NCBI GenBank assembly: GCA_032162605.1
Contig: JAVROT010000088.1
Span: 1,144-65,143, forward strand
Length of the DNA: 64,000 nucleotides
Direction: 5' to 3'
DNA from: Mycobacterium sp.
GTDB taxonomy: Bacteria; Actinomycetota; Actinomycetes; Mycobacteriales; Mycobacteriaceae
This document shows positions 1 to 64,000 of the stretch, piece by piece (positions within the stretch are counted from its first letter, which is position 1; every line of letters starts with the position of its first letter). The notes under the pieces are model-generated. The model ran no database searches, was not told the origin of the DNA, and saw nothing but the letters and a program-made list of their open reading frames with translations. A program made the position numbers and the translations under genes.

Positions 1-501
1 CCTCCGGTGCCCTACGGCACGCCGGTCACCAACGACCGGAACATCACGCCGCCCAACAAGTTCCCGAACATCCCGCCGGGTGCCGACTACGACCCCGGCC
101 CGCCTGTTGTGCAGCTCCCGCCTGGTGTCCCGCCGGGTCCGGGGCCCGCGCCGAACGCACCCTTCCCGCTGCCCGTGCCGCCGAACGACAACGGCCCGCC
201 GCCGCCGTTGCCGTTCTACGCGCCGCCCGACCAGATCGTGCCGCCGTACGCCAGGACGCCCCCTGAGGCGCCCGCACCGCCGGAGCCGGGACCCCTGCCT
301 GCCGAGGCGCCGCCCCCTGCAGAGGCGCCCCCTGCCGACGCACCGCCACAGGCGAGCGGCCCGGCTGCCGCCACGTACGATTCGAAGACCGGTGTCTTCG
401 TCGACCCCGCCGGGGGAACGGGCGTCTACGCCGATGGCATGGACAAGGTCAGCACCGCGGAGACTTGGGTGGACCTGATGCTGGATCCGAGGCAGGCGTA
501 A
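1..501 (+). CDS. Mce-family protein, proline-rich C-terminal tail (5' end outside window; Mce4F-like by context)
   Basis: The frame is open to the left edge (CCT CCG precede the listed GTG at 7). It has a PPxP low-complexity tail. Two Mce-associated membrane protein genes and convergent otsA follow, as at the end of the mycobacterial mce4 locus. Confidence 0.5.
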   Translation, partial: PPVPYGTPVTNDRNITPPNKFPNIPPGADYDPGPPVVQLPPGVPPGPGPAPNAPFPLPVPPNDNGPPPPLPFYAPPDQIVPPYARTPPEAPAPPEPGPLPAEAPPPAEAPPADAPPQASGPAAATYDSKTGVFVDPAGGTGVYADGMDKVSTAETWVDLMLDPRQA

Positions 502-1224
502 TTGACTAGCGATGACACGACTTCTGGCGACAACACGAGCGAGTCGCCGGAGTCGGTGACAAGGGCAACCGCGCGCAGGCGCGCGTCGCGGGCTGCGGGC
601 CCGGCGGCCGGAGCGGTCGCTGAAGCCCCTCCGCTCGTCACCGTCGACTCACCGTCGGTCGTCAGGGTGCGGCCCGTCAGGCCGGTGGGGCCACCACCGC
701 GCAGGCAGCCGCACCGCGCGCTGGTCGCCGGCCTCGCACTGGGGGTCACGGCAGTCCTGGTGGCGGCGCTGGCCGGGGTGGTGGCGCTGCTCGTCACCCA
801 GCAGCGGCACGCCGAGGTGGCGGCGGCGCGTGACCAGAAGTTCGTCGACACCGCATCGCAGACCGTGGTGAACATGTTCAGCTACACCCAGAACAACATC
901 GACGACAGCGTGAACCGGTTCGTCAACGGCATTAGCGGCCCGCTGCGCGACATGATGAGCCAGGGCAACAACGTCGAGAACCTCAAGGCGATCTTCCGGG
1001 ACACGAACGCCACCTCCGAGGCCGTGATCAACGGCGCGGCGCTGGAGAAGGTCGACGACACCGCGGACAACGCCGCCGTTCTGGTGTCCGTGCGCGTGAC
1101 GGTGACCGACCTCAACGGCGTCAACTCGCCGTCGAAGCCCTACCGGCTGCGGGTGATCGTGCATGAGGACGACAACGGGCACATGACGGGTTACGACCTC
1201 AAATACCCCGACGGAGGCAACTGA
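502..1224 (+). CDS. Mce-associated membrane protein (Mam/Mas family)
   Basis: 240 aa. The TTG start directly follows the upstream TAA. Charged N-terminus, one TM helix (LVAGLALGVTAVLVAALAGVVALLV), then an ectodomain of the type encoded downstream of mce operons. Confidence 0.7.
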   Translation: MTSDDTTSGDNTSESPESVTRATARRRASRAAGPAAGAVAEAPPLVTVDSPSVVRVRPVRPVGPPPRRQPHRALVAGLALGVTAVLVAALAGVVALLVTQQRHAEVAAARDQKFVDTASQTVVNMFSYTQNNIDDSVNRFVNGISGPLRDMMSQGNNVENLKAIFRDTNATSEAVINGAALEKVDDTADNAAVLVSVRVTVTDLNGVNSPSKPYRLRVIVHEDDNGHMTGYDLKYPDGGN

Positions 1225-1718
1225 TGGGTCGCCTGCGCGCCAGGCTGGTCGTCCTCGTCGGCATCGTCCTCGCGGCGGCGCTCATCGCGTTGGGCGGCAT
1301 GGGTGGCACCCTGTACTGGAACCGCGTCGAGCGCGTCGGTGAACAGCAGGCGAGGGCCGAGCTGCCCCAGTTGGCGGCGCAGCAGATCCCCATCATCCTG
1401 GGCTTCGACTACCAGACGATCGAGCGGAGTCGTACCGACGCCTACAACCTGTTGGCTCCAGATTTCCGTCGGGAGTACGAGGACGACACCACCAAGAACG
1501 TCATACCGCAGGCTCGGATGCGTCAGATCGTCAGCCAGGTCAACGTCGTCGGCGTCGGAATGCTTGATGCGCACCGCGATTCGGGCTCGGTGATGGTGTT
1601 CATGAACCGCGTGCTCACCGACAAGACGAAGCAACCGCTGTACGACGGGAGTCGACTGCGCGTCGACTACGAGAAGGTCGGCCGCGACTGGCGGATCAAG
1701 GACATCACTCCGATTTAG
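1224..1718 (+). CDS. Mce-associated membrane protein (Mam/Mas family)
   Basis: 164 aa. The start overlaps the upstream stop (TGATG). N-terminal TM helix ([21 protein letters not shown]). Paralogous ectodomain pattern to the preceding gene. Confidence 0.7.
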
Positions 1719-3231
1719 GGCTGTCTGCACCCTTGGTGGTGGCCAGCGCCTCGAGGAATGAGCGCGCCCACCTGTCGACGTCGTGGGCGAGCACTTGCCG
1801 GCGCATCGCCCGCATCCGTCGTCGTCCCTCGTCAGTGGACTGGGCCAGCGCCGCCTCGATGGAGTCCTTGACACCGTCGAGATGATGCGGATTGGTGAGG
1901 TACGCCTGCCGGAGTTCGGCTGCGGCGCCGGTGAATTCGCTGAGAACCAAGGCTCCGCCGAGGTCGCTGCGGCAGGCGACGTACTCCTTGGCCACCAGGT
2001 TCATTCCGTCCCGTAGTGGCGTCACCAGCATGACGTCGGCAGCGACGAAGAAGGCGATCAGGTCATCGCGCGGTATCGCCTGGTGCAGGTAGTGCACGAC
2101 GGGGTGCCCTACCTTGCCGTACTCGCCGTTGATGTGGCCGACCTGGCGCTCGATGTCCTCGCGCATCGCAATGTAGCTCTCGACGCGCTCGCGGCTGGGC
2201 GTCGCGAGCTGCACCAGCACGGTGTCCTCCGGATCGGCGCGGCCCTCGTCGAGCAGTTCCGAGAAGGCTTCCAACCGAACGTTGATGCCCTTGGTGTAGT
2301 CGAGCCGGTCGACGCCGAGCAGCACCTTGCGCGGGTTACCCAGCTCGACGCGAATCTCCTTCGCGCGCTGCCGGATCGAACGGTTGCGGGCCATGGTGTC
2401 GAGTTCGGCGGAGTCGATGGAGATCGGGAAGGCGCCGACCTTCACGGTGCGGAAGCCGACCTGGATCTCACCGAATCGCGATCGCACCCCGATCGTGGCG
2501 CGTGAGGTGTTGGCGCCGATGAGCCGCCGCGCCAGGATGAGGAAGTTCTGCGCCCCGCCCGGCAGATGGAACCCGACGAGATCGGCACCGAGGAGCCCTT
2601 CGATGATCTCGGTGCGCCACGGCATCTGCATGAAGAGCTCGACAGGCGGGAAGGGGATGTGCAGGAAGAAGCCGATGGTCAGGTCCGGCCGCAGCATCCG
2701 CAACATCTTGGGAACCAACTGCAGCTGGTAGTCCTGGATCCACACCGTTGCGCCCTCGGCCGCTGCGGCGGCCGTCGCCTCGGCGAAGCGTCGGTTCACG
2801 TCGGCGTAGCGGTCCCACCACCTGCGGTGGTAGATCGGCTTGACGATCACGTCGTGATAGAGCGGCCACAGCGTGGCGTTGGAGAAACCTTCGTAGTATT
2901 CGGCGACATCGTCGGCCGACAACCGCACCGGCCGCATCTCGAGGTCGTCCTCGAAGATCGGTTCCTCGTCGCCGTCCGTGATGCCGGGCCAGCCGATCCA
3001 GGCCCCGCGCCGCCTGCGCAACAGTGGCTCGAGCGCCGTCACCAAGCCGCCGGGGCTGCGCTTGTACGTGGTCGTGCCGTCGGGCAGCCGCTCCATGTCG
3101 ATAGGCAACCGATTGGCGACGACGACGAAGTCGGACTCGCCCTCCGCGACGAAGTCGGAGTTTCCGGAGTTGGCGCTCAAGCCTCTTGCTTCGCGGGGCC
3201 GATGCCGAGCATCGAGAGGAAGACCCGACAC
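1705..3231 (-). CDS. otsA: alpha,alpha-trehalose-phosphate synthase (GT20)
   Basis: Motifs [34 protein letters not shown] and [11 protein letters not shown]; collinear with M. tuberculosis OtsA as I recall it. An alternative TTG start at 3180 overlaps the stop of the upstream small ORF (TTGA). Confidence 0.9.
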
Positions 3232-3341
3232 TCGTCGGCGTCGGTCGCATACGCGGCGACTACGCGTCGGGCTTGGCGGGCGGTGCTGTCGGCCAAGGGC
3301 TCGACGTCACCGATTTCGGCGGGATCTGGTTTAGCAGCCAT
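3177..3341 (-). CDS. small conserved-looking ORF (54 aa) upstream of otsA
   Basis: ATG at 3341. Product [54 protein letters not shown]. Its stop overlaps a candidate otsA TTG start. It is below the 60-aa cutoff of the supplied ORF track. Confidence 0.35.
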
Positions 3342-3387
3342 GACACGACTCTAGGCGACTCGTCGAGCCGCCTAGAGCACGTGGGGG

Positions 3388-3753
3388 TTACTGGCCGCCG
3401 TCGATGCTCGTCGGAGGCTGCACGAACTGCGGAGCGTCCTCCTGAAGGCCGATGCACTGACCGCTGTTCCCGCCCGTGCAGGGGATGCCGTCGATCGACG
3501 GCAGATCGGGATTGCCGGGGATGGTCCCGAATGCCGACGCCGGCGCGCCTCCGGTGGGCGAGTTCGGCACGGTGTGGGGCAGGCACGACCCCGAGTACAG
3601 GTCTTCCTCCTCGCCTGCGGGGCACGATGCAGCGGGTGCGCCGAGAGCGGTGAAGGGGACTGCGAACGCGGCCACCGTCGGAGCGGCGGCGACGGCAAGC
3701 GCGAATCCGCCGGCAAGGATGATTCGTTTGGCAGAGAACTCAAGGGGCGCCAT
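3388..3753 (-). CDS. small secreted 4-Cys protein, tandem paralogue 1
   Basis: 121 aa starting MAPLEFSAKRIILAGGFALAVAAAPTVAAFA (signal peptide). Conserved C-x9/10-C ... IPCTGxxSGxCIGL motif. This is the 3' part of the artefactual 432-aa ORF 3388..4686. Confidence 0.7.
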   Translation of the reverse strand: MAPLEFSAKRIILAGGFALAVAAAPTVAAFAVPFTALGAPAASCPAGEEEDLYSGSCLPHTVPNSPTGGAPASAFGTIPGNPDLPSIDGIPCTGGNSGQCIGLQEDAPQFVQPPTSIDGGQ

Positions 3754-3871
3754 GGTCACGCTTTCTGTGGTGTTACCGACATTATTGACGGCTCGTCGCG
3801 TGAATTGTATGGAAGCTGCAAGAAATCTGCACGAGTTCCACCGGTTCACTGAGCGAACGCGGCGCGTTCGC

Positions 3872-4240
3872 CTAGTTCGTCGAGCCGGTGACCGTCGGGC
3901 TGGAACCGACGGACGACTCGGGTGCCACGTACTGCGGTGCGTCCTCGGCCAACCCGATGCACGCCCCAGAATCGTGGCCGGTGCACGGGATGCCGTCGAT
4001 TTCGGGGATGTCCGGGTTCGCGGCGTTGGTGGTGAATGGCGAGGGCGAGTTGGGCACGGCGAAGGGAACGCACTCTCCGGTGAACTGGTCCGCGTCCTCA
4101 CCGGAATCGCACGCCGCCACGACTGAACCGGGGACGCCGGGCTGGAGACCGAATGCGGCCACCGCAGGAGCAGCGACGAGTGCGAGCGCGAACCCTCCGG
4201 CAAGGATGATCCGTCGTGCGGAGAACTCGGTAGGCGGCAT
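3872..4240 (-). CDS. small secreted 4-Cys protein, tandem paralogue 2
   Basis: 122 aa starting MPPTEFSARRIILAGGFALALVAAPAVAAFG. Same Cys pattern. It shares the C-terminal SSPTVTGSTN with paralogue 3. Confidence 0.75.
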   Translation of the reverse strand: MPPTEFSARRIILAGGFALALVAAPAVAAFGLQPGVPGSVVAACDSGEDADQFTGECVPFAVPNSPSPFTTNAANPDIPEIDGIPCTGHDSGACIGLAEDAPQYVAPESSVGSSPTVTGSTN

Positions 4241-4363
4241 GCTCTTGCTTTCTGTCGTCCTGCACTGCTGGTCGCGAGAATTGTAGAGAAACTGCGAGCA
4301 TTCTGCGCAGATACCGTCAGTTCGCTGACCACGTGTCGTGGCGGCCGCCGCCCACGCTGGTGG

Positions 4364-4735
4364 CTAGTTGGTGGAACCGGTGACGGTCGGGCTCGAGCTG
4401 ACGGTCGAATTCGGTTGCGCGATTGGCCCTTCGGACTGCTGCTCCTCCGAGAGGCCGATGCACTGACCCGAGTTCGCGCCGGTGCAGGGGATGCCGCTGA
4501 TCTCGGGCAGTCCGCCTGGCGACGTCTGTTGCAGCGCCGGCGAGTTCGGCACCATGTCCGGGGTGCACGCATTGGTGTAGATGTCCTCGGTCTCGCCGTT
4601 CGGGCATGCCCCGAACGACGGCGCGACCGACGGAACGGCGAACGCGGCGACTGCGGGCGCTGCGGCGATCGCGACTGCGAACCCACCGGCGAGGACGAGT
4701 CGTCGTGCTGAGATCTGAACGGTTGCCATCGCCAT
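4364..4735 (-). CDS. small secreted 4-Cys protein, tandem paralogue 3
   Basis: I chose the internal ATG (MAMATVQISARRLVLAGGFAVAIAAAPAVAAFA) by analogy with paralogues 1 and 2. An ATG at 4729 is equally possible. Same Cys pattern. Confidence 0.7.
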   Translation of the reverse strand: MAMATVQISARRLVLAGGFAVAIAAAPAVAAFAVPSVAPSFGACPNGETEDIYTNACTPDMVPNSPALQQTSPGGLPEISGIPCTGANSGQCIGLSEEQQSEGPIAQPNSTVSSSPTVTGSTN

Positions 4736-4871
4736 GCCTTCTCTAGGTGGGCCCGCTACCGCCACGGGCCGACTGCTTTGCCGACAGTACGCCGCGAAAC
4801 TCCGAATCACCGGTGGATCGCAGCGGCCGCAACCCCACGTGTTCTCCCGACGAGAAGCGTGGTTCTATGAC

Positions 4872-4885
4872 GAGAACGTGTTCTA
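4872..4885. promoter_or_regulatory. KstR-type operator candidate (GAGAACGTGTTCTA)
   Basis: Near-perfect palindrome matching TnnAACnnGTTnnA at 7 of 8 constrained positions. It lies 19 nt upstream of the SDR start at 4904, in a divergent intergenic region next to an mce4-like locus. Confidence 0.45.
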
Positions 4886-4903
4886 GTTCTCTCGTGAGGG
4901 GCA

Positions 4904-5746
4904 ATGGTGCAGCTTTCGTTGGAGGATCGGACCTACATCGTCACCGGAGGTGGCAGCGGCATCGGCAAGGGCGTCGCGGCGGCCATCGTGGCGTCGGGCG
5001 GCAATGCAATGTTGGTCGGCCGCAACGCCGAGCGACTGGCCAGTGTCACCGACGAGCTCAATTCGAAGGCCGGTGACGGCGATGGGTCGGTGATCTACGA
5101 GCCCGCCGACGTCACCAATGAGGATGAGGTCGGTCCGATGGTGGAGGCCGCCACGGCATGGCACGGACGGCTGAACGGTGTAGTGCACTGCGCGGGGGGA
5201 TCCGAGACGATCGGCCCGATCACCCAGGTCGACTCCGAGGCGTGGCGGCGGACCGTCGACCTCAACGTCAACGGAAGCATGTACGTGCTCAAGCACAGCG
5301 CGAGGGAAATGGTGCGCGGCGGCGGAGGGTCATTCATCGGCATCTCGTCGATCGCGGCGAGCAACACGCACCGGTGGTTCGGCGCCTACGGCGTCAGCAA
5401 GTCCGCGATCGACCACCTCATGCAGCTGGGCGCCGACGAGCTCGGGGCCTCCTCGGTGCGAGTCAACGCGATCCGCCCCGGCTTGATCCGCACGGAACTG
5501 GTTGCGCTGGTGATCGATTCGCCGGAGCTCAGCGAGGACTATCGGGTCAGCACACCACTGCCGCGGGTCGGCGAGGTCGCCGACATCGCGAACGCGGCGG
5601 TGTTCCTGCTCAGCGACGCGGCGAGCTGGATCACCGGGCAGGTCATCAACGTGGACGGGGGTCAAATGCTGCGCCGAGGACCTGACTACTCGGCGATGCT
5701 GGAGCCCGTATTCGGCGCCGACGGCCTTCGCGGCGTGGTCAGCTAA
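4904..5746 (+). CDS. SDR-family oxidoreductase
   Basis: TGGGSGIGKG Rossmann motif, NGSMYV, YGVSKSA catalytic Tyr-x3-Lys, C-terminal ITGQVINVDGG. Confidence 0.85.
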   Translation: MVQLSLEDRTYIVTGGGSGIGKGVAAAIVASGGNAMLVGRNAERLASVTDELNSKAGDGDGSVIYEPADVTNEDEVGPMVEAATAWHGRLNGVVHCAGGSETIGPITQVDSEAWRRTVDLNVNGSMYVLKHSAREMVRGGGGSFIGISSIAASNTHRWFGAYGVSKSAIDHLMQLGADELGASSVRVNAIRPGLIRTELVALVIDSPELSEDYRVSTPLPRVGEVADIANAAVFLLSDAASWITGQVINVDGGQMLRRGPDYSAMLEPVFGADGLRGVVS

Positions 5747-6636
5747 GAGCTGACCGGGTTCCTACCGCCCGACTCCCACGCCGCCAGCGCCCCGACCGCC
5801 GACCAGTCGAGACGCTCACCGCCGTTGGCGAGCAGTGTCAGGAAGCGGTCGCGCAGGAGGCTCGCGACGGGCAGTGGCACCCGTAGTTCCTCGCCCGCGG
5901 CCAGCACCAGTTGGACGTCCTTCAAGCCGAGCGGCGCGGCGAATCCTGCGGGTTCGAACTCCTCGCGCGCGATCAGATCGCCGTAGGTCTGGTACACCGG
6001 TGCGCCGAACAGCGTCGAGGTGAGGATCTCGAGGAACTGCTGCTTTTCGACGCCTGCCTTGCCGACCAGCGCCATGGCCTCGCCGAGCGATTCGATGACC
6101 GAGGCGATCAGGAAGTTGCCGCTGAGCTTGATCAGGCTGGCTGCGGTCGGATCATCGGAGACCACGAAGGTGCGCTGTCCAATGGCGTCGAATATCGGCG
6201 AAACACCTTGCACCGCAGCACTAGCGCCAGCGACGACGACGAACAACTTGGCCGCCGCCGCGGCCTCCGGCCTGCCGAACACCGGTGCAGTGACGAAGCT
6301 CTGTCCCGCCCCGGAGTGGGCTGCCGTCAGGCACTCGGCGAGCGCGACGCTGATGGTCGACGACGACACGTGCACCGCACCGTCGGCCAGGTTCGCGATG
6401 ATGCCGTCCGCGCCGAATGACACCGCCTCGACGGCATCGTCGTTGGCCAGCATCGAGACGACGGCCTCGCCACCGCAGGCCTCGGCGACGGTGCGGGCGG
6501 GCCGTGCCCCTTGCGCGGTGAGTGCGTCGACCTTGTCCTTGGAGCGGTTGTACACGGTGACCGCGTGCCCGGCCTTCAGCAGGTTCGAGGCCATGCCCGA
6601 ACCCATGTTTCCCAACCCGACGAATCCGATGTCCAT
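5743..6636 (-). CDS. NAD(P)-dependent oxidoreductase, 3-hydroxyisobutyrate/6-phosphogluconate dehydrogenase-like
   Basis: Starts MDIGFVGLGNMGSGMASNLLKAGH (GxGxxG). The upstream part of the 430-aa track ORF is Arg/Pro-rich read-through and was trimmed. Confidence 0.85.
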   Translation of the reverse strand: MDIGFVGLGNMGSGMASNLLKAGHAVTVYNRSKDKVDALTAQGARPARTVAEACGGEAVVSMLANDDAVEAVSFGADGIIANLADGAVHVSSSTISVALAECLTAAHSGAGQSFVTAPVFGRPEAAAAAKLFVVVAGASAAVQGVSPIFDAIGQRTFVVSDDPTAASLIKLSGNFLIASVIESLGEAMALVGKAGVEKQQFLEILTSTLFGAPVYQTYGDLIAREEFEPAGFAAPLGLKDVQLVLAAGEELRVPLPVASLLRDRFLTLLANGGERLDWSAVGALAAWESGGRNPVSS

Positions 6637-6680
6637 CCGTCCAGTTCTACCCGCGTCCGTCGTATCGAAGCTGTAGGGCC

Positions 6681-7157
6681 TTAGCTCTGCATCTTCTCCG
6701 CTGCGAGGTGAACGGCGTTGACGATGCCCTGGTAGCCGGTGCAACGGCAGAAGTTGCCAGAAAGGCCCTCCCGGATCTCGTCGTCCGTCGGCCGGGGATT
6801 GTCGCGCAGCATCGCCGTGATCGACGTGACGAAACCCGGTGTGCAGAAGCCGCACTGCAGGCCGTGGCATTCGCGCATCGCGGCCTGGACGGGGGACAGC
6901 TGGCCGTCGGCCCCGGCGATCCCCTCGACCGTGGTCACCTCCTGGCCGTCCACCTGGACCGCAAAGATCAGGCATGACCGCACCGCCTGGCCGTCCAGCA
7001 GGACCGTGCACGCACCGCACGCCCCGTGCTCGCACCCGAGATGAGTGCCGGTCAGTCCGCAGTTCTCGCGCAGGAAGTCGGCGAGTGTGACGCGGGGTTC
7101 CACGACGCCGTCGTAGTCGCGGCCGTTGACCGACAATTGAACGGACAGTTCATGCAT
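6681..7157 (-). CDS. (2Fe-2S)-binding small subunit of a xanthine/CO dehydrogenase-family enzyme (CoxS/CutS-like)
   Basis: Starts MHELSVQLSVNGR. Motifs GCEHGACGACTV and CHGLQCGFCTPG. Confidence 0.85.
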   Translation of the reverse strand: MHELSVQLSVNGRDYDGVVEPRVTLADFLRENCGLTGTHLGCEHGACGACTVLLDGQAVRSCLIFAVQVDGQEVTTVEGIAGADGQLSPVQAAMRECHGLQCGFCTPGFVTSITAMLRDNPRPTDDEIREGLSGNFCRCTGYQGIVNAVHLAAEKMQS

Positions 7158-8025
7158 CGAGGGCCTCCGTGGTGGCGTCCGTCCAGGCGCGCGCCACCAT
7201 CGCGGCGCCGACCCGGGTGCGATACGACGCCGAACCCCGTAGATCGGCGGGGACGTCGTCGAGTCCGGACATCGCCAGCTTCCCGATCTCCTCGGCGGTG
7301 ACCTCGGTGATCGCCCGGCCCGTGACGGCGTCTTCCGCAAGGGTGGCGCGCCTCGGGGTGGACCCGAGTCCCAGAAGTCCTATGCCACAGCGGACGACGT
7401 GGTCATCGCCGTCGAGTTCGAGGGCCACCGTGGCGCCCGCGATGGCGAAGTCCCCGTGCCGCCTGGCGAATTCGTGGATGGAGAATCCGCAACGACCCGA
7501 CCACACGGGGAAGTGGACCGACGTCAGAATCTCGTCGGCTTCCAGCGAGGTGGTCCACAGTCCGGAGAAGAACTCCGAAGCCGAGATCTGTCTACGCCCG
7601 CGTGACGAGGTGGCCTCCATGGATGCATCGAGAGTCAGGGCGACGGCGGCGTACTCGGTGACCGGGTCGGCATGGGCGATCGCACCGCCGAGGGTGCCGC
7701 GGGTGCGAATCTGGAAGTGCCCGATGTGCGGCGTCGACAGGGTCAGCAGGGGCACCGAGTCCGCGACTTCGTCGCCCATGCCGACGAAGGCGTGGGGAGT
7801 GGCCGCCCCGATGCGGACCCCGCCGTCCTCGAGGTCGATGCTCTGCAGTTCCGCCACCCGCGAGATGTCGACGAGGTTCTCGAAGGAGGTGAGCCGCATG
7901 GCCAGCAACGGCACCAGGCTCTGCCCGCCCGCCAGTATCTTCGAGTCGTCCCCGTACTCGTCGAGCAGTGCCACCGCCTCCTCGACGGTGTCCGGACGGT
8001 GGTACGCGAAACTCGCCGCCTTCAT
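7150..8025 (-). CDS. FAD-binding medium subunit of a xanthine/CO dehydrogenase-family enzyme (CoxM/CutM-like)
   Basis: MKAASFAYHRPDTVEEAVALL...ILAGGQSL...GTLGG pattern. 8-nt overlap with the start of the small-subunit gene. Confidence 0.85.
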   Translation of the reverse strand: MKAASFAYHRPDTVEEAVALLDEYGDDSKILAGGQSLVPLLAMRLTSFENLVDISRVAELQSIDLEDGGVRIGAATPHAFVGMGDEVADSVPLLTLSTPHIGHFQIRTRGTLGGAIAHADPVTEYAAVALTLDASMEATSSRGRRQISASEFFSGLWTTSLEADEILTSVHFPVWSGRCGFSIHEFARRHGDFAIAGATVALELDGDDHVVRCGIGLLGLGSTPRRATLAEDAVTGRAITEVTAEEIGKLAMSGLDDVPADLRGSASYRTRVGAAMVARAWTDATTEALDA

Positions 8026-8650
8026 GACAGCAGCCGCAACAGGGCGGCGTGAAGATCGTCCGGCCGGCGCTTGCGGCGCCCCAGCAGGAATCCGATCAGG
8101 CCCGCGGCCGCGGCGGCGGCCAACGCTGGGCCGGCCCGCTTGGCCAGCGGCAGGGCCACGACCTTGAGCAGGTCAACGGAGTCCCCGGAGTCGCCTGCCG
8201 TGGCGCCTGCCGCGGACGTCGGCGCAGCCGACGGCGCCGCGCCCCCCAGCAGGTCTGCCTCGAGACTCTTGGCGAACTGGCCGATCAGGTTGGTCGACAC
8301 GTCGGCCAGCACGCCCCGTCCGAACTGCGCCGCCTTGCCCGAGATGGTCAGGTCGGTGGTGATGAAGACCGTGGTGGCGTCGCCCTCGTCCTTCAACTGT
8401 GCCGTCACGACGGCGGCCGCGTTCCCGTTGCCGCGCGTCTCCTTGCCGTTGGCCTTGAGTACCACCCGCTGGGCAGCAGGGTCCTTCTCCTGAAACGCGG
8501 CTTCGCCCTTGTACGACACGGTGATCGGGCCGACCTTGACCTTGACCGCGCCGGTGAACTCGTCGCCGTCGACGGACAGCAGGGTGATAACCGCCCCAAC
8601 GAGAGCGGAGACCCGATGAACACGTGCGGCATCGTTTTGAAGAAGGGCAT
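8022..8650 (-). pseudogene. CoxG-like SRPBCC protein with C-terminal membrane anchor; no usable start codon (5' end apparently lost)
   Basis: Core GDEFTGAVKVKVGPITVSYKG...ISGKAAQFGRG plus the tail AAAAAGLIGFLLGRRKRR. I found no ATG/GTG/TTG in frame between the core and the noise-like upstream part of ORF 8022..9197. The region overlaps the start of a divergent gene. Confidence 0.45.
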
Positions 8651-9068
8651 GACCGTCGTGCTCTGCGCACTCACCGTCGCCGTCGGCGGGACGGCGCTGG
8701 CCGGCGTCGCCCAGGGGGCAACGCTCTGGGTTGGCGACTACAACGCCGTACAGAAGATCTCGGGTCAGCCGGACCAGGTGAGCATCTGGAACGTCACGTC
8801 GTCGTGTGCGTTCCTGTCCTGTGTGGCGCACGTCGCCAACAAAGCGGGCGGTTCCGACTGGATGTTCGACGGCAAGCAGTGGAATCGTCTCGCAGTCCCT
8901 CAGACCGGAGACTGCAACGGCGCGACGGTGCCCGCGAGATCTGCTCGCGAGACCCTCGTGCCGCGGGCCGACGGATCCCTCTCTGGAGAGGTGGCTTCGA
9001 CGGTGGACTGCAACGGCGTGACCGTCGACATGTCGCAGGCGTTCACCCTGACTCCATTGGAACGATGA
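8616..9068 (+). CDS. secreted protein of unknown function
   Basis: GGAG lies 5 nt upstream of the ATG at 8616 (an in-frame ATG at 8649 is the alternative). Signal peptide MTVVLCALTVAVGGTALAGVAQG. Cys-containing mature part with normal composition. Confidence 0.6.
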   Translation: MNTCGIVLKKGMTVVLCALTVAVGGTALAGVAQGATLWVGDYNAVQKISGQPDQVSIWNVTSSCAFLSCVAHVANKAGGSDWMFDGKQWNRLAVPQTGDCNGATVPARSARETLVPRADGSLSGEVASTVDCNGVTVDMSQAFTLTPLER

Positions 9069-9269
9069 CACCGGACGACTAGAGCCGAGAGCCCGTGCAT
9101 CAGTGTGCGCCTGCGGACAGCCCGCGAGCCACAATCCGAGTGTCGTCGACGAGCCCTCCGGCGAGATGATCGCCGCCGCCGCCGCTTCCGGGCCCACGAG
9201 GCCGAGGCTGGCCTTCGCCTCTTCAGCGAGGCCGTCTTCGAAATCGCAGCCGGCCGCCGACCCCTTCGG

Positions 9270-9364
9270 CTTACCCCGCGGATAGGAAAACCTTTCCCAT
9301 CGACAACTGGAATCTGACTCCCCAGCGATTACGGAACAACTGCTCGATCACAACAATTCTCCTC
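9270..9364 (+). promoter_or_regulatory. conserved ~95-nt leader element, copy A (upstream of the MFS operon)
   Basis: About 80% identical by hand alignment to 18777..18870. Contains the imperfect palindrome GATAGGAAA-ACC-TTTCCCATC (9281..9301) and a CGATCAC box. Ends at an ATG in the same register as copy B. Confidence 0.7.
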
Positions 9365-9400
9365 ATGCCCAAACACACGAGGGAAGCCCAGGCCCGATGA
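9365..9400 (+). CDS. 11-codon upstream ORF (MPKHTREAQAR) overlapping the MFS start in ATGA
   Basis: Its ATG is positionally homologous to the ligase start codon of copy B. Its stop TGA (9398..9400) overlaps the MFS ATG (9397). No SD sequence upstream. Confidence 0.25.
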   Translation: MPKHTREAQAR

Positions 9401-10656
9401 AGAAGCTCATGGCACTGCACCGCAATGTCCGGGTCAGGATCGGGTTGGCGTTCGTCCACAAGTTGATCGACGCGATGATCCTCACCTTCATCGCGATCTA
9501 CCTCGCGGCCAGCGTGGGGATCGCGACCACGGGCGCGTTGATCCTGGTGTTCGCCGTGTTCGCGGTCTTCGGCATGCTGCTCGGCGGTCATCTGTCGGAG
9601 CATTGGGGCCGTCGGCCCGTCCTCATCGTCGGGGACGTCATCGGCACCGCCTTCCTGGTGCTGATGTCCGTGGCCTACTTCGCCGACTGGGGCCCGCTCG
9701 CCGTTTACTTCAGCTACGCCATCGTCAAGTTCGGTACCAACCTCGCGCTCCCCGCCAACGACTCGACCATCATCGATGTCACCCCGCCCGAGGACCGCAA
9801 GTACGTCTATACGGTCAACTACTGGGTGATCAACCTCGCGCTCGGCGGCGGCGCACTGCTCGGCGGCTTCCTCTACGGCTCGCACTTCGGCGCGGTGATC
9901 CTGGGCGGCGCGATCGGCATGGGCTTCGCACTCCTCGTCACCGTGCTGCTGGTCGCTGAGACGAAGCCGGAGGCGACCCCGGCCGCCGCACCCGCCAAGC
10001 TCCGCGGGTGGTCCCAGTTCACCGAGGGATACCGAGTGGTGCTGCACGACTCGACATTCCGCCGGTTGATCATCGTCGCCACCCTGGTGCTGACCCTCGA
10101 AGGGCAGCTGAGCACCTCCATCGGGATCCGGCTGTCGAACGACTTCGGAGTCCAGCACGTGTTCCCCTTCGGCCACGTGGACGGCGTGCAGATGCTCGGC
10201 GTGCTCAAGGCGGTGAACACCGTCCTGGTCGTGCTGCTCGCGCTCCAGATCAACACGCTGCTGCGGCGGCTGCCCGACCGGGTCCGGCTCTATACGGGCA
10301 TCCCCCTGTACGCAGGCGGCTTCGCCGTGCTGGCGATCACCGACACCGCCTGGGTGCTGCTGCTCGCCGCCGTGGTCCTGACCATCGGTGAGCTGATGAA
10401 CACGCCAGTCCAACAGGGGCTGCTAGCGGAGCTCGCGCCGGAGCAGGGCCGCCCCCGGTACATGGCTGCGTACTACCTGCACATCCGGTTTGGTCAGGTC
10501 GTCAACTCGTTGCTGATCAGCCTCAGCGCGGTGCTGAGCACCAAGGGGATGGCCGGGATCTACCTGATCTTCGGCGCCGTGATCCTCGTGCAATACCGGG
10601 CGATCCTGGCCCGCCGCCCGGCGCGTGCCGCCGCCCATGCACCGCTGTCCGTCTGA
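9397..10656 (+). CDS. MFS transporter
   Basis: 419 aa with ~12 predicted hydrophobic helices and an MFS-type loop (GHLSEHWGRRPVL). Confidence 0.85.
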   Translation: MKKLMALHRNVRVRIGLAFVHKLIDAMILTFIAIYLAASVGIATTGALILVFAVFAVFGMLLGGHLSEHWGRRPVLIVGDVIGTAFLVLMSVAYFADWGPLAVYFSYAIVKFGTNLALPANDSTIIDVTPPEDRKYVYTVNYWVINLALGGGALLGGFLYGSHFGAVILGGAIGMGFALLVTVLLVAETKPEATPAAAPAKLRGWSQFTEGYRVVLHDSTFRRLIIVATLVLTLEGQLSTSIGIRLSNDFGVQHVFPFGHVDGVQMLGVLKAVNTVLVVLLALQINTLLRRLPDRVRLYTGIPLYAGGFAVLAITDTAWVLLLAAVVLTIGELMNTPVQQGLLAELAPEQGRPRYMAAYYLHIRFGQVVNSLLISLSAVLSTKGMAGIYLIFGAVILVQYRAILARRPARAAAHAPLSV

Positions 10657-10679
10657 CTTTCCACATCTTGGAGGCAATC

Positions 10680-12023
10680 ATGTCGGCACGTTCGAACCAC
10701 GTCACCGAGGCCTACCTGGCCGAATGCGCGACTCCCAGCAGCCGGCTGCGCCACGCGCTGGCCGAGCTCGATGTGTCGGAGACCATGCGTGCGGCATGGC
10801 CGCGGCTGCTGCCCCGCCCGGTCATGGTCGACGAGGCCGAGTTCCGTGCGTTCGGCCGGGATCTCGTCACCATCTTCGACCTGGTCAGCTCACTCCCGCA
10901 GCGTTGCTTCGACGGGGACTTCGAACGGTTCCGCGCGGCCCTTGGCATCGACGACCGGCGCGGCGCCTGGATGCGCCGGCTGCTCGGCGACGGCCCGCCG
11001 CCGCTATACGGCCGGGCCGATATCTATTACGACGGCTCGTCATTCAAGCTGCTCGAGTTCAACATCGGCAGCGCGCTCGGCGGCCTGGACATGGTCGGCC
11101 CGCTGCCGAAGGCCTACCTGCGGATCCCAGCCGTCGCGGAGTTCGCCGCCGAGCACGGCCTTGGCTACCTGGACACGAGCCGGGACCTGGCCGCGGCGCT
11201 GCGCAACGCAGGTGAAGCCATCGATGCCGGCGAGCCCGTGGTCGCGGTGGTGGAGGGACCCGGCGGGATGGGCGTGTACGGACACCAGCGACGGGCGATC
11301 GCGGAGCTGCTGATCGAGCAGGGCATCGAGTGCCGGGTTGGCGAGATCGGCGACCTGACCTTCAGCGCCGGCAAACCGTACCTTCACGGCACCGGGATCG
11401 ACGTGATAGTGCGCTATTACGGGCTCGAGGAGATGCTCGCGCATCCCGACGGCGAGGCTCTCATGGAGCCGGTCTTCCGGGCCCACGAGAACGGCACCGT
11501 AGTGGTGTGGACGCCGACCAACGTGTTCGGGAACAAGGGCACGCTCGCGATGCTGTCCGAGTTCGCCGAGGACACCTCGGTGTTCTCGGCGCAGGAGCGG
11601 ACGGTCATCGAGCGGGTGCTGCCGTGGAGCCGCATGCTCGGCCGACGCGGCGCGGAATTGGATGAACGGTTCGTCTCCGAGTGCATGCAGCGCCGGGAGC
11701 AGCTGGTGTTCAAGCCAACTGGGCTGTTCGGCGGCGAAGGCGTCTTGATCGGACGGGAGGTGGACCCGCGCACCTGGCGGGAGGCGCTGGCGGCGAGCAC
11801 GCAGACCGGCTGCCTCGTACAGGAGATCGTGCAGCCGAACGTGGAGCCGGTGATCGAACCGCAGACCGGTGCCCGCTCCGAGTGGTACGCGCTGTGGGCC
11901 GCCTTCATGACTCCGGCGGGGCTCGCCGGCGGTGGCGTGCGGGCGGTACCGCCCGGTGGCAGCACCGTCATCACGATGATCAACAACACCCAGGTCCGCA
12001 ACACATGCCTCGTGACCTGCTGA
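10680..12023 (+). CDS. ATP-grasp-fold amide ligase, glutathionylspermidine-synthase-like (putative)
   Basis: GGAGG lies 5 nt upstream of the ATG at 10680. Motifs GRADIYYDGSSFKLLEFNIGSALGG and LVFKPTGLFGGEGVLIG resemble the GspS / circularly permuted ATP-grasp families. Confidence 0.65.
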   Translation: MSARSNHVTEAYLAECATPSSRLRHALAELDVSETMRAAWPRLLPRPVMVDEAEFRAFGRDLVTIFDLVSSLPQRCFDGDFERFRAALGIDDRRGAWMRRLLGDGPPPLYGRADIYYDGSSFKLLEFNIGSALGGLDMVGPLPKAYLRIPAVAEFAAEHGLGYLDTSRDLAAALRNAGEAIDAGEPVVAVVEGPGGMGVYGHQRRAIAELLIEQGIECRVGEIGDLTFSAGKPYLHGTGIDVIVRYYGLEEMLAHPDGEALMEPVFRAHENGTVVVWTPTNVFGNKGTLAMLSEFAEDTSVFSAQERTVIERVLPWSRMLGRRGAELDERFVSECMQRREQLVFKPTGLFGGEGVLIGREVDPRTWREALAASTQTGCLVQEIVQPNVEPVIEPQTGARSEWYALWAAFMTPAGLAGGGVRAVPPGGSTVITMINNTQVRNTCLVTC

Positions 12024-12040
12024 GCAAGAGGAGTAGCCCG

Positions 12041-12715
12041 ATGACCCGATTCGTCGACCTGACCCACGGCTTCTACGACGGAATGCCGTCCTACCCCGCC
12101 GACTGGTTTCCGAAGTTCGCCAGCGAGCGCACGATGACCCCGGAGACCGACCCTTACGGCACCAAGCGCACGTTCTCCTATCTGCACGTGTTTCCGCACA
12201 ACGGAACGCACATGGAGTACCGGCTGCATTTCTTCCCCGGGGCGGAGGGGATTGACGAGGTGCCGCTGCACACCCTGATCGGCCGCGCCTGCGTCGCCGA
12301 CCTGTCCGACAAGGGCGAGCTGGAACCGGTCACCGGCGAGGACCTTGAGCGGACGCTGCGCCCGGTGTGGCGGGAGGGTGACCGGCTGCTGGTTCGCACC
12401 GACTACCTGCGGAACAACTGGGGCCGCCCCGACTACTGGGACGTGCCGCCCTACCTGACGCCGTCAGCCGCGGAATGGGCCATCGACAACGGCGCCAGCC
12501 TGTTCGGTCTGGACTGCCTCACCGAGCGGCCCGGCGACGCCGAGTCTCCCGTGCACCACGCGCTGCTGGCGGCCGGCATCCCGCTGCTGGAGTACGTCAC
12601 CAACATGCACGAGCTCACCAGGTCGGTCGTTCAGCTCGTTGCGCTGCCCATGAAGGTGGCCGGCGCCGAGGCGGCTCCCACCAGGGTCATCGCCATGGAG
12701 GACACCGATGACTGA
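12041..12715 (+). CDS. cyclase-family protein (kynurenine formamidase-like metal hydrolase)
   Basis: HNGTHMEYRLH motif (compare HxGTHxDxPxH), plus GLDCLTERPGD and VHHALLAAGIPLLEY. Confidence 0.8.
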   Translation: MTRFVDLTHGFYDGMPSYPADWFPKFASERTMTPETDPYGTKRTFSYLHVFPHNGTHMEYRLHFFPGAEGIDEVPLHTLIGRACVADLSDKGELEPVTGEDLERTLRPVWREGDRLLVRTDYLRNNWGRPDYWDVPPYLTPSAAEWAIDNGASLFGLDCLTERPGDAESPVHHALLAAGIPLLEYVTNMHELTRSVVQLVALPMKVAGAEAAPTRVIAMEDTDD

Positions 12716-13889
12716 ATCGGGCCGGCCCGCGGTTGCGCTCGCTTCCGCGACCGATGACGCCGCGGTGCCCGGTGTGTTGCACCGGCTGCTCGCGCTGCTC
12801 GACGAGCCGCTGGCCGGCCTGCGTCCCGGCGCCGAGGTGCTCATCAAGCCGAACATGTTCCAGACCGCCCCTGGATTTCACGTGAGCCCGGCGCTGCTGG
12901 CCGCCATTGCTCGCGCGGTCGCCGAGCACGGGGCCCGGCCGGTGATAGCGGAGCGTACGCATGCCATCTACGAGATCTTGAATGACCACGAGGCCGCCAA
13001 GTACGCTCGCGTGGTCAGCTTCGATGACCTGCCGTTGCGCATCACCAACATTCCGGGCGCGACGTCGCTTCGGGTGCCGATCGCGGTGCCCGAGATGATC
13101 GAAGACTGCGACTACTTCATCGGGGTGCCGCAGCTGCGCACGCACGCGAGCGTCGTCTACTCCAACGCGATGAAGAACCTGGTCGGGTTGTTGCCCGGCT
13201 ACACGACCCGAATCGTGCACATGGCTGGGGTCGACGAGTCCACCGTGGACCTCAACCTGATGCGCCCGCAGGATCTGGTCATCTGCGACGGAACCACGGT
13301 GATCGAGGGCAACTACCCGATGGACGGGCAAGCGCGCTCGGTGGGCTTCCTGGCGGCCAGCCGAAACGCGGTCGCCCTCGACGTCGCGGTCGGCGTGCTG
13401 GCCGGCTTCGACCCGCGCAGCGTCGCCTATCTGCGCGACGCGCACCAGCGCGGGATGGGCCCACTCGCGCTCGAGGACATCGACCTGCGTGGCACGGCGC
13501 TGACGGAGCTCGCCTTCGACATGGTCAAGGCGCCGGTCGAGATCGTTCCGCCGCGTGCCGGTATCCACGTCTACGCCGAGCATGCCTGCCCGGCGTGCAG
13601 TCGGTTCGTGGCCGCGGCCATGCGTGCCCTCGCCGATGAGCTGTGCGCTTGGGACGGAGAGATGACGATCGTCTCCGGTCCGCAGGTGCAGATGCCGCCG
13701 CTGCGCGGTGCGGTGATCCTCGTCGGCAACTGCCTCTACGAGAGCCGCGATCTCGGCATCTTCATCGAGGGTTGCCCACCACGCGCGATCCAGCTCGCCG
13801 CGTTCCGGTACGCGATGGGCAAACCGGTCGGCGACCATGAGCGCACCCAGTTCCGGGTGCCGCCACGGCTGGCGGGTGTGGCGGGATGA
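12708..13889 (+). CDS. DUF362-family protein with LarA-like motif spacing (candidate NPN-dependent enzyme)
   Basis: VLIKPN..., VPQLRTHASVVYSNAMKNLVGLLPGYTTRIVHMAG and ICDGTTVIEGN. The C-terminal third has CPAC...C...NC...GCPP. 8-nt and 4-nt overlaps with the flanking genes. Confidence 0.75.
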   Translation: MTESGRPAVALASATDDAAVPGVLHRLLALLDEPLAGLRPGAEVLIKPNMFQTAPGFHVSPALLAAIARAVAEHGARPVIAERTHAIYEILNDHEAAKYARVVSFDDLPLRITNIPGATSLRVPIAVPEMIEDCDYFIGVPQLRTHASVVYSNAMKNLVGLLPGYTTRIVHMAGVDESTVDLNLMRPQDLVICDGTTVIEGNYPMDGQARSVGFLAASRNAVALDVAVGVLAGFDPRSVAYLRDAHQRGMGPLALEDIDLRGTALTELAFDMVKAPVEIVPPRAGIHVYAEHACPACSRFVAAAMRALADELCAWDGEMTIVSGPQVQMPPLRGAVILVGNCLYESRDLGIFIEGCPPRAIQLAAFRYAMGKPVGDHERTQFRVPPRLAGVAG

Positions 13890-15259
13890 CGATCAGTACG
13901 GTCACCTCGCCCGGTTCGGCGTTGCCCGCCGGATCGCGGCTGTACCGCCATGTCATGCCGCTGGCGACGCCGATGAACCCGGTGGCGGCGGCCGCCGCGT
14001 TGCGTACCGCCGGTCGGCTCATGCTCACCGCCGGATCCGAGGGTCGCAGCGCAACTCTGGCGGTGGGCGAGCTCGCCGTCCTCTCCCATCCGGGGGGTGC
14101 GGGCCACGCGCCGCTGGCCGACGCCGTGGATTTTCTTGCCGCGCTGGATGTTCCAGTGGGCACCCCGCCTGCCGAGACGGCCTGGTACGGCCTGTTGGGC
14201 TATGACGGGGTGCGGGACTTCGAGCGATTGCCCTGCCGTCACCCGGCGACCGATCGGCCGGTGTACGAGTTCTTCCTGCCCGAGACACTGGTCCAGTTCA
14301 CTGACGGGTATGGGCAGGTGATCGGCCGCGGTCCGTCAGCCGCCGCCGCACGCGCCGCGGCCGAGCGGACCGCGAGGAGGTTGGCGGGGCTGACCGTTGC
14401 GCCGCTCGGCGTCGTCGCCGTGGGTGCCGGCCGGTTCGGCGCCAGCTACGAGGAGTACGCCGCCGCGGTCGACCGCGCAAAGCACCACATCCTCGACGGC
14501 GACGTCTTCCAACTCGTGCTGTCCATCGCCTGGACCGCACCGGCCACCGTGGACGGTCTGGCGGTCTTCGAGCGACTGACGGCGATCAATCCGTCCCCAT
14601 ACCACTTCTGGTACGCCGGGCCGCGGTTCGAGGCGGTCGGCGCCTCACCGGAACCGTGCTTGACGCTGCACGACGGCCGGGCGCTCATCCGTCCGCTCGC
14701 CGGAACCCGACCTCGCGGCCACGACGCCCTCGCCGATCTGCGCGCCGAAGCCGACCTGCGCTCGTCGGCCAAGGAACTGGCCGAGCACCGGATGCTCGTC
14801 GATCTCGCGCGCAACGATCTGGGCCGGGTGTGCCGGCCGGGCAGCGTCTCCGTCGAGCGGCTGATGGACGTGGAGCGCTACTCCCACGTGATGCACCTGA
14901 CCTCGGACGTGCACGGCCAGATCCGCGGCGACCTGCGAACCGACGAACTCATCCGGGCAACGTTCCCGGCGGGCACCATGACCGGCACGCCCAAAGTGCG
15001 CGCCATGGAGCTCATCGACGAACTAGAGCCGACCCGGCGCTGGCTGTACTCAGGCGCGGTCGGGTCATTCGGACTGTCCCACGTCGACTTGTACCTGACG
15101 ATTCGCAGCATGGTGCTGTGCGACGGAGAAATTCGCCTGCAGGCGGGAGGTGGCATCGTGCACGACTCCGAGCCGTCGGCCGAGTACGCCGAATGTCTGG
15201 CGAAGCTCGGCTCGAGTGCCCGGGCCCTTGGGATCACGATCAAGGGGGCCGCGGCATGA
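13886..15259 (+). CDS. chorismate-utilising enzyme, component I (anthranilate/aminodeoxychorismate/ADIC synthase family)
   Basis: FQLVLS, NPSPYHFW, RPLAGTRPRG, AEHRMLVDLARNDLGRVC, FPAGTMTGTPKVRAMELIDELE, GGGIVHDSEP. Confidence 0.85.
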   Translation: MTISTVTSPGSALPAGSRLYRHVMPLATPMNPVAAAAALRTAGRLMLTAGSEGRSATLAVGELAVLSHPGGAGHAPLADAVDFLAALDVPVGTPPAETAWYGLLGYDGVRDFERLPCRHPATDRPVYEFFLPETLVQFTDGYGQVIGRGPSAAAARAAAERTARRLAGLTVAPLGVVAVGAGRFGASYEEYAAAVDRAKHHILDGDVFQLVLSIAWTAPATVDGLAVFERLTAINPSPYHFWYAGPRFEAVGASPEPCLTLHDGRALIRPLAGTRPRGHDALADLRAEADLRSSAKELAEHRMLVDLARNDLGRVCRPGSVSVERLMDVERYSHVMHLTSDVHGQIRGDLRTDELIRATFPAGTMTGTPKVRAMELIDELEPTRRWLYSGAVGSFGLSHVDLYLTIRSMVLCDGEIRLQAGGGIVHDSEPSAEYAECLAKLGSSARALGITIKGAAA

Positions 15260-15858
15260 TCTGCGTCATCGACAACTACGACTCGTTCGTATACAACCTC
15301 GTGCAGTACGCGGGAGATCTCGGCGAGGAGTGTGTCGTATACCGCAACGACGAGGTAACCGTCCAACGGGTGGCCGACCTTGCTCCCGACTTGATCCTCA
15401 TCTCGCCGGGTCCCGGTGATCCGGCCGATGCAGGCATCTCCATCAAGCTGATCCAGCGGCTGGGCCACGACTTCCCGATTTTCGGAGTATGTCTCGGCCA
15501 CCAAGCGATCGGCGCCGCGTTCGGCGCCCGGATCCGGCACGCCGCCGCGCCGATGCACGGTAAGTGCTCGGAGATCAGGCACGACGGAATGGGCGTCTTC
15601 GCGGGACTGCGGAACCCGCTGACGGTTGCGCGCTACCACTCCCTGGTGATCGAGGCCGACACGCTGCCGGCCGAACTGGTGGCGACCGCCTGGTCGCGGG
15701 AAGGCGAGATCATGGGGGTTCGGCACCGGACACTGCCGATCGAGGGTGTGCAGTTCCACCCCGAGTCGCTGTTCACCGAACAGGGCGTCGACATCGTCGG
15801 AAATGCGGTGCGTGGCATCCGCAGCCGGCTGGCCGCGGAGGGGGTGGGGGCCGCATGA
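15256..15858 (+). CDS. glutamine amidotransferase, component II (TrpG/PabA-like)
   Basis: MICVIDNYDSFVYNL, GVCLGHQAIG (catalytic Cys), VQFHPES. ATGA overlap with component I. Confidence 0.9.
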   Translation: MICVIDNYDSFVYNLVQYAGDLGEECVVYRNDEVTVQRVADLAPDLILISPGPGDPADAGISIKLIQRLGHDFPIFGVCLGHQAIGAAFGARIRHAAAPMHGKCSEIRHDGMGVFAGLRNPLTVARYHSLVIEADTLPAELVATAWSREGEIMGVRHRTLPIEGVQFHPESLFTEQGVDIVGNAVRGIRSRLAAEGVGAA

Positions 15859-16691
15859 ACGCCGACCGGCTGCTGGCCCGTCTTCGATCACTCGACGGTG
15901 TGGCCGTCGCGTTTTCCGGTGGTGTCGACTCCACCCTGGTGCTGGCCGCAGCGTTGCGGGCGCTGCCGGCGAACCGGGTGCTGGCGGTGATCGCCGACTC
16001 GCCCAGCCTCGCCCGCACCGAACTCGTCGACGCGCGGCACGTTGCCGCCGATCTGGGCGCGGAGCTGGTCGAAGTGCGGGTCGCCGAGCTCGAGATTCCC
16101 GGCTACCGTGCGAATGCGGGCAACCGCTGCTATTTCTGCAAACACACCGTGCTGAGCGCCGTCAGCGAACTCGCGGTCCGGCGGGGTATCGCGCACGTGG
16201 CCACCGGTACGCATGCCGACGACCATCGGGCCGTGCACCGACCCGGTCTGCGTGCCGCCCGTGAACTGCACGTGGTCGAACCACTGGCCGATGCCGGGCT
16301 CGGCAAGCGCGAGATCCGGATGCTGGCGGCCGCGTGGTCGTTGCCCGTCGCCGACAAGCCGGCGACGCCGTGCCTGGCCTCGCGTATCGCGGTGGGAGTA
16401 CCCGTCTCCATCGGTCGGCTTGGCCTGGTGGAGCGCGCCGAGATCGCGGTGCGAGCGCGGCTGGCCGGTGTCGGCGTGCAACCGCGTGATCTCCGAGTTC
16501 GGTTGCTCGGCGATGGATTTGCCATTGAGCTGGACCGGACGACGCACGCCGCGATGGAGATGTTGCCGGGGTTCACTGCCGAGGTTCTCGCTGCTTTGAA
16601 TGGCCTCGGCCTGACCGGCGCCGGACGGGTGGGGACATACCGCTCTCCCACACTCGCGCCTCCCATCGGTGACACCGCGGTCACTTCGTGA
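15855..16691 (+). CDS. larE: LarE-type PP-loop ATP-dependent sulfur transferase
   Basis: AFSGGVDSTL PP-loop. CYFCK plus PCLASR gives three Cys in total. ATGA overlap with the amidotransferase gene. Confidence 0.85.
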   Translation: MNADRLLARLRSLDGVAVAFSGGVDSTLVLAAALRALPANRVLAVIADSPSLARTELVDARHVAADLGAELVEVRVAELEIPGYRANAGNRCYFCKHTVLSAVSELAVRRGIAHVATGTHADDHRAVHRPGLRAARELHVVEPLADAGLGKREIRMLAAAWSLPVADKPATPCLASRIAVGVPVSIGRLGLVERAEIAVRARLAGVGVQPRDLRVRLLGDGFAIELDRTTHAAMEMLPGFTAEVLAALNGLGLTGAGRVGTYRSPTLAPPIGDTAVTS

Positions 16692-16737
16692 GATCGTCAG
16701 CGAGACACCGGTGCCCCGCACAGCTGAAGGCGGAACC

Positions 16738-17436
16738 ATGACCAGGTCCTCAGAGCCCGATGACCGTTGGAAGCCCGACGAGGCGCTGACCGCCTTCGCC
16801 GACCTCGATGTCGACCGTGCAGCCCGACGCGGTTATCCGGAGGCGGTGTACTGCCGGGGCAAGACGGCCGAGCAGGTCCGGCTCATCGCCGGTGCGCTGC
16901 GCGGCCACCGAGCGCGCACGTTGTTCACCCGGGCGAGCCCGGAGCAGGCCGCAGCGATTCTCGGCGAGCTGCCCGACGCCTTCCACGACGCAGCCAGCGG
17001 GCTGCTGGCGTGGCCGCCCGACCCGCCGGATCCGGTCGGTGGGCAGGTCCTCGTCGTGGCTGCGGGCACGGCCGACCATCCCGTCGCGCGGGAGGCCCTG
17101 CTCACCGCCCGGCACCTGGGCCGCAGCGCCGATCTGATCATGGACGTCGGCGTCGCCGGCCTGCACAGAGTGCTGCGGAGGCTTGACGCGCTCCGTTCGG
17201 CCAGGGTGATCGTCGTGGTGGCGGGTATGGACGGAGCACTGCCCGGGGTGGTCGCCGGACTGGTCGCGGCGCCGGTGGTGGCGGTGCCGACGTCGACCGG
17301 GTACGGCGCGGCGTTCGAGGGCCTGGCGCCACTGTTGACGATGCTCAACAGTTGCGCGCCCGGGGTAGCCGTGGTGAACATCGACAACGGTTACGGCGCA
17401 GGCCACCTTGCCGCTCAGATAGCTGCACCATCCTGA
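16738..17436 (+). CDS. larB: LarB-type nickel-pincer cofactor biosynthesis protein (AIR-carboxylase-like NaAD carboxylase/hydrolase)
   Basis: VVAAGTADHPVAREA, VAGLHR, VVAGMDGALPGVVAGL, VVAVPTSTGYG and NIDNGYGAG. The GTG at 16669 is an alternative start. Confidence 0.85.
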   Translation: MTRSSEPDDRWKPDEALTAFADLDVDRAARRGYPEAVYCRGKTAEQVRLIAGALRGHRARTLFTRASPEQAAAILGELPDAFHDAASGLLAWPPDPPDPVGGQVLVVAAGTADHPVAREALLTARHLGRSADLIMDVGVAGLHRVLRRLDALRSARVIVVVAGMDGALPGVVAGLVAAPVVAVPTSTGYGAAFEGLAPLLTMLNSCAPGVAVVNIDNGYGAGHLAAQIAAPS

Positions 17437-18668
17437 TCGCGAGGCTCGCCCGACCATGGCGCGCCGGGACGGAGCATCGCGGCGTCGGCGGCCGCGATCG
17501 CCTCGTCGAGCACCTGCCGCACCGGTAAGTCGCGGGCCCGGGCCACGGCCGCGGCGTCGTCGAACTCCGGGGTTGCGTGCACGATGCGTCCGGCCCGCAC
17601 CGCCACCTTGATCCGCACCTCGCCGCCGCGCAGCGCGACGGCCCGCCAGCCTCGGTCCAGGGCCACGCGGGACACCGGATACTCCCGTACGCCGATCGTC
17701 GAAGTCAACGCAAAGACGTTGTCGCGCAGTTCTGCCCGCTCGGCGTCCCGGGCGAGCACGCATAGCGTGTGCGCTGGCCGACCCTTCTTCATCACGATCG
17801 GCACCAGCCACGCGTCGGCGGCTCCCGACTCGAGCAGTGCGGCCAGCACCGTCGGCCATACCCGCGGATCCAGGTCGTCGACGTTTGTCTCCAGTACCCA
17901 CATGCCGTCGGCCGTCGGCACATCGGCGATGGGAATGCCGAGGGCCACGCGGACCACGTTGGCCCGCCCCGGGACGTCACGCCCACCCGCGCCCACTCCC
18001 ACCGCGGTGATCTCCATCGGTCCAATCGACCCGCACTCGTTTGCCAGTGCACGGATCAGAGCCATGCCGGTAGGCGTGGCGAGCTCGCCCTCGCCACCCG
18101 CGAGGACACGCCAGCCTCTGGCGAGCTCGAGAACCGCGGGTGGTGGCACCGGCAGATCGCCGTGGGCTGAGCCGACCCGCCCGGAGCCCACCGCTACCGG
18201 GCTGGCCGTCACCCGTGTGACAGCGAGCTCGGCCAGCGCGGCGCACACGCCGACGATGTCGGCAATCGAGTCCCACGAACCCACCTCGTGGAAATGCACG
18301 TCATCGGGTGCGACTCCGTGCACCCGCCCCTCCGCGTCGGCAAGCCGTGCGAACGCCGCGAGCGCGGTGGTGCGCACCGCGCTGGGCAGCTCAGCGTCTT
18401 CGAGCATCGAACGGATGCGTGCCCACGAGCGGTGCGGATGATCCTCGGCACGACTCTCGACGTCAATCTTCAACGCGCGCAGGCCGGCTCGGTGCACTGT
18501 GCTCGTTCGTAGTGCGACCTCGCCGGGCACGACGGCGGACACTGCGGATTCGACCCGGTCGAGCGGGGCGCCGGCGTCGATCAATGCGCCCATCAACATG
18601 TCACCCGCGATGCCCGCGGTGGCGTCCACCCACAGGTGCAAGCCCGCACTGTGCCCCATGACCGCCAC
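17415..18668 (-). CDS. larC: LarC-type nickel insertion (cyclometallase) protein
   Basis: GIAGDMLMGALIDAG, FHEVGSWDSIADIVG and PTGMALI. The C-terminal domain carries KKGRPAHTL. It converges on larB with a 22-nt overlap. The ATG at 18659 is an alternative start. Confidence 0.85.
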   Translation of the reverse strand: MAVMGHSAGLHLWVDATAGIAGDMLMGALIDAGAPLDRVESAVSAVVPGEVALRTSTVHRAGLRALKIDVESRAEDHPHRSWARIRSMLEDAELPSAVRTTALAAFARLADAEGRVHGVAPDDVHFHEVGSWDSIADIVGVCAALAELAVTRVTASPVAVGSGRVGSAHGDLPVPPPAVLELARGWRVLAGGEGELATPTGMALIRALANECGSIGPMEITAVGVGAGGRDVPGRANVVRVALGIPIADVPTADGMWVLETNVDDLDPRVWPTVLAALLESGAADAWLVPIVMKKGRPAHTLCVLARDAERAELRDNVFALTSTIGVREYPVSRVALDRGWRAVALRGGEVRIKVAVRAGRIVHATPEFDDAAAVARARDLPVRQVLDEAIAAADAAMLRPGAPWSGEPRDQDGAAI

Positions 18669-18776
18669 GCTATGCCGTCGACCCGGCCGCGGTGATGACA
18701 GTCGCTAATTCGGTTGTGCCGCAGGATGTTCAGTGCCGAACCTGAGGCAGCCGCAGCACATCGAACGAGCCCGGTG

Positions 18777-18870
18777 CTTACCCCACGGATAGGAAAACCT
18801 TCCCATCGACACGTGGAATCTGGCTTCCCGGCGATTACGCGAGCACGTCGCGATCACCACCATTTCAGTC
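18777..18870 (+). promoter_or_regulatory. conserved ~95-nt leader element, copy B (upstream of the ligase operon; within the divergent larC intergenic region)
   Basis: Aligns with 9270..9364. Palindrome GATAGGAAAACCTTCCCATC at 18788..18807. Same CGATCAC box. Ends at the ligase ATG (18871). Confidence 0.7.
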
Positions 18871-20544
18871 ATGACCCCGTACACACACAAGACGGTCCTG
18901 ACCCCGGAACTGAGGGCCAAGGTGGCCGCGGACTCCGGCATCGGCGGCGGCAACCTGCTGCACTCGATGCTCGCCATCAACCCGTATCCGGATGAGCCGT
19001 TCATCCACTCGCTGACTCCGGTGCCCTACACCGACGGTGAGACGCGGACCGAGTTCAGCCTCCGCGACCTCGACCACCTGGTCCAGAGCTGGTCGGTGTG
19101 GTACCAGGCGCAAGGCGTGCGGCCGAAAGACCGGGTCGCGATCTTTCTGCCCGACTCCATCGCATATTTCGTGCACTACTCGGCCATCGCCCAGCTCGGC
19201 GCCATCGCCGTGCTCATCAACTGGAAGGCGCCGCGGGAGAGTGCGATCGCGTTGTGCGAGCGGACCGGCGCGATCGGCCTGTACACCGATCTGGAGCGAT
19301 TGGACCGGATCGGGCCCGATCTGGACAAGCTGGCGCTGCGGTGGATCAGGACCATCGAAGAGATGCCGAGTCCGGCTTCGGCGACGCTGAGCGACGAGGC
19401 ACGGTTTAGGCATCATCCCGAGGACCCGGTGGGAATGATGCACTCGTCGGGCACGACGGGCCTGCCCAAGCCGGTCATCCACACCCACCGCACGATTCTG
19501 GAGGGTCCCAAGTTCCGTGCCGTCGACTACAAGGAGGAACCCGACGCACTGATCATGACCGCGCTTCCGCAGTCGCATCAGGGCACCATCTCGTTCACCT
19601 CCTACGCGGTCCTGACCGGACAGCCGTTGCTGGCCTGGCGGGATGTCACCGGCGAGGAGCTGGCGGCGGCCATCCCGGAGCACCAGCCGACGATGGTGAT
19701 GGCCTTCGGCCATGCCTACCCCGAGCTCGCCGCGCTGGAGACTCCTACCGGCGCCCTCGACTCAGTGAACATCTGGGTCTCCATGGGGGATGCCGTGCAC
19801 GAGCGGCACCTGAAGAACGTCCTCGCGCGCCGCTCTGCAGACCTCCCACCAGCTGCCTTCCTCGACCGCCTTGGCACCACCGAGCTGGGATGGGGCGTCT
19901 TGATGCATCCACGCACCCTGGCGACCCAGCGCAACGACCGCTGCGTCGGCCGCTCGGTCGGCTTCGCAGAGGTCGCCATCCTTCGGCCGAACGGCACTCT
20001 CGCCGCACCGTACGAGTGCGGGTTCCTCGGGGCGAAACCACCGTCCATGACCGTGGGGTACTGGGGCAACCAGGAGACCTATTACCGGAGCATCCTCGCC
20101 GGTTACTGGCTGACCGGCGACGTCGCCTTTCGCGACGACGACGGCTACTTCTACCAGGTCGACCGCGCGGTCGACGTGGTGCACACCGCGCAGGGGCCCG
20201 GCTACTCGGTGCAGATGGAGGAGCTGGTCCTCAACGAGGTCGTCGGCGTCGAGGACTGCACGGTCGTCGCCGGCGGATATCGAAACGAGACGGTGGCCGT
20301 CGCCGTGGTGACTGGAGCGGACATCGACCCGGAAAAGGTGCTGTCAGCGGCCAATGATGCGTTGCGCGCGACCGGGAAGCCGGAATTGGCCATGGTCGAG
20401 GTCGCGAACGCCGACGGCGACTTCCCACTCGGCGTCACTGGTAAGTCGCTCAAGCGCTACCTGCGCGAGAAGTACGAGGACCTCGTCGTCTACCTCGGCG
20501 ATCACCAAAGCAAAAACCTCGCCACGAGCCCTGCGCTCGCCTAA
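18871..20544 (+). CDS. ANL-superfamily AMP-forming ligase (CreM-like diazotase candidate or acyl/aryl-CoA ligase)
   Basis: MHSSGTTGLPKPVIHTHRT (A3), GTTELG (A5), GDVAFRDDDGYFYQVDR (A8), GVTGKSLKR (A10 Lys). Confidence 0.85.
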   Translation: MTPYTHKTVLTPELRAKVAADSGIGGGNLLHSMLAINPYPDEPFIHSLTPVPYTDGETRTEFSLRDLDHLVQSWSVWYQAQGVRPKDRVAIFLPDSIAYFVHYSAIAQLGAIAVLINWKAPRESAIALCERTGAIGLYTDLERLDRIGPDLDKLALRWIRTIEEMPSPASATLSDEARFRHHPEDPVGMMHSSGTTGLPKPVIHTHRTILEGPKFRAVDYKEEPDALIMTALPQSHQGTISFTSYAVLTGQPLLAWRDVTGEELAAAIPEHQPTMVMAFGHAYPELAALETPTGALDSVNIWVSMGDAVHERHLKNVLARRSADLPPAAFLDRLGTTELGWGVLMHPRTLATQRNDRCVGRSVGFAEVAILRPNGTLAAPYECGFLGAKPPSMTVGYWGNQETYYRSILAGYWLTGDVAFRDDDGYFYQVDRAVDVVHTAQGPGYSVQMEELVLNEVVGVEDCTVVAGGYRNETVAVAVVTGADIDPEKVLSAANDALRATGKPELAMVEVANADGDFPLGVTGKSLKRYLREKYEDLVVYLGDHQSKNLATSPALA

Positions 20545-20561
20545 TTCGATTGGGAACCGCC

Positions 20562-21596
20562 ATGACTACATCAGACATTCTGCTCGTCTTCGACAAGACC
20601 GTTACCCCCGCCGGCGTCGAGGGATGGATGCGGCACCTGGAATCTGCCAACGCACCCACCGATGTGTACCGGCTCGGCACCACTCACGTCCTGTCGGTAT
20701 CCGATGTGGACCTCATCCACCGGGGGGGGCCGGTGCTTCCCGAGCCCACCCACCAGGTGCTGTGGAACACCGACGTCTGGTTGGGGCGCAGGGAACTGCG
20801 CCCCGGCGGGACAGTGGTTTCCTTCGGCACGACCACGATCGGCGACGGTTCCGTCGCGGTCATCGCCGGACCGTGCGCGGTCGAATCTCCCGAGCAAACG
20901 CACGCCACCGCGGCCTTCGTCGCCGAACACGGCGCCGTCGGCCTGCGGGGTGGCGTCTTCAAACCGCGGACCTCGCCGCATTCCTTCCAGGGCCTGCAGT
21001 GGGACGGCCTTGACCTGCTTGCCGAAGCCGGGGAGCGGACCGGCCTACCCGTCGTCACCGAGGTGGTCGACCCGGAGCACGTCAAGCGGCTGGCCGCGGT
21101 GGTCGACGGGTTCCAGATCGGGGCCAGAAACATGCAGAACTTCGCGCTGCTGACCGCGGTGGGTCAGAGCGGCCTGCCGGTCGTGCTCAAGCGCGGCTTC
21201 GGCTGCACCATGGAGGAAACACTCGCCGCGGCCGAGTATCTGCTGGTCGAGGGCAACGACCAGGTGGTGCTGTGCGAGCGGGGGATCCGCACGTTCGAAC
21301 CGTCGGCGCGCTTCACGCTGGACCTCACCGCGGTCGCGCTGTGGAAACAGCGCACCCACCTGCCGGTGATGGTGGATCCCAGCCATTCCGGTGGCCTGCC
21401 CGAACTCGTGGAACCGCTGTCGCTGGCCGCGGTCGCGGCCGGCGCGGACGCGCTACTGATCGACGTCCACGTTGCGCCGGAGAAGGCGTTGTGCGACGGC
21501 AACCAGGCACTTCGCCCACAACAGTTCGCCGACTTGATGACCCGGCTCGCCCCGATGGTGGCCGGACTCGGCCGCCACATGAGCAGCGGCGGGTAG
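20562..21596 (+). CDS. 3-deoxy-7-phosphoheptulonate (DAHP) synthase, type I-beta, with an N-terminal ferredoxin-like domain
   Basis: VIAGPCAVES, GGVFKPRTSPHSFQG, IGARNMQNF, KRG and VDPSH. About 75 extra N-terminal residues precede the barrel, as in regulated Thermotoga-type enzymes. Confidence 0.85.
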   Translation: MTTSDILLVFDKTVTPAGVEGWMRHLESANAPTDVYRLGTTHVLSVSDVDLIHRGGPVLPEPTHQVLWNTDVWLGRRELRPGGTVVSFGTTTIGDGSVAVIAGPCAVESPEQTHATAAFVAEHGAVGLRGGVFKPRTSPHSFQGLQWDGLDLLAEAGERTGLPVVTEVVDPEHVKRLAAVVDGFQIGARNMQNFALLTAVGQSGLPVVLKRGFGCTMEETLAAAEYLLVEGNDQVVLCERGIRTFEPSARFTLDLTAVALWKQRTHLPVMVDPSHSGGLPELVEPLSLAAVAAGADALLIDVHVAPEKALCDGNQALRPQQFADLMTRLAPMVAGLGRHMSSGG

Positions 21597-21608
21597 GGCA
21601 GTGACCCC

Positions 21609-23594
21609 ATGTCCACTGAGAAGCTACAGCTGGCAATCGTCGGATTCGGCCCACGCGGCTTGTCGGTCGCGGAACGCCTCTGCGCCAACGTCGAGTCGCT
21701 CCTGCCGGACGGTCGGGAACTCGTCATCCACCTCGTCGACCCGTACGTGTTCGAGGGCGGCCAGGTATGGCGAAGCACGCAGGACCAGGCGCTGTTGATG
21801 AACACGGTGGCCTGCCAGGTAACCATGTTCGTCGACGACACCGTCGACTGTGCCGGGCCGGTGGTGAGCGGGCCGAGCCTCTACGAGTGGGCCCGCTCGA
21901 TCGCCCTGATCGGCATCCCGAACGTACCGGAGGCGGTTCGCGCCGAAGCCGCCACGCTCGGGCCGGACGATTATCCGTCTCGGGCGTTCTACGGGAGTTA
22001 CCTGCAGTGGACGCGCGACCGGATCATCTGGTCGGCGCCCCCGGCGGTCAGCTTCATCTCGCACCAGGCGACCGCCGCCGACGTTCGGGATACCGCGCCT
22101 GGTTTGCAGGAAGTCGTACTGGACTCCGGGGAGACCATCGGCAATCTGGACGCCGTGGTGCTCGCGCTCGGTCACATGCCGCATCGTCTCGGCAAGTCCG
22201 AGGCGGCCCTCGGCCAGTTCGCCGACCTGCACGGCCTGCGGTATGTCGCACCGAGCAACCCGGCCGACGTGCCACTGGACGCGATCGGAGCGGGTGAGTT
22301 GGTGATCTTGCGCGGCATGGGCCTCAACTTCTTCGACTACATGGCGCTGTTGACCATCGGTCGTGGTGGCACGTTCACGCGCGAACTCGGCGGCACCCTG
22401 AGCTACCTGCCGTCGGGTCGGGAACCGCGCCTGGTTGCGGGATCACGGCGTGGAGTGCCCTACCAGGCTCGCGGCAAGAATCAGAAGGGGCCGTCCGGCA
22501 GGCACGAGCCGCGGTACCTGACCGCCGAGGTGATCGAGCGGCTGCGAGCCCGCGCCGACGCCGGGGTACCCGCAGGCTTCCGGCGGGACATCTGGCCGAT
22601 GATCGACCAGGAAGTCCGCACGGTGTACTACGCGACGCTGGTGCGGGAGCGTCGCTGCACCTGCGACGCCGAGGAGTTCACCGCCCTGTTCGCCGCGGCG
22701 GAGCGCGCGCTGGTGCCGACCCTCGGAGATCCTCTGGCCATCCAGGAGAGCGACGCCCAGCGCACCGTGCTCAGCAAGTTCGACATCTATCCCGACGAAA
22801 GCTGGGACTGGCGCAAGATCGCGGCGCCGTTCGTCGACGACGATCTCCGCTCGACCCAGAGCTTCCGCAGCTGGCTGCGGTCCTATCTGGACAGTGAAGT
22901 CCGGGAGGCCGGGAAGGGGAACGTGGCCGGTCCGCGCAAGGCCGCCCTGGATGTGCTGCGGGACCTGCGCAACGAGATCCGGTTGCTGGTCGACCACGGT
23001 GGCCTTTCCGGCGACTCCTACCGGGACGAACTGCAGCGTTGGTACATGCCGTTGAACGCCCACCTCTCCATCGGGCCACCGGCCGAACGCATCGAGCAGT
23101 TCGCCGCGCTGGTGGATGCCGGCGTGCTCGAGGTCCTCGGCCCGGACCTGCGCGTCGACTGCTCGGACGGACACTTCGTCGCGTACTCCCGAACCTGTCC
23201 CGACCTCACGGTGCGGGCTACCACGCTGATCGAGGCGCGCCTGCCGGAAGTCGACCTGCACCGGACGACAGATCCCCTGCTGCGGACGCTGCTGGACCGG
23301 GGCGAGTGCCAGCCGTACCGCATGCCGATCCGCGGCGGCGGTCAGTACGTGGCAGGTGGTGTCGCGGTCACCCGGCGGCCGTACCGGCTGCTCGACGCTG
23401 CAGATCGCCCGCACGCGCGGCGTTTCATGTTCGGCGTGCCCACCGAGTCGGTGCACTGGGTGACCGCGGCGGGCATCCGTCCCGGCGTCAACTCCGTGAT
23501 CCTCGGTGATGCGGACGCCATCGCCCGGTCCTGCCTGCGACCGCTGCTGCTCGCCGATGATCGCGGCGACCACCGGACCGAGACATCGGCGTGA
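21609..23594 (+). CDS. FAD/NAD(P)-binding protein (CreE/FzmM-like flavin N-oxygenase candidate)
   Basis: 661 aa. N-terminal LAIVGFGPRGLSVAERL dinucleotide-binding motif and a second GxG (ILRGMGLNFFD). The size and layout match the FAD-NAD(P)-binding family found next to fumarase-fold lyases. Confidence 0.7.
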   Translation: MSTEKLQLAIVGFGPRGLSVAERLCANVESLLPDGRELVIHLVDPYVFEGGQVWRSTQDQALLMNTVACQVTMFVDDTVDCAGPVVSGPSLYEWARSIALIGIPNVPEAVRAEAATLGPDDYPSRAFYGSYLQWTRDRIIWSAPPAVSFISHQATAADVRDTAPGLQEVVLDSGETIGNLDAVVLALGHMPHRLGKSEAALGQFADLHGLRYVAPSNPADVPLDAIGAGELVILRGMGLNFFDYMALLTIGRGGTFTRELGGTLSYLPSGREPRLVAGSRRGVPYQARGKNQKGPSGRHEPRYLTAEVIERLRARADAGVPAGFRRDIWPMIDQEVRTVYYATLVRERRCTCDAEEFTALFAAAERALVPTLGDPLAIQESDAQRTVLSKFDIYPDESWDWRKIAAPFVDDDLRSTQSFRSWLRSYLDSEVREAGKGNVAGPRKAALDVLRDLRNEIRLLVDHGGLSGDSYRDELQRWYMPLNAHLSIGPPAERIEQFAALVDAGVLEVLGPDLRVDCSDGHFVAYSRTCPDLTVRATTLIEARLPEVDLHRTTDPLLRTLLDRGECQPYRMPIRGGGQYVAGGVAVTRRPYRLLDAADRPHARRFMFGVPTESVHWVTAAGIRPGVNSVILGDADAIARSCLRPLLLADDRGDHRTETSA

Positions 23595-23667
23595 CCGCCC
23601 GAAGGCGACCGCGAGTGAGGATCGCAGCGAGGGACGAGCGAGGACCGGAGCGAGTGGGAGCGGAGGC

Positions 23668-25065
23668 ATGACTATGGACTATGGAATTCTGGCGCCCGCA
23701 TGGGCGGCGACGGGAGCGGCTGACCTCGTCGACGACAACGCATTGCTGACAGCCATGCTCGCTACGGAAGTCGCCCTGGCCGAGGCGCAGGCCGAGTTGG
23801 GCGTGATTCCGGCCGGCGCAGCGAAGGCGATCAGGGTCGCCGCCGTGCCCGCCGCCATCGACCTTGCAGTGGTGGCTGCGGGAGTGCGGGAGACGGCCAA
23901 CCCCGTCGTATCGTTCGTCGAGCAGCTCACCGCTGCGGTCCGGTCCGTCGACACGTCCGCCGCCGAGTATGTACACCGCGGCAGCACCAGCCAGGACATC
24001 CTGGACACCGCACTGACCCTGCTGTGCGCGGCGACGCTGAACCGAATCGAAAGCGACCTACTGGCGTGCGCCGACAGCCTGGCTGGACACGCCGATCGAC
24101 ATCGCGCGACACCGATGGCCGGGCGCACCCTGACCCAGCACGCCGTGCCCGTCACCTTCGGGCTGAAGGCGGCCACCTGGCTGCATCTGGTGCTCGACGC
24201 CGTGGAGCGGGTGCGCCGGACCCGCGCGGCGCTGCCGGTCTCGCTGGGCGGCGCGGCGGGCACGCTTGCCGCATACCACCAGTACGCGGTCGACACCGGC
24301 GATCCGGTTGACGCGACGCTGCGCTTGCCCGAGTTGGTGGCCCGTCGCCTTGGGCTGGCCGAGCCGACCCTTCCCTGGCACGGCATTCGCACGCCCCTGG
24401 CCGACGTTGCTGCGAGCTTGATGGTCACCACCGGAGCGCTCGGCAAGCTGGCCGCCGACGTCCTGGTGCTCACCCGGACCGAGATCGGGGAGGTCACCGA
24501 GGAACCGGCGCCGGGACGGGGCGCGTCCTCGGCCATGCCGCAGAAGCACAACCCGGTGTTCTCGACGCTCGTCGCGACCGCGGCCCGCCAGCTGCCACCG
24601 ATCGCCCTCGTGCTGTTCGGTTCCATGGCCGTGGAGGACGAGCGGTCTTCGGGTGGGTGGCATGCCGAGTGGCAACCTCTGCGGGAGTGCCTGCGCATCG
24701 GTGCCGGTGCCGCCGCCAATGCCGCTCACCTCGCGGCATCGCTTCGGGTCTCACCCGAGGCGATGGCGGCGAACCTGCGGCTGACCCGTGGCGCCATCGT
24801 CTCCGAGCGCGTCAACGTGGTTCTGGCGCCGTTGCTCGGCAAGGCCAAGGCCAAACAACTGCTGACCGAGGTGACCGCGGCGGCCGAGCGGGACGGTGCC
24901 GACGTCGCCGACCTGCTCGCGGTCGCGCTTGAGGAGGCCGGAGTAGCTGTCCCCAACGTGCCGGGACTGTTCGATCCGTCCGGCTACACCGGGGTGTCCG
25001 GTCCGCTGGTCGACCGGGCGCTCCAGCGTTTCGACGATGTCTTGAAGGAGATCTCCCATGGCTGA
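23668..25065 (+). CDS. fumarase/aspartase-superfamily lyase (CreD-like nitrosuccinate lyase candidate; PcaB/PurB-like)
   Basis: GSTSQDILDT, GRTLTQHAVPVTFG and the signature GASSAMPQKHNP. GGAGG lies just upstream of the ATG at 23668. Confidence 0.8.
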   Translation: MTMDYGILAPAWAATGAADLVDDNALLTAMLATEVALAEAQAELGVIPAGAAKAIRVAAVPAAIDLAVVAAGVRETANPVVSFVEQLTAAVRSVDTSAAEYVHRGSTSQDILDTALTLLCAATLNRIESDLLACADSLAGHADRHRATPMAGRTLTQHAVPVTFGLKAATWLHLVLDAVERVRRTRAALPVSLGGAAGTLAAYHQYAVDTGDPVDATLRLPELVARRLGLAEPTLPWHGIRTPLADVAASLMVTTGALGKLAADVLVLTRTEIGEVTEEPAPGRGASSAMPQKHNPVFSTLVATAARQLPPIALVLFGSMAVEDERSSGGWHAEWQPLRECLRIGAGAAANAAHLAASLRVSPEAMAANLRLTRGAIVSERVNVVLAPLLGKAKAKQLLTEVTAAAERDGADVADLLAVALEEAGVAVPNVPGLFDPSGYTGVSGPLVDRALQRFDDVLKEISHG

Positions 25066-26198
25066 TGTCGCCCCGCTGGAGTTCGACTGGCAGCGTGCAC
25101 GGCCGATCCCGGCCAGGCGGCGGGCAGAACTGCTCGCGCTGCCGGGGTTCGGCGACACCTACTCCGATCACATGGTGACCGTGCGGTGGAATGCCGAGCT
25201 GGGCTGGCACGACGCCGGGATCGGCCCGCTTGCCGCGTTCGCACTGCACCCCGCCACCATGGCGTTGCACTACGGCCAGACGGTTTTCGAGGGCTTGAAG
25301 GCCTTCTGGCGCCCCAACGGTCACCGGGCCTTGTTCCGGCCCGTCGACCATGCCCGCCGATTCGCCCGCTCGGCGCGCCGGATGGCCATGCCCACGCTGC
25401 CCGAGCAGGACTTCGTCGCGGCATTGGAGGCGCTGCTGCGGGCCGACGGTGACTGGGTACCTCGCACTCGAGGACACAGCTTCTATCTGCGGCCGTTCAT
25501 GATTGCGTCGGAGGCGCAGCTGGGCAACCGCCCCGCCGAGGAGTACCTGTTCGCCGTGATCGGCGGCCCGGCACGGCCCCCATCCGCGGAGCCGAAGCCG
25601 ATGCGGTTGTGGGCAGCCACCGAGTACATCCGTGCGGCGCCGGGCGGTACCGGTGCGGCCAAGTGTGGCGGCAACTACGGCGGCTCCTACATCGCCCAGC
25701 GACAGGCCGCGGCCAACGACTGCGACCAAGTCGTGTGGCTGGACGCGCGGGAGCGCCGGTACATCGAGGAAGCGGGCGGTTCCAACCTGTTCTTCGTGGA
25801 GTCGACCACCGAAGGCCCCCGCCTGCGCACGCCTCCGTTGAGCGGAACCCTGCTGGCGGGCGTCACCCGGGACACGATCCTGCGGTTGGCGGGACGACTC
25901 GGTTACCCGGTCGCCGAGGAGCCGCTCACGCTCGACGAGTGGGAGCAAGGGCTGCCGAGACGGGCGTATCACCGAGACCTTCGCGTGTGGCACCGCCCGG
26001 GCCATTGCCCCGGTCGGGCACGTGGTCTCCGCGCAGCGGGACTGGCCGGTGGGGGACGGCACTGCGGGGCCGGTCACGTCGCGGCTGCTGAAGGCATTAC
26101 TCGACATCCATTGCGGCCAGACTCCAGACGAATTCGGCTGGATACGTCTCGTCGACACCTACGGCGAGGCCTCCACACCCCGCCTCGAGGAGGGATGA
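25058..26198 (+). pseudogene. class IV (IlvE-like) aminotransferase, frameshifted near 25946-25968
   Basis: Frame 1 gives DHMVTVRW, FEGLKAF, YLRPF, GGTGAAKCGGNY ... DEWEQG. The conserved C-terminus ITETFACGTARAIAPVGHV...GWIRLV is in the +1 frame and ends at the TGA at 26196..26198. Confidence 0.75.
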
Positions 26199-26201
26199 TC
26201 C

Positions 26202-26810
26202 ATGTCCACGACTCCCAAGGTCGACTTCTACTTCGACCCGGCCTGCCCCTTCGCCTGGATCGCCTCCCGGTGGATTCTCGAGGTGGAACACAGGCGGAAA
26301 ATCGATCTGCGGTTCCGGGTGATGAGCGTGTCCGTGCTCAACGAGGATCGGGAGATCTCCGAGTGGTACCGGGACTTCTGCGACCGTGCGTGGGGGCCCG
26401 CGCGGGTCTGCATCGCCGCCACCCAGCACCATGGCGAGGAGGCGCTGCGTCACCTCTACACCGCGCTCGGCACCCGAATCCACAACGGGCGCAACAAGAA
26501 CTACCCGGAGGTGGTCGGGCAGGCCCTCGCCGAGGTGGGCCTGCCAGCCGAGCTCGCCGAAGCGGCTGACGGGACCGACTACGACGAGGTCCTGCGCAAG
26601 AGCCACGCGGCGGCGCTGGAACCCGTCGGTGCGGATGTCGGCACCCCGACGATCCACATCGACGGCATCGGGTTCTTCGGGCCGGTGCTGACCGCCATAC
26701 CGCGGGGCGTCGAGGCGGCACGCCTTTTCGACAGCGCCAGGACGCTGGCCGCCAACCCTCATTTCTTCGAGCTGAAGCGGGCTCGCTCCGGCGACCTGAA
26801 CTACGACTGA
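26202..26810 (+). CDS. DsbA-family oxidoreductase, Rv2466c-like (mycothiol-dependent reductase family)
   Basis: [53 protein letters not shown] and PHFFELKR. Collinear with M. tuberculosis Rv2466c as I recall it. Confidence 0.85.
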
Positions 26811-26828
26811 CAGAACGGACGTGTGCAC

Positions 26829-28085
26829 ATGAAACGTATCGGGATTGTGGAGTCGAACCGCTCCGGATCCGGGTTCGACACCTTACGGGCGGCCAGGAAG
26901 CTGGGTTTGCACGTCACCTTCTTCAGCTGCGGGCTGGATCGCTACCACGCGACGCCCGGTGGCACGGAGGTATTGCGCACCTGCGTCGACGAGGTCGTTT
27001 CCTGTCCGACCCACGAGCTGGCGCCGTTGCTGGCGGCGGTGAAGGAGGTCGACGCCACGCATCCGCTCGACGCGTTGCTCTCGGTCGCCGAGTACGAGGT
27101 GGTTCAGACCGCCGAGGTCGCCCGCCAGCTCGGCCTGCCCGGCCCGGATCCGGACGCCGTCCGGATCGCGCGCAACAAGGCCGACCAACGACGGCGCTGG
27201 GCCGAACGCGGCGTGCCCATCCCGGCATTTCGCGCCGTGACCACGGCTGAGCAGGCGGCGCGGGCCGCCGAGGAGATCGGGCTGCCGTGCGTGGTCAAGC
27301 CCGTCGACGAGACCAGCGGGGCGAATGTCGTCCGGTGCACGACCGTGCCCGAGGTGATCGACGCCTTCTCGGCGGTGCGGTCCGAACCGACCAACCGCCG
27401 CGGTCAGCCCCGCCATCCAGAGGTGCTCGTCGAGGAATGCCTGGTCGGCTTCGAGGTCAGCGTGGAGGTTCTGGCCGAGGCCGGATCCGTCCGCGTGCTC
27501 GGGGTGACCGACAAGCTGGTCGGGGGCGGCAACCGGTTCATCGAGCTCGGACACAGCTTCCCGACGGCACTGCCTGCACGGATTCGGGACGAGCTGGAAC
27601 AGGCCGCGGTGGCCGCGACCATGGCGGTGGGCTTCGACCTCGGCATCGCGCACGTCGAGCTCAAGTACACCGCCACGGGTCCCACGCTGATCGAGATCAA
27701 TCCACGGCCGGCCGGTGACCAGATCACCGAGCTGATGGACCGCAGCCTCGGGCTGTCCACCATGGAGCTGTTGATTCGCCAGTACCTTGGCGAGTTCGTC
27801 GGCGCCATCGAAGCGGATCCGGTACGGGGCGCGGCGATCCGGTACCTCACCGCACCTGCCGGTGTCGTGAGCAGCGTGACCGGATTGGAGATCGCCGCTG
27901 CCGTGCCCGGGATCTGCGAGGCCGTGGTGTCCATCGAGCCCGGTGGGCGGATCAACCCGTTGCGGGTGAACGAGGACCGGATCGGCCACGTCCTGGCCAC
28001 CGCCGACGATCCATACCTGGCCGGCCGGATCGCCGAGGCCGCGGCCCAGCAAATCGAGGTGCGAGTCCTAGGAGTAGCGACATGA
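26829..28085 (+). CDS. ATP-grasp domain protein (carboxylate-amine / L-amino-acid ligase type)
   Basis: KADQRRRWAERGVP, GLPCVVKPVDETSGANV, LVEECLVGFEVSVE, AHVELKYT and LIEINPRPAGD. Confidence 0.8.
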   Translation: MKRIGIVESNRSGSGFDTLRAARKLGLHVTFFSCGLDRYHATPGGTEVLRTCVDEVVSCPTHELAPLLAAVKEVDATHPLDALLSVAEYEVVQTAEVARQLGLPGPDPDAVRIARNKADQRRRWAERGVPIPAFRAVTTAEQAARAAEEIGLPCVVKPVDETSGANVVRCTTVPEVIDAFSAVRSEPTNRRGQPRHPEVLVEECLVGFEVSVEVLAEAGSVRVLGVTDKLVGGGNRFIELGHSFPTALPARIRDELEQAAVAATMAVGFDLGIAHVELKYTATGPTLIEINPRPAGDQITELMDRSLGLSTMELLIRQYLGEFVGAIEADPVRGAAIRYLTAPAGVVSSVTGLEIAAAVPGICEAVVSIEPGGRINPLRVNEDRIGHVLATADDPYLAGRIAEAAAQQIEVRVLGVAT

Positions 28086-29314
28086 CGAACTTGGTGATGG
28101 TGATGCCCTACCAGGCATACATACGGAAGGCCCAAGCCGAAGGGTTCCGGATCCACGCGATCTGGGACCCCGCCGAGGCCGAGCGACTGTTCGGTGCGGA
28201 ATCCGCCCAGTACCTCCGGGACGTCGAGGCACTCGCCGACGGCTTCCGGTTGGTGGACTTCACCGATCACGCCGCCTATGCCGACGCGATCCGCGCGGCT
28301 GTGCGAGAGACCGACGCCGACCACGTCTGGCACGTCGGCTGCGAGGAATCGATGATGCTCGCCTACGAGGTAGCCGACGATCTGGGAAGAGCGGTCAACT
28401 CACCGCGGTCGGTCGAGCTGCTCAACGACAAGCTCGCCATGCGCACCCTCCTGCGCGACAAGGGCGTCTCCGCGGTCCGGTTCGCCATCGCGGAGCACTG
28501 GTCCGACGTGGCGGCACTGCTGGCGGACTTCACGCTGCCCGTAGTCGTCAAGCCGACCACGTTGTCCGCCAGCCGGGGGACCTACTTGCTCACCGACCCC
28601 GCCGACTTGCCTGCTTGGGGCGAGTCGCTGACCGCCTACCAATATGACGGGCCGCTGCTCGTCGAGGAGTACCTGCGCGGCCCGGAGTTCAGCGTAGAGA
28701 CGTTGACAGTGCGCGGCGAGCACCACGTCATCGGCGTCACCCGCAAGCTGCTCGGCCCGCTGCCGCACTTCGTGGAGCGGGGGCACCTGTTCGGCGCGGC
28801 GGCCACGGCGGAGACCAGCCGGGTGGCCGCCCTCGCGGTGGAACTGCTCGACGCCGTCGGGTACCAGTGCGGCCCGGCGCACACTGAGATCATCCTCACC
28901 GCGGACGGGCCGCGGATCGTGGAGTCGCAAGCTCGGCTCGGCGGGGACAAGATCCCCGACATCATCCAGATCGCCCGGGGTTTCGACATCAAGCGGGCGA
29001 TGTTCGGCGCCCTCGCCGGCAGGGCGCCCCGGCCGGCGAGGGCGCAGTCCATCGGGCACATCGCCTACCTGAGCTTCCCCAGTGGGGTTCTTCGGTCGGT
29101 GTCCGGCCTCGACGAGGCCCGCGGGCTGGATTTCGTCGCCACCCTGAACTTCCCGTTCGCGGTCGGGGACGTGCTCCCGGAGACGGTGAGCTCGAAGACC
29201 CGGCACGGCTTCGCGATCCTCACCGCGTCCGAGAATGCCGCGCAGGCCTTGGCTCGCGCGGACCGGGTGCGCGAACTGATCAGGGTCGAGGTGTCGGCAC
29301 CCGGTTGCGAATGA
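28082..29314 (+). CDS. ATP-grasp domain protein (carboxylate-amine ligase type), second copy
   Basis: ATGA overlap with the preceding gene. DKLAMRTLLRDKGV, LPVVVKPTTLSASRG, LVEEYLRGPEFSVE, AHTEIILT and IVESQARLGGD. Confidence 0.8.
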   Translation: MTNLVMVMPYQAYIRKAQAEGFRIHAIWDPAEAERLFGAESAQYLRDVEALADGFRLVDFTDHAAYADAIRAAVRETDADHVWHVGCEESMMLAYEVADDLGRAVNSPRSVELLNDKLAMRTLLRDKGVSAVRFAIAEHWSDVAALLADFTLPVVVKPTTLSASRGTYLLTDPADLPAWGESLTAYQYDGPLLVEEYLRGPEFSVETLTVRGEHHVIGVTRKLLGPLPHFVERGHLFGAAATAETSRVAALAVELLDAVGYQCGPAHTEIILTADGPRIVESQARLGGDKIPDIIQIARGFDIKRAMFGALAGRAPRPARAQSIGHIAYLSFPSGVLRSVSGLDEARGLDFVATLNFPFAVGDVLPETVSSKTRHGFAILTASENAAQALARADRVRELIRVEVSAPGCE

Positions 29315-31247
29315 CCCGCTCAAGCGCCGCAATGTCGGATTCGATCTGCCGCGACAGCCAATACACCAGTACGAACCCGGCAATTCCGCCGATACACAGC
29401 ATTCTGATCGCCACGATGATTTCGGCGATCTCGGGGGCGGTCAGGAAGCTCACTGCCACGATGCCGAGCAACGGCACCGAGGCCGCGACTGCCAAATAGC
29501 GTGACAGCCGACGGCGGAGTGCGCGAAGCTGTTCTGCCTCTCGTGGATCGGTCTGTCCGTGTGCCACCAGTTCCGGATAGACGCTGCGCACGATGTAGAA
29601 GGTGAACAGGAAGAACGGGTACGCGATCGCGATTGCGCCACACACCGCAAGCGATCCCACGAAGTGGATTGCCGACGTCCCGGGGATTCCACCCGCGACG
29701 AACTGCAAGGTGATCGCAAACGTCAGCCCGGCGAGCAACCACATCCCGAACACCACGAACACCACCCGATCACTTGCGACGAGACAGTCGTGGCGCGCTC
29801 GGGCCAAGGTCTCTCCGGGCGGTGCAGGCCCACGCCGCAGGCGCCGCGGGACAAGGATCACGTAACGGCACCAGTAGACCAGCACCACGAAGGCAAGCGG
29901 AAAGAAAATAACGTTCAGCAGTGTCATGACCAGGTCGAAGCGGCCCTGGCCCTGCTCGGAGAGCTTGCTGACGATGAGGAGCTGATTGTGGTTGATGTTG
30001 TATGCGGTGGCCAGCAGGTTGGGAATCAGGATGGCCAGCGAACCAATCGGCAGAAAGAACGGCCGCAGCCGCAGCCGCCAACTTCGGGCGGGCGGATCCA
30101 CCAGGTCACGGGCTTGCGGATCAAGGCACAACTGCAGGTGCTCGGCGAGTTCAGCGCCCGATGCCCAGCGCTGATCACGATCGGCGCTCAGTGCCTTCAG
30201 CAGCACTCTGCGTAGCGCGGCAGGGCAGTCCGCCGGTAGCGCGGCGAGTGCCTCCGAGGAAATACCTTGGCTGCGGGTGGCAAGCATCAGCTCTAGCGCG
30301 GTGGTGTCTGAGACCGATCCGCCCGAGCGCGCCCGAGCGGCTTGCGCCTCGGAATCATCGAACGGTTTCAGGCCGGTCAGCAGTTCCCACAGCACGACCG
30401 CCAGCGAGTAGATGTCGCTGCGGGTATCGAGCTTCGCCGCATCTTGCATGTGCTCGGGCCGGCAAGCCACGAGCTGCTCGGGCGACATATAGGACAGTGA
30501 GCCGCCGAAATAGGTGAACGGGCTTGCGCCGGATATGTTGCGGGCGAAGCTGATGTTGAAGTCCGCCAGTTTGGGGGTGCCATCGGGTGCGAGTAGGACG
30601 TTCGCGAGCTTGACGTCGCGGTGCAGGACACCCCGTGAAGTCGCATAGTGCAACGCCTGAGCTAGTCGTTTCCCCAGCCACGCGACCGTCTCGGGCCAGG
30701 ATAGGGTGGCGAGCTCAGCGCGGGTCGATGAATCGGTTGGCCGGATCTCGCCGCGCGACTCCAGTGACTCGTCGACCGCGTCGAGCAACGCCTGACCGGA
30801 GTCGGGTGTTCGCCCCGCTCGGCGTATGGCTTGAACGACGTTGAGCAGCGTTCCGCCTGGCAAATACTGCATGTACAGCAGCCGCCAGTCTCGATCGCGG
30901 ACGATTCGCTGGTCGAAGACCCGGACGATGTAATCGTGATCAAGCTGGGCCAGGGTTTGTGGTTCGTCGCCTCGGTTCGCGGAGATCTTGACTGCCACCA
31001 GACGTTGCAGCGACCGTTGCCGGGCCAGAAAGACTCTTGCGAATACGCCGCTGCCGAGTTCGATGAGCAAATCGAAGTCGTCGAGTCGCTGGCCGACCTC
31101 GATCTCGGTGAGGCGGGTGCATGGGGTGGTTATGACAGACGATGATCCGAGTGTTCCGGTGCCGTTTTCCGTCTCGTCGACGGTGTGGGCCGCCGTTTGA
31201 GTCGCAGTGAGCTCGGCGGGGTGGGTGGCAGTCGGATCTGTCGTCAT
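29280..31247 (-). CDS. Ser/Thr protein kinase with a polytopic (about 6-TM) C-terminal membrane domain
   Basis: GSGVFARVFLA...VAVK, HRDVKLANVLL, DFNISF and SPEQ (Hanks motifs). The C-terminal 270 aa contain about six hydrophobic helices. GAGG lies 7 nt upstream of the ATG at 31247. Confidence 0.85.
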   Translation of the reverse strand: MTTDPTATHPAELTATQTAAHTVDETENGTGTLGSSSVITTPCTRLTEIEVGQRLDDFDLLIELGSGVFARVFLARQRSLQRLVAVKISANRGDEPQTLAQLDHDYIVRVFDQRIVRDRDWRLLYMQYLPGGTLLNVVQAIRRAGRTPDSGQALLDAVDESLESRGEIRPTDSSTRAELATLSWPETVAWLGKRLAQALHYATSRGVLHRDVKLANVLLAPDGTPKLADFNISFARNISGASPFTYFGGSLSYMSPEQLVACRPEHMQDAAKLDTRSDIYSLAVVLWELLTGLKPFDDSEAQAARARSGGSVSDTTALELMLATRSQGISSEALAALPADCPAALRRVLLKALSADRDQRWASGAELAEHLQLCLDPQARDLVDPPARSWRLRLRPFFLPIGSLAILIPNLLATAYNINHNQLLIVSKLSEQGQGRFDLVMTLLNVIFFPLAFVVLVYWCRYVILVPRRLRRGPAPPGETLARARHDCLVASDRVVFVVFGMWLLAGLTFAITLQFVAGGIPGTSAIHFVGSLAVCGAIAIAYPFFLFTFYIVRSVYPELVAHGQTDPREAEQLRALRRRLSRYLAVAASVPLLGIVAVSFLTAPEIAEIIVAIRMLCIGGIAGFVLVYWLSRQIESDIAALERVIRNRVPTPRP

Positions 31248-31354
31248 GGAAACCTCGTTCCAGGTCACCTAGATCGTAGGAGCCAGGGCCGCCCGGCATC
31301 GGGGAAATCGTCGTGATCAGGCGTGGTCCGCTAACTACCCAATAGGCTATCCAC

Positions 31355-31978
31355 ATGCCGTCCCACCTGGAAATCTGGAAACCGTCAGGACGGGAGCTGA
31401 TCACTCTGAGCGGCCAACGGGTGACCATTGGCAAGGCCGCGACCAACCTCGTGTCGCTCAAACACGATTCGACCGTCTCACGCTTGCATGCCGTCTTGGA
31501 CAACCTCGGGTTCGCTTGGTCGGTACGGGATGTGGGCAGCCGCAATGGCACCTATCTCAACGGCGAGAAGATCTCTGCCGAACGGGTCATGCGTTCCGGG
31601 GACGAGTTGCGAGTCGGCAAGTCACGGTTGGTCTTCTGGGAGGTGAAGGAAGGCGACGAAGCCACAGCGGACGCGACGATGTCTGCCGCCCCCACCCAGC
31701 TCCCGCCCCGCCTGACCCGGCGCGAACTCGAGGTCCTGATGGTGTTGTGTCGCCCGCTGGTTTCCGAGGACCCATTTCCCGAGGCGATATCCGTTCGTCA
31801 GATGGCTCAGGAGCTGTTCGTCACCGAGGCAGCCATCAAGCAGCACCTGCAAAACCTGTACGACAAATTCGCGATCCCCACCGAGGGAGAGCGCCGGGTC
31901 CGTCTCGCCAATGAAGCCATCCGGCGTGGGGCTATCACCATCGCCATGCTGCGCGATACCGGTACTCCCGAAGAGTGA
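31355..31978 (+). CDS. FHA-domain / LuxR-type HTH transcriptional regulator
   Basis: The N-terminus has VTIGKA...VSRLHAVL...DVGSRNGTYLNG (FHA). The C-terminus has LTRRELEVL...ELFVTEAAIKQHLQNLYDKF (LuxR/FixJ HTH). Confidence 0.85.
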   Translation: MPSHLEIWKPSGRELITLSGQRVTIGKAATNLVSLKHDSTVSRLHAVLDNLGFAWSVRDVGSRNGTYLNGEKISAERVMRSGDELRVGKSRLVFWEVKEGDEATADATMSAAPTQLPPRLTRRELEVLMVLCRPLVSEDPFPEAISVRQMAQELFVTEAAIKQHLQNLYDKFAIPTEGERRVRLANEAIRRGAITIAMLRDTGTPEE

Positions 31979-32077
31979 GCGCACTCATGATGACGTTCAT
32001 TGAGGAGTCGCGCAGCGGGCTACTCGCGCATTGCCTGCGTGGGTTCTCACTGAATGTGGTGTGGTGGTGACGAGTTG

Positions 32078-32106
32078 AGCCCCCTGTCAGGATTGAACTG
32101 ACGACC
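32078..32106 (-). other. tRNA 3'-end-like remnant (T-arm plus acceptor strand)
   Basis: The minus strand reads GTCAG-TTCAATC-CTGAC-AGGGGGC-T: a 5-bp T-stem with G53/C61, a TTCRANY loop, a 7-nt acceptor strand and a discriminator. No matching anticodon, D-arm or 5' acceptor strand lies upstream. Confidence 0.35.
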
Positions 32107-32244
32107 TTTCGCCTTCTGGCCGGCGGGTCTGCGAGGCAGCCGCACGACGCGGCGACCGCGACGGCTAGGGCCCCGGTTCGAGCTGGCCGCGCGACTTCAG
32201 GAATTGCCCCGTCGTAGAATCATCACGGCTCATCAAGCCGGACC

Positions 32245-32320
32245 GCCGCGTTAGCTCAGTTGGTAGAGCGTCGCTCTTGTAAAGCGGATGTCGAGAGTTC
32301 GAATCTCTCACGCGGCTCCA
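32245..32320 (+). tRNA. tRNA-Thr (anticodon UGU), CCA encoded
   Basis: Manual cloverleaf: acceptor GCCGCGT/ACGCGGC, D-arm GCTC-AGTTGGTA-GAGC, anticodon arm TCGCT-CTTGTAA-AGCGG, variable ATGTC, T-arm GAGAG-TTCGAAT-CTCTC, discriminator T, then CCA. Confidence 0.95.
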
Positions 32321-32545
32321 CTTGTTGGCACTCGTAGTCATCGTTCAACTGTGTCGACGACTTGTCTCGGGTGCGGCGCCTGCTCTTGGCTGCCTGGCTC
32401 GAGTCCGGCGTCTGCGGCCTTCGGCGACCGATTCCCGGCAGCAGAAACCCACTGATGAAAACCGCCGAAACACCGTTGCGGAGATAGTCCCCCACTAGCC
32501 GTGAACGCGCCGAGCCGGGTCGACTGCCTGGCCGGGGCGCACCGA

Positions 32546-34195
32546 CTACTTGATTCGAAGTGCCGAGAAGTCCTCCACGAACACCACATGGCTGTAGGCC
32601 GCGTCGAAGTCGATCCGGTCGGAGACGAACGTGGCGTACAGCTCATTCCCGTAGGGCGCCCACACGGCCTGTTCCATGTATGACCTGTCCAGGGCGGCGT
32701 ATTGCTTCTCCACGTCATCGCTCAGCTGGGCTTCCAGCAAACGATCCATGATCTCGTCGAGCTCGGGAAGCGCCGTCTGTGAGTGGTTGCTGCTGTTGGT
32801 GGGCAAGATGCTCCCTCCGTTGAGTAGCGGCCGGAAGAAGTCGTCCGGGTGTGGGAAGTCTTGGAACCAGTTCGCGAAGCCAGTGTCCAGGTCGGGTGTC
32901 GTCTGGTTGCCGATGGTCGTGAAGTAGACGTCGCCTGCGATGACCTTCAGCGTGGCGTTGAAGCCCAACTGCGCGAGCACGTCGTGGTAGTACTCGCCGA
33001 TGTGCCTGCGGTTGGGCTCGTCGTCGGTCCACACCGTGATGTTCATGTCGGCAGGCTTGGCCTCGGCGATCAGCGCCTTGGCCTTGACCATGTCGGGGCC
33101 GGGGTAGAGCTCGTACTCCTCGTACCCGGGCATACCCGGCGGGAGGATCTGCTGGGTCGCGTGCAGTCGGCCGCCGAAGATCCGGTTGAGCGCCTCGGGA
33201 TCGATGGCGTAGTTGATCGCCTGGCGGACCTTGAGGTCGTTGAACGGCGCGGTCTGACCGTTCATCCAGAAGTAGTAGGTGTTGATCGACTCCTCCAGCC
33301 GGAACCGGTTGCCGTACTTGGCCTTTATCTCTGGCAGCCGGTCGGCGTCCGGCGGATCGCTCATGAAGTCGACGCTGTTCTGCATGACCCCGGTCACCTG
33401 AGCGCTGTTGCTCTTGTTCTGCGTCACCGTGATGGTGTCGACCTGGGCATCCACCACATCGGTGGCACCGGCGTCCTTGACTGTCTGGAAGTGCGGGTTG
33501 CGCTTCATCGTAAGATGTTGCGGCGCTTCGACTTCAGTGATCTCGAACGGACCGCTGGCCGGCGGAGGGTTGTTGGTGGCGTCTTCGTTCAGCGGGGTCG
33601 ACGGTGGGACCGGCGCGGCGAATGGCAATGCCAACACGCTGTCGAAGGTTCCATTGGGCTCTTCGAGACGGATCGTGATGGCGCCCGTCACGTCGTCGGC
33701 CGTGATCCCGGTGATCTGATCCTGCTGTCCGTCGGCGAAGGGGACCGCGCCGACGATGCCTTCGAAGAACACCGATCCGCCGGAGTCCGTCTTGAACAGC
33801 CGTTTGATCGCGTAGGTGAAGTCAGAAGCCTTGATCGGGGTGCCATCCGAGTACTTCATGTTCGGGCGCAGGGTGAGCTCGTAGGTCTTGCCGTCGTCCG
33901 ATATCCGGGGCATCCCGTCGGCCAGCCCGGGAACGACTTCGGTCCCCGAATCGCCCTTGGCGTGCTTGTAGGTGAGCAACGGCACGTAAACGTTCCAGAG
34001 CACCTCCCAACCCTGAACCGTGTACGAGAGCTGAGGGTCGACGTGGTCGGGGAACGACGTCATGGTGACGTTGATGTCACCGTGTGCTGGCCCGACGCCC
34101 TCGTTGTTTCTTGAAGGCCCACCGCACGCAACGACGCCGAACGCCATCAACGCGTTGACGCTACCGATCGCTAGGACCGCCCGCAGCTTCTTCAT
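32546..34195 (-). CDS. ABC transporter substrate-binding lipoprotein, family 5 (peptide/nickel type)
   Basis: I chose the start at MKKLRAVLAIGSVNALMAFGVVAC (lipobox). Typical SBP_bac_5 body. No permease or ATPase genes are adjacent. Confidence 0.85.
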   Translation of the reverse strand: MKKLRAVLAIGSVNALMAFGVVACGGPSRNNEGVGPAHGDINVTMTSFPDHVDPQLSYTVQGWEVLWNVYVPLLTYKHAKGDSGTEVVPGLADGMPRISDDGKTYELTLRPNMKYSDGTPIKASDFTYAIKRLFKTDSGGSVFFEGIVGAVPFADGQQDQITGITADDVTGAITIRLEEPNGTFDSVLALPFAAPVPPSTPLNEDATNNPPPASGPFEITEVEAPQHLTMKRNPHFQTVKDAGATDVVDAQVDTITVTQNKSNSAQVTGVMQNSVDFMSDPPDADRLPEIKAKYGNRFRLEESINTYYFWMNGQTAPFNDLKVRQAINYAIDPEALNRIFGGRLHATQQILPPGMPGYEEYELYPGPDMVKAKALIAEAKPADMNITVWTDDEPNRRHIGEYYHDVLAQLGFNATLKVIAGDVYFTTIGNQTTPDLDTGFANWFQDFPHPDDFFRPLLNGGSILPTNSSNHSQTALPELDEIMDRLLEAQLSDDVEKQYAALDRSYMEQAVWAPYGNELYATFVSDRIDFDAAYSHVVFVEDFSALRIK

Positions 34196-34472
34196 CGTCC
34201 CCCCCGGGATTGTTGCCATCGGATGCCGACGCGCATCCGACACTCCGTTCGAAGGGTTCCCTCGCGACGCGGAAATTTCAAGGCCTGCGCATTCGTGAAT
34301 CATGCGAACCGACCGGCGGGTCTTTGTCAGCCGATCGACGACGAGTTTGCTTGGGACAGCGGGGACCTCGCAGATGACGGTGGCGAGAGCCATTGTCGGC
34401 AAAGGTTCAACAAGTCATGAAAAGGGTCCGGGTCGGACGATATGCTTGACGCCGAGCGGCTAGGAGGAGCAC

Positions 34473-37400
34473 GTGGGCTCAGGTGGGCGTGATGCGTCGC
34501 TCGATGTCCCGGATGGTCGTCCTGGGCCGGACATTGCCCAGGGCGGAGATGCGTCCGAGGTCTCGCGGCCGAGGCGGTCCTTCCATCTTCCAGAACACGA
34601 GGGCGCCGCCGATTTGCTGGCCTATCCGGCTGATGCCGGCCAGATGCGCCGGCTGACGATCCTCTTCGCCGACCTCGTCGACTCGACCAGATTGTCCACC
34701 CGCGTGGAGCCCGAGATCTATCGGATGCTCGTCGGCAGCTACCGGGACGAAGTGGTCCAAAATGTGAACCGCTATGAGGGCCATATCGGTTCGACCAAGG
34801 GCGACGGTCTGCTCGCAGTGTTCGGCTACCCCACCGCGCACGAGGACGACGTTCGGCGTGCTGTGCTTGCCGGGCTGGCGATCGTTCGAGAAGTGGTGCG
34901 CATCTGCGAGATATCCAAGCGGCAGTGGGGGATTGAGATCGCCGTGCGTGTCGGAGTGCACCGTGGACACGTGTACTTGGACACCGCGCAGGATGACGTG
35001 TACGGGCTGGCGGCCAATCTGGCGGCGCGCGTGTCGGGCTTGGCGCCGCCCAACTCGGTGGTGATCTCCGACGCTGTAGAACCCTTGGTGCGCCGAGACT
35101 TTGATTTGGAGGAACATACGCCGGCCGTGGTGAAGGGAGTCCGGGAGCCCATCGCGCACTACCGGGTTCTCGGCGAGCGGCTGGAACCCGAGAAGGTGCA
35201 GGATCGACCAATGGTGGGCCGGCAACGGCAGCGTGGCCGGTTGCGGGAGGCTTGGGCGCAGGCGGGGGACGGGACTCTGTCGACGCCGGGAATCGCGTTC
35301 GTCGGTGAGCCGGGAATCGGGAAGTCCCGCCTCGCTGGGCTGGCCGTCGCCATGGCGGAGCGTTCGGGGGCAACGGTTCTCGAGATGAACGGTTCGGCGT
35401 TTCACTCGAGTGCAGGCATGCACCCGGTACGCACCCTCCTGGAACGCCGCAGCGGAATCAACCGCTTGACCGATCAGACCGAGCGGTTGCGACTGCTTAC
35501 CGCTGAAGTAGCCCGACGGGGACTGGATCCGTCGGCCGTCGCGGCCCTGGCGCCGGTCGTCGGCATCGCGCCGGAAGCCGGCTACGACCCGCTCGAGGTC
35601 GAGGGGGTGAAGTTGTATCACCTGATCGCCGCGTCCGTTCAGGAGTATCTTCTGGCGAGTCTCGGCGGTGGCCCTGGTCTGGTGGTGGCCGAGGACGTGC
35701 ACTGGTTCGACCCGTCCACGTTGGAGGTTCTCGGGTCGTTGCTCGGCGCTGCCGACGGTCGACTGCTCGTGGTCATGACCGCAAGGCCTGGGGCGGCTCC
35801 GGACGACGGCTGGCCGGTGAAGGTGATCAAACTCAAGGCACTGACGCACAAGCAGACGGATGCCTTGATCGTGTCGTTGAATCCGCTACTGACGGTCGGT
35901 GAGCGAATGGCCGTGCATCATCGCTGCGACGGGGTGCCGTTCTACGTCGAACAGCTGGTGGCCGGGCTGGGTGGGCCGGGAGTTCCCGAGGCGCTCTACG
36001 ATCCGTTGTTCGCCAGGCTGAGGGCGAGCGCCAATGCGGTGCCGGTGGTCGAGGCAGCGGGCATCATCGGCCGCAACGTCGACCGTGTACTGCTAGGGAC
36101 GGTATGCACGCTGAGCGATGCGGAAGTCAACGAGGTCATCGACGAGCTCGAGAGGGCACTGGTCTTCGAGCAGCAGGGCACCGACGGATGGCGGTTTCGA
36201 CACGAGTTGCTGCGCGAGGTAGCGGTGGAGCTGGCTCCCCCGAGCGTGCGCAGGGGACTGCACGCGAGGGTCGCCGATGCCTTGGTCGACACGGGCGGCG
36301 ATCCCGACTGGGGAGTTGTGGCAGGTCACTACGAGCGTGCCGACCGATTCGGCGACGCGGCAAAGGCGTACTGGGAGGCCTCGACGATCGCGCGCCGTCG
36401 TGGCGCCCTTGTCGAGGCGCGTGGCTATCTGACGCGGGCCCTTGCACTGCTCGAACGCGTGGCGCCGGGCACCATGCCCAACCAGACCGAGACGGCGTTC
36501 CGGATGGAGCGCGGCTTGCTCTTTGCCGCCGCCGACGGTGCGTTGAGTGAGGATGCCGCCGCCGACTTCGCACGGAGCGTTGAACTCACCGAGGTCGATC
36601 GGCTGAACGAAGGGGTGCTGGAGACACGGCTCGATCTAGTGGAGTCATTCGTCATGCGGGCGGATCTGCGCGGAGCGTCCCAGCTGCTGGCGACACTGCG
36701 CCAGGACATCGGGATCGGGCGTTCGTGGATGCAGATGATCGTCGACATCTGGTCGGGGGTCGTGGCGTGTCTTCGTGGCACCTTCGACTCGGCGCTGACC
36801 CAACTCACTGCGGCGACCACCAGATTCGCCGCGGCCAGCCCCGACGACGTCGAGGCCTATGCACTCAACGTGTTGATCGTGCAGGCCTACACCCAGCTGG
36901 CATCGGTCTACCTGGTTCGCGGTGACCTCGCGAGTGCGGGAACCGAATTGAGCCGCGCAGAGCAGCTGCTCCAAGGGCTCGGCTACCCAGAGGGCCCATT
37001 CAACATCGCCTACGTGCGATTCGGGCAGATCTGGCTGCTCGTCGAAGCTGGTGACCTCGACCGCGCCGCGGGGGTGGCGGCCGACGTGACGGCACTCGCA
37101 GAGCGACACGGCCTCGATGTACTTCAACTCTTCGGCGCCACCTGGCAGGCAAGCATCCGCGCCCTTGCCGCTGTCACGAACGACACACCGCACCAGCCGA
37201 ATTCGCTGACTGACCCCGTCGCCGCCGTGACCGACCTGGTTGACGCGTTGCGCGCAGTCGAACTCAACGAGGTGGTCATGTACTTCTGCGGCATCGTTGC
37301 CAGGGCCATGACCGCCGCAGGTCAGCCCGAGCAAGCCCGGGCGCGCCTCGACTCTGCGCTCCAGATCGCCGAAGACACCGAATTGTGTTTCTACAAATCC

Positions 37401-37646
37401 GAATTGCTACGGCTGCGCGGTCACACCCAGGCCGACGGGGAAGCCCGCAGCGCCGACTTCGCCGCTGCTCGCGAGCTCGCTCGGGCACAGGGCGCGACCT
37501 TGTTCGAACTGCGCGCAGCGCTCGACGAGTGCGACGCCGGTGCCGCGCACGTCCATGTGCGGGACGTGATCGGTCGCTTCCCGCAGGGAAGCGATTCTCC
37601 GGAATTCGCTCGAGCCCGAGCATTGCTCGACGACTGGCTCGAGTGA
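34473..37646 (+). CDS. class III adenylate/guanylate cyclase domain fused to an AAA/STAND ATPase and a TPR-like C-terminus
   Basis: LTILFADLVDST...GDGLLAVFG...VRVGVHRG...AARV (cyclase domain), then FVGEPGIGKSRL (P-loop) and a long helical-repeat C-terminus. The exact start is uncertain. Confidence 0.85.
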   Translation: MGSGGRDASLDVPDGRPGPDIAQGGDASEVSRPRRSFHLPEHEGAADLLAYPADAGQMRRLTILFADLVDSTRLSTRVEPEIYRMLVGSYRDEVVQNVNRYEGHIGSTKGDGLLAVFGYPTAHEDDVRRAVLAGLAIVREVVRICEISKRQWGIEIAVRVGVHRGHVYLDTAQDDVYGLAANLAARVSGLAPPNSVVISDAVEPLVRRDFDLEEHTPAVVKGVREPIAHYRVLGERLEPEKVQDRPMVGRQRQRGRLREAWAQAGDGTLSTPGIAFVGEPGIGKSRLAGLAVAMAERSGATVLEMNGSAFHSSAGMHPVRTLLERRSGINRLTDQTERLRLLTAEVARRGLDPSAVAALAPVVGIAPEAGYDPLEVEGVKLYHLIAASVQEYLLASLGGGPGLVVAEDVHWFDPSTLEVLGSLLGAADGRLLVVMTARPGAAPDDGWPVKVIKLKALTHKQTDALIVSLNPLLTVGERMAVHHRCDGVPFYVEQLVAGLGGPGVPEALYDPLFARLRASANAVPVVEAAGIIGRNVDRVLLGTVCTLSDAEVNEVIDELERALVFEQQGTDGWRFRHELLREVAVELAPPSVRRGLHARVADALVDTGGDPDWGVVAGHYERADRFGDAAKAYWEASTIARRRGALVEARGYLTRALALLERVAPGTMPNQTETAFRMERGLLFAAADGALSEDAAADFARSVELTEVDRLNEGVLETRLDLVESFVMRADLRGASQLLATLRQDIGIGRSWMQMIVDIWSGVVACLRGTFDSALTQLTAATTRFAAASPDDVEAYALNVLIVQAYTQLASVYLVRGDLASAGTELSRAEQLLQGLGYPEGPFNIAYVRFGQIWLLVEAGDLDRAAGVAADVTALAERHGLDVLQLFGATWQASIRALAAVTNDTPHQPNSLTDPVAAVTDLVDALRAVELNEVVMYFCGIVARAMTAAGQPEQARARLDSALQIAEDTELCFYKSELLRLRGHTQADGEARSADFAAARELARAQGATLFELRAALDECDAGAAHVHVRDVIGRFPQGSDSPEFARARALLDDWLE

Positions 37647-37686
37647 GTTCGCCATTCTTGAACATTCGAGGATTCGAGGAGTCTGC

Positions 37687-37815
37687 ATGCCCGCTGCATA
37701 CCCGAAGAGTTCTATACACGGGGCCATTCCCGGCGTAGCGTACGGCATGTTGTTGATCTTGAATAGTGCTGCAATTGTGGCCGAGCATCGGGGGATGAGA
37801 AATGGACGAAGTTGA
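37687..37815 (+). CDS. candidate small ORF (42 aa, hydrophobic core)
   Basis: AGGAG lies 5 nt upstream of the ATG. Product MPAAYPKSSIHGAIPGVAYGMLLILNSAAIVAEHRGMRNGRS. GC3 is low and it overlaps the next small ORF by 14 nt. It is below the track cutoff. Confidence 0.2.
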   Translation: MPAAYPKSSIHGAIPGVAYGMLLILNSAAIVAEHRGMRNGRS

Positions 37816-38011
37816 TACGACCCAGGTCGTGGGGAATGCTCTTGGGGACGTGGAGGATATCGAGCTTCCCGTCCATACGCCGGCGAAGAATGACACGCCA
37901 ACGGGCGTGCTCTTCGTTCCGGATACGTTCAAACCAGGGGACAGGTTGAACATCCAGGTGGTGAAGGTCGTGGAAGACACGTACAACGACTTGGCCCGAC
38001 GCCGTACCTAG
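37802..38011 (+). CDS. candidate small protein (69 aa; acidic N-terminal half, basic C-terminus)
   Basis: GGGGGA lies upstream of the ATG. Product MDEVDTTQVVGNALGDVEDIELPVHTPAKNDTPTGVLFVPDTFKPGDRLNIQVVKVVEDTYNDLARRRT. Same strand as, and 35 nt before, the SBP-like gene. Confidence 0.4.
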   Translation: MDEVDTTQVVGNALGDVEDIELPVHTPAKNDTPTGVLFVPDTFKPGDRLNIQVVKVVEDTYNDLARRRT

Positions 38012-38046
38012 TAATCGTCGAGAACCGCCGCCTTCGCGGGCCGTCG

Positions 38047-39309
38047 GTGAATAACGAGAACCGCGTCGTATTCGAATTGGATACCGCGCCGGCGACGGTC
38101 GATCCATTGGTGGCAGGCGACTATGTGGAGCGTTGCATGTCGTCGGCGCTCCATTGTCCAGTGCTGCTGCTTTCTTCGGCGAGCGCGGCTCGTGACGAGT
38201 TCACGTTCGTCGTGGCCGAGGACCGTCGGTTCTCGGATGGCTCGAGAGTGCTCGTCGACGACGTTCTCCGCACCCTGGTACGGAGTGCGTCGTCGCCGTT
38301 GTGGGCGCGTTGCATCCGGTACCTCGAGCGGGCCGAGGTTGCGGGCGACCGCCTTCGGCTGACGATGCGGCAACCCGCCGCCTTCTTCCCGGACATGTTG
38401 CAGGCGATGGACTTCGCGCCGACCCATCCCGATGGCGTACTGGGCAACGGCCCGTACCGACTGATGAATGAGTTCAACGCCGATGAGCGCTGTCATCGTC
38501 TGACACCGAACCCGTTCTTTCCCGGTGCATCGAGCAGGCCGGACGTGGTCTTCATCGTCCAGGGAGACGTGGACGGGACCCCCGACCGATTTCTGCGCGG
38601 CGAGGTAGACATCACCTGTAACACCGCCTTTCCGCTCGGTCGACTGGCCGACTGGCAGGACCACCCGGCCTTGCGAACTGCGTCGACGGGGATCTACATG
38701 CAGCTGGAGCCGAATCCGACGGGCGGCGCACTCGCGGATCCCCGTATGCGACAGACACTTCGGGATTGTCTCGACCTCGCCGAGATCGCGGCCAGGTTCG
38801 ATGGTGGGTTTCGGCCTACGACGTACCGCCGCCCAAGGGACCGGAAGTCGCAGTCGCGAAACCGATTTCGCCAACGGGTGCGGATCGCCTATCACGACTT
38901 CCCGCCCAATCGTGAGGTACTGGAGGAGGTGCGCGGTCAGTGGCGGGTGCGCTTGGGAGTCGATACTGAGCTCGTCGAACGCGACTATGCCGATCGGTCC
39001 CGCGCGGGCGTCGACGCGTCATTCGTCCTGGGCTACGCCGCCTTCACACATCCCTATTCCGAGTTCGATCAGTACGCCGGCCCGTTGAGAGATCCGGAGT
39101 TCGATCGACTGTTGCAAGCCTTTGCCGCTGAGGCGCCCGGATCGCGGCATGCACTCGAACATCACATCGACACCGCGGTTCCCGTGATTCGGTTGTTCGA
39201 GGTGATCGGGCACTGGCTGGCGAGTCCGCGAGTCGAGGGCTTCGATTGGCCCACCGATTCGATGTTCGACTTCACCGGACTCCGACTGGTTGATCGAGGA
39301 CAGTCGTGA
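38047..39309 (+). CDS. family-5 solute-binding-protein homologue without signal peptide (cytoplasmic)
   Basis: 420 aa with SBP_bac_5-like segments (GNGPYRL, LTPNPFF, GEVDI and the FDxxxxxxG ends) but no signal sequence or lipobox. GTGA-coupled to the ThiF-like gene. Confidence 0.7.
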   Translation: MNNENRVVFELDTAPATVDPLVAGDYVERCMSSALHCPVLLLSSASAARDEFTFVVAEDRRFSDGSRVLVDDVLRTLVRSASSPLWARCIRYLERAEVAGDRLRLTMRQPAAFFPDMLQAMDFAPTHPDGVLGNGPYRLMNEFNADERCHRLTPNPFFPGASSRPDVVFIVQGDVDGTPDRFLRGEVDITCNTAFPLGRLADWQDHPALRTASTGIYMQLEPNPTGGALADPRMRQTLRDCLDLAEIAARFDGGFRPTTYRRPRDRKSQSRNRFRQRVRIAYHDFPPNREVLEEVRGQWRVRLGVDTELVERDYADRSRAGVDASFVLGYAAFTHPYSEFDQYAGPLRDPEFDRLLQAFAAEAPGSRHALEHHIDTAVPVIRLFEVIGHWLASPRVEGFDWPTDSMFDFTGLRLVDRGQS

Positions 39310-40271
39310 TCCGCCTGTCGCCCGCGATGACCTGGAGCCGCAGGGACGCCGAAGTCTTCGTCCACGGGGAGACTCAGATCCTATTGGTGAGCGATTGTCC
39401 ACCCGACGTCGACGCCATGATGCGGTTGCTCGTGCGCGGTTGCGACTCGACGGCCTTCGCCGGACTGGACATCGAAACATCCTGTGTGACCGGCATCTTG
39501 GAAATTCTTCGTGAGGCCAACTGCCTGATCGACGTCAGCTCCGACCGGTGGGCGGGCACCGCGCTCGAACGCCAGGCGGACTACTTCGCCGCGCTGGGAG
39601 CCGATCCGGACGAGGTTCACGCGAACCTCGGGACGGCGACCGTTGCGCTACTTGGCCTCGGCGGCATCGGTTCGATGACGTTGGCGCATCTCGTGTCCGC
39701 CGGATTGCAGCGGTTCACGCTCGTCGATGGCGACGTCGTACAGATCCACAACCTCAACCGGCAGTTCCTCTACCGGCCATCCGACGTGGGTCGGCGCAAG
39801 GTCGATGCCGTGGCCGACTGGGTGCGTGAGCGACATCCGACGGCCGTGATCCGCTCTGTGCCGCGGATGATCACCGAGCAGTCGGAGTTGACGTCGCTCC
39901 TGGGGGAGCACACCGCATTGCTCGTCCAAGCCGCGGACTCGCCGAGTGACATCGCCTTGCTGGCTGCCCAGGCGTGTCTCGCCACCGGTACTCCGTTGAT
40001 CAGTGCGGACTGCGGGTTACGAACGGCGAGCTGGGGTCCACTGGTAGAAACCGCGGACCTCCAGACCCATACGTCGGCGCTACTCGAACGACGCGGTCGT
40101 GCTCCCGTTCCACCTGCCGCGCAGGCGATGAGCGCGTCATTTGGTCCCACGAATGCGATCGTCGCCTCGTACCTGGCGAAGGAGATTCTGTCGTGGTTCG
40201 CCGGGCTGCCGGTTGCTTCTCGTGGGGTAAAGGTGGTGGTCGACCTCGATCAGTTCCGCAGGCTGCAGTGA
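39306..40271 (+). CDS. ThiF/MoeB (E1-like) adenylyltransferase with an extra ~100-aa N-terminal domain (RRE/peptide-clamp-like)
   Basis: VALLGLGGIGS, LVDGDVVQIHNLNRQFLY and DVGRRKV. The N-terminal 100 aa (RLSPAMTWSRRDAEVFVHGETQILLVSDCPPDVDAMMRLLVRG) lie outside the E1 fold. Confidence 0.8.
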   Translation: MIRLSPAMTWSRRDAEVFVHGETQILLVSDCPPDVDAMMRLLVRGCDSTAFAGLDIETSCVTGILEILREANCLIDVSSDRWAGTALERQADYFAALGADPDEVHANLGTATVALLGLGGIGSMTLAHLVSAGLQRFTLVDGDVVQIHNLNRQFLYRPSDVGRRKVDAVADWVRERHPTAVIRSVPRMITEQSELTSLLGEHTALLVQAADSPSDIALLAAQACLATGTPLISADCGLRTASWGPLVETADLQTHTSALLERRGRAPVPPAAQAMSASFGPTNAIVASYLAKEILSWFAGLPVASRGVKVVVDLDQFRRLQ

Positions 40272-40272
40272 G

Positions 40273-41091
40273 TCACTCATCGGTGTCCATGACGCGTTGT
40301 GAGCTCACCGGCCGGGGCGTCGACCTGCGACCGGACCGTCGCCCTGGCAGCGGAATCCGGTTGGCGATGTTGCTCAGCGGATTCACCACCTGGCTCAGGG
40401 TGATGACGGCCTCGTGCAGGGCATCGATCGTTGGTGCCAACGCTTCGAGGCCCGGGGCCAGGCGGTTGAGCGTGTCGGCGACGTCCGCCAGCTTGAGCAG
40501 CGGCCCGTCCTCGGCCGTGATGGTATCGAGCAGGCCGCCCTCGGCAAGAAGGCGGTCGGCAACGCCGTCCTCTCGGAGCACCCGCTCGAACAGGCCGTCA
40601 TTGGCCAGCAGCTGATCGGCGAGACCACCTGGCGCGATCACCCGCGACACGGCACCGTCGTCGGTGGTCAGCCTGTCGATCAGCCCACCCTCGGATGTCA
40701 CCTGATCGATCAGCCCACCGGGAGCCACCGCGCGCGCGACGGGCCCGTTCTCCGTCGTCAACCGGTCGAGCAGCCCACCCTCGGCAGTTAACTGGTCCAC
40801 GATGCCGCCGGGTCTGAGCAGTCGGTTGATCGGGCCATCCGGCGCCAACGCGCGTCCCAGCGGCGCGTCGTCGTCCATCAGGTGCGCCAATCGATTGGCG
40901 CGCTCGACCGCGTCCTCGAGCCCAAGCAGCTGCGCGAACGATGAGCCGCTGTTCAGCGACTTTCCGTCGCTGAGCCCCCGCTGGACGACGCTGATCGTCT
41001 CACCGGCAATGCCGAGGCCCACGTCGGCGACGGCGAGACCGATGCGTACCGGTGCGGTGGCCATGTCGACCAGGGCTTTGCCGAGATTCAT
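40273..41091 (-). CDS. conserved repeat protein (about 12 tandem decapeptide xGG[LIV]xD[RQ]Lxx units), positional counterpart of Rv0756c
   Basis: 272 aa. Repeats include PGGIVDQLTA, EGGLLDRLTT, PGGLIDQVTS, EGGLIDRLTT and PGGLADQLLA. It lies divergently upstream of phoP. Confidence 0.7.
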   Translation of the reverse strand: MNLGKALVDMATAPVRIGLAVADVGLGIAGETISVVQRGLSDGKSLNSGSSFAQLLGLEDAVERANRLAHLMDDDAPLGRALAPDGPINRLLRPGGIVDQLTAEGGLLDRLTTENGPVARAVAPGGLIDQVTSEGGLIDRLTTDDGAVSRVIAPGGLADQLLANDGLFERVLREDGVADRLLAEGGLLDTITAEDGPLLKLADVADTLNRLAPGLEALAPTIDALHEAVITLSQVVNPLSNIANRIPLPGRRSGRRSTPRPVSSQRVMDTDE

Positions 41092-41200
41092 GCGATCAGT
41101 CTATGGCGGGGGTCACATCGGCGAACCTGAGAATGAACTCACAGGAAGCTCACAGCGTTCCTGCAGCGTCAATGCAACCGAATGGGAGGACATTGTTGAC

Positions 41201-41920
41201 ATGGCCATGGCTGCAGTCCCCGAGTCCGTACCCGAAGCGCGGGTTCTCGTCGTCGACGACGAAACCAACATCGTCGAGCTGCTCTCGGTGAGCCTGAAGT
41301 TCCAGGGCTTCGAGGTGTACACCGCCTCCAGCGGACCAGCTGCGCTGGACAAGGCGCGCGAGGTGCGGCCGGATGCCGTCATCCTCGACGTGATGATGCC
41401 CGGGATGGACGGCTTCGGAGTGCTGCGCCGGCTGCGCGCCGACGGCATCGACTCGCCCGCGCTGTTCCTGACCGCTCGCGACTCGCTGCAGGACAAGATC
41501 GCCGGGCTCACCCTCGGCGGCGACGACTACGTCACCAAGCCTTTCAGCCTTGAAGAGGTGGTGGCCCGGCTGCGCGTCATCCTCCGCCGCTCCGGCCGGG
41601 GCGTCGAGGAGCCCCGCAGCGCACGGCTGACGTTTGCCGACATCGAGCTAGACGAGGACACCCACGAGGTGTGGAAGGCCGGCGAGCCCGTCTCGCTGTC
41701 ACCGACCGAGTTCACCCTCCTGCGTTACTTCATCATCAACGCTGGGACGGTGCTCTCCAAGCCCAAGATCCTCGATCACGTCTGGCGTTACGACTTCGGC
41801 GGCGACGTCAACGTCGTCGAGTCCTACGTGTCGTATCTGCGGCGCAAGATCGACACCGGCGAGAAGCGCCTCCTTCACACCCTGCGCGGTGTGGGATACG
41901 TGCTGCGCGAACCGCGCTAG
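41201..41920 (+). CDS. phoP: two-component response regulator PhoP (OmpR family)
   Basis: Near-identical over its length to M. tuberculosis PhoP as I recall it (RVLVVDDEANIVELLSVSLKFQGFEV...VWRYDFGGDVNVVESYVSYLRRKID...GVGYVLREPR). Confidence 0.95.
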   Translation: MAMAAVPESVPEARVLVVDDETNIVELLSVSLKFQGFEVYTASSGPAALDKAREVRPDAVILDVMMPGMDGFGVLRRLRADGIDSPALFLTARDSLQDKIAGLTLGGDDYVTKPFSLEEVVARLRVILRRSGRGVEEPRSARLTFADIELDEDTHEVWKAGEPVSLSPTEFTLLRYFIINAGTVLSKPKILDHVWRYDFGGDVNVVESYVSYLRRKIDTGEKRLLHTLRGVGYVLREPR

Positions 41921-41976
41921 CCCCACCAATGCGTGAGTTCGCCAGCCATCGGCCACGCTTCTTGGACAATGGGAGG

Positions 41977-43410
41977 ATGGCGAGTCTTCGCGGGCGGGGC
42001 ATTCCACTCCGAGTCGGGCTGGTCGCGGCGACCTTGGTGCTGGTGGCGTGTGGCCTGCTCGCCTCGGGCATCGCCGTCACGTCGATCATGCGGCACAGTC
42101 TGATCAACCGCGTCGACGAGACGTTGCTCGATGCCTCGAGGGGCTGGGCACAGGCGCCCCGGCGGATGCCCACCACTCCCGTCGAGGACCCGAACCCCGC
42201 CAGGCCACCGTCGAACTTCTACGTCCGCGGTATCGACTCCGATGGGCGCATCTGGATGGCGGTCAACGACCGCGAGGCCGAGCCCGCGCTGCCCGACAGC
42301 AACGACGTCGGCCCGGTGCCCGTCACGGTCGGATCCGTCGACCACTCGAAGGTGGAGTGGCGGGCGATGACCGTGCGCGGTCTGCACGGCGAACTCACCA
42401 CCGTCGCCATCGATCTCTCTGACGTGTCGTCGACCGCCGACGCGCTCCTGTGGTCGCAGGTCGGCATCGGCGTCGCGGTGCTCCTGGTACTCGGCATCGC
42501 CGGATATGCAGTGGTACACCGCAGTCTCAGACCGCTGGTCGAGGTGGAGCAGACGGCGGCGGCGATCGCGGACGGTGAGCTCGACCGACGCATCCCGCAG
42601 CGCGACTCGCGCACCGAGGTCGGCCGATTGTCGTTGGCGCTCAACGGAATGCTCGCACAGATCCAACGAGCCGTCGCGTCGTCGGAGGCATCGGCGGAGA
42701 AGGCGCGCACGTCCGAGGACCGGATGCGACGGTTCATCACCGATGCCAGCCACGAGCTCCGCACACCGCTGACCACCATCCGCGGCTTCGCCGAGCTGTA
42801 CCGCCAGGGCGCCGCCCGAGACGTCGAACTCCTGATGAGCCGAATCGAGAGCGAATCCCAGCGCATGGGCCTGCTCGTCGAGGATCTCCTGCTGTTGGCC
42901 CGCCTCGACGCGCAACGGCCCATGGAACGTCGCCGCGTCGACCTGCTGGCGCTCGCCAGCGACGCCGTGCACGACGCCCGTTCGATCGCCCCGAAGCGCA
43001 CCATCTCGATGGAGGTGTTCGACGGCCCTGGTATCCCCGAGGTGCTCGGGGACGAAGCGCGGTTGCGGCAGGTTCTTGGCAACCTGGTGGCCAATGCGCT
43101 GCAACATACCCCGGAGTCCGCCAGCATCGCGATCCGGGTCGGCACCGAACAGGACAGCACCATCCTGGAGGTGTCCGACGAGGGTCCGGGGATGAGCCGC
43201 GAGGATGCGCACCGCGTGTTCGAACGCTTCTACCGAACCGACTCCTCGCGGGCACGCACCAGTGGAGGCACGGGTCTCGGGCTCTCGATCGTCGACTCGC
43301 TGGTCTTCGCACATGGCGGCACGGTGAGCGTCACCACCGCGCCCGGTCAGGGCTGTCGTTTCACGGTGCAACTGCCCCGTATCGCCGACGTGCCAGCACC
43401 CGTCACCTGA
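41977..43410 (+). CDS. phoR: sensor histidine kinase PhoR
   Basis: GGAGG lies upstream. Starts MASLRGRGIPLRVGLVAATLVLVACGL. Two TM helices, HAMP, H-box FITDASHELRTPLT, N/G boxes (LGNLVANALQHT, GGTGLGLSIV). Confidence 0.9.
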   Translation: MASLRGRGIPLRVGLVAATLVLVACGLLASGIAVTSIMRHSLINRVDETLLDASRGWAQAPRRMPTTPVEDPNPARPPSNFYVRGIDSDGRIWMAVNDREAEPALPDSNDVGPVPVTVGSVDHSKVEWRAMTVRGLHGELTTVAIDLSDVSSTADALLWSQVGIGVAVLLVLGIAGYAVVHRSLRPLVEVEQTAAAIADGELDRRIPQRDSRTEVGRLSLALNGMLAQIQRAVASSEASAEKARTSEDRMRRFITDASHELRTPLTTIRGFAELYRQGAARDVELLMSRIESESQRMGLLVEDLLLLARLDAQRPMERRRVDLLALASDAVHDARSIAPKRTISMEVFDGPGIPEVLGDEARLRQVLGNLVANALQHTPESASIAIRVGTEQDSTILEVSDEGPGMSREDAHRVFERFYRTDSSRARTSGGTGLGLSIVDSLVFAHGGTVSVTTAPGQGCRFTVQLPRIADVPAPVT

Positions 43411-43413
43411 CGG

Positions 43414-43875
43414 TCAGGCATCTCCCCGAGTCGCTTCGCTCTCCCCCTCGAGCGGGGGGACCCCCAGCGCCGAATCCAGTTCCGCGAGCGCCGCTTTGAT
43501 CTTCTCCTGCGCCTCGTCGAGTGACTTCTGCGACGGGTTTCGGTCCACGTTCGCGAAGCCGAAGTCGGCGAGATCGCGGGCCGGGAAGACGTGGACGTGC
43601 AGATGCGGCACCTCGAGGCCGGCGATGATCACCCCCGATCGCTGCGTGCCGAACGCCTTGCTGACGGCCTTGCCGATGCGCTGGGACACCGCCATCACGC
43701 GGTTGAAGGCCGCGGGGTCGACGTCTTGCCAGTTGTCGATCTCGGCACGCGGCACGACGAGCGTGTGCCCCTGCGTCATGGGTTCGATCGTCAGGAACGC
43801 GACGACCTCATCGTCCTCGTAAACGAATCGACCAGGGATTTCACGGTTGATGATCTTGGTGAAGACGGACGCCAT
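43414..43875 (-). CDS. HIT-family protein (Rv0759c-like)
   Basis: Starts [14 protein letters not shown] and carries the histidine triad HLHVHVF. Confidence 0.85.
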
Positions 43876-43931
43876 GGCATCGAGCATGCCAGACGGCTCA
43901 TGCAGGTAGTTGCCAGCTCCGCGCCAGACCC

Positions 43932-45200
43932 GTGGCAGCTTGCTCGGCGACGGTAGACGCCATGACCGACCTGGCGAATTCGCGCTCGGCCGGGGTTCAG
44001 TCACGCCCGTCGCGACTCTTCGCCCCCGGCAGCAGCTATGTCCTGGATATCGTCATTCCGGTGTACAACGAGGAACGAGATCTCCCGGGAAGCGTCCGTC
44101 GGCTGCACCACTTTCTGGCCACCGAGGTGCCCTACGCCGCGCGAATCACCGTGGCCGACAACGCCAGTACCGACAGCACCCTGGACGTGGCGCGCCGGCT
44201 CGCCGAGGAGCTGCCGCACGTGGACGTCATCCACCTCGACGCCAAAGGCCGCGGGGGAGCGTTGCGCGCCGCGTGGACGTCGTCGACGGCCGAGGTGGTC
44301 GCGTACATGGACGTCGACCTCTCGACCGATCTCACGGCGTTGATGCCGCTGGTCGCACCATTGGTCTCCGGACACTCCGACGTCGCCATCGGATCGCGCC
44401 TGTCGGCGTCGTCGCGGGTGGTTCGTGGGCCGAAGCGTGAATTCGTCTCGCGCAGTTACAACTTGATCCTCCGGAGCATGCTGGGTGCACACTTCTCCGA
44501 TGCTCAGTGCGGGTTCAAGGCGGTCCGAGCCGACGTGGCGCGGCAGTTGCTGCCGCTGGTGGTCGATACCGGCTGGTTCTTCGACACCGAGTTGCTGGTG
44601 ATCGCGGAACGCGCGGGCCTGCGCATTCACGAGGTACCCGTCGACTGGATCGACGATCCCGACTCCAGGGTCGACGTCGTGCGCACCGCGATCGACGACC
44701 TCAAGGGCTGCTGGCGGGTGGGCCGCGCGCTCGCCACCGGCGCGCTTCCATTGTGCGAGCTGCGGGCTGCCCTCGGCCGTGAGCCTCTGGTGCCGGGTGT
44801 TCCCAAGGGGATGGTCGGGCAGCTGGTCCGCTTCGGGATCATCGGCGTGGCAAGCACACTCGCGTACGCGCTGCTCTATCTGGTGTTGCATCCCGCGGTG
44901 GGTGCGCAGGCCGCCAACCTGGTCGCGTTGCTGATCACCGCGGTGGCCAACACCGCGGCCAACCGGGCATTCACGTTCGGCGTGCGCGGCCACGATGGGG
45001 CGGGTCGCCACCAGTTGCACGGGCTGGTCGTCTTCGCGTTCGGCCTGGCGATCACCAGTGGGTCGCTGTTCGTCCTGCACCGGTTCGACCCGACGATCGA
45101 CAAGGTCGCCGAACTGTCCGTGCTGGTGGTTGCGAACCTGGTCGCGACGATGGTGCGGTTCGTCGCGCTGCGACGGGTGTTCGGAGTGCACCGCCGTTAG
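43932..45200 (+). CDS. bifunctional glycosyltransferase family 2 / GtrA-like membrane protein (polyprenol-phosphate glycosyltransferase type)
   Basis: [28 protein letters not shown], then C-terminal GtrA-like helices ([12 protein letters not shown]...). The ATG at 43962 is an alternative start. Confidence 0.85.
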
Positions 45201-45395
45201 AACGGTGGCGGATCCGGATCCTTGGTGAAGGTGTCTTGGTAGGCGATGTGTTCGTCGTAGCCGGGGTGTTTCCTTGGGGCGGTGCGTTCGGGTTCCTGGC
45301 CGAACATCGGCGGGAGTTGTCTCCCGATGAGACGTTCGAGATTGTTCCCCAGCGGTCGGGGCCGGCTCAGGGTCCCTGCTGACGTCCCTGCTGAC

Positions 45396-45611
45396 GGGGT
45401 GGCCGCGGTGATCACGCTGCAGGCTTGCACGGCTTGTCCGATAGCGGAGACCGCAGACGCGTTGACCTTTGATCTGCGGTGGAAGACCGCGTGCGGGATG
45501 GTTGTCACCGATGTTGGGCTTCATGCCACGACGTTGTGGCATTGGGGGCGCCGGTTGGCGGTCTCGCAGTCCCTGAACCACTGGTGCTCGAGATCAGGGA
45601 TCGATACTTGA
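45396..45611 (+). mobile_element. IS1182/IS5-family transposase N-terminal remnant (DUF772-like), degraded
   Basis: VITLQA...ETADALTFDLRWKTACG...HATTLWHWGRRL resembles the InsH-type N-terminal domain. The expected LHGLSD segment is in another frame, so there are at least two frameshifts. No DDE domain and no inverted repeats were found. Confidence 0.45.
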
Positions 45612-45725
45612 CAACTTCAGATCCAATATCCAGAATCAAATCCGCCGCCAAGGCGGCGGGGCGCGGAACCCTGGGCGTGCTGAGTGCTACCCACACATGT
45701 ACGACGGAAGGAAACTCTGTTGCCG

Positions 45726-46772
45726 ATGGTCTGCGGGCGTCTAGTGAGGTCCCTTTCAGCTGTCGCGATCGGCACCGCCCTGGTGGCCGGGTGCTCCGGC
45801 GGCAACGCCCCGGCACCGTCGGGACCATTTGGCGCGACGGCCGATGAAGCCTGTACGGCCGCCGCCAAGGAGAGCGGTGCGGTGAACTATGTGGCGTCCA
45901 CCGACGCCGCTGTCTTCGCCAAGGAGATCGAAGCCTTCAAGGCGAAATACCCCGACATCGCCGTCTCCTACACCAACCTGCGCTCGCAGGATGCCAGCCA
46001 GCGGCTGCTCGCCGAATCGCAAGTCGGGCGGGGCCTTTCGTTCGATGCGCTGGCCGGCGAGCTACCCGGATTCCAACCTCTGTTCGACGAGGATCTGGTG
46101 CTCAAGGTGGATTGGCCCAAGCTCGGTCTCGGAGAGGATCTAGTCATCGAACAGGGGAAGGCCAACGCATTCCGGAACTATCGGTTGCTCACTGGTCTCG
46201 GGTACAACACCAACCTGGTCAAGCCGGAGGAGCTGCCCACCACCTGGGCCGAGCTCGTCAACCCGAAGTGGGCGGGCAAGGTGATCGTCGACCCGCGTGG
46301 CCAATATCTTGGGACGATGGCGCCCGCAGTCGGTCAGCAGGAGACCATCGATTGGTTCAAGAAGTTCATGGACGTGGACAAGCCGCTGATCATCCAGGGT
46401 GCGACCGCCTCTGCGCAGAAGGTCATCTCCGGTGAGGCACTGTTGACAACCAGCGCCGCCGACGCCAACGTTCGGGAATCACAGGCGGCCGGGGCGCCGA
46501 TCGGCATCAAGTACCTTGACTTCGTACCCACCAGCGACTACTACACGCTGGTGATGAAGGACACGCCTCGGCCGAACAAGACGGCCTGCTTCCTGGCTTG
46601 GCTGGGCGGTCCGGAGGGACGCGCGCAGAAGGAGAAGCTGGAGTTCCAGAAGAACGAATCCAAGCCCACCGAACTCCCGGTCGGCTCCACGCTCGTCCTC
46701 ACCGACACCCCGGAGGCGCGGAAGACCTCGGCTGACACGTCAGACGCGCTGGCGAAGATCATGGCTGGATAG
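45726..46772 (+). CDS. ABC transporter substrate-binding lipoprotein (family 1, iron(III)/polyamine type)
   Basis: Lipobox LVAGCSG. First gene of a three-gene ABC importer operon. The start is uncertain (45684 or 45726). Confidence 0.8.
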   Translation: MVCGRLVRSLSAVAIGTALVAGCSGGNAPAPSGPFGATADEACTAAAKESGAVNYVASTDAAVFAKEIEAFKAKYPDIAVSYTNLRSQDASQRLLAESQVGRGLSFDALAGELPGFQPLFDEDLVLKVDWPKLGLGEDLVIEQGKANAFRNYRLLTGLGYNTNLVKPEELPTTWAELVNPKWAGKVIVDPRGQYLGTMAPAVGQQETIDWFKKFMDVDKPLIIQGATASAQKVISGEALLTTSAADANVRESQAAGAPIGIKYLDFVPTSDYYTLVMKDTPRPNKTACFLAWLGGPEGRAQKEKLEFQKNESKPTELPVGSTLVLTDTPEARKTSADTSDALAKIMAG

Positions 46773-48560
46773 ATGGCAGCAACCCCCGCGATAGCAGCGA
46801 CCCCCGGGATGGCAGCGAACGAAACTCACCCGAACGCGGCACCCATGAGGGGACGGCGACGGTGGCTGACCGGCCGCAAGATCTTCATCGCCGTAACACT
46901 GCTGGTGTTGCTCTACCTCGTACTGGGACCGCTGGCGGTGCTGATCATCGCCAGCGTGCAGAAGACGACGCTCGGCCTCGATATCAGGCCGCCCGTGGTG
47001 TGGACCCTGCAGAACTACATCGACGCGTTCCTCAGCTCGGAGTTCTTCGGAGTTCTGGGGACGACGGTGATCTTCACCGTGGGCAGCCTGTTGTTCGCGT
47101 TCGTGTTCAGCTTCGCGTTGTCGATGCTGATCGAGCGCACCGACATCCCGCTGCGCAACGTGATGTTCCTGCTCGTCGTCGCGCCCTCGGGCATCCCGGC
47201 AGTCATCCTGGCGATCTCGTGGAGCCTGCTGGTGAACCCGACCAACGGTGTCCTGAACGTGCTGTTGCGGAGGGTTTTCGGACTCACCGGTGATGCCGGC
47301 CCGTTCAACGTCTACTCGGTGCCCTGGATGATCATCGTCCAGGGGATGGCGCTGGTGCCGTTGACGTTCCTGCTGATCACCGCGTCGCTGCGAGGTATGA
47401 GCAACACTCTGGAAGAGGCGGGGCGAACATCCGGCGCTCCCGCTTCCGTCGTGCTGCGCACCGTGACCATCCCGCTGCTGAAGCCGGCTCTGGTGGGTGC
47501 GCTGGTGTATCAGTTCGTCACGGTGGTGTCCGTGCTGGACATCCCGCTGCTTCTCGGCAAACCCGGTGGCGTGTCGGTGCTGAGCACCAGGATCTATGAC
47601 GCCTCCAACCCGGCGACCGGTCTGCCCAACAACGGCGTCGCGAGTGCCTACGGCGTCTTCCTGCTGCTTGTCTCGCTGGTGCCACTGTGGGTGTACAACC
47701 GCATAATCAGCCGGACGGGCGCCTATGTGACGGTCACCGGGAAGAGTCGGCCGCCACGACGGCTTGTGCTCGGCAGATGGAAACCGGTGGCGTTGATCTT
47801 CGGCATGGGGTACATCGCAGTGTCGTTCGTGCTGCCTGCACTCATCCTGTTGTGGACGAGTACGCAGCCCTACCTGGGCGCGTTGACGCTGGACAGCTTG
47901 CAGCACACCACGCTGGCGGCCTACCGAAGCACCCTCGGCGACAGCCAGTTCCATCTGTCGCTGTGGAACACCTTCGTGCTCGGTGTCACCGCATCCGTAG
48001 TGGCGATGGTGATTTCGACGGCGGTGTCCTGGATCATCGTCCGGGTCAAGTCGCGGTACACGCCGCTCGTCGATCTACTGGCCTTCATGCCGCACGCCTT
48101 TCCCGGAGTCGTGATCGGCCTGGCCACCCTGTTCGTCTATCTACTGCTTCCGCTGCCCGTGTACGGGACCATCTGGATCATCGTGCTGGCGATGGCCACC
48201 CAGTTCATCGGGCTCGGAACCCGGATCACGACCAGCGGCATCGCCCAGATCCAGGTCGGCCTGGAGGAGGCATCGTACATCTCGGGTGGCTCGGGATTCC
48301 AGACGACATGGCGGGTCCTGGTGCCAATCCTGCGGCCCGTTCTGTTCAACGGGTTGCTGGTGGTGTTCCTCGCGAGCATCCAGAACCTGACGCTGCCACT
48401 GATGCTTGGTAGCGGCAACAACATCGTGATGTCGACGCTGATCTACGGGCGGTGGTTCGCCGGCGACGGGCCAGGCACGGCTGCGCTGGGCGTGGTGCTG
48501 ACCATCGCCACCCTGGCGATGACGCTGTTCCTGCGCCGCTCATCGGAAGTCAGGGTGTGA
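46773..48560 (+). CDS. ABC transporter permease, duplicated (two-module) type
   Basis: 595 aa with two BPD_transp_1-like modules, each carrying an EAA-type loop (EEAGRTSGA; EEASYISGG). Confidence 0.85.
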   Translation: MAATPAIAATPGMAANETHPNAAPMRGRRRWLTGRKIFIAVTLLVLLYLVLGPLAVLIIASVQKTTLGLDIRPPVVWTLQNYIDAFLSSEFFGVLGTTVIFTVGSLLFAFVFSFALSMLIERTDIPLRNVMFLLVVAPSGIPAVILAISWSLLVNPTNGVLNVLLRRVFGLTGDAGPFNVYSVPWMIIVQGMALVPLTFLLITASLRGMSNTLEEAGRTSGAPASVVLRTVTIPLLKPALVGALVYQFVTVVSVLDIPLLLGKPGGVSVLSTRIYDASNPATGLPNNGVASAYGVFLLLVSLVPLWVYNRIISRTGAYVTVTGKSRPPRRLVLGRWKPVALIFGMGYIAVSFVLPALILLWTSTQPYLGALTLDSLQHTTLAAYRSTLGDSQFHLSLWNTFVLGVTASVVAMVISTAVSWIIVRVKSRYTPLVDLLAFMPHAFPGVVIGLATLFVYLLLPLPVYGTIWIIVLAMATQFIGLGTRITTSGIAQIQVGLEEASYISGGSGFQTTWRVLVPILRPVLFNGLLVVFLASIQNLTLPLMLGSGNNIVMSTLIYGRWFAGDGPGTAALGVVLTIATLAMTLFLRRSSEVRV

Positions 48561-48623
48561 CAGCGTTATCCGCGCATCGGTCCATCAACGCTTACATACG
48601 AATCGATTCGAGAGGGTGACCCA

Positions 48624-49769
48624 GTGACGGCGATTCGGGTGAAGAACCTCTTTCACAATTACAGCACCAATCCCAACGACCGCCCGTCGGTGGATGACGT
48701 CTCCTTCGAGGTGGCCGACGGCGAGTTCTACACACTGCTCGGCCCGAGCGGCTGCGGAAAGACGACTACGCTGAGATGTATTGCAGGCCTTGAGGACCCG
48801 TCGAGCGGGCTGATCGAGCTCGACGGACAGCCGGTGGTCTCGGGTAAGTACGTCATCGCTGCCAACAAGCGCGACATCGGCCTGGTGTTCCAGGACTACG
48901 CGGTGTGGCCGCACATGACCGCGTTCGAGAATGTCGCCTACCCGCTGCGGGTGGGGCGCAAAACGCCGCGGGCCCAGATCAAGTCCAAGGTCGAGGAGGC
49001 CCTGACACTGGTCGGGCTGGAGCAGTTCGCCAGCCGGCGCGCCACCCAGCTGTCCGGTGGTCAGCAGCAACGGCTTTCGCTGGCCAGAGCGCTGGTACGA
49101 CAACCAAAGGTACTGCTGCTCGACGAGCCGTTGTCCAACCTGGATGCCACCTTGCGCGAGCAGATGCGCGTGGAGTTGCGCTCGATCCAGCGTCGGCTCA
49201 AGATCGCGACGTTGTTCGTAACCCACGACCAGGTCGAGGCGTTGTCGATGTCGAACCGGATCGCGGTGATGCGCAACGGGAAGATCGTGCAGGAGGCCGC
49301 ACCGCGGGAGATCTATCACGAGCCGAACAGCGAGTTCGTGGCCCGGTTCGTCGGCGTCGCGACGTTCATCCGCGGCACCGCGGTCGAAGGCGCTGCCGAA
49401 TCCGCCCGGGCGTCGGTGCTGACCTCGATGGGCACGCTGCAGATCACCACCAACCGCGCGGTGAGTGCGGGTGAGCCAGTCACCGTGGTGATCCGGCCGG
49501 AGGATGTGACAGTCGTGGAGGCCGCGGCGTCGCCGCAGATCGAAACGCAGAACGGGTTCGACGGTGAGATCGAGTCATTCTTCTTCGTCGGCGACGCGGT
49601 CGACTACCGCGTGCGGGTGGGCGATGAGGTCTTGCGGGCGCGGGGCCAGGGTCGGGACAGCTTGCGGCGCGGCGACCGGGTGCGGATCACCGTGCCTGCG
49701 GCGGCCTGTGCGCTGCTGCGCGACGACGAGCCGACAACTCATTCGGTCGGCAACGCGGTGTCGGTGTGA
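48624..49769 (+). CDS. ABC transporter ATP-binding protein (PotA/FbpC-like)
   Basis: GPSGCGKTT (Walker A), LSGGQQQR (signature), LLLDEP (Walker B), and a C-terminal TOBE-like domain. Confidence 0.9.
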   Translation: MTAIRVKNLFHNYSTNPNDRPSVDDVSFEVADGEFYTLLGPSGCGKTTTLRCIAGLEDPSSGLIELDGQPVVSGKYVIAANKRDIGLVFQDYAVWPHMTAFENVAYPLRVGRKTPRAQIKSKVEEALTLVGLEQFASRRATQLSGGQQQRLSLARALVRQPKVLLLDEPLSNLDATLREQMRVELRSIQRRLKIATLFVTHDQVEALSMSNRIAVMRNGKIVQEAAPREIYHEPNSEFVARFVGVATFIRGTAVEGAAESARASVLTSMGTLQITTNRAVSAGEPVTVVIRPEDVTVVEAAASPQIETQNGFDGEIESFFFVGDAVDYRVRVGDEVLRARGQGRDSLRRGDRVRITVPAAACALLRDDEPTTHSVGNAVSV

Positions 49770-50626
49770 CGACGACCGACTTCTGGGTCGATTCCGGTGG
49801 AGTCGTCATCCACGGGGTGGATTGGGGTGGTGCCCCCGACGGTGCCCTGATTGTCATGCTGCACGGGATCGGCGGCACTGCCATGTCGTTCAACATGCTA
49901 GGTCCACGTCTGGCCGCCTCGCTGGGCGATCGATACCGCGTCATCTCAATTGACCAGCGCGGCAGTGGCGATAGCGATAAGCCTCGGCGCGGTTACGAGC
50001 AGGAGTTCTTTGCGGCCGACGTGCTGGCCGTGATCGAGGCGACCGGCGGGGGCGGTGCCGTGCTGGTCGGCCATTCACGTGGGGGCTGGCTCGCGCCCTA
50101 CGTCGCCGCGAAGGCGCCTGGAGTTGTTGAAAGGCTTGTCCTCATCGACCCGGCCCGCATGTCCTACGACTCCGCCCAGGCTCAGGACGCGTTCTACTCA
50201 CGGGTCCGCGAGGGACTTGGGCCGTTCACATCGGTCGGTGACGCGCTGGACCGCGCGATCCGCGATACCCCGGACGCGTACTGGGGCGAAGAGCGCAAGC
50301 AGTCCGTGCTGGCCGGGCTCTATACGGCGTTCGACGGGACTCTGTTTGGCAAGATGCCGCAACGGGTGCTCGACGAACTGGAACGTGTTCGCGGCGATGA
50401 TGTGCTGCGGCCCCTGACCGCAACCGTCACCGCGCCGACACTGCTGCTGGTGTCGTCGCGGTCTGACGCGCACCGGCAGTCACAGAAGCTGGAGTACGCC
50501 GAGCGCATCCACGGCACGAGGGTGGTGATGCTCGACGGCACGCACAGCCTCCAACACGACTGTGTACAAGAGGTGGTCGCGGAGATTGAGACGCACCTGA
50601 CGGAACCCCTGCCGATTGGGCGTTAG
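49766..50626 (+). CDS. alpha/beta-fold hydrolase
   Basis: HGIGG and GHSRGG (nucleophile elbow). GTGA overlap with the ATPase gene. Confidence 0.85.
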   Translation: MTTTDFWVDSGGVVIHGVDWGGAPDGALIVMLHGIGGTAMSFNMLGPRLAASLGDRYRVISIDQRGSGDSDKPRRGYEQEFFAADVLAVIEATGGGGAVLVGHSRGGWLAPYVAAKAPGVVERLVLIDPARMSYDSAQAQDAFYSRVREGLGPFTSVGDALDRAIRDTPDAYWGEERKQSVLAGLYTAFDGTLFGKMPQRVLDELERVRGDDVLRPLTATVTAPTLLLVSSRSDAHRQSQKLEYAERIHGTRVVMLDGTHSLQHDCVQEVVAEIETHLTEPLPIGR

Positions 50627-50657
50627 CCCGATTCGAACGCGAGTGTCTTCGCTGTGA

Positions 50658-50960
50658 CGCCGCTCCACACGTACGAGAACGTCCCACTTCAAACGCTGGA
50701 TCGAGCGGTTCCTGGCCACGGTCGACGACCTGCACCTCGAAGTGCTCGAGTCGTTCCAAAACGCCGACGGCAGCCGGGTGACTTCGCGCTGGCTGTTGAC
50801 CGGCAGGAACAACGGCGTCCTTGGCACGCAGACGGACAAGCGGGACATCGCGATGACCGGAACCGCCGTCTGGGCCGTCCGAGAGGACGGGAAGCTGCTG
50901 ACGAACTGGGTCGAGCGTTCGTCGTGGGAGCTGCATCGGCGGCTTACCGCTTCTGAATGA
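50658..50960 (+). pseudogene. SnoaL-like ester cyclase, C-terminal fragment only
   Basis: FKRWIERFLATVDDLHLEVLESFQNADGSRVTSRWLLTG...GTAVWAVREDGKLLTNW matches the C-terminal two thirds of the fold. An in-frame stop at 50655 lies only 28 nt after the upstream gene, so the N-terminus is missing. The GTG at 50742 is the only start in the track. Confidence 0.4.
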
Positions 50961-51831
50961 CCCCGTCCAGCTCGGCGATGGACCACGGAGGCGAGTCGTG
51001 GTGATCGCGATAGGCGACGATGCTCGGAGTCTGTCGGCCGAAGCGGCCTACGAATCCTCCTGCGGCGATGAAGATCTGACCGGTCACGTCCTTGGCGAGG
51101 TCACTCGCGAGGTATGCGTAGACGGTTGCGGCGTACTCGGGCGGGGCGGCGTCGAGTGCCCCCTGCATGCTGACTTCGTCGAGCAGGCCGCGCTGGTGCA
51201 GATCCACGATCTGGGCTTCGTAGTCGGCGCCGGTGGACAGCCGCGTTCTGGCGCCGGGGCACACCACGTTCGCGCGCACGCGCTCAGTCTTCAGCTCGGC
51301 GGCGATGGCGAGGGTCAGCCCATTGACTGCGCCCTTGCCAGCCGGATACCCGGTGCCGCCGTAGTCGCCGAGGAACGCGAACGAGCTGGTGTTGACGATC
51401 GCGCCGCCGCCTTGGGCGACCATCTTCGGCGCGGCCGCCCGGCAGGTCTCGAAGACCGTACCGAGATGTGCGTCGAGCAGGTCGCGAAACTGGCCCGAGG
51501 TCACGTTGAGGATCGACGAGCCCGCCGGCTCGGCCGTCCCCGCGCAGTTGATCAGCGTGTCGATGCCACCGAATTCACTGACGCACTTTGCGATGAGGGC
51601 ATGAGCGGTCTTCGGATCGGCGGGTGAGCCGGGGAAGCCGATCGCGCGGCCCCCGACGCGTGTGACGGCTTCGTCGACCGCGACGTCGTCACGACCGTTG
51701 ATGACCACCCCTACGCCGTCGGCGGCGAGGAGTTCTGCGACCGCCAGGCCGATGCCGCGGGAACCGCCGACGACGACCGCGCCGGTCAGCTCTCGTCCTC
51801 CTGGCCGAACTGCATCGCGTCCATGTTCCAA
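50944..51831 (-). CDS. SDR-family oxidoreductase
   Basis: VVVGGSRGIGLA, NCAG and YPAGKGA. The only upstream start is the TTG at 51831, which gives a 46-nt overlap with the preceding gene, so the start is uncertain. Confidence 0.8.
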   Translation of the reverse strand: MEHGRDAVRPGGRELTGAVVVGGSRGIGLAVAELLAADGVGVVINGRDDVAVDEAVTRVGGRAIGFPGSPADPKTAHALIAKCVSEFGGIDTLINCAGTAEPAGSSILNVTSGQFRDLLDAHLGTVFETCRAAAPKMVAQGGGAIVNTSSFAFLGDYGGTGYPAGKGAVNGLTLAIAAELKTERVRANVVCPGARTRLSTGADYEAQIVDLHQRGLLDEVSMQGALDAAPPEYAATVYAYLASDLAKDVTGQIFIAAGGFVGRFGRQTPSIVAYRDHHDSPPWSIAELDGVIQKR

Positions 51832-52217
51832 TAGCCGCGCAGGTTGATGATCAGACCCTCATCGTTGACCCGGTAGGTGAACACGCCGCGCACAGCGGCG
51901 GTGAAGCCGTTCGGAAACTTGGTGTGCAGCACCAGGATGTAGGCGATCTCGGTCGGCGAACTCGATGGGAAGGTCTCCTCGCGAGTCACCGTCAACTGAT
52001 TCGGCCCGATGTTCGCGTCGTAGAAGGCCGCCACGGCCTCCTTGCCGCGCACGCCGGTGCCATCGGGGTTGGTGACGGACTCGCCGATCGGATCCTCGAT
52101 CACGACGTCGTCCGTCATCAGGGCCAGCCAACCCTCACGGTCGCCTGACTGAACGCACCGCCACGACGATTCCGAGGCGACGAGCACCGGTGACTTCTCG
52201 GCTGTCTCCTGGGACAT
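51786..52217 (-). CDS. NTF2-fold steroid delta-isomerase-like protein (Rv0760c-like)
   Basis: 143 aa starting MSQETAEKSPVLV. Position and size match Rv0760c, next to adhB. Confidence 0.8.
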   Translation of the reverse strand: MSQETAEKSPVLVASESSWRCVQSGDREGWLALMTDDVVIEDPIGESVTNPDGTGVRGKEAVAAFYDANIGPNQLTVTREETFPSSSPTEIAYILVLHTKFPNGFTAAVRGVFTYRVNDEGLIINLRGYWNMDAMQFGQEDES

Positions 52218-52219
52218 GA

Positions 52220-53347
52220 TTACCTGTCGGCGTCGGTGTAGCGGATGATGCCGCGGATGTTGCGGCCCTCCAGCATGTCCGTGTAGCCGTCGTTGATCTG
52301 TTCGAGCTTGTACTGGCGGGTGACCATGTCGTCGAGGTTGAGCTTGCCCGCCTTGTACATCGACAGCAGCTGAGGAATGTCGAAGTGTGGGTTGCCACCG
52401 CCGAAGATGGTGCCCTGCAGGTTCTTCTGCATCAGGGTCAGCATCGCCAGGTTCAACGTCACCTCGGTGTCCGTCATGCTGCCGATGGCCGTCAGGACTG
52501 TGGTGCCGCCCTTGGACGTCAGGTTCACGTAGCTGTCGACGTCCTTGCCGTGCAGTTCGCCCACAGTGACGATGACCTGCTTGGCCATCAGTCCCTGGGT
52601 CACCTCGGCGACCCCCGCGAACGCGGCCTCCAGGTCGGGATAGGCGTGCGTGGCACCGAACTTCAGGGCAGCGTCGCGCTTCCACTCCACCGGCTCGATG
52701 ACGAAGACGTTGCGCGCGCCCGCGTTGACCGCTCCTTGCAGCGCCGACATGCCGACACCGCCGACTCCGATCACCGCGACGTCGTCGCCGGGCCGGACGT
52801 TGCCCGCCCGGACGGCGGAGCCGTAGCCGGTCGTGACACCGCAGCCGACCAGGCAGGCCACCTCGAACGGAATCGACTCGTCGATCTTGACGACGGAGCT
52901 GCGGTGCACCACCATGTACGGGCTGAACGTGCCGAGCAGCGTCATCGGGAAGACGGGCTGGCCCTTGGCGGTGATGCGGTGGGTGCCGTCGGAGACCGCG
53001 GTGCCGCTGAGCAGACCGGCACCCAGGTCACACAGGTTGCGCAGGCCGGCCTGACAGGACGGGCACTTGCCACACGACGGGATGAACGACAGCACGACGT
53101 GGTCACCCGGCGCGAGGTCCTCGACGCCTGGCCCAACCTCGGTGACGATGCCTGCGCCCTCGTGGCCGCCGAGCACCGGGAAGCCCATCATCGGGATACC
53201 GCCGGTCACCAGGTGGTGGTCGGAGTGGCACATGCCCGCCGCTTCCATCTGGATCTTGACCTCGTCCTTGACGGGGTCGCCGATCTCGATGTCCTCGACG
53301 GACCACGGCTGGTTGAACTCCCAGATGAGAGCACCTTTTGTCTTCAT
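52220..53347 (-). CDS. adhB: zinc-type, NDMA-dependent alcohol dehydrogenase
   Basis: GMCHSDHH, GHEGAGIV, CGKCPSC and GVGGVG. Syntenic with M. tuberculosis Rv0761c. Confidence 0.9.
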   Translation of the reverse strand: MKTKGALIWEFNQPWSVEDIEIGDPVKDEVKIQMEAAGMCHSDHHLVTGGIPMMGFPVLGGHEGAGIVTEVGPGVEDLAPGDHVVLSFIPSCGKCPSCQAGLRNLCDLGAGLLSGTAVSDGTHRITAKGQPVFPMTLLGTFSPYMVVHRSSVVKIDESIPFEVACLVGCGVTTGYGSAVRAGNVRPGDDVAVIGVGGVGMSALQGAVNAGARNVFVIEPVEWKRDAALKFGATHAYPDLEAAFAGVAEVTQGLMAKQVIVTVGELHGKDVDSYVNLTSKGGTTVLTAIGSMTDTEVTLNLAMLTLMQKNLQGTIFGGGNPHFDIPQLLSMYKAGKLNLDDMVTRQYKLEQINDGYTDMLEGRNIRGIIRYTDADR

Positions 53348-53441
53348 CGGTACGTGCCTTCCGCTAGAGCCAGTGAAGCCAGACTAGAGCCATTAGTTAG
53401 GTGCGTCACAAGCACCCCCAAGCAACCGCTTGGCCGGGAGG

Positions 53442-53987
53442 TCACCAGATCGGGATGGGACTTTGGCCGAGCGGGTAGTAGCCAGGAAGCTTCTCTCCGG
53501 CGACGCTGCGTTCGATGCGCTTCTGCATGGTCGGGGTGAGGTCGCCGGATTCGATGAGCTTGATGAACGCCTTCTGCACATGGCCGAAGTCGAAGAAGTC
53601 GCGCTGCCACTCGATCAGCAGGTCGTCATTCAGCCGGAACCAGCTGCCGCCGATGCCGTAGATCTCGTCCCGGGCGCCGTCGCTCTTGTTGGCGATCTGC
53701 TTCCAGAACCCGACGATCTCGCCGACCTTCTCGTCCACGATCACCTTCTGGTACTCGTAGGCCCAGTTCTCCAGACCTTGCATCTCCAAACCCAGTGCGA
53801 CATCGCGGATTTCATCCTTGCCGATGCACATCACGTCTTCCTTCGGGCCGATGTTCCAGCCGTAGGTGGCGTCGTCAGTGTAGAAGTCCGCCAACGGCCT
53901 CCAGTCGCCCGCGGCCTCGGCGTCGCGGTTGACCTGCAACCACCGCTCCACCCAATCGTCCAGTTGAGCACGTGTAAACGACGCCAT
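53442..53987 (-). CDS. conserved hypothetical NTF2-like protein (Rv0762c-like)
   Basis: 181 aa with normal composition. It sits between the ferredoxin gene and adhB, as in M. tuberculosis. Confidence 0.75.
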   Translation of the reverse strand: MASFTRAQLDDWVERWLQVNRDAEAAGDWRPLADFYTDDATYGWNIGPKEDVMCIGKDEIRDVALGLEMQGLENWAYEYQKVIVDEKVGEIVGFWKQIANKSDGARDEIYGIGGSWFRLNDDLLIEWQRDFFDFGHVQKAFIKLIESGDLTPTMQKRIERSVAGEKLPGYYPLGQSPIPIW

Positions 53988-53990
53988 TGT

Positions 53991-55559
<1,569 letters not shown>

Positions 55560-55563
<4 letters not shown>

Positions 55564-56384
55564 GAAGGAATACCTTCCTCACCGAGCTTGAGCTGTTGAC
55601 GTTCCTTCACCGTGGCCAACGGAGCCTCCGGCTGCAACTCCATGTTGGCGATGAAACCGCCGCGCGGAGTTTCGGCGACGAATGTGATGGCGCGCGCCAG
55701 ATCCGATGCGCGCAGGAAGTAGTCGTGCCGGGCCTGGCCCCACTTGGCCCAGTCCTCCAGCGCGGGCCCGATGGCATCTGCGGGCAGGCTCCAGCCCATC
55801 GACGTCTTGGTCGGTCCCGGGTGCACGATCGACGCGCGCACCCCGGTGCCCTCGAGCTCCATCTGGTAGTTGGTCACCATCGCGACCAGCGCAGCCTTGG
55901 CCGCCCCGTAGGCGCCCATGTGGGGACGTTGGCGCAATGCGACGTCGGAGCCGACGAAGATCAGGTCGCCGCGCTGGCGCTCGATCATGCCCGGCAGGAC
56001 CGCGCCTGCCAGTCGGTTGGCCCCGACCAGGTGGATTTGCAGCTGCGAGTTGAAGTCGTCGGTACTGATCTCGGCGAGCTTGCCGAAGTAGGTGTCGCCC
56101 GCGCCTGCCACCAGCACCTCGATGTCACCGAGTGCGTCAACGGCACTGGCCACGAACGACTTCACCGAGTTGGGGTCGGTGACGTCGAGATGGAATCCGA
56201 CGGCTTCGCCGCCATCGGCGCGGATCTTCCCGACGAGGTCGTCGAGCTTCTCGACTCGGCGGGCGCCCAGCGCGACGGGAAAGCCACGCGCGGCGAGTTC
56301 GATCGCGGTGGCCTCACCGATGCCTGCTGAAGCGCCGGCCACGATGGCGGGTCGACGGTCGGGGAGCGGTGCGAAACGTGGCAT
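55560..56384 (-). CDS. SDR-family oxidoreductase (Rv0765c-like)
   Basis: VAGASAGIGEA and YGAAKAA. ATGA overlap with cyp51. Confidence 0.85.
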
Positions 56385-57587
56385 CTAGCGGGCCTTCACG
56401 GCGATGGGCAGATGGGCGAAACCGCGCACGTTGCTCGAGTGGACGCGGACGGAACCGGCCTCGTCCACCTCGTAGCCACGAACGCGCTTGAAGAACTCGG
56501 TGAGTGCGACCTGGGCCTCCATGCGTGCCAGGTGTGCCCCGAGGCAGAAGTGCGCCCCGCTGCCGAAACTCACCAGCTTGGAACTGATGTCACGGCTGAT
56601 GCGATAGGTGTCGGGGTCGGAGAAGACGCGGTCGTCGCGGTTGGCCGAGCCGGGCAGCAGCAGCAGGACGTCGCCGGCGGGAATCGTGGTGTCGTACAGC
56701 GTCATGTCGGCGGAGACGGCGCGGGCCAGAATCTGGCTCGACGTGTCGTAGCGCAGCGTCTCCTCCACCCATGGCTTCACCAGTGCGTGATCGTCGAAGA
56801 CCGGGGCGAGCTCGTCGGGATTCTTGAACCCCCAATAAACGGCGTTGGCAAGCAGTTTCGTGGTGGTCTCGTTACCCGCTACGACCATCAGGAACAGGAA
56901 CGCCATGATCTCTTCGTCGGTGAGCCGGTCACCGTCGATCTCGGCCTCCACGAGCGCCGAGGTCAAATCGTCCGAGAGCTTCTCGCGTCGCTGCGCAACC
57001 ATGTCGGAGTAGTAGATCAGCAGCTCGGCCGAGGCCTGCATCGCCTCGGCGGGTACGTCGGACACGCCGTCCTCGCGATGCATCACACCGTCGGCGAGAG
57101 CGCGGATCCTGACCCTGTCCTCGTCGGGCACGCCCATGAGTTCGGAGATGACGTCCATCGGCAGCTTGCCTGCGAAATCGTCGACGTAGTCGAACTCCTC
57201 CGACTGGAGCGCCGCGTCGAGGTGCTGTACCGCGATTTCGGTGACCCGCCCCTCCAGTTCGCGAATCCGCCTCGGAGTGAAGCCCTTCGAGACCAGGGTG
57301 CGCAGTCGGAGATGGCCAGGATCGTCGAGCGCGAGGAACGACATCACCTTGTGCGCGTGCTCGTTGCGCGAGATCGGGTCCAGCGATACGCCGTGCTTGT
57401 TGGACAGCGACGTGCTGTTGCGGAAGCCCTGCGCGACGTCCGTGTGGCGGGACACCGCCCAGAACTTCAGGTCCGCGTTGTGGTAGAGCGGCGCCTCGTC
57501 ACGCAATCGGCGGTAGTACGGATACGGATCTTCGTGGAAGTCGTAATCATACGGGTCGAGCAACACGGCGGACGTGTCGACTGTCAT
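56385..57587 (-). CDS. cyp123: cytochrome P450 (CYP123-like by synteny)
   Basis: FGSGAHFCLGAHLAR (haem Cys) and AGNETT (I-helix). Its position between the TetR and SDR genes matches Rv0766c. Confidence 0.85.
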   Translation of the reverse strand: MTVDTSAVLLDPYDYDFHEDPYPYYRRLRDEAPLYHNADLKFWAVSRHTDVAQGFRNSTSLSNKHGVSLDPISRNEHAHKVMSFLALDDPGHLRLRTLVSKGFTPRRIRELEGRVTEIAVQHLDAALQSEEFDYVDDFAGKLPMDVISELMGVPDEDRVRIRALADGVMHREDGVSDVPAEAMQASAELLIYYSDMVAQRREKLSDDLTSALVEAEIDGDRLTDEEIMAFLFLMVVAGNETTTKLLANAVYWGFKNPDELAPVFDDHALVKPWVEETLRYDTSSQILARAVSADMTLYDTTIPAGDVLLLLPGSANRDDRVFSDPDTYRISRDISSKLVSFGSGAHFCLGAHLARMEAQVALTEFFKRVRGYEVDEAGSVRVHSSNVRGFAHLPIAVKAR

Positions 57588-58195
57588 ACGTGTTCTCCCA
57601 AGATTAGGCCGACCGCGTAGGTCAGCCGATCGGCAATCTGGTGGTAGCTGAAGTAGCCGCTGCCTGCCTGGACCAGGGCGCCGAAGAACGTCATCTCCAG
57701 TGCCGACAACACGCGCTGGTCTGGATCGGGGCCGTACGCCGACGTGATGCGACGGTGGATCTCGGCACCGATGCGTTCACGCACGCGGCCCACGGCGTCG
57801 TCGTTGCCGCCGCCCAGCAGTGCGGTGGTGCAGGCAGCAGCGACCTCGGGTTCGTCGGCGACTGCCAGAGCCAACGAATGCAGCGTGCGGTCCAGGCGCG
57901 TCAACCTGCTCTCGTTGACGTCGGTGAAGTACGGCGTCTGGCGGACCAGGTCGAGGTAGACCTCCGCGATCAGGTGGTTCTTGGAGGAGAAGTAGGTGTA
58001 GGCGGTGGCAGGCGCGACCTTGGCCCTGGCGGCGACGGCGCGCACGGTGAGGTCGGTGTACGACGATTCGCGCAGCATCTCCACGCCCGCGGCGAGTACC
58101 TTGCGGAAGGTCTCCTCCTGGCGGCGGTTGCGCGGAATCTCGCCGGGGTCGGCGTCGATCACCTCTGTGGTCGCGACCACTGCATCACTGGACAC
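57584..58195 (-). CDS. TetR-family transcriptional regulator (Rv0767c-like)
   Basis: N-terminal HTH (YTDLTVRAVAARAKVAPATAYTYFSSKNHL). 4-nt overlap with the P450 gene. Confidence 0.9.
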   Translation of the reverse strand: MSSDAVVATTEVIDADPGEIPRNRRQEETFRKVLAAGVEMLRESSYTDLTVRAVAARAKVAPATAYTYFSSKNHLIAEVYLDLVRQTPYFTDVNESRLTRLDRTLHSLALAVADEPEVAAACTTALLGGGNDDAVGRVRERIGAEIHRRITSAYGPDPDQRVLSALEMTFFGALVQAGSGYFSYHQIADRLTYAVGLILGEHV

Positions 58196-58379
58196 ATGTC
58201 CAAGTTATCCGACGGCGCCGCATTTAGGCAAGCCGATCAGTCGAAATCCCTGTACAAACGCTATTTCACAAAATTCGTCCCAGCTAGGTCACGTCCAACC
58301 TTGCCACCGGCAGGTCGCTGCGGTTATGGTTCGACACAATACAGTCGGACAGTTGTCCAGAAGATGAACGGGAGTTCGA

Positions 58380-59849
58380 ATGGCGCTACTGGGCGATCGC
58401 GAGAGTCGACTGCTCATCGACGGCAAGCTGGTGGCCGGAAGCGGGGGAACCTTTCCGACGCTCAATCCAGCTACCGAGGAGGTTCTCGGCGTCTCGGCCG
58501 ATGCGAGCGCCGATGACGTGGAGGCGGCGATCGGGGCCGCGCGTCGGGCGTTCGACGAGACGGATTGGGCCACCAACGTCGAGCAACGGGTGCGTTGCAT
58601 TCGCCAGTTGCAGCAGGCGATGCGCGATCATGTCGAGGAACTGCGGGACCTGACGATCGCCGAGGTCGGCGCGCCGCGCATGCTCACTTCGGGTGCGCAA
58701 CTGGAGGGCCCGGTCGAGGATCTGAGCTTCTGCGCGGACACGGCTGAGTCCTATCGGTGGACCACCGACTTGGGCATTGCGTCGCCGATGGGCATGAAGA
58801 CTCACCGCACGGTCGCAAGGGAGGCGATCGGCGTGGTTGGAGCCATCACGCCGTGGAACTTCCCGCACCAGATCAACCTGGCCAAGATCGGGCCTGGGCT
58901 GGCCGCGGGAAACACCCTGGTGCTCAAGGCCGCTCCCGACACACCCTGGGCTGCCGCCGTTCTCGGCGAACTGATCGCGGAGCACACCGACTTCCCCGCG
59001 GGCGTCATCAACATCGTCACCGCCAGTGACCATGGCGTCGGGGCGCTGCTGTCGAGGGACCCGCGTGTCGACATGGTGTCGTTCACCGGTTCCACGAACA
59101 CCGGGCGGGCCGTCATGTCCGACGGCTCGGCCACGCTCAAGAAGGTGTTCCTCGAGCTCGGCGGTAAGTCGGCGTTCCTCGTGCTCGACGACGCGGATCT
59201 GGCTGGGGCGTGCTCGATGTCGGCGTTCACGGCTGCCATGCATGCCGGGCAGGGCTGTGCGATCACCACCCGCCTGGTGGTGCCCCGCGCCCGCTACGAC
59301 GAGGCGGTCGAAGCCGCCGCGGCCACGATGGCCGGGCTGAAGCCGGGCGATCCGAACGAGCCGGGCACCATCTGCGGTCCGGTGATCTCCGAGCGCCAGC
59401 GTGATCGCATTCAGGGCTACCTGGATTCGGCGATCGCCGAGGGCGGCAGGTTCGCCTGTGGCGGTGGCCGGCCGGCCGACCGCGACACCGGGTTCTTCAT
59501 CGAGCCGACCGTGATCGCCGGCCTCGACAACGGCGCGAAGGTCGCGCGGGAAGAGATCTTCGGTCCGGTGCTGACGGTCATCGCGCACGACGGCGACGAC
59601 GACGCGATCCGCATCGCGAACGACTCGCCGTACGGCCTGTCCGGCACGGTGTTCTCGGGCGACGACGAGCGCGCCGCGGGGATTGCCGCACGCCTGCGCG
59701 TCGGCACGGTCAACATCAACGGTGGCGTCTGGTACTCGGCGGACATGCCGTTCGGCGGCTACAAGCAATCCGGGATCGGCCGGGAGATGGGGCTCGCTGG
59801 CTTCGAGGAGTACCTCGAGATCAAAGCGATTGCCACGCTGGCGAATTAG
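58380..59849 (+). CDS. aldA: NAD-dependent aldehyde dehydrogenase
   Basis: ITPWNFP, FLELGGKSA, HAGQGCA (catalytic Cys) and EEIFGPV. Syntenic with Rv0768. Confidence 0.9.
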   Translation: MALLGDRESRLLIDGKLVAGSGGTFPTLNPATEEVLGVSADASADDVEAAIGAARRAFDETDWATNVEQRVRCIRQLQQAMRDHVEELRDLTIAEVGAPRMLTSGAQLEGPVEDLSFCADTAESYRWTTDLGIASPMGMKTHRTVAREAIGVVGAITPWNFPHQINLAKIGPGLAAGNTLVLKAAPDTPWAAAVLGELIAEHTDFPAGVINIVTASDHGVGALLSRDPRVDMVSFTGSTNTGRAVMSDGSATLKKVFLELGGKSAFLVLDDADLAGACSMSAFTAAMHAGQGCAITTRLVVPRARYDEAVEAAAATMAGLKPGDPNEPGTICGPVISERQRDRIQGYLDSAIAEGGRFACGGGRPADRDTGFFIEPTVIAGLDNGAKVAREEIFGPVLTVIAHDGDDDAIRIANDSPYGLSGTVFSGDDERAAGIAARLRVGTVNINGGVWYSADMPFGGYKQSGIGREMGLAGFEEYLEIKAIATLAN

Positions 59850-59863
59850 AGAAAGCAGAGGGC

Positions 59864-60631
59864 TTGTGCATGGGTCTTTATGGTGATCAGTTCAAGGACA
59901 AGGTGGCGATCGTCACCGGTTCCGGCGGCGGCATCGGCCAGGCGTACGCGGAGGCGCTGGCGCGTGAGGGCGCCGCGGTGGTGGTGGCTGACATCAACAC
60001 TGGCGGCGCACAGAAGGTGGCCGACGCGATCAAGGGCGAAGGCGGCACCGCACTCGCCCTGCGGGTGGACGTCAGCGATCCCGATTCCGCCAAGGAGATG
60101 GCCGCGCAGGCCCTTTCCGAATTCGGCGGTATCGACTACCTGGTGAACAACGCCGCGATCTTCGGCGGGATGAAGCTCGATTTTCTCGTCACCGTCGACT
60201 GGGACTACTACAAGAAGTTCATGAGCGTGAACATGGACGGCGCGCTGCTGTGTACCCGTGCCGTCTACCGCAAGATGGCCAAGCGTGGCGGCGGTGCCAT
60301 CGTCAACCAGTCTTCCACTGCAGCGTGGCTGTACTCGAACTTCTACGGTCTGGCCAAGGTCGGCATCAACGGCCTGACCCAGCAGCTGGCCACTGAACTC
60401 GGCGGACAGAACATCCGGATCAACGCCATCGCGCCGGGGCCCATCGACACCGAGGCCAACCGGACCACAACGCCGCAAGAGATGGTCGCCGACATCGTCA
60501 AGGGAATTCCGTTGTCGCGCATGGGACAACCGGAGGATCTGGTCGGCATGTGCCTGTTCCTGTTGTCGGATCAGGCCAAGTGGATCACCGGGCAGATCTT
60601 CAACGTCGACGGTGGACAGATCATCCGATGA
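59864..60631 (+). CDS. SDR-family oxidoreductase (Rv0769-like)
   Basis: TGSGGGIGQA, NNAA, YGLAKVG and ITGQIFNVDGG. The ATG at 59870 is an alternative start. Confidence 0.9.
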   Translation: MCMGLYGDQFKDKVAIVTGSGGGIGQAYAEALAREGAAVVVADINTGGAQKVADAIKGEGGTALALRVDVSDPDSAKEMAAQALSEFGGIDYLVNNAAIFGGMKLDFLVTVDWDYYKKFMSVNMDGALLCTRAVYRKMAKRGGGAIVNQSSTAAWLYSNFYGLAKVGINGLTQQLATELGGQNIRINAIAPGPIDTEANRTTTPQEMVADIVKGIPLSRMGQPEDLVGMCLFLLSDQAKWITGQIFNVDGGQIIR

Positions 60632-61503
60632 CCGAAACGCCTGACAATGAGGTCAAGCTCGGGTACATCGGGCTCGGCAACATGGGCGCGCCGATGGCCA
60701 AACGGCTCGTCGAATGGCCCGGCGGTGTCACCGTCTTCGACATCCGCACCGAGGCCATGACGCCGCTCGCCGAACTCGGTGCGACACTGGCCGACAACGT
60801 CGCCGACGTGGCCGCCGCCGACATCGTCAGTGTGACGGTCCTCAACGATGCGCAGGTCCGTGAGGTGGTAGCCGAGCTGGCCGCGCACGCCAAGCCGGGC
60901 ACCGTGATCGCGATCCACTCCACGATCAGTCCCGAGACGGCCGTCGAGCTCGCGGCCGAGCTGAAGCCCAAGGGAATTCACGTCGTCGACGCGCCCATCA
61001 GCGGTGGCGGCGGAGCAGCTGAAAAGGGTGAGCTGGCCGTGATGGTCGGTGCCGACCGCGAGGTCTACGAGCGGATCAAGCCTGCGTTCAAGCAATTCGC
61101 GTCGGTCGTGATCCACGCCGGAGAGCCGGGTGCGGGAACGCGAATGAAGTTGGCCCGCAACATGTTGGCGTTCACCAGCTACGTTGCCGCGTGTGAGGCG
61201 ATGAAGCTGGCCGAGGCCGCAGGCATCGACCTGAAGCAACTGGGCCGGGTCGTCCGTCACACCGATGCGCTCACCGGCGGGCCCGGCGCGATCATGGTGC
61301 GGGACGACACGTCCAACCTCGCCCCCGATCACTGGCTTCATGACACGTTCGTCCACACCCGCGGTCTCGGCGAGAAGGATCTGAGTCTGGCGTTGGCCCT
61401 CGGCGAGGCGACGGGCACCGAGCTGCCGCTCGCCGAAGTGGCGCTCAAGAACCTGGCAGCGGGACTCGGCGTGCCGCATGCCGCGCAGAGCACGAAGGAG
61501 TGA
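60628..61503 (+). CDS. NAD-binding 3-hydroxyisobutyrate-dehydrogenase-like oxidoreductase (Rv0770-like)
   Basis: ATGA overlap with the upstream gene. LGYIGLGNMGAPMA Rossmann motif. Confidence 0.85.
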   Translation: MTETPDNEVKLGYIGLGNMGAPMAKRLVEWPGGVTVFDIRTEAMTPLAELGATLADNVADVAAADIVSVTVLNDAQVREVVAELAAHAKPGTVIAIHSTISPETAVELAAELKPKGIHVVDAPISGGGGAAEKGELAVMVGADREVYERIKPAFKQFASVVIHAGEPGAGTRMKLARNMLAFTSYVAACEAMKLAEAAGIDLKQLGRVVRHTDALTGGPGAIMVRDDTSNLAPDHWLHDTFVHTRGLGEKDLSLALALGEATGTELPLAEVALKNLAAGLGVPHAAQSTKE

Positions 61504-61961
61504 CCATGGACGACTTGCGCCGCAAGGGCCTCGAGAAGATGAACGAGGTCTACTCGTGGGAGATGCCGAACATCGAGGGCGACCCCTACTTCGATCTCAC
61601 CGTCGATCACCTCTTCGGCAGCATCTGGACCCGCCCTGGCCTCTCGATGCGCGACAAGCGGCTGATGACGCTGACCGTGGTCACCGCACTCGGGCTGCAA
61701 GACCTGACCGAGGTCCAGGTGAACGCCGCGCTGGCGAACGACGAGCTCACCGAGGAGGAGCTCAAGGAGATGTCGATATTCCTCACCCACTACGTCGGCT
61801 TCCCGTTGGCCTCGGGGCTCAACGGGGTGGTGGGCCGCGTGGTGGGCAAGCGTAGTAAGGCTGACAAAGCCGGTAGCGGGAAGGACACGGCCGAGGATAG
61901 GCGAGCGAACGTCAACGCGGCCGTCAAGATGAATACCGGGAAGCCACTCGATGATGAGTAG
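61500..61961 (+). CDS. carboxymuconolactone decarboxylase-family protein (Rv0771-like)
   Basis: 153 aa with WTRPGLSMRDKRLMTLTV and LTHYVGFP, the CMD-family pattern. Confidence 0.85.
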   Translation: MTMDDLRRKGLEKMNEVYSWEMPNIEGDPYFDLTVDHLFGSIWTRPGLSMRDKRLMTLTVVTALGLQDLTEVQVNAALANDELTEEELKEMSIFLTHYVGFPLASGLNGVVGRVVGKRSKADKAGSGKDTAEDRRANVNAAVKMNTGKPLDDE

Positions 61962-63177
61962 ATATGCCGCGCTGTCGCGCGACGAACTGGCGACCCTGGT
62001 CCCCGAGCTGCTGCTGATCGGTCAATTGATCGACCGGTCCGGAATGGCCCACTGCATCAGCGCGTGGGGCCGCGACGAGATGTTGCAGATCGCGATCGAG
62101 GAATGGGCCGCGTCCAGCCCGCTCTACACCAAGCGGATGCAGAAGGCGCTGAAGTACGAGGGCGTCGACGTCATCACCATCTTCAAGGGGCTGCAGCTCG
62201 ACATCGGCGCCCCACCGCAGTTCATGGACTTCCGGTACACCGTGCACGACCGGTGGCACGGCGAGTTCCACCTCGACCACTGTGGGGCGCTGCTCGACGT
62301 CGAGCCGATGGGCGAGGACTACGTCCAGGGCCTGTGCCACGACATCGAGGACCCCACCTTCGACGCGACCGCGCTGGCCACCAATCGCAAGACCCAGGTC
62401 CGGCCGATCCACCGGCCGCCGAGGACGCCCTCCGACCGGCACCCGCACTGTCGGTGGACGGTCATCATCGACGAGTCCTATCGCGAGGTGGCGTTCATCC
62501 CGGCGATGGACGTCGTTGGCGCCAGCCGCGCGTACTCGTGCGAACTCGACCCGATCGATCCGAATGACGAAGGCATGGAGGACTATTCGGGCCCGCTGTT
62601 GTCCGACGTCGACTTCGGCGCGTTCTCCCATTCGGCGCTGGTCCGCATCGCCGACGAGGTGTGCCTCCAGATGCATCTCCTGGTGCTGTCCTTCACGCTC
62701 GCCGTCAGGGCGCGTGCGGGTGGCGACGTGGCGCTGGAGGAATCGATCCGCACCAAGCAGTTGATCGGCATCGCAGGCATCGCCGCCGAGCGTATTCACG
62801 AGGCGTTGAAGCTGCCCGGCGGAGTCAAGGGCGCGCTCCGCGTCCTCGAACTGCACCCGCTACTGAACCCGGCGGCCTATGTGTCGGTGGACGTCGACTC
62901 CGAGTTCCTGCACGTTCGCCGCTCACCTGCCTACGAGGACGGTGCCTGGATCTCGCTGGTCTCCCCGGTGGCCGACAAGCCGCTGCAGGCCATCGTCAAC
63001 GCCGTCGATCCGTACCTGCGGGCGGAGGTCACCGGCACGGGATCCGACTGGACGGTGCGCGTGATCGAGACCGACACCCCGGCAAAGGAGTTGGGCGAGG
63101 TCGCCGTGACTAGGTTCTCAGGCGGTGCGTCGTGGGTCTTCGAGAATCGGAAGTCGTTGCCGCTTACGGTTGTTTGA
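61951..63177 (+). CDS. hypothetical protein (408 aa)
   Basis: Long ORF with normal composition. 11-nt overlap with the upstream gene. I recognise no family. Confidence 0.65.
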   Translation: MMSRYAALSRDELATLVPELLLIGQLIDRSGMAHCISAWGRDEMLQIAIEEWAASSPLYTKRMQKALKYEGVDVITIFKGLQLDIGAPPQFMDFRYTVHDRWHGEFHLDHCGALLDVEPMGEDYVQGLCHDIEDPTFDATALATNRKTQVRPIHRPPRTPSDRHPHCRWTVIIDESYREVAFIPAMDVVGASRAYSCELDPIDPNDEGMEDYSGPLLSDVDFGAFSHSALVRIADEVCLQMHLLVLSFTLAVRARAGGDVALEESIRTKQLIGIAGIAAERIHEALKLPGGVKGALRVLELHPLLNPAAYVSVDVDSEFLHVRRSPAYEDGAWISLVSPVADKPLQAIVNAVDPYLRAEVTGTGSDWTVRVIETDTPAKELGEVAVTRFSGGASWVFENRKSLPLTVV

Positions 63178-64000
63178 TCAATCGATCACCGGCCCAGACG
63201 GCGAGGGCGACTACGGCGAACGCGGTTCCGACGATGCTCGCCCCTGTCCATCCGGCATGGGCGTAGGCGACGGTGGCCGCGACGGCCCCAGCGCCGGTGC
63301 CGATCGAGTAGTAGACCATGTAGCCGCCGATGAGACGGGTGGTCGCGGTGGGGTCGGACTCCACTATGAGGTGCTGGTTGATGACGTGAATTGCTTCGCC
63401 GGCGAAGTCGAGGACGACGAGGCCGATCGCGAGCACTAGTAGCGAATTCGGGGTTTGGGCGATGGCCAGCCACGACCCGAGGAAGGCGATGAGCGTCGCG
63501 CCGGTGGCGACCTCGGCGCGGCCGCGGTCGGCCCACCGGCCCGCGCCCGACGCGCCGAGCGCCCCTGCCGCCCCGACGATGCCGAAGAGTCCGATCTGCG
63601 ACGTCGTCAAGTCCCACGGTGCGGCAGCCAGTGGCAACGCCATCGACCCCCATGCCGCGCCGAAACTGGCGAACATCAGTCCGCCGATGAGGCTTCGTGT
63701 GCGAAAAGTCCTGTCGCGCATAGTCAGCACCACGACCGTGGCAACGGCGAGGTGGTACGGCACGACGTCCTTGGCGATGGTGTCGCGCGGCAGCGCAAAG
63801 GCCAGCCATCCGGTGACGCCGAGCATGACCACCGCGGCGATTCCGAAGACCGCACGCCACCCCAAAAGGTCGGCGATGGACCCGGAGACGGTGCGCGCCA
63901 GCAGGATACCGATGACCACGCCGCTGGTCACCACGCCGACGGTGCGTCCGCGTCGGCCGGATGGACTGGCCGCTGCGGCGAACGCGGTGATCACCTGAAC
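63164..64000 (-). CDS. MFS transporter (5' end outside window)
   Basis: The frame is open to the right edge. Successive hydrophobic helices with an MFS-like composition. Confidence 0.75.
   Translation of the reverse strand, partial: VQVITAFAAAASPSGRRGRTVGVVTSGVVIGILLARTVSGSIADLLGWRAVFGIAAVVMLGVTGWLAFALPRDTIAKDVVPYHLAVATVVVLTMRDRTFRTRSLIGGLMFASFGAAWGSMALPLAAAPWDLTTSQIGLFGIVGAAGALGASGAGRWADRGRAEVATGATLIAFLGSWLAIAQTPNSLLVLAIGLVVLDFAGEAIHVINQHLIVESDPTATTRLIGGYMVYYSIGTGAGAVAATVAYAHAGWTGASIVGTAFAVVALAVWAGDRLIKQP

Follow-up and report, generated by a model that had tools for sequence, protein, structure and literature searches.

A probable promoter cassette of about 100 bp precedes the operons of a mycobacterial biosynthetic cluster and is co-located with an FHA-LuxR regulator gene

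The window, i.e. the whole stretch of 64,000 nucleotides of Mycobacterium sp. DNA that was analysed, carries a biosynthetic gene cluster comprising a nitrite-generating aspartate pathway, an AvaA6-like diazotase, two amino-acid ligases and nickel-pincer cofactor genes. A sequence element occurs in front of each of two operons of this cluster, and a fragment of it is found between a kinase gene and a regulator gene. The features are as follows, with A and B denoting the two full copies.

9266 to 9367, plus strand: copy A, full cassette, 5' of the MFS-led operon (nhmmer 94 bits, E 6e-27)
9269 to 9292, plus strand: distal unit U1 of copy A, GCTTACCCCGCGGATAGGAAAACC, at about -96 to -73 from the ATG
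9317 to 9338, plus strand: proximal unit U3 of copy A, ACTCCCCAGCGATTACGGAACA, at -48 to -27, overlapping the -35 position
9325 to 9333: the near-invariant GCGATTACG inside U3 of copy A
9352 to 9357, plus strand: -10-like hexamer AACAAT of copy A, 7 nt 5' of the ATG, preceded by CGATCAC (9345 to 9351)
9365 to 9400, plus strand: 11-codon ORF (MPKHTREAQAR, then stop) opened by the ATG of copy A, probably leaderless
18773 to 18873, plus strand: copy B, full cassette (nhmmer 100.7 bits, E 5e-29)
18776 to 18799, plus strand: distal unit U1 of copy B, GCTTACCCCACGGATAGGAAAACC
18823 to 18844, plus strand: proximal unit U3 of copy B, GCTTCCCGGCGATTACGCGAGC, in the -35 region, holding GCGATTACG at 18831 to 18839
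18858 to 18863, plus strand: -10-like hexamer CACCAT of copy B, 7 nt 5' of the ATG at 18871, preceded by CGATCAC (18851 to 18857)
29280 to 31247, minus strand: Ser/Thr protein kinase gene, divergent from the FHA-LuxR gene, with a likely start at ATG 31247 and a GAGG Shine-Dalgarno sequence
31297 to 31330, minus strand: partial third copy, CGGACCACGCCTGATCACGACGATTTCCCCGATG, core promoter only, without the upstream repeat units (weak nhmmer match, E 0.32)
31355 to 31978, plus strand: gene of the FHA-LuxR protein (207 aa; N-terminal FHA domain, C-terminal LuxR/GerE-type helix-turn-helix), the candidate cognate regulator

The original prediction described a leader of about 95 nt that occurs twice, and this repeat pair is real. 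In a global alignment of 9270-9367 with 18777-18873, 82 of 100 columns are identical; the first 64 nt agree at 57 positions (89%) with one 1-nt indel, and the last 34 nt at 25 of 36. The 64-nt core reached E = 4e-13 in a blastn comparison within the window, and a 26-nt core pattern gave 0 matches in 100 shuffles. As had been described, both copies end on an ATG in the same register (9365 in A, 18871 in B) with CGATCAC in front of it, the palindrome GATAGGAAA-ACC-TTTCCCATC is present at 9281-9301, and copy B lies near the divergent larC, 108 nt from its start (18668). The extent needs correction, as the similarity begins about 4 nt further upstream (G-n-T-G before CTTACC) and continues for about 12 nt beyond the ATG. 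Likewise, the element was said to run into the first ATG of each operon, which holds for copy B, whose ATG starts the diazotase gene at the head of the second operon, but not for copy A, whose ATG opens only the short upstream ORF. The TGA of this 11-codon ORF and the ATG of the MFS gene (9397) share bases in an ATGA. Relatives have a small ORF of 50-61 aa at the same place, and the 11-codon ORF is what remains of it after truncation; for leaderless small ORFs, coupling through RTGA has been described (PMC4633059).

By blastn-short and nhmmer, no full copies beyond A and B exist in the window. The claim that the element is in no other intergenic region is thus right for full copies but misses the partial copy at 31330-31297 on the minus strand, within the 87 nt that separate the kinase gene from the FHA-LuxR gene. 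This copy matches the 15-nt pattern TGATCACGACnATTT exactly (14/14 specified bases), and the orthologous spacers of two related loci (L210/L211) keep TCACGACCATTT, without the ATG. A further match of 13 nt, at 51962-51974, falls within a coding sequence and was dismissed as chance.

Is the element peculiar to this window? Using nhmmer, we found 14 copies over the window and six mycobacterial versions of the same cluster, with two to three copies per locus, and each transcription unit of these versions has a copy in front. The homologue search that had been proposed as a check hence found the element conserved before the operons of all six. Altogether, genomic loci yielded 27 unique copies and metagenome contigs about 65, and the source is a mycobacterial lineage in every case in which it is named. 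The metagenome copies were pre-selected by a pattern over columns 43-63, so that conservation there is inflated, and the same invariants were found in the 27 unbiased copies. At least 12 kinds of genes are preceded by a copy. Among them are small secreted Cys-containing proteins located in front of the kinase gene.

In other genera, and in two MAGs (L003 and L007), the cluster forms a single operon, and neither the element nor an FHA-LuxR gene nor a close kinase homologue is nearby (L003 gave only a weak 99-aa kinase match). The presence or absence of the element thus matches the presence or absence of the FHA-LuxR gene and the kinase across the versions of the cluster.

A family with many copies per lineage in unrelated contexts could in principle be a selfish interspersed repeat, MITE-like or MIRU-like, that has no regulatory role, and one copy (L005, 2382-2487) indeed points into the 3' end of a convergent larC, with only a 31-codon ORF following. 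We consider this highly improbable. All 28 placed genomic copies lie directly 5' of an ORF and are oriented into it, with the downstream ORF not being an annotated gene for L005 2382 and L213 16494. Terminal inverted repeats and tandem arrays are absent, the 5' edge is sharp and the 3' edge variable, and the linkage to one regulator family is tight. Plasmid and phage collections gave no match, and with inverted ends also lacking, a MITE, plasmid or phage origin was discarded.

The anatomy of the cassette is well defined. Its 5' edge lies about 99 nt upstream of the ATG, and up to 5 nt before CTTACC the mean pairwise identity is 0.25-0.30. The upstream part is built from two 23-nt direct repeats, U1 and U3, which are offset by 48 nt and share the consensus GCTTaCCC-n-GCG..TA.GGAAaC; their similarity score was reached by 9 of 5000 shuffles. 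A weaker third unit lies between them, giving repeat offsets of 22, 26 and 48. Within U1, CTTACC and GGATAGGAAA are near-invariant in the 27 unbiased copies, and among the 14 genomic copies aligned first, indels occur only at columns 26 and 93, with none in columns 40-92. The offset of 48 bp corresponds to about 4.5 helical turns and would place U1 and U3 on opposite faces of the helix. A SARP target promoter was rejected, as the 23-nt repeats with offsets of 22, 26 and 48 differ from heptamers at an 11-bp phase ending 8 bp from the -10, and we saw no SARP gene among those of the cluster.

The palindrome of about 20 bp, which had been put forward as a binding site, is not supported as a conserved operator. 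Among inverted repeats the best is ATAGGAAA/TTTCCCTT, with its centre at -74; diverged copies keep it only as GGAA/TTCC, and a 1-nt indel inside it varies the spacer. A clean 16-20-bp palindrome of the kind usual for dimers of LuxR-type proteins is conserved nowhere among the copies, and the conserved architecture is instead that of the two direct 23-nt repeats.

Downstream of the repeats, conservation runs through the spacer and the -10 region (GATCAC, GACnATT). The -10-like hexamer, with the family consensus GACnAT at -13/-8, is invariant for A at position 2 and for T at position 6 (59/59 copies each) and begins with G, C or A rather than the T of TANNNT; a TANNNT hexamer occurs within the 22 nt before the ATG in only one of 51 copies. 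Neither sigma-70 consensus promoters nor intrinsic terminators were found near A or B. The distance from the hexamer to the start codon is 6-7 nt in all 51 copies, an ATG or GTG stands in register in 49 of the 51 and base -1 is C in 45 of the 51, and a Shine-Dalgarno-like 4-mer in -18..-4 is present in four and in neither of the window copies. Without a Shine-Dalgarno sequence, a leaderless transcript is probable. We infer the A of the conserved ATG as the start site of transcription, so that the mRNA could be translated without such a sequence. Promoter, start codon and first codons (ATG-ACn-ACG) are conserved as one unit before unrelated genes, and some copies create in-frame N-terminal fusions. 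In the copies of L203, L204, L205 and L208 (L204 and L205 being the same sequence), conservation stops directly after CATT(T/C), and some 30 nt of unrelated leader with GAGAAGGAAA and an ATG lead into a secreted-protein/kinase operon. Because these copies with a leader of their own lose conservation there, we place the end of the conserved part at the -10.

This anatomy fits the mycobacterial start sites and leaderless mRNAs reported previously (Cortes 2013, PMC3898074; Shell 2015, PMC4633059). As in those mRNAs, the start codon stands at the presumed 5' end with no Shine-Dalgarno sequence, and C is found at -1 and T at +2. The -10-like hexamer, 6-7 nt from the start codon, lies about where those mRNAs have their -10, 7-12 bp upstream; the 11-codon ORF of copy A, whose TGA overlaps the next ATG, resembles the short first cistrons coupled by RTGA. 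In contrast to them, the -10 is not TANNNT and the whole unit is reused before unrelated genes.

Could the conservation reflect an RNA rather than a promoter? The original prediction left open whether a shared operator/promoter or a cis-regulatory leader RNA joins the two operons. A structured leader RNA, either a riboswitch or an attenuator, would require a promoter 5' of the element. In its favour, a conserved stretch of about 95 nt keeps a constant position relative to the start codon, and a small GGAA-loop-TTCC hairpin can be folded in both window copies. Against this stands the RNAalifold consensus of 52 copies, which is essentially structureless at -1.4 and -1.3 kcal/mol on the two strands, with only a 3-bp helix on the plus strand, and shows no covariation among them on either strand (covariance term near 0). 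Single-sequence folds of the plus strand were no better than those of shuffles (z 0.03 to -1.36). Rfam models matched nowhere in the window at the gathering score, nor near copy A or B when the cut-off was relaxed to E <= 1, in agreement with the earlier remark that the element could not be matched to a known riboswitch class. With no conserved structure and no Rfam match, we reject the riboswitch or leader-RNA reading. In addition, no sequence is shared 5' of the element, so that a common promoter is not available, and the copies with their own Shine-Dalgarno leader lose conservation exactly at the -10. A leader RNA is thus extremely unlikely, and we read the element as a promoter cassette that spans about 100 bp and acts at the level of DNA.

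Which protein could act on this promoter? The FHA-LuxR protein had been named as a candidate binder, and the genomic neighbourhoods argue that it is the best one. Homologues of its gene adjoin copies in five contigs that were found through the element (L004, and divergently L091, L172, L191 and L193). Conversely, seven of eight distinct loci that were fetched through FHA-LuxR homologues alone have one to three full copies no more than 10 kb away (E 1e-9 to 1e-28). In four of these seven a copy is directly divergent from the regulator gene, and in most of them a copy stands before the kinase operon. The eighth locus (L210/L211) has the layout of the window, with copies more than 10 kb away. The kinase is paired with the FHA-LuxR gene in 8/8 of the protein-fetched loci and has Kelch repeats in most. 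The original interpretation is supported in part: a shared promoter or operator that links the two operons, with the FHA-LuxR protein as the best candidate binder, agrees with the data, and the leader RNA, the palindrome as binding site and the first operon ATG at the end of copy A do not.

The regulator family is large, with more than 3,700 homologues at E <= 1e-20, and the helix region LTRRELEVL...VTEAAIKQHLQNLYDKF is invariant in 20 FHA-LuxR homologues. Complete genomes with the regulator include those of Mycobacterium sp. EPa45 (CP011773.1) and M. antarcticum. In a PDB sequence search the FHA domain was closest to GarA, OdhI and EmbR, and the C-terminal domain gave weak matches to ChrA, GerE and VpsT. 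The GerE match of the window protein scored 21.9 bits against a cut-off of 23.5 bits, i.e. the LuxR assignment is weak, and its AlphaFold model (pLDDT 40) was unusable. A literature search on this cluster in mycobacteria, on FHA-LuxR regulators and on mycobacterial mobile promoters returned nothing specific.

On balance, we favour a promoter that depends on a kinase-gated FHA-LuxR regulator and joins the operons of the cluster into one regulon. The core promoter is poor, so that an activator is most likely needed, and the combination of a weak core (TANNNT in 1/51 copies) with U3 on the -35 is the layout expected for an activator-dependent promoter. The candidate activator would be the FHA-LuxR protein (31355-31978), whose activity the adjacent Ser/Thr kinase may gate through the phosphothreonine-binding FHA domain, presumably as the signal input. 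Copy B would then drive the diazotase/nitrite-pathway operon directly, and copy A the MFS-led operon via the 11-codon leaderless ORF, ATGA-coupled to the MFS start. With one copy before each operon, the two halves of the biosynthetic cluster would switch together.

Co-location is an association and carries no direction, and the regulator could also be a repressor or itself a target gene. In the former case the repeats would serve as operators of the same promoter and kinase signalling would relieve repression. The sign of control is not given by co-location, divergently transcribed regulators are often autorepressors, and conservation continues through the spacer and the -10 (GATCAC, GACnATT), a region frequently bound by repressors. 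We nevertheless regard repression as quite unlikely, since the core promoter, with no TANNNT and no TTGACA-like -35, is one for which help rather than restraint would be expected, and since the principal blocks of conservation are found over the -35 and 5' of it, as is usual for an activator. The kinase promoter, moreover, keeps the core without the upstream units, which makes these units look like an add-on that confers regulation.

A hexamer without the first T of TANNNT could also be read by a dedicated alternative sigma factor, ECF-type or other, with the FHA-LuxR/kinase pair being a regulon member or accessory. The blocks GCGATTAC/GGAAC and GACnATT would then serve as -35 and -10. The near-absence of TANNNT agrees with this, as alternative sigma factors have been suggested to account for start sites that lack TANNNT (PMC3898074), and so do the GGAAT/GGAAC-like motifs and the recurrence of the core block (-33 to +3) alone before the kinase gene. 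In one lineage (L150), an ECF sigma gene even lies behind the element. However, its orthologues in three long contigs have ordinary upstream regions of the Shine-Dalgarno type and no element, which makes the L150 sigma gene an occasional target rather than an autoregulated cognate sigma factor; we rejected that role, as no homologue occurs in the window or the cluster loci, where tblastn with the L150 sigma matched the shared N-terminal module only. No sigma gene lies beside the element in the window or in the other loci.

The geometry is also unfavourable. ECF promoters combine a GGAAC-type -35 with a CGT-type -10, 16-17 nt apart. In the cassette, GGAAC is 13 nt from CGAC, and GGAAT-N18-CGG lacks GTT or CGT; a SigF-type reading of the reverse strand (GTTT..GGGTA) was discarded for its spacer of 11 nt, which is too short. 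The earlier statement that ECF and SigF spacings do not fit is therefore borne out. As the roughly 60 bp conserved upstream of the -35 are also more than a sigma factor reads, we consider a dedicated sigma factor unlikely.

The proposed activator-dependent cassette has parallels in known systems. EmbR-PknH of Mycobacterium tuberculosis and AfsK-AfsR of Streptomyces are encoded by neighbouring kinase and regulator genes and control specific operons. They share with the present case the pairing of a Ser/Thr kinase with a transcription factor that has an FHA domain or is a kinase-substrate regulator. EmbR and AfsR differ in having a SARP/OmpR-type winged-helix plus BTA, whereas the protein here has a LuxR/GerE-like DNA-binding domain and only 207 aa; SARP targets are heptamer repeats rather than a 100-bp cassette with 23-bp repeats, and phosphorylation is here a presumption.

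Class II activation by LuxR/NarL/GerE regulators is exemplified by the DosR boxes at the hspX promoter and the lux box at -42.5. Like these promoters, the cassette has repeated upstream units of which the proximal one lies over the -35 of a weak promoter, and as in such regulons one promoter design stands before every operon. In contrast, class II boxes are palindromes of 18-20 bp, while the cassette has direct repeats 48 bp apart and an inverted repeat of varying spacer, and the regulator would be gated by an FHA domain instead of a receiver or autoinducer domain. Matus-Garcia, Nijveen and van Passel reportedly described in 2012 'putative mobile promoters' that propagate by duplication. The near-identical upstream regions before non-homologous genes, within and between genomes, resemble them, but the cassette is tied to one regulator family and clade, carries the translation start along and has no recognisable mobile-element ends.

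Because the cassette also precedes secreted Cys-containing proteins before the kinase gene, we further speculate about an undescribed, autoinducing and quorum-sensing-like circuit in soil mycobacteria, in which a receptor Ser/Thr kinase would act through the FHA-LuxR activator on every copy of the portable cassette. Such a circuit would turn on nitrite-dependent (diazo-type) natural-product clusters and could recruit new operons by the pasting in of the 100-bp cassette. We hold this extension to be rather doubtful.

In summary, we found a portable cassette. Its HMM can serve to delimit the regulon in complete genomes, and the cassette is a candidate DNA target for the FHA-LuxR proteins, a large and uncharacterised family. 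A silent mycobacterial cluster may be switched on through three components, namely one cis-element, one regulator and one kinase. The single operon of other genera would correspond in mycobacteria to separately promoted units, arising through the insertion of a ready-made promoter with its own leaderless start.

Both stretches lie where the original prediction placed them and close with an ATG in the same register. The two copies share 82% identity across ~100 aligned columns, with 57/64 identical positions and one 1-nt indel in the initial 64 nt and 25/36 in the final 34 nt; the 64-nt core matches within the window at E = 4e-13, and no core match occurred in shuffles. That the window holds no other copy is true of full copies (nhmmer and blastn over the 64 kb), and one partial copy was found beside the regulator gene.

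The element copies and the genes around them (window coordinates)
9266-9367, + strand: copy A
from 9397, + strand: operon A, with MFS transporter, glutathionylspermidine-synthase-like, cyclase and DUF362 protein genes, and further genes for a TrpE/PabB-like chorismate enzyme and LarE-like and LarB-like proteins
18773-18873, + strand: copy B
from 18871, + strand: operon B, with genes for an AvaA6-like diazotase, DAHP synthase, a CreE-like flavoprotein and a nitrosuccinate-lyase-like protein, and further genes for a class IV aminotransferase, an Rv2466c-like protein and two L-amino-acid-ligase ATP-grasp enzymes
29280-31268, - strand: Ser/Thr kinase gene, after operon B
31330-31297, - strand: partial copy, 34 nt, the element's 3' third with an exact consensus match (TGATCACGACnATTT), between the kinase and FHA-LuxR genes
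31355-31978, + strand: FHA-LuxR gene, after the kinase gene, with a tRNA gene next

Each leader was also thought to run into the first ATG of its operon. This is correct for copy B, with the ATG at 18871 starting a 557-aa AMP-binding enzyme, but not for copy A, whose ATG at 9365 opens only an 11-codon ORF (MPKHTREAQAR*) with a TGA that overlaps the MFS gene ATG at 9397 (ATGA). In relatives (L006 20450-20611, L190, L194, L119, L152) the element and the MFS gene are separated by a conserved small ORF of 50-61 aa (..AIWxSAEALARADWMHELIK..); at 9365-9400 of the window it is cut to 11 codons, and the coupling to the MFS start is retained.

Together, the two operons (9397-29314) are a biosynthetic cluster, with larC convergent with operon A. 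The CreE-like and nitrosuccinate-lyase-like enzymes (the latter at 534 bits versus a 650-bit cut-off) represent a nitrite-from-aspartate pathway, and the LarB/LarC/LarE-like genes are nickel-pincer cofactor genes. Since diazotase orthologues from Pseudonocardia, Geodermatophilus and Mycobacterium are ~90% identical, the sequences suggest horizontal transfer. Directly past the cluster, G+C drops from ~0.68-0.70 to 0.62-0.64 (29000-39000), and a tRNA gene (32245-32317) lies 270 nt past the FHA-LuxR gene, which may mark a cluster boundary or integration site.

Is the element a cis-regulatory leader RNA, as had been considered? Across 52 full copies, RNAalifold detected neither covariation nor a consensus fold on either strand (-1.4 and -1.3 kcal/mol). 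Sense-strand sequences folded one at a time did no better than shuffles, and Rfam had no match, whether the gathering score or E <= 1 served as the limit. We thus rejected an RNA element and regard this reading as highly improbable. The sequence 5' of the element is unrelated between copies, with mean pairwise identity staying at the background level up to 5 nt before CTTACC, so that any promoter common to them has to be internal to the element.

The anatomy was read from 59 unique copies and checked on 27 copies obtained without search-pattern pre-selection.

Conserved blocks of the element (positions counted from the A of the ATG)
-99/-90: G-n-T-G-CTTaCC
-86/-74: CGGAtAGGAAAcC
-71/-67: TTCCC, then variable 8 nt
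-58/-25: GtGGAATCTGGCTTCcC-n-GCGATTACGgAAcCaC
-20/-16: GATCA
-13/-7: GACnATT, then 5-6 nt, then ATG

Indels are confined to columns 26 and 93, and none of the 14 genomic copies of the first alignment has one in the 50-nt block between these columns. The element contains two direct repeats, GCTTACCCGGCGGATAGGAAACC (-97/-74) and GCTT-CCCAGCGATTACGGAACC (-49/-26), whose alignment score was reached by 9/5000 shuffles; a weaker third unit lies between them, and the proximal unit covers the -35 position.

An in-register ATG or GTG is present in 49/51 copies and C at -1 in 45/51, and only four of the 51 carry an SD-like 4-mer of any kind. Every one of the 59 copies has A as the second and T as the sixth base of the hexamer at -13/-8, which lies 6-7 nt from the start codon. 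Start sites of M. tuberculosis have their -10 7-12 bp upstream, lack a -35 consensus and favour C at -1 and T at +2; one quarter of the species' genes are leaderless (PMC3898074). For leaderless translation a 5' ATG or GTG is necessary and sufficient, and leaderless small ORFs are often RTGA-coupled to the following gene (PMC4633059), exactly the arrangement of copy A. From such features we infer the position of the transcription start site. An internal control is provided by copies before a secreted-protein/kinase operon (L203, L204, L208), where conservation ends directly after CATT(T/C) and an unrelated ~30-nt leader with GAGAAGGAAA and an ATG follows; in the window and in L210/L211, a locus of the same layout, the kinase promoter retains the core block only. 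The hexamer conforms to TANNNT in a single one of 51 copies, so that either the core promoter is weak or another sigma factor reads it; the latter, a promoter read by an alternative sigma factor, we consider unlikely.

Beyond the window, the pair proved to be a family. Searching 77 loci from a diazotase scan of species-representative genomes by nhmmer with the A/B alignment, we found 12 additional copies, 2-3 per locus, all from Mycobacterium- or Mycolicibacterium-labelled loci or closely related MAGs (L001, L002, L004, L005, L006, L009). They precede diazotase, MFS, TauD-like (between larB and larC) and FMN-reductase genes. No copy was found in the same cluster's versions in Pseudonocardia, Geodermatophilus, Amycolatopsis and two MAGs, whose proteins reach 90% identity; there, the cluster is one operon, the MFS gene directly follows the second ligase gene and a different sequence precedes the diazotase. 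L006 retains the ancestral gene order, with the element plus a small ORF inserted between its ligase and MFS genes. That the element is a selfish repeat seems extremely doubtful to us. A metagenome scan with a degenerate 22-mer gave 120 contigs, and in ~65 of them nhmmer confirmed a complete or nearly complete copy (E 1e-13 to 1e-32); these copies precede genes for an ECF sigma factor, PhyH and TauD dioxygenases, an Ldh_2 dehydrogenase, a carrier-protein-like protein and small secreted Cys-containing proteins, as well as a His-rich small ORF and many short ORFs.

Several individual loci deserve mention. Element-less clusters across genera (L003, L007, L008, L010, L012, L017) share an alternative conserved sequence, ..GTGGCCG.CGCAGGCC.CACCAGAAAGTGATGACATG.., ~60 nt 5' of the diazotase start, which may be their own regulatory leader. 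A copy in L005 (2382-2487) is aimed at the 3' end of convergent larC with only a 31-codon GTG ORF after it, and could be an orphan or antisense promoter. Paired copies stand back to back and divergent, ~200 and 480 nt apart, in L103 (2278-2691) and L106 (1121-1774); in L103 the genes driven are those of a PhyH dioxygenase and a 606-aa protein. In M. antarcticum (L204/L205 3049-4308), an IS-type transposase gene (rve) lies ~100 nt upstream of a copy preceding a DAHP synthase gene. Directly 3' of many copies a ~60-aa module, MTTNTEQRQAIWYVTGLAEVLA..DDAIVQFDRYRRT.., is encoded (L001 7032-7898, L002 7232, L005 931, L150, L103 and many metagenome copies), alone in ORFs of 23-57 codons or fused in frame to a TauD-like enzyme or an ECF sigma factor (L150, 258-291-aa P0121-P0124); the 606-aa protein of L103 has a weaker, similar motif at its N-terminus.

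By tblastn, FHA-LuxR homologues adjoin element copies in L004, L091, L172, L191 and L193, in the last four divergently from the element-side genes at 80-210 nt. In an independent test, the FHA-LuxR protein alone was used to fetch loci, among them some from several MAGs, from Mycobacterium sp. EPa45 and from M. antarcticum. Full copies, 1-3 per locus (E 1e-9 to 1e-28), were present within 10 kb in seven of the eight distinct loci; the eighth (L210/L211) shares the layout of the window, where full copies lie >10 kb from the regulator gene. Behind the copies of the seven loci come the DAHP-synthase operon belonging to a related nitrite-pathway cluster, operons of ATP-grasp, TauD, Ldh_2 and MFS genes, and a gene for a small secreted Cys protein, which a Kelch-repeat kinase gene follows. 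A Ser/Thr kinase gene adjoins the regulator gene in every locus so fetched. In its sequence pattern, the C-terminal domain is of the LuxR/GerE type, with a presumed recognition helix invariant in 20 homologues and weak profile matches to LuxR-family structures. This co-location makes the FHA-LuxR protein a candidate regulator of the element, in line with the original prediction, but the proposed palindromic target was not supported, the conserved units being direct repeats. The same protein acting as a repressor is quite unlikely in our view.

The ECF sigma gene behind one copy was rejected as the regulator: its orthologues lack the element and are preceded by ordinary leaders of the SD type. 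The family fused to the element in L150 normally adjoins small conserved ORFs (38, 97, 91 aa; L198, L201, ~10001-10573) and carrier-protein/AMP-ligase clusters (L198, L201). Small secreted Cys-containing proteins (~100-180 aa, signal peptide) are recurrent targets (L203 13909-14238, L204 14059-14391, L208 14023-14355, L206 14795-15103; also L094, L121, L149); in FHA-LuxR loci their genes immediately precede that of the Kelch-repeat Ser/Thr kinase, and the proteins could be signals for the kinase.

We found no description of the element or the FHA-LuxR regulator family in Rfam or the searched literature. The kinase and FHA-regulator pair resembles EmbR-PknH, the proposed working mode resembles multi-box class II activation by the LuxR/NarL family, and the element probably shares the leaderless, RTGA-coupled mycobacterial design. 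In contrast to these systems, the candidate regulator combines an FHA domain with a LuxR-type HTH, the element has direct 23-bp units rather than a palindrome and a non-canonical -10, and conservation and reuse extend over promoter, start codon and first codons together as a portable unit, which sometimes yields in-frame N-terminal fusions.

We propose that the element would be an activator-dependent, probably leaderless promoter cassette. RNA polymerase would be recruited by FHA-LuxR protein bound to the repeat units, of which the proximal one covers the -35, and the neighbouring kinase would gate this protein via the FHA domain. Copy A would reach the MFS gene by termination-reinitiation at the ATGA, and one copy before each transcription unit would make the split mycobacterial cluster one regulon.

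Follow-up and report, generated by a model that had tools for sequence, protein, structure and literature searches.

A candidate nitrite- and diazotase-based gene cluster with nickel-pincer cofactor genes in a Mycobacterium contig

The locus analysed here invites comparison with the penzonemycin (pzm) and nybomycin (nyb) clusters, which share one layout comprising genes for a DAHP synthase, an anthranilate-synthase-like enzyme, an isochorismatase, a dehydrogenase, CreD, CreE, CreM, an MFS transporter and an N-acetyltransferase. Diazotisation is also part of the avenalumic acid and p-coumaric acid pathways, where an amino group is diazotised and replaced with loss of N2, and one report describes over 100 ava-related actinomycete clusters without a known function (PMC10777205). 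No characterised cluster matching the whole of our locus was found in the searchable literature, nor any paper on a combination of aspartate-nitrosuccinate genes with lar genes, a combination for which an earlier note on this DNA had likewise known no precedent.

Pfam and NCBIfam profile searches of the window, by which we mean the whole 64-kb stretch of the contig analysed, revealed a 20-kb cluster of 17 genes arranged as two operons and a convergent larC, with the gene content and positions that had been claimed for it. All features given below are on the forward strand except larC. Consecutive genes of the first operon are separated by +23, +17, -8, -4, -4, -4 and +46 nt and those of the second by +5, +12, +73, -8, +3, +12 and -4 nt, so that the proposed upper limits of 46 and 73 nt match the measured distances. 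Only two of the three overlaps claimed for the second operon are true ones, since the third was created by a frameshift at the end of the aminotransferase reading frame. As had been stated, no NRPS or PKS domains were found among the cluster genes. The description of the borders is amended, with a gene carrying a COXG domain, downstream of a CO-dehydrogenase flavoprotein gene, on the left and a Ser/Thr kinase, an FHA-HTH protein and a tRNA-Thr (32245-32320) on the right.

Over 40 loci, belonging to Mycobacteriaceae, Amycolatopsis, Pseudonocardia, Geodermatophilus and soil metagenomes, keep the gene order; 12 genome loci and about 30 from metagenomes show either the window-type or a single-row order (ANL gene to second ATP-grasp gene, then MFS gene to TrpG gene). 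The earlier note had named scattered orthologues as the observation that would speak against a cluster, and the orthologues turned out to be syntenic. Such recurrence of the same order excludes a chance arrangement, and the claim that co-localised and co-oriented genes form a biosynthetic cluster is upheld. The encoded proteins share 80-90% identity when Mycolicibacterium, Pseudonocardia and Geodermatophilus loci are compared. The 20-kb block is a genuine, horizontally spread biosynthetic gene cluster.

The proposed supply of nitrite from aspartate is backed by strong homology of both enzymes. The CreE-like flavin-dependent L-aspartate N-hydroxylase (21609..23594) matches the solved L-aspartate N-hydroxylase structure 8CP2 over its full length with 640 bits, and the CreD-like protein (23668..25065) scores 534 bits with the nitrosuccinate lyase model NF052556 (cut-off 650), against 360 bits for the next family. 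The ANL-superfamily enzyme (18871..20544) had been regarded as a generic ligase, an assignment replaced here by the ATP-dependent diazotase clade of CreM, AvaA6, CmaA6 and Tri17 relatives. Its best NCBIfam model is 3-aminoavenalumate diazotase (AvaA6); the score of 337 bits exceeds the 159 bits of the next family but is far under the equivalog cut-off of 975 bits. In the PDB it matches 9XB8 with 719 bits (59% identity), 8ZTZ/9IJF with 267 bits and Tri17 (8TF7/9BQ0) with 255 bits; 8ZTZ is deposited as 'Putative AMP-binding enzyme' and we take it to be CmaA6. At the family level, the enzyme would diazotise an arylamine with ATP and nitrite, and membership of this clade therefore points to enzymatic N-N bond formation as the use of the nitrite. 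One locus (L011) keeps a diazotase-like gene and lacks CreE, CreD and the Rv2466c-like gene, which counts against our preferred reading.

Aryl-amine supply from a dedicated DAHP synthase and a TrpE/G-like pair, also proposed earlier, is supported at the family level. The type I-beta DAHP synthase (20550..21596) scores 388 bits with NF006421 (cut-off 335), the TrpE/PabB-like chorismate-aminating subunit (13886..15259) matches PF00425 (E 5e-84) and the TrpG/PabA-like glutamine amidotransferase (15256..15858) matches PF00117 (E 1e-54) and exceeds the TIGR00566 cut-off. The TrpE-like protein has a PLAGT motif, with Ala, and among PDB entries it matches ADC synthase and anthranilate synthases equally well, so that regiochemistry is not separated by score. 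Between the GspS-like ligase and TrpE-like genes lie those for a PF04199 'cyclase' family protein (12041..12715; E 6.8e-26), which carries an HxGTHxExxxH motif and is likely a metal-dependent hydrolase, and for a DUF362 protein (12708..13889; PF04015, E 2.3e-32). The cyclase gene is immediately upstream of the DUF362 gene in all 37 testable loci, and the pair mostly adjoins TrpE/G-like genes and a DAHP synthase, in at least six cluster architectures; this core is also found alongside ATP-grasp, NRPS or LuxE/LuxC/SDR partners, namely in loci of Streptomyces, Brevibacillus, Tengunoibacter and Catenulispora and in metagenomes. Because the layout corresponds slot for slot to the 3-hydroxyanthranilate modules of pzm and nyb, we take cyclase and DUF362 as stand-ins for the isochorismatase and dehydrogenase there; by this analogy, they would most likely turn aminated chorismate into an aminohydroxybenzoate, e.g., 3-hydroxyanthranilate. 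Position is the sole source of this chemical assignment, a point against our preferred reading.

The DUF362 protein shares a Pfam clan with LarA, and the best 18 PDB matches of its AlphaFold model (pLDDT 85) in Foldseek are all LarA-family structures (E 1.7e-7 to 3.5e-4). Its most conserved segment (..T-H146-x9-K156-N..PG..H171) parallels that of LarA (..S-H174-x9-K184..PG..H200), whereas R75 and H108 of LarA have no counterpart. The window encodes neither a LarA/DUF2088 protein nor an aldo-keto reductase. DUF362 is a distant LarA-superfamily member and a candidate user of the nickel-pincer cofactor (NPN); the NPN-dependent processing enzyme that had been postulated was left unnamed, and DUF362 is the only candidate for it, by inference. 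H146, K156 and H171 are invariant also in loci without lar genes, an observation contrary to our preferred reading. A net oxidation based on NPN would also require a hydride sink, a further point against that reading.

The lar set reported earlier is complete, consisting of the sulfur insertase LarE (15855..16691; TIGR00268, 237 bits, cut-off 150), the carboxylase/hydrolase LarB (16738..17436; NF033503, 270 bits, cut-off 175) and the nickel insertase LarC (17415..18668, reverse strand; PF01969, E 1.5e-130, with LarC1 and LarC2 models both above their cut-offs), whose gene converges on larB with a 22-nt overlap. LarE has exactly three cysteines, C92, C95 and C173, a pattern matching the described tri-Cys [4Fe-4S] type (PMC11796402). 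Contrary to what had been implied, the set is not a constant component: of the 21 loci with enough sequence, 16 have a larE homologue downstream of TrpG, and five loci, including Amycolatopsis, Brevibacillus and Catenulispora, show no lar gene in the approximately 4-8 kb that follow TrpG. Lar genes are thus accessory.

Two L-amino-acid-ligase-type ATP-grasp enzymes, 26823..28085 (LAL_C2, ATP-grasp_4 and ATPgrasp_N matches) and 28082..29314 (LAL_C2 and ATP-grasp_4), bear out the ligases proposed. A further protein (10680..12023) is a probable circularly permuted ATP-grasp (GspS-like) ligase, weakly assigned by PF03738 (26.7 bits, cut-off 29.3) and with no NCBIfam or PDB match; in the alignment consensus its LLEFN motif precedes KPTGLxGGxGV, i.e., in permuted order. 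The MFS efflux transporter is present as claimed (9397..10656; PF07690, E 1.3e-30), and an Rv2466c-like DsbA-fold thiol-dependent reductase is encoded at 26202..26810 (PF22234, E 1.1e-85). The class IV aminotransferase was correctly placed in its family; it resembles the branched-chain type (IlvE/BCAT; NF009897, 322 bits, cut-off 307, residues 17-298), and a PabC/aminodeoxychorismate lyase identity was rejected. Its gene (25058..26198) is interrupted by a +1 frameshift through one additional A at 25947/25948, as seen against four loci with an intact gene (L001, L002, L004 and L022); the reading frame 25058-26569 is an artefact of this frameshift, as in relatives the protein has 371-373 aa and its gene ends 3 nt before the Rv2466c-like gene. 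Considering this frameshift and the lack of the TauD-family and GNAT genes that close relatives have, the window copy of the cluster may be impaired; Mycolicibacterium pyrenivorans DSM 44605 has an intact related cluster.

Both operons are preceded by a module of about 100 bp, at 9269..9369 upstream of the MFS operon and at 18776..18876, where the ANL gene starts at the fixed ATG of the module (18871). The duplication noted earlier is real, with about 77-80% identity. An nhmmer search of the window together with related loci gave 33 copies, every one on the forward strand and up to four per cluster, with the conserved blocks GCTTACC, GGAnAGGAAAnCCTTnCCC, GGAATCTGGCTTC..GCGATTAC and GATCAcnACnATT followed at a fixed distance by the ATG, at which, depending on the copy, one of four different genes begins. 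One copy would drive each transcription unit.

We give slightly better than even chances to the reading that an orphan nitrite/diazotase cluster of actinobacteria, mobile by horizontal transfer, makes a small amide-linked product. At the core of this product would be an aromatic amine derived from chorismate, which acquires an N-N bond or passes through one, and DUF362 may be the enzyme using the nickel-pincer cofactor. The DAHP synthase would raise shikimate flux and the TrpE/TrpG-like pair would aminate chorismate, after which the PF04199 hydrolase and DUF362 would yield the arylamine block, most likely of the o-aminophenol type. DUF362 would probably take NPN, made by the co-transcribed LarE/LarB and convergent LarC, as hydride acceptor. 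CreE and CreD would convert aspartate to nitrite for the diazotase-clade enzyme, and the thiol reductase might handle diazo or nitroso species. The LAL-type and GspS-like ligases would attach amino-acid partners, of which one might come from the BCAT-like aminotransferase, and the MFS pump would export the product.

It is possible, though doubtful, that the cluster is real and the lar genes are passengers that landed at a rearrangement-prone junction and supply NPN to some unrelated LarA homologue or other client elsewhere in the genome, with DUF362 working on another cofactor, e.g., Fe-S or a metal at its tri-Cys site. In single-row sister clusters (Amycolatopsis and one metagenome contig), TrpG is the last gene and the next 8 kb contain no lar gene, none was seen in the Streptomyces and Tengunoibacter loci, and the Brevibacillus and Catenulispora cassettes likewise lack them. 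The larB-larC junction varies: some loci hold TauD and GNAT genes there, L004 has an HNH endonuclease, and the window has no gene at this point. Moreover, profile-profile alignment (hhalign) of DUF362 with LarA is not significant, and the His/Lys/His triad is a hallmark of the entire DUF362 family and may serve another purpose, as none of three sampled distant DUF362 genes has a lar gene beside it; the family-wide cysteines C294, C297 and C356 hint at a different metal or Fe-S cofactor. On the other hand, a 4-nt overlap couples the translation of larE to that of TrpG, and larE homologues, only 46-69% identical, are found again after this cassette in three further architectures, which is unexpected for a passenger gene. 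The window also contains no other plausible NPN client, and DUF362 is its only LarA-fold protein.

Diazotisation could alternatively serve deamination or substitution, the role it has on the routes to avenalumic acid and p-coumaric acid, giving an exported peptide-like product without an N-N bond. The best family model of the ANL enzyme belongs to just such a pathway, ava-related clusters are numerous, as noted above, and a reductase candidate exists in the Rv2466c-like protein, which co-varies with CreE and CreD. We consider this unlikely, given the low score to the AvaA6 model relative to its cut-off, the lack of a recognised homologue of the dedicated denitrifying enzyme (AvaA7/CmaA7), as judged without a reference sequence, and the absence here of an obvious benefit in building a chorismate-derived amine only for its removal. 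Less probable still is the view of the repeated module, earlier called a leader, as an RNA leader (riboswitch or attenuator) sensing a pathway metabolite and controlling both operons post-transcriptionally. It is conserved right up to the start codons it precedes, and in the window an 11-codon upstream ORF (MPKHTREAQAR*, 9365..9400) begins at the fixed ATG of the first copy, its stop overlapping the MFS start (ATGA). Still, no Rfam family matches, the consensus fold of 20 diverged copies reaches only -4.4 kcal/mol, its 8 pairs showing no compensatory changes, and the copies lack a Shine-Dalgarno sequence. An nACnAT-type hexamer close upstream of a start fits the mycobacterial -10 rule, and since such a hexamer lies 7 nt before the ATG, whose distance ignores the downstream gene, the module probably acts as promoter/operator for leaderless mRNAs.

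Under the preferred reading of a nitrite/diazotase cluster, an N-N-bonded compound would arise without the usual assembly-line enzymes, and the cluster links nickel-pincer cofactor genes to an uncharacterised protein distantly related to lactate racemase.

Long open reading frames of high GC3 were scanned with Pfam and NCBIfam models, and every gene listed in the earlier note for the cluster at 9.3-29.3 kb was recovered in the order claimed. The recomputed junctions amount to +23, +17, -8, -4, -4, -4 and +46 nt from the MFS gene to larB, and to +5, +12, +73, -8, +3, +12 and -4 nt from the ANL ligase gene to the second ATP-grasp gene, with larC converging on larB, as had been described, through an overlap of 22 nt. 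Likewise, no NRPS or PKS domain was detected among the cluster genes by Pfam/NCBIfam, in agreement with the absence noted before. The window has a GC content of about 67%, and the cluster block is slightly richer in GC than the DNA on its right. Two assignments could be retained only in part. A class IV aminotransferase gene is indeed present, yet the open reading frame at 25058-26569 is the product of a +1 frameshift, due to an extra single A at 25947/25948 (window 25937-25954), where GAGCAAGGG stands against GAGC-AGGG in four relatives. In relatives the gene is intact, encodes 371-373 aa and ends 3 nt ahead of the Rv2466c-like gene, and the frameshifted copy is a pseudogene unless the extra A is a homopolymer sequencing error. 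The GspS-like call has its basis in a sub-threshold Pfam match (26.7 bits) and in motif order, and a profile search of the PDB gave no more than an E-value of 0.2 with the ligase Cp1B, leaving a weak assignment.

In regard to nitrite supply, the CreE-like protein matches PDB entry 8CP2, an L-aspartate N-hydroxylase (PMC10404684), over its full length (640 bits, E 3e-191). For the CreD-like protein, encoded by a gene that begins 73 nt past CreE, the best model is that of nitrosuccinate lyase (NF052556), with 534 bits against 360 for the next family and below the equivalog cut-off of 650. Given this strong homology, the pair is predicted to form an aspartate-nitrosuccinate (ANS) nitrite pathway releasing nitrite from aspartate. 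The ANL protein has the model of the 3-aminoavenalumate diazotase AvaA6 in first place, scoring 337 bits where the best CoA-ligase model reaches 159, and staying below the cut-off of 975. Among PDB entries, it scores 267 bits with 8ZTZ, which we take to be CmaA6, and 255 bits with Tri17, compared to 92 bits with FadD13. It therefore groups, by score, nearer to the ATP-dependent arylamine diazotases (CreM/AvaA6/CmaA6/Aha11/NybO/Tri17) than to acyl-CoA ligases, and is a putative diazotase at the family level. ANL orthologues within this cluster type are at least 74% identical and separated by a gap from the general diazotase clade, where identity is 54-60%. In 10 of the 11 sequences having both ANL and the first ATP-grasp ligase (10 loci and the window), the ANL gene is in one operon with the DAHP synthase, CreE and CreD genes. 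The exception, locus L011, keeps at 10001-20834 a diazotase-like ANL, the DAHP synthase, the aminotransferase, both ATP-grasp ligases, MFS, the GspS-like protein, the cyclase and DUF362. CreE, CreD and the Rv2466c-like gene are missing from it jointly, which ties the thiol reductase to the nitrite module. Another close match of ANL is PDB entry 9XB8 (719 bits, 59% identity), which is 92% identical to a Microbispora protein. As a sign of an already characterised orthologous cluster this entry was ruled out, the identity being only 59% and no citing paper having been found; 9XB8/9XBS were deposited as 'Fatty-acid-CoA ligase FadD' and probably represent an unpublished diazotase structure.

The DAHP synthase (type I-beta) lies above its model cut-off. 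The TrpE-like protein scores equally with ADC synthase and anthranilate synthases and carries Ala in its PIxGT motif, a pattern compatible with either placement of the amino group. A route to PABA, with the TrpE/G-like and class IV proteins serving as PabA/B/C, was ruled out because the aminotransferase scores above the cut-off of the branched-chain (IlvE type II) model and hardly at all with the PabC models. Both LAL-type ligases match PF18603 (LAL_C2) and PF13535, the first of them also PF18130, with weak matches to the BacD and DdaF models. A catabolic or detoxification cluster was also considered and set aside, since the dedicated DAHP synthase, the ANS genes, the ligases and the exporter point to synthesis. 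The earlier interpretation is supported in part and was refined. That the cluster makes a chorismate-derived, nitrite-modified and ATP-grasp-assembled metabolite, with the full chain as stated, seems slightly favoured, and the general class more so.

The nitrite/diazotase logic has precedents in the pathways to cremeomycin, avenalumic acid, p-coumaric acid, tasikamide, spinamycin, penzonemycin, nybomycin and triacsin. The penzonemycin (pzm) cluster comprises a DAHP synthase, an anthranilate-synthase-like protein, an isochorismatase, a dehydrogenase, CreD, CreE, CreM, an MFS protein and an N-acetyltransferase, and the 2,4,3-DAHBA module of nybomycin (nyb) is built like it, with the diazotase NybO acting on 3-hydroxyanthranilate. 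Both of these Streptomyces systems share with our cluster the dedicated DAHP synthase, the anthranilate-synthase-like aminase, CreE/CreD, a CreM-type diazotase and MFS, and their N-acetyltransferase has a counterpart in close relatives of the window. However, our cluster has neither an isochorismatase nor an SDR-type dihydro-hydroxyanthranilate dehydrogenase, and in their slots sit the cyclase (PF04199 protein) and DUF362 (PF04015 protein). It also uses three ATP-grasp-type ligases where pzm/nyb use acyl, polyketide or Japp-Klingemann steps, it alone has larB, larE and larC, and its hosts are Mycobacteriaceae, Pseudonocardiales and Geodermatophilales instead of Streptomyces. The cremeomycin (cre), avenalumic acid (ava) and p-coumaric acid (cma) clusters likewise combine the ANS pair with an ANL-fold diazotase, yet they begin with 3,4-AHBA from GriH/GriI-type enzymes and not with chorismate, and a type II PKS takes part in ava and cma, whereas our cluster has no PKS. 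L-amino-acid ligases also assemble NRPS-independent dipeptide antimetabolites of the bacilysin, dapdiamide and tabtoxin types. Those clusters resemble ours in LAL-type ligases with LAL_C2, an MFS exporter and a shikimate-derived unusual amino-acid-like unit, as well as in the GNAT found in relatives of the window, but they are not known to have ANS, diazotase or lar genes.

The genes of the PF04199 cyclase and DUF362 are adjacent in all 37 testable loci on contigs of DUF362 homologues, usually beside TrpE/G-like genes and a type I-beta DAHP synthase, in clusters that otherwise differ. They are accompanied by an aldehyde dehydrogenase, an SfmD-like peroxidase, an ATP-grasp ligase and MFS in Streptomyces, by a LuxE/LuxC/SDR trio with three ATP-grasp ligases in Brevibacillus and with one in Tengunoibacter, by a methyltransferase, an MbtH protein and an NRPS in Catenulispora, and by the ANS/diazotase set in clusters of the window type. 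In all, the cassette occurs in at least six cluster architectures, and because of this recurrence it looks like a module supplying a building block. Pfam detects neither an isochorismatase nor an SDR domain in the cluster genes, and from their position only, the cyclase and DUF362 are proposed as functional stand-ins for the isochorismatase and the dehydrogenase. By analogy only, the PF04199 hydrolase would remove the enolpyruvyl group from an aminated chorismate derivative, and DUF362 would then abstract a hydride, giving an aromatised aminohydroxybenzoate of the o-aminophenol type, the class to which most characterised diazotase substrates belong.

[quoted passage not shown] LarE contains exactly three cysteines, the pattern of the [4Fe-4S] type of LarE (PMC11796402). 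As for the enzyme using the cofactor, no LarA-like open reading frame was found in the window or in any related locus, the 64-kb window encodes no aldo-keto reductase, and a search of the window for another NPN client ended without a candidate. DUF362 itself matches PF04015 only and gives no match to the LarA domains PF09861/PF21113, although it belongs to the same Pfam clan as LarA_N. Its AlphaFold model, built from 33 homologues (mean pLDDT 85), has only LarA-family structures among its 18 best Foldseek matches in the PDB, with E-values from 1.7e-7 to 3.5e-4, and the model accordingly places the protein in a predicted LarA fold. The TM-scores are modest (0.33-0.41), as would be expected of two domains joined by a flexible hinge.

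The comparison of residues used LarA sequence and numbering checked against 5HUQ, with roles taken from PMC11770544: Lys184 binds NPN, His200 is a nickel ligand, Arg75 binds phosphate, and His108 and His174 are catalytic. The most conserved stretch of the DUF362 subfamily reads DCDYFIGVPQLRT-H146-ASVVYSNAM-K156-NLVGLLPGYTTRIV-H171, and its putative LarA counterpart reads ADLLISEGFIES-H174-FFAGFSGGR-K184-SVLPGIASYKTIMAN-H200. H146-x9-K156 thus parallels H174-x9-K184 in a similar sequence context, and H171 falls 1-4 positions off H200 depending on the alignment, the hhalign scores being not significant. R75 of LarA aligns with Q52, and its H108 has no His counterpart. At the level of sequence, phmmer, hmmsearch and hhalign were all non-significant and the PDB gave no sequence match, and the putative link to LarA is carried by fold comparison and motif inspection only. 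Near-invariant positions of the DUF362 family (P0361-P0509) are KPN (47-49), H146, K156-N157, H171, D181, D194, C294-x2-C297 and C356, where the three cysteines hint at a site for a metal or an Fe-S cluster, of which the searchable literature makes no mention.

It is possible that this DUF362 uses NPN, and we place the chances somewhat short of even. The DUF362 gene lies two genes upstream of larE in the same operon, where larE overlaps TrpG by 4 nt, and a larE homologue follows TrpG in 16 of the 21 loci with enough sequence. Four of these 16 represent other architectures, with larE identities of 46-69%, and larB and larC join larE only in gene order type A, that of the window, and in one divergent relative. 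In the remaining five loci, the ~4-8 kb downstream of TrpG hold no lar gene. In one architecture (L066, 2013-8161), the larE-like gene past TrpG has genes of a carbamoyltransferase and a heavy-metal P-type ATPase behind it. Furthermore, the His/Lys/His triad and the three cysteines are near-invariant in 134 distant DUF362 representatives, and such conservation throughout the family may reflect a function unrelated to NPN. No lar neighbours were found around three sampled distant DUF362 genes, after which a general lar association of the family was dropped.

Some similarities and differences to characterised nickel-pincer systems can be pointed out. The Lar system and our cluster have in common LarB/LarE/LarC and a protein of predicted LarA fold, and the His-x9-Lys motif of DUF362 may correspond to the catalytic His174 and the tethering Lys184 of LarA. 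The LarA-like partner here belongs to PF04015 instead of PF09861/PF21113, does not keep R75/H108 and has three added cysteines, and the context is secondary metabolism in contrast to the lactate/hydroxyacid metabolism of the Lar system. The NPN-using enzymes known to date comprise the LarA superfamily, NphT with its AKR fold and an ornithine cyclodeaminase, and NphT and other non-LarA nickel-pincer enzymes were found via larBCE neighbourhoods (Nat Chem 2026, PMC13524815). The logic of the NphT discovery was the same as here, with larB/larE/larC beside the candidate, no canonical LarA near and conserved Lys and His residues as added support. NphT is, however, an aldo-keto-reductase TIM barrel acting on sugars, unlike DUF362 with its predicted LarA fold. 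That study left out LarA-related folds on purpose and does not mention DUF362 (PMC13524815), which appears in the searchable published literature only as an outgroup for LarA trees.

The gene arrangement is not a matter of chance. A genome scan seeded with the ANL protein gave 12 loci, with cluster proteins 80-94% identical to those of the window, among them Mycolicibacterium pyrenivorans, two Mycobacterium isolates, Pseudonocardia asaccharolytica, Geodermatophilus chilensis and a Microlunatus MAG. Starting from the DUF362 alignment, a scan of metagenomes contributed 43 more loci, and the ANL protein of the window itself is present in several JGI metagenomes. Two gene orders were observed: type A, as in the window, with MFS..TrpG-larE-larB, larC on the opposite strand and ANL..grasp2 (the second ATP-grasp gene), and type B, with the single row ANL..grasp2-MFS..TrpG. 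Some type A loci (L028 1343-1609; L030; L031 2247-2513) hold, between the leader copy and MFS, what is left of the second ATP-grasp gene, ~43 codons from its 3' end that are fused to the ATG of the leader. Such a remnant before MFS suggests that type A arose from type B through rearrangement. At the larB-larC site, close relatives carry a TauD-family dioxygenase gene and a GNAT gene under a leader copy of their own (L001 6938-8429; L005 839-2361; also L002, L009, L027, L031 and L032), both missing from the window, and L004 has there a gene of an HNH (DUF222-type) endonuclease.

Cluster proteins of Pseudonocardia asaccharolytica (L008), Geodermatophilus chilensis (L010) and the Microlunatus MAG (L012) are 80-90% identical to those of the window, an identity that, in hosts from three or four actinobacterial orders, speaks for horizontal transfer in the recent past. 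Alternatively, these three loci could possibly be contaminating contigs. Horizontal transfer is also indicated by insertions of an IS605-type TnpB/OrfB element, recognized by sequence motifs, between the aminotransferase and Rv2466c-like genes of L003, L007, L008 and L010 (e.g., L008 10449-12863), by the HNH endonuclease gene of one locus and by the tRNA-Thr near the window cluster. The four TnpB-bearing loci are of type B and include those of Pseudonocardia and Geodermatophilus. The right flank of the window is common only to the M. pyrenivorans locus. At 29280-39300 its GC content drops to 0.63-0.65, and it encodes a Ser/Thr kinase, an FHA-HTH protein, tRNA-Thr (32245-32320), two family-5 solute-binding proteins and a 1057-aa adenylate cyclase/AAA/TPR regulator; this segment may be a genomic-island junction. 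Further on, two P450s, several SDRs, a zinc-ADH, a SnoaL-like protein, a TetR regulator and an aldehyde dehydrogenase at 50944-63177 look like a degradative or tailoring set unrelated to the cluster. To the left, in agreement with the degraded coxG-like gene noted before, lies an ORF of 391 aa with a C-terminal COXG domain and low GC3; together with a CO-dehydrogenase flavoprotein gene (FAD_binding_5/CO_deh_flav_C) it occupies 7150-9197 on the minus strand.

The duplication of an element upstream of both operons, reported in the earlier note, is evident at 9269-9369 and 18776-18876 (~77-80% identical), and nhmmer, run on the window and related loci, found 33 copies of this leader, as many as four in one cluster and always on the coding strand. 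Every copy ends in an ATG at a fixed distance, which is the start of the ANL, TauD-family, FMN reductase (L004) or MFS (L034) gene; elsewhere it opens a short upstream ORF, as in the window, or the ATP-grasp remnant before MFS. In L004, at 20342-20953, an extra copy stands past the last ATP-grasp gene and is followed by a gene of an NADPH-dependent FMN reductase (PF03358), which the window does not have. An RNA leader or riboswitch was ruled out: Rfam gave no match, the fold is weak (RNAalifold -4.4 kcal/mol), and among 20 copies neither compensatory pairs nor any conserved fold or covariation was seen. The leaders show no Shine-Dalgarno sequence and no sigma-70 consensus promoter. What the copies share is an nACnAT hexamer 7 nt ahead of the ATG and, upstream, a GGAAAnCCTTTCC palindrome and two more conserved blocks. 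In the light of general knowledge of mycobacterial promoters, we infer a shared promoter/operator module giving rise to leaderless mRNAs. An origin of the duplication in the insertion of lar genes was ruled out, as single-row loci (e.g., L006 and L035) also have a second copy before MFS.

None of the openly accessible papers searchable in full text brings ANS genes or diazotase genes together with ATP-grasp ligases or with lar genes, and none assigns a function to DUF362, and within the same scope the claim that no characterised cluster combines ANS with lar genes stands. NPN biosynthesis and the nitrite/diazotase logic are already known, and newer, though less certain, is DUF362 as a nickel-pincer enzyme in secondary metabolism. 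All characterised nitrite/diazotase pathways belong to PKS, NRPS or simple aromatic settings, mostly in Streptomyces, while this chemistry is here coupled with three ATP-grasp ligases, in mycobacteria and further rare actinomycetes, among which the cluster appears to spread by horizontal transfer. The cluster should give a new N-N scaffold, and the repeated element, a probable promoter/operator module, offers a handle for activating it. The reaction of the cyclase and DUF362, once solved, would annotate many orphan clusters.

The proposal of the widest reach, which we regard as rather doubtful in its entirety, is that DUF362 represents a second NPN-using branch of the LarA fold, performing with the PF04199 hydrolase a nickel-dependent hydride transfer that would aromatise an aminated chorismate derivative and feed a new ATP-grasp-assembled N-N metabolite. 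If true, natural-product biosynthesis would have its first nickel-pincer enzyme, and the isochorismatase/dehydrogenase route to aminohydroxybenzoates a non-orthologous replacement. Among the genomes surveyed, about 15% have larB/larE/larC without larA (PMC11796402). Nickel-pincer enzymes are being actively sought, and a DUF362 of predicted LarA fold two genes upstream of larE is a concrete candidate for the missing nickel-pincer enzyme. As ~4,600 representative clusters match this DUF362 protein at E<=0.001, a positive NPN result could extend to thousands of DUF362 proteins.

Follow-up and report, generated by a model that had tools for sequence, protein, structure and literature searches.

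We found that a 393-amino-acid DUF362 protein encoded in the window, by which we mean the whole 64,000-nucleotide stretch of DNA analysed here, is, as judged by profile and structure-model comparisons, a distant relative of LarA that branches deeply within the superfamily of LarA (lactate racemase). Its sequence and gene neighbourhood make it a plausible nickel-pincer nucleotide (NPN)-dependent enzyme and a candidate client of the LarB, LarE and LarC proteins of the same cluster, a reading to which we give a probability slightly above even (about 0.55). The identity of NPN users beyond LarA is an explicit open question in the field, since about 15% of analysed genomes carry larB, larC and larE without larA (PMC11796402), and so far reports cover two users that are not LarA, an ornithine cyclodeaminase (2025) and an aldo-keto reductase (2026; PMC13524815). 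If our reading is true, the DUF362 protein would represent a third such family, a deep LarA relative with an extra, probable Fe-S site; it would place nickel-pincer chemistry in secondary-metabolite biosynthesis, to our knowledge for the first time, and offer a first way into the function of the large and uncharacterised DUF362 family, with the cyclase-DUF362 pair and larE, larB and larC as a compact gene set for testing. We found no link between DUF362 and NPN in the searched literature.

The DUF362 gene and its lar neighbours

An earlier sequence-only reading of the window had called the 393-residue product a DUF362 protein, and Pfam bore this out: PF04015 matched residues 44-227 with an E-value of 2.3e-32 (113 bits against a gathering threshold of 24) and was the one Pfam model reported at E <= 0.01. 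We located in the product the motifs KPN47-49, AERTH85, LRTH146...AMK156NLVG...RIVH171MAG, CPAC294/297, NC342 and GC356PP, and the full set of DUF362 signature residues (KPN, H-x9-KN-x2-G, His and Cys4) is present. As listed in Table 1, the gene stands in a chain in which start/stop overlaps of 4-8 nt at 12708, 13886, 15256 and 15855 link cyclase, DUF362, trpE, trpG and larE, the stop of the PF04199 hydrolase overlapping the DUF362 start by 8 nt. The claimed coupling to the lar genes is therefore real through larE, although two genes that had gone unmentioned, the TrpE/PabB-like and the TrpG-like one, lie between DUF362 and larE. An alternative GTG start of larB at 16669 would overlap larE, and larC, which converges on larB, overlaps the larB 3' end.

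Table 1. Genes of the cluster and codons of the DUF362 residues discussed, in window positions
Feature	Position	Strand	Basis
MFS transporter, upstream end of cluster	9397-10656	+	Pfam
Glutathionylspermidine-synthase-like ATP-grasp protein, upstream end of cluster	10668-12023	+	Pfam
Cyclase/arylformamidase-like metal-dependent hydrolase (PF04199)	12041-12715	+	Pfam E 2e-26
DUF362 (PF04015) protein, 393 aa, ATG start	12708-13889	+	Pfam, orthologue/family conservation, AF2 model, Foldseek, hhalign
N49 codon	12852-12854	+	codon position checked
H85 codon	12960-12962	+	codon position checked
C134 codon	13107-13109	+	codon position checked
H146 codon	13143-13145	+	codon position checked
K156 codon	13173-13175	+	codon position checked
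H171 codon	13218-13220	+	codon position checked
C294 codon	13587-13589	+	codon position checked
C297 codon	13596-13598	+	codon position checked
C342 codon	13731-13733	+	codon position checked
C356 codon	13773-13775	+	codon position checked
Chorismate-utilising TrpE/PabB-like component I	13886-15259	+	Pfam Chorismate_bind E 5e-84; ATGA overlap with DUF362
TrpG/PabA-like glutamine amidotransferase, component II	15256-15858	+	Pfam GATase E 1.5e-55; TIGR00566 231 bits (cut-off 121)
LarE, ATP-dependent sulfur transferase of NPN synthesis	15855-16691	+	TIGR00268 238 bits (cut-off 150)
LarB, NaAD carboxylase/hydrolase of NPN synthesis	16738-17436	+	NF033503 270 bits (cut-off 175)
LarC, full-length nickel-inserting cyclometallase (LarC1 + LarC2)	17415-18668	-	Pfam Ni_insertion E 1.5e-130; TIGR00299 199 bits (cut-off 90); NF052512 134 bits (cut-off 50)
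AvaA6/CreM-like ATP-dependent diazotase candidate	18871-20544	+	NF058622 337 bits, below cut-off 975
DAHP synthase	20550-21596	+	listed in cluster span 18871-25065
CreE-like FAD/NAD(P) N-oxygenase	21609-23594	+	PF13454 match
Nitrosuccinate-lyase-like (CreD-like) protein	23506-25065	+	NF052556 534 bits, below cut-off 650
Class-IV aminotransferase/PabC-like protein	from 25058	+	Pfam
Rv2466c-like DsbA-fold reductase	26202-26810	+	Pfam
Two L-amino-acid-ligase ATP-grasp enzymes	26823-28085, 28082-29314	+	Pfam

The lar genes had been named correctly, as all three are intact, score above NCBIfam cut-offs and are co-transcribed or adjacent, and LarE shows the SGGVDS P-loop together with CxxC...C, the motif of the catalytic [4Fe-4S] type (as defined in PMC9283937). 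Their neighbourhood with the DUF362 gene is like that in the lar operon. The absence of a canonical larA from the 64,000-nt window, also claimed before, held up both in tblastn (best E 0.046) and in a LarA HMM search of the ORFs of all six frames (E > 4), and the window ORFs that were scanned included neither an aldo-keto reductase (AKR) nor an ornithine cyclodeaminase. As for the remaining genes of the chain, the PF04199 hydrolase has kynurenine formamidase, isatin hydrolase and metal-dependent hydrolases as its relatives in the PDB, while the TrpE/PabB-like protein is matched by NCBIfam TrpE and PabB models, all under their equivalog cut-offs, and almost equally by ADC synthase and anthranilate synthase in the PDB (~1e-63).

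Relationship to LarA and its cofactor residues

DUF362 and LarA_N are members of the same Pfam clan, CL0471, so their homology was partly known before (PMC11770544), and Foldseek, the DUF362 HMM and hhalign agree that homology of the present protein to LarA is real. Using its AF2 model (pLDDT 87, pTM 0.85), a Foldseek search of the PDB returned 18 matches at E <= 1e-3, every one of them LarA-family, and the next matches had E >= 0.012; the LarA matches had a probability of 1.00 but low TM-scores, around 0.4 (0.32-0.41), and the model has the two-domain alpha/beta fold of LarA. LarA and its homologues (PF09861 + PF21113; PDB 5HUQ, 6C1W, 9EIA, 6D6Z, 9Q3J) thus have both the fold class, by Foldseek, and the Pfam clan in common with the DUF362 protein. 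At the profile level, the Pfam DUF362 HMM matched L. plantarum LarA over residues 82-245 (E 8e-5) and scored Loigolactobacillus LarA at 26 bits, the gathering threshold being 24, and when 63 diverse DUF362 proteins were aligned with nine LarA proteins by hhalign, the relationship was recovered with an E-value of 7e-5 over 167 columns, the full-length LarA proteins used for comparison coming from plasmid records. Diverse alignments were needed for this, because a shallow subfamily alignment (Neff 2.1) against nine LarA proteins recovered no relationship. PDB sequence searches using the single sequence or the subfamily profile did not find LarA, a broad DUF362 profile gave nothing significant against PDB sequences, the Lar_N (PF09861) and LarA_C (PF21113) models did not match the DUF362 ORF in Pfam at E <= 0.01, and a LarA HMM built here did not match it at E <= 10. 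A global hhalign run set the C-terminus of LarA against the N-terminus of DUF362, which we dismissed as spurious or repeat-like similarity.

In LarA, Lys184 tethers NPN and His200 ligates nickel, and His108 and His174 are the catalytic histidine pair. The sequence-only reading had matched these four residues to the DUF362 protein by using LarA fragments, and both the fragments and the numbering (D72, H108, H174, K184, H200) proved exact in PDB 5HUQ/6C1W/8EZF, as did the spacings, with 36 residues from N49 to H85 as from D72 to H108, 10 from H146 to K156 as from H174 to K184, and 15 from K156 to H171 versus 16 in LarA. We found that the pairings H146/H174, K156/K184 and H171/H200 were identical in three independent profile alignments, that H146, K156 and H171 were invariant in 30 orthologues, and that K156 and H171 each had an equivalent in 139 of 140 diverse DUF362 representatives. 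H85 aligns with LarA H108 but is H, R, A, K, Q or G among the 30 orthologues, R in an orthologue of 87% identity, and mostly A, G or S across the 140 representatives. By these alignments three of the four matches exceed chance while the first His stays at chance level, and of the four residues matched in the sequence-only reading three are conserved. As for the N/D anchor proposed for the first motif, the profile alignments set the invariant Asn49 opposite LarA S71, one residue off the ribose-binding Asp72, and the phosphate-binding Arg75 fell opposite a gap beside Q52 without an aligned equivalent. Asp72 binds the cofactor ribose and an Arg or Lys at 75 the cofactor phosphate in LarA, and the Lys and the nickel-ligating His are among the few residues kept across LarA homologues (PMC12611868).

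Compared with LarA, the DUF362 protein has no conserved equivalents of His108 and Arg75 and has Asn for Asp72, but the Lys tether, the nickel His and the His174-type acid/base are aligned and conserved, so that it appears to keep K156 as candidate tether Lys, H171 as candidate nickel-ligating His and H146 as candidate acid/base; the H171 loop (residues 166-174) has a pLDDT below 50 in the AF2 model. Such a combination of Lys, nickel His and one catalytic His is also found in LarA_Sp and LarA_Bw, which, unlike the DUF362 protein, are true Lar_N family members and which keep the His108-type residue with His174 replaced by Asn, whereas the DUF362 protein keeps the His174-type residue and varies at the His108 position (PMC12611868). 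The variable second His would fit a protein that binds the pincer cofactor without catalysing, as a carrier, store or delivery factor, or that binds a variant such as NPAD non-covalently, for another pathway enzyme. Other systems are known in which NPN is bound non-covalently or in which the NPAD variant occurs (PMC9283937; PMC13524815), and close coupling with the cyclase-like protein would make a hand-over possible; single-His LarA homologues, however, are catalytically active (PMC12611868). The subfamily-invariant residues comprise E82-R83-T84, Q52, R144, T166-T167, N202-Y203 and C134, and the invariance of E82-R83-T84, Q52, R144 and N202-Y203 together with H146 is what a substrate pocket would predict. 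We also know of no NPN chaperone, and we regard a purely cofactor-binding role as very unlikely.

Linkage to lar genes in orthologous loci and in the DUF362 family

In 64 of 65 subfamily loci the gene immediately upstream of DUF362 is a PF04199 cyclase-like one. Of the 65 loci, 32 have lar genes within 10 kb of DUF362, spread over at least 11 genera and no fewer than four distinct arrangements; in one of these LarB-LarC stand directly upstream of cyclase-DUF362, and Streptomyces sp. NBC_01450, the sole plasmid copy of the cluster, has a LarC-LarB-LarE arrangement (tblastn). The other 33 clusters, among them some 26 Amycolatopsis loci and those of Catenulispora, Tengunoibacter and Brevibacillus, carry no lar gene within 10 kb (examples are Amycolatopsis sp. 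cg9, CP166850.1, and Brevibacillus ruminantium, CP098755.1). Co-occurrence of this subgroup with the lar genes is hence seen at about half of the loci, at the scale of 10 kb. LarA was not found in the window or in 77 genome loci, the DUF362 protein being the only LarA homologue in these clusters.

The Amycolatopsis loci keep CreE/CreD, the PabC-like protein, the ligases, MFS, cyclase, DUF362 and TrpE/G and, within the 10-kb scope, miss the lar genes, which speaks for the lar genes providing a cofactor and against a building block. Pyridine dithiocarboxylates exist as bacterial metabolites, and the cluster is a secondary-metabolite cluster with ligases able to attach an acid, so one may propose that the lar genes make a nickel-binding pyridine-dicarboxylate or dithiocarboxylate unit for the product, with DUF362 being unrelated or processing this unit. 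However, the core product seemingly needs no such block in Amycolatopsis, and the complete LarC nickel insertase indicates a finished NPN, which makes this proposal highly improbable.

The DUF362 family at large bears on the question in another way. PF04015 (DUF362/COG2006, 'found in iron-sulfur proteins') comprises 6,758 representative clusters at E <= 1e-3, mostly from archaea and anaerobic bacteria. Generic members share a full-length match and the KPN, H-x9-KN-x2-G, His and CxxC...C...GCPP elements with the protein studied here, and the His/Lys/His motif and the Cys4 site were present in 128-139 of 140 DUF362 representatives. In contrast to our subfamily, a tight one which has a fixed cyclase partner and invariant residues of its own, generic members showed no lar, cyclase or trpE linkage: larB, larC and larE were near DUF362 in 0 of 92 loci (80 metagenome loci, 557 kb, plus 12 distant genome loci; the metagenomes were scanned using an 18-sequence alignment subset, and the positive control of the lar scan worked), and a census of flanking genes gave heterogeneous neighbours with no conserved partner. 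Thus, the motif alone is not enough to call an NPN site. These family-wide observations, the half of orthologous clusters lacking lar genes within 10 kb and the loss of several LarA cofactor-contact residues would all suit an Fe-S or metal enzyme whose His/Lys/His pocket is not for NPN, the lar genes serving either another cluster enzyme or a client elsewhere (a LarA homologue, an NPN-dependent aldo-keto reductase or a cyclodeaminase). The same holds for the fusion of some DUF362 domains to CBM9/dockerin modules (PMC5742341), which implies secreted proteins. Yet this explanation leaves at least four separate recruitments of lar genes into the cluster unexplained, no other cluster gene was seen to resemble any known NPN user, and DUF362, the only LarA homologue present, has exactly the tether Lys and the nickel-ligating His; we therefore consider it rather unlikely. 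A broader proposal, that the His/Lys/His pocket and the Cys4 are an ancestral DUF362 cofactor site and that the whole family depends on NPN or a related pyridinium cofactor, with hydride transfer coupled to Fe-S, we hold to be quite unlikely, though if true it would explain part of the many genomes with larB, larC and larE but no larA.

The natural-product cluster and a proposed role

The MFS transporter and glutathionylspermidine-synthase-like genes at the upstream end are syntenic in Mycobacterium-like and Amycolatopsis loci, and the Amycolatopsis cluster also has the genes of 25058-29314. PDB 9xb8 is closely homologous to the diazotase candidate (E 3e-215, ~60% identity as estimated by eye from the alignment), and NF006421 scores 388 bits (cut-off 335) within the gene group 18871-25065. 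Diazotase candidate, DAHP synthase, CreE-like and lyase-like genes together suggest nitrite supply and diazotisation. CreE-type (PF13454), CreD-type and diazotase proteins of aspartate-nitrosuccinate/diazotase clusters are the best matches here, with the lyase and diazotase scores lying under equivalog cut-offs. The gene content suggests an antibiotic-type cluster for a chorismate-derived natural product, with nitrite-producing and diazotase-like enzymes; no description of this cluster type was found in the searched literature.

Returning to the NPN-dependent reading, LarA acts in 2-hydroxyacid metabolism, whereas the DUF362 protein belongs to a chorismate-derived secondary-metabolite cluster. 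We propose that the in-cluster LarB, [4Fe-4S]-type LarE and LarC would turn NaAD into the nickel-pincer nucleotide, which would be loaded on the DUF362 protein at K156/H171, and that the holo-protein with its partner hydrolase may carry out a hydride-transfer step on an amino-deoxy(iso)chorismate-derived intermediate. Most likely, a secondary C-OH or C-NH2 carbon would be oxidised transiently, leading to epimerisation, isomerisation or a net redox change. The AKR-fold NphT (PMC13524815) and the ornithine cyclodeaminase that depends on NPAD (Desguin 2025, as cited by PMC13524815) came from the same discovery logic, in which a gene lies beside larB, larC and larE without larA and a His/Lys pair is proposed for the cofactor; the folds of NphT (a TIM barrel) and the cyclodeaminase are unrelated to LarA, whereas DUF362 is a LarA homologue.

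A further difference from LarA, which is without it, is the C-terminal Cys4 site of the DUF362 protein, made up of C294, C297, C342 or C134, and C356. The CPAC, NC and GCPP motifs pointed out in the sequence-only reading are indeed present, and the site probably holds an Fe-S cluster. When the broad DUF362 profile was run against the PDB, a [NiFe]-hydrogenase small subunit appeared at E 1.5, at most a hint for the Cys4 site. Separately, the DUF362 protein weakly matches the NCBIfam 'Npun_F2552 family', hinting at cyanobacterial relatives.

Gene order around the DUF362 gene

The window is GC-rich (~67%) and most closely related to MAGs of uncultured Actinomycetota, at 94% identity, and to Mycobacterium/Mycolicibacterium, at 91–93% protein identity. 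The DUF362 gene is the fourth in a plus-strand gene series, and in the Pfam scan its product matched DUF362 without a match to any LarA model. A sequence-only reading had described a coupled DUF362-larE-larB chain; start/stop overlaps at 12708, 13886, 15256 and 15855 do link the cyclase gene through larE, but that reading had omitted the trpE/trpG-like pair lying between DUF362 and larE. The LarE protein carries the SGGxDS and CxxC...C motifs, which mark the catalytic [4Fe-4S] type (PMC9283937).

Features of the window discussed in the text
Feature	Position	Strand	Remark
MFS transporter	9397-10656	+	
Glutathionylspermidine-synthase-like ATP-grasp protein	10668-12023	+	
'Cyclase'/arylformamidase-like hydrolase	12041-12715	+	
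DUF362 protein	12708-13889	+	393 aa; PF04015, E 2.3e-32
Chorismate-binding TrpE/PabB-like protein	13886-15259	+	
TrpG-like amidotransferase	15256-15858	+	
LarE	15855-16691	+	above NCBIfam equivalog cut-off
LarB	16738-17436	+	above NCBIfam equivalog cut-off
LarC	17415-18668	-	convergent; above NCBIfam equivalog cut-off
AMP-binding enzyme, diazotase candidate	18871-20544	+	best NCBIfam match AvaA6 3-aminoavenalumate diazotase (AvaA6/CreM-like)
DAHP synthase	within 18871-25065		downstream of larC
CreE-like FAD/NAD(P) oxygenase	within 18871-25065		downstream of larC
Nitrosuccinate-lyase-like protein	within 18871-25065		downstream of larC
Class-IV aminotransferase/PabC-like protein	from 25058		ORF end 26569
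Rv2466c-like reductase	26202-26810		
Two L-amino-acid-ligase ATP-grasp enzymes			downstream of larC
Ser/Thr kinase	29280-31268	-	
Family-5 solute-binding protein	32546-34402	-	~14 kb from larC
Redox gene group	50944-61503		

Relationship to LarA and the shared motif

An AlphaFold2 model of the DUF362 protein, built from the orthologue alignment, was confident (pLDDT 87, pTM 0.85) and poor only at residues 166-174 and the C-terminus. When it was compared with the PDB by Foldseek, all 18 matches at E <= 1e-3 were LarA-family structures (9EIA, 6D6Z, 7S91, 2YJG, 8EZF/H, 9Q3J/K, 6C1W and 5HUQ), the best match beyond these reaching E 0.012; TM-scores were ~0.4, a level to be expected where two-domain proteins are only remotely related. 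With the Pfam HMM for DUF362, residues 82-245 of Lactobacillus plantarum LarA were matched (E 8e-5), and Loigolactobacillus LarA exceeded its gathering threshold. Profile-profile comparison by hhalign gave E 3.8e-4 for a local alignment of 140 DUF362 representatives with 129 LarA proteins, and E 7e-5 (probability 63%, 167 columns) for 63 diverse DUF362 with nine diverse LarA proteins. The proposed kinship to LarA was thus borne out by structure and profile, and it is not new, since Pfam already places the two families in one clan, CL0471, and a LarA tree has been rooted with DUF362 sequences as its outgroup (PMC11770544). Global and secondary hhalign alignments paired the helix-strand at the C-terminus of LarA (394-424, …VIPDG) with that at the N-terminus of DUF362 (19-47, …LIKPN) at non-significant E values (0.007-0.13), which may reflect internal repeat-like similarity of two Rossmann-like halves.

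The LarA fragments quoted in the sequence-only reading match PDB 5HUQ/6C1W exactly, numbering included, and its motif spacings are arithmetically correct. In three independent alignments, the two by hhalign and that of the DUF362 HMM with LarA sequences, H146 pairs with H174, K156 with the NPN-tethering K184 and H171 with the Ni ligand H200, and N49 stands opposite S71; H85 pairs with H108 in two of them, the 63-versus-9 alignment leaving position 85 unaligned. Because H146, K156 and H171 are invariant in 30 orthologues (53-87% identity) and position 85 varies among H, R, A, K, Q and G, three of the four claimed LarA-like residues are meaningful; judged by these orthologues, H85 is a coincidence of this one sequence.

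The cysteines C134, C294, C297 and C356 are likewise invariant in the subfamily (30 orthologues). The Streptomyces clade has Ala or Ser in place of C342, though this Cys is kept in 138 of 140 DUF362 representatives, and the C134/C342 pattern may mean that the putative Fe-S cluster has exchanged its fourth ligand. Hints that CxxC...C...GCPP forms a [4Fe-4S] site of the NuoB/hydrogenase-small-subunit type are weak: one relative matched PF01058 (E 1.4e-4), and PDB 1E3D matched the DUF362 profile at E 1.5.

When 1.84 billion representative sequences were searched with a profile, 6,758 DUF362 clusters were found at E <= 1e-3. Among 140 diverse full-length representatives, conservation was high at K47-P48-N49 (130-136), E/D82 (138), H146 (128), K156 (139), N157 (136), G160 (138), H171 (139), D194 (134) and C294/C297/C342/C356 (138-139); therefore the His/Lys/His pocket and the Cys4 site define DUF362 overall, not the lar-linked subgroup. 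The nearest outgroup proteins (P0199, P0200, P0203, P0210, P0213) carry a xylose-isomerase-like TIM barrel (PF01261) as a C-terminal fusion, which fits chemistry on hydroxy/keto carbons and hints that sugars, cyclitols or keto acids are involved. The window's protein also matched NCBIfam NF052623, 'Npun_F2552 family', weakly (70 bits, cut-off 500); the name apparently derives from a Nostoc punctiforme locus tag, and the family is possibly cyanobacterial. Cyanobacteria are reported to have larB/C/E without LarA (PMC11796402).

Linkage to lar genes and a candidate NPN enzyme

A scan of one genome per species yielded 77 loci, onto which the window's proteins were mapped by tblastn; 65 of them belong to the subfamily (DUF362 at >= 40% identity). 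In all but one of these 65 the gene immediately preceding DUF362 is the cyclase-like gene, a trpE(-trpG)-like gene is close by in most, and 32 have at least one lar gene within 10 kb, in at least four arrangements: trpG-larE-larB with convergent larC (the window, Mycobacterium, Pseudonocardia, Geodermatophilus); larC-larB-larE-trpE'-luxE-like-DAHP synthase, divergent from cyclase-DUF362 (Streptomyces, including a 2.35-Mb plasmid, Kitasatospora, Actinacidiphila, Actinoplanes, Nonomuraea); larB-larC-cyclase-DUF362 (S. thermovulgaris); and lar genes 5-10 kb downstream (Plantactinospora, Micromonospora, Kitasatospora sp. MAA4). The Streptomyces sp. NBC_01190 chromosome holds two cluster copies (L058, L061), one with larE/larB/larC nearby and the other with larE alone detected within 10 kb.

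None of the 77 loci encodes a LarA homologue other than DUF362. Since the DUF362 protein is the only one in the cluster and keeps the tether Lys and the Ni-binding His, the best reading is that LarB, LarE and LarC would produce NPN for it, and we give its being an NPN enzyme slightly better than even odds (roughly 0.55). Its reaction, carried out together with the cyclase-like hydrolase, might be a hydride transfer on whatever TrpE/G makes. Other readings do not readily account for lar genes having joined this cluster repeatedly and in different arrangements. The lar genes might instead supply a building block of the product; the Amycolatopsis cluster, however, shares the gene set of the window apart from the lar genes, which speaks against that role and for a cofactor.

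There are three main doubts. The motif is family-wide, yet larB, larC and larE were absent from 12 of 12 distant genome loci and 80 of 80 metagenome loci (557 kb) of generic DUF362, whose immediate neighbours are heterogeneous; the same queries detected Lactiplantibacillus LarB and Rhodovastum LarC. In half of the orthologous clusters, among them those of Catenulispora, Tengunoibacter, Brevibacillus and ~26 Amycolatopsis loci, the 10-kb flanks contain no lar genes, and several LarA cofactor contacts (His108, Asp72, Arg75; PMC12611868) are not retained.

Use of a pincer cofactor is known for the LarA superfamily, for ornithine cyclodeaminases that depend on NPAD and for the NphT family with its AKR fold (PMC13524815). 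The pipeline that led to NphT targeted proteins without LarA homology, so that a deep LarA relative such as DUF362 fell outside its target. The literature searched held no description of NPN use by a DUF362 protein. If true, the known users would gain a further form, a DUF362 protein that has an Fe-S site and acts in secondary metabolism, and the idea is directly testable with published co-expression systems.

Surrounding pathway and flanks

From the genes found there, we regard 9.4-29.3 kb as a biosynthetic cluster for a chorismate-derived product, probably diazotised or N-N-bonded, amino-acid-ligated and exported. The genes at 18871-25065 suggest an aspartate-nitrosuccinate nitrite pathway feeding aromatic-amine diazotisation. 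The diazotase candidate has a close homologue in PDB 9xb8/9xbs (E 3e-215, 719 bits, ~60% identity by eye from the alignment), entries that bear the title 'Fatty-acid-CoA ligase FadD' and for which a literature search found no publication; crystals of a related enzyme thus apparently exist. Streptomyces and Brevibacillus variants carry LuxE-like and LuxC/aldehyde-dehydrogenase-like genes in place of the nitrite/diazotase genes and retain DAHP synthase, cyclase, DUF362, trpE and the ligases.

In the window, the PabC-like ORF overlaps the Rv2466c-like gene by ~370 nt in a different frame, and the Amycolatopsis counterparts overlap by just 4 nt; the difference could come from a frameshift, from a stop codon that lies late or from a miscalled end. 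After the Ser/Thr kinase gene, GC falls to 0.63-0.65 (30000-40000) from 0.67-0.71 across the cluster region, which may mark a cluster or island edge. The solute-binding protein, weakly similar to the nickel binder NikA (61 bits, cut-off 393), could belong to a peptide or nickel importer. The distal redox group (two cytochrome P450s, several SDRs, a zinc alcohol dehydrogenase, an aldehyde dehydrogenase and a 3-hydroxyisobutyrate-dehydrogenase-like gene) appears unrelated to the DUF362/lar finding.
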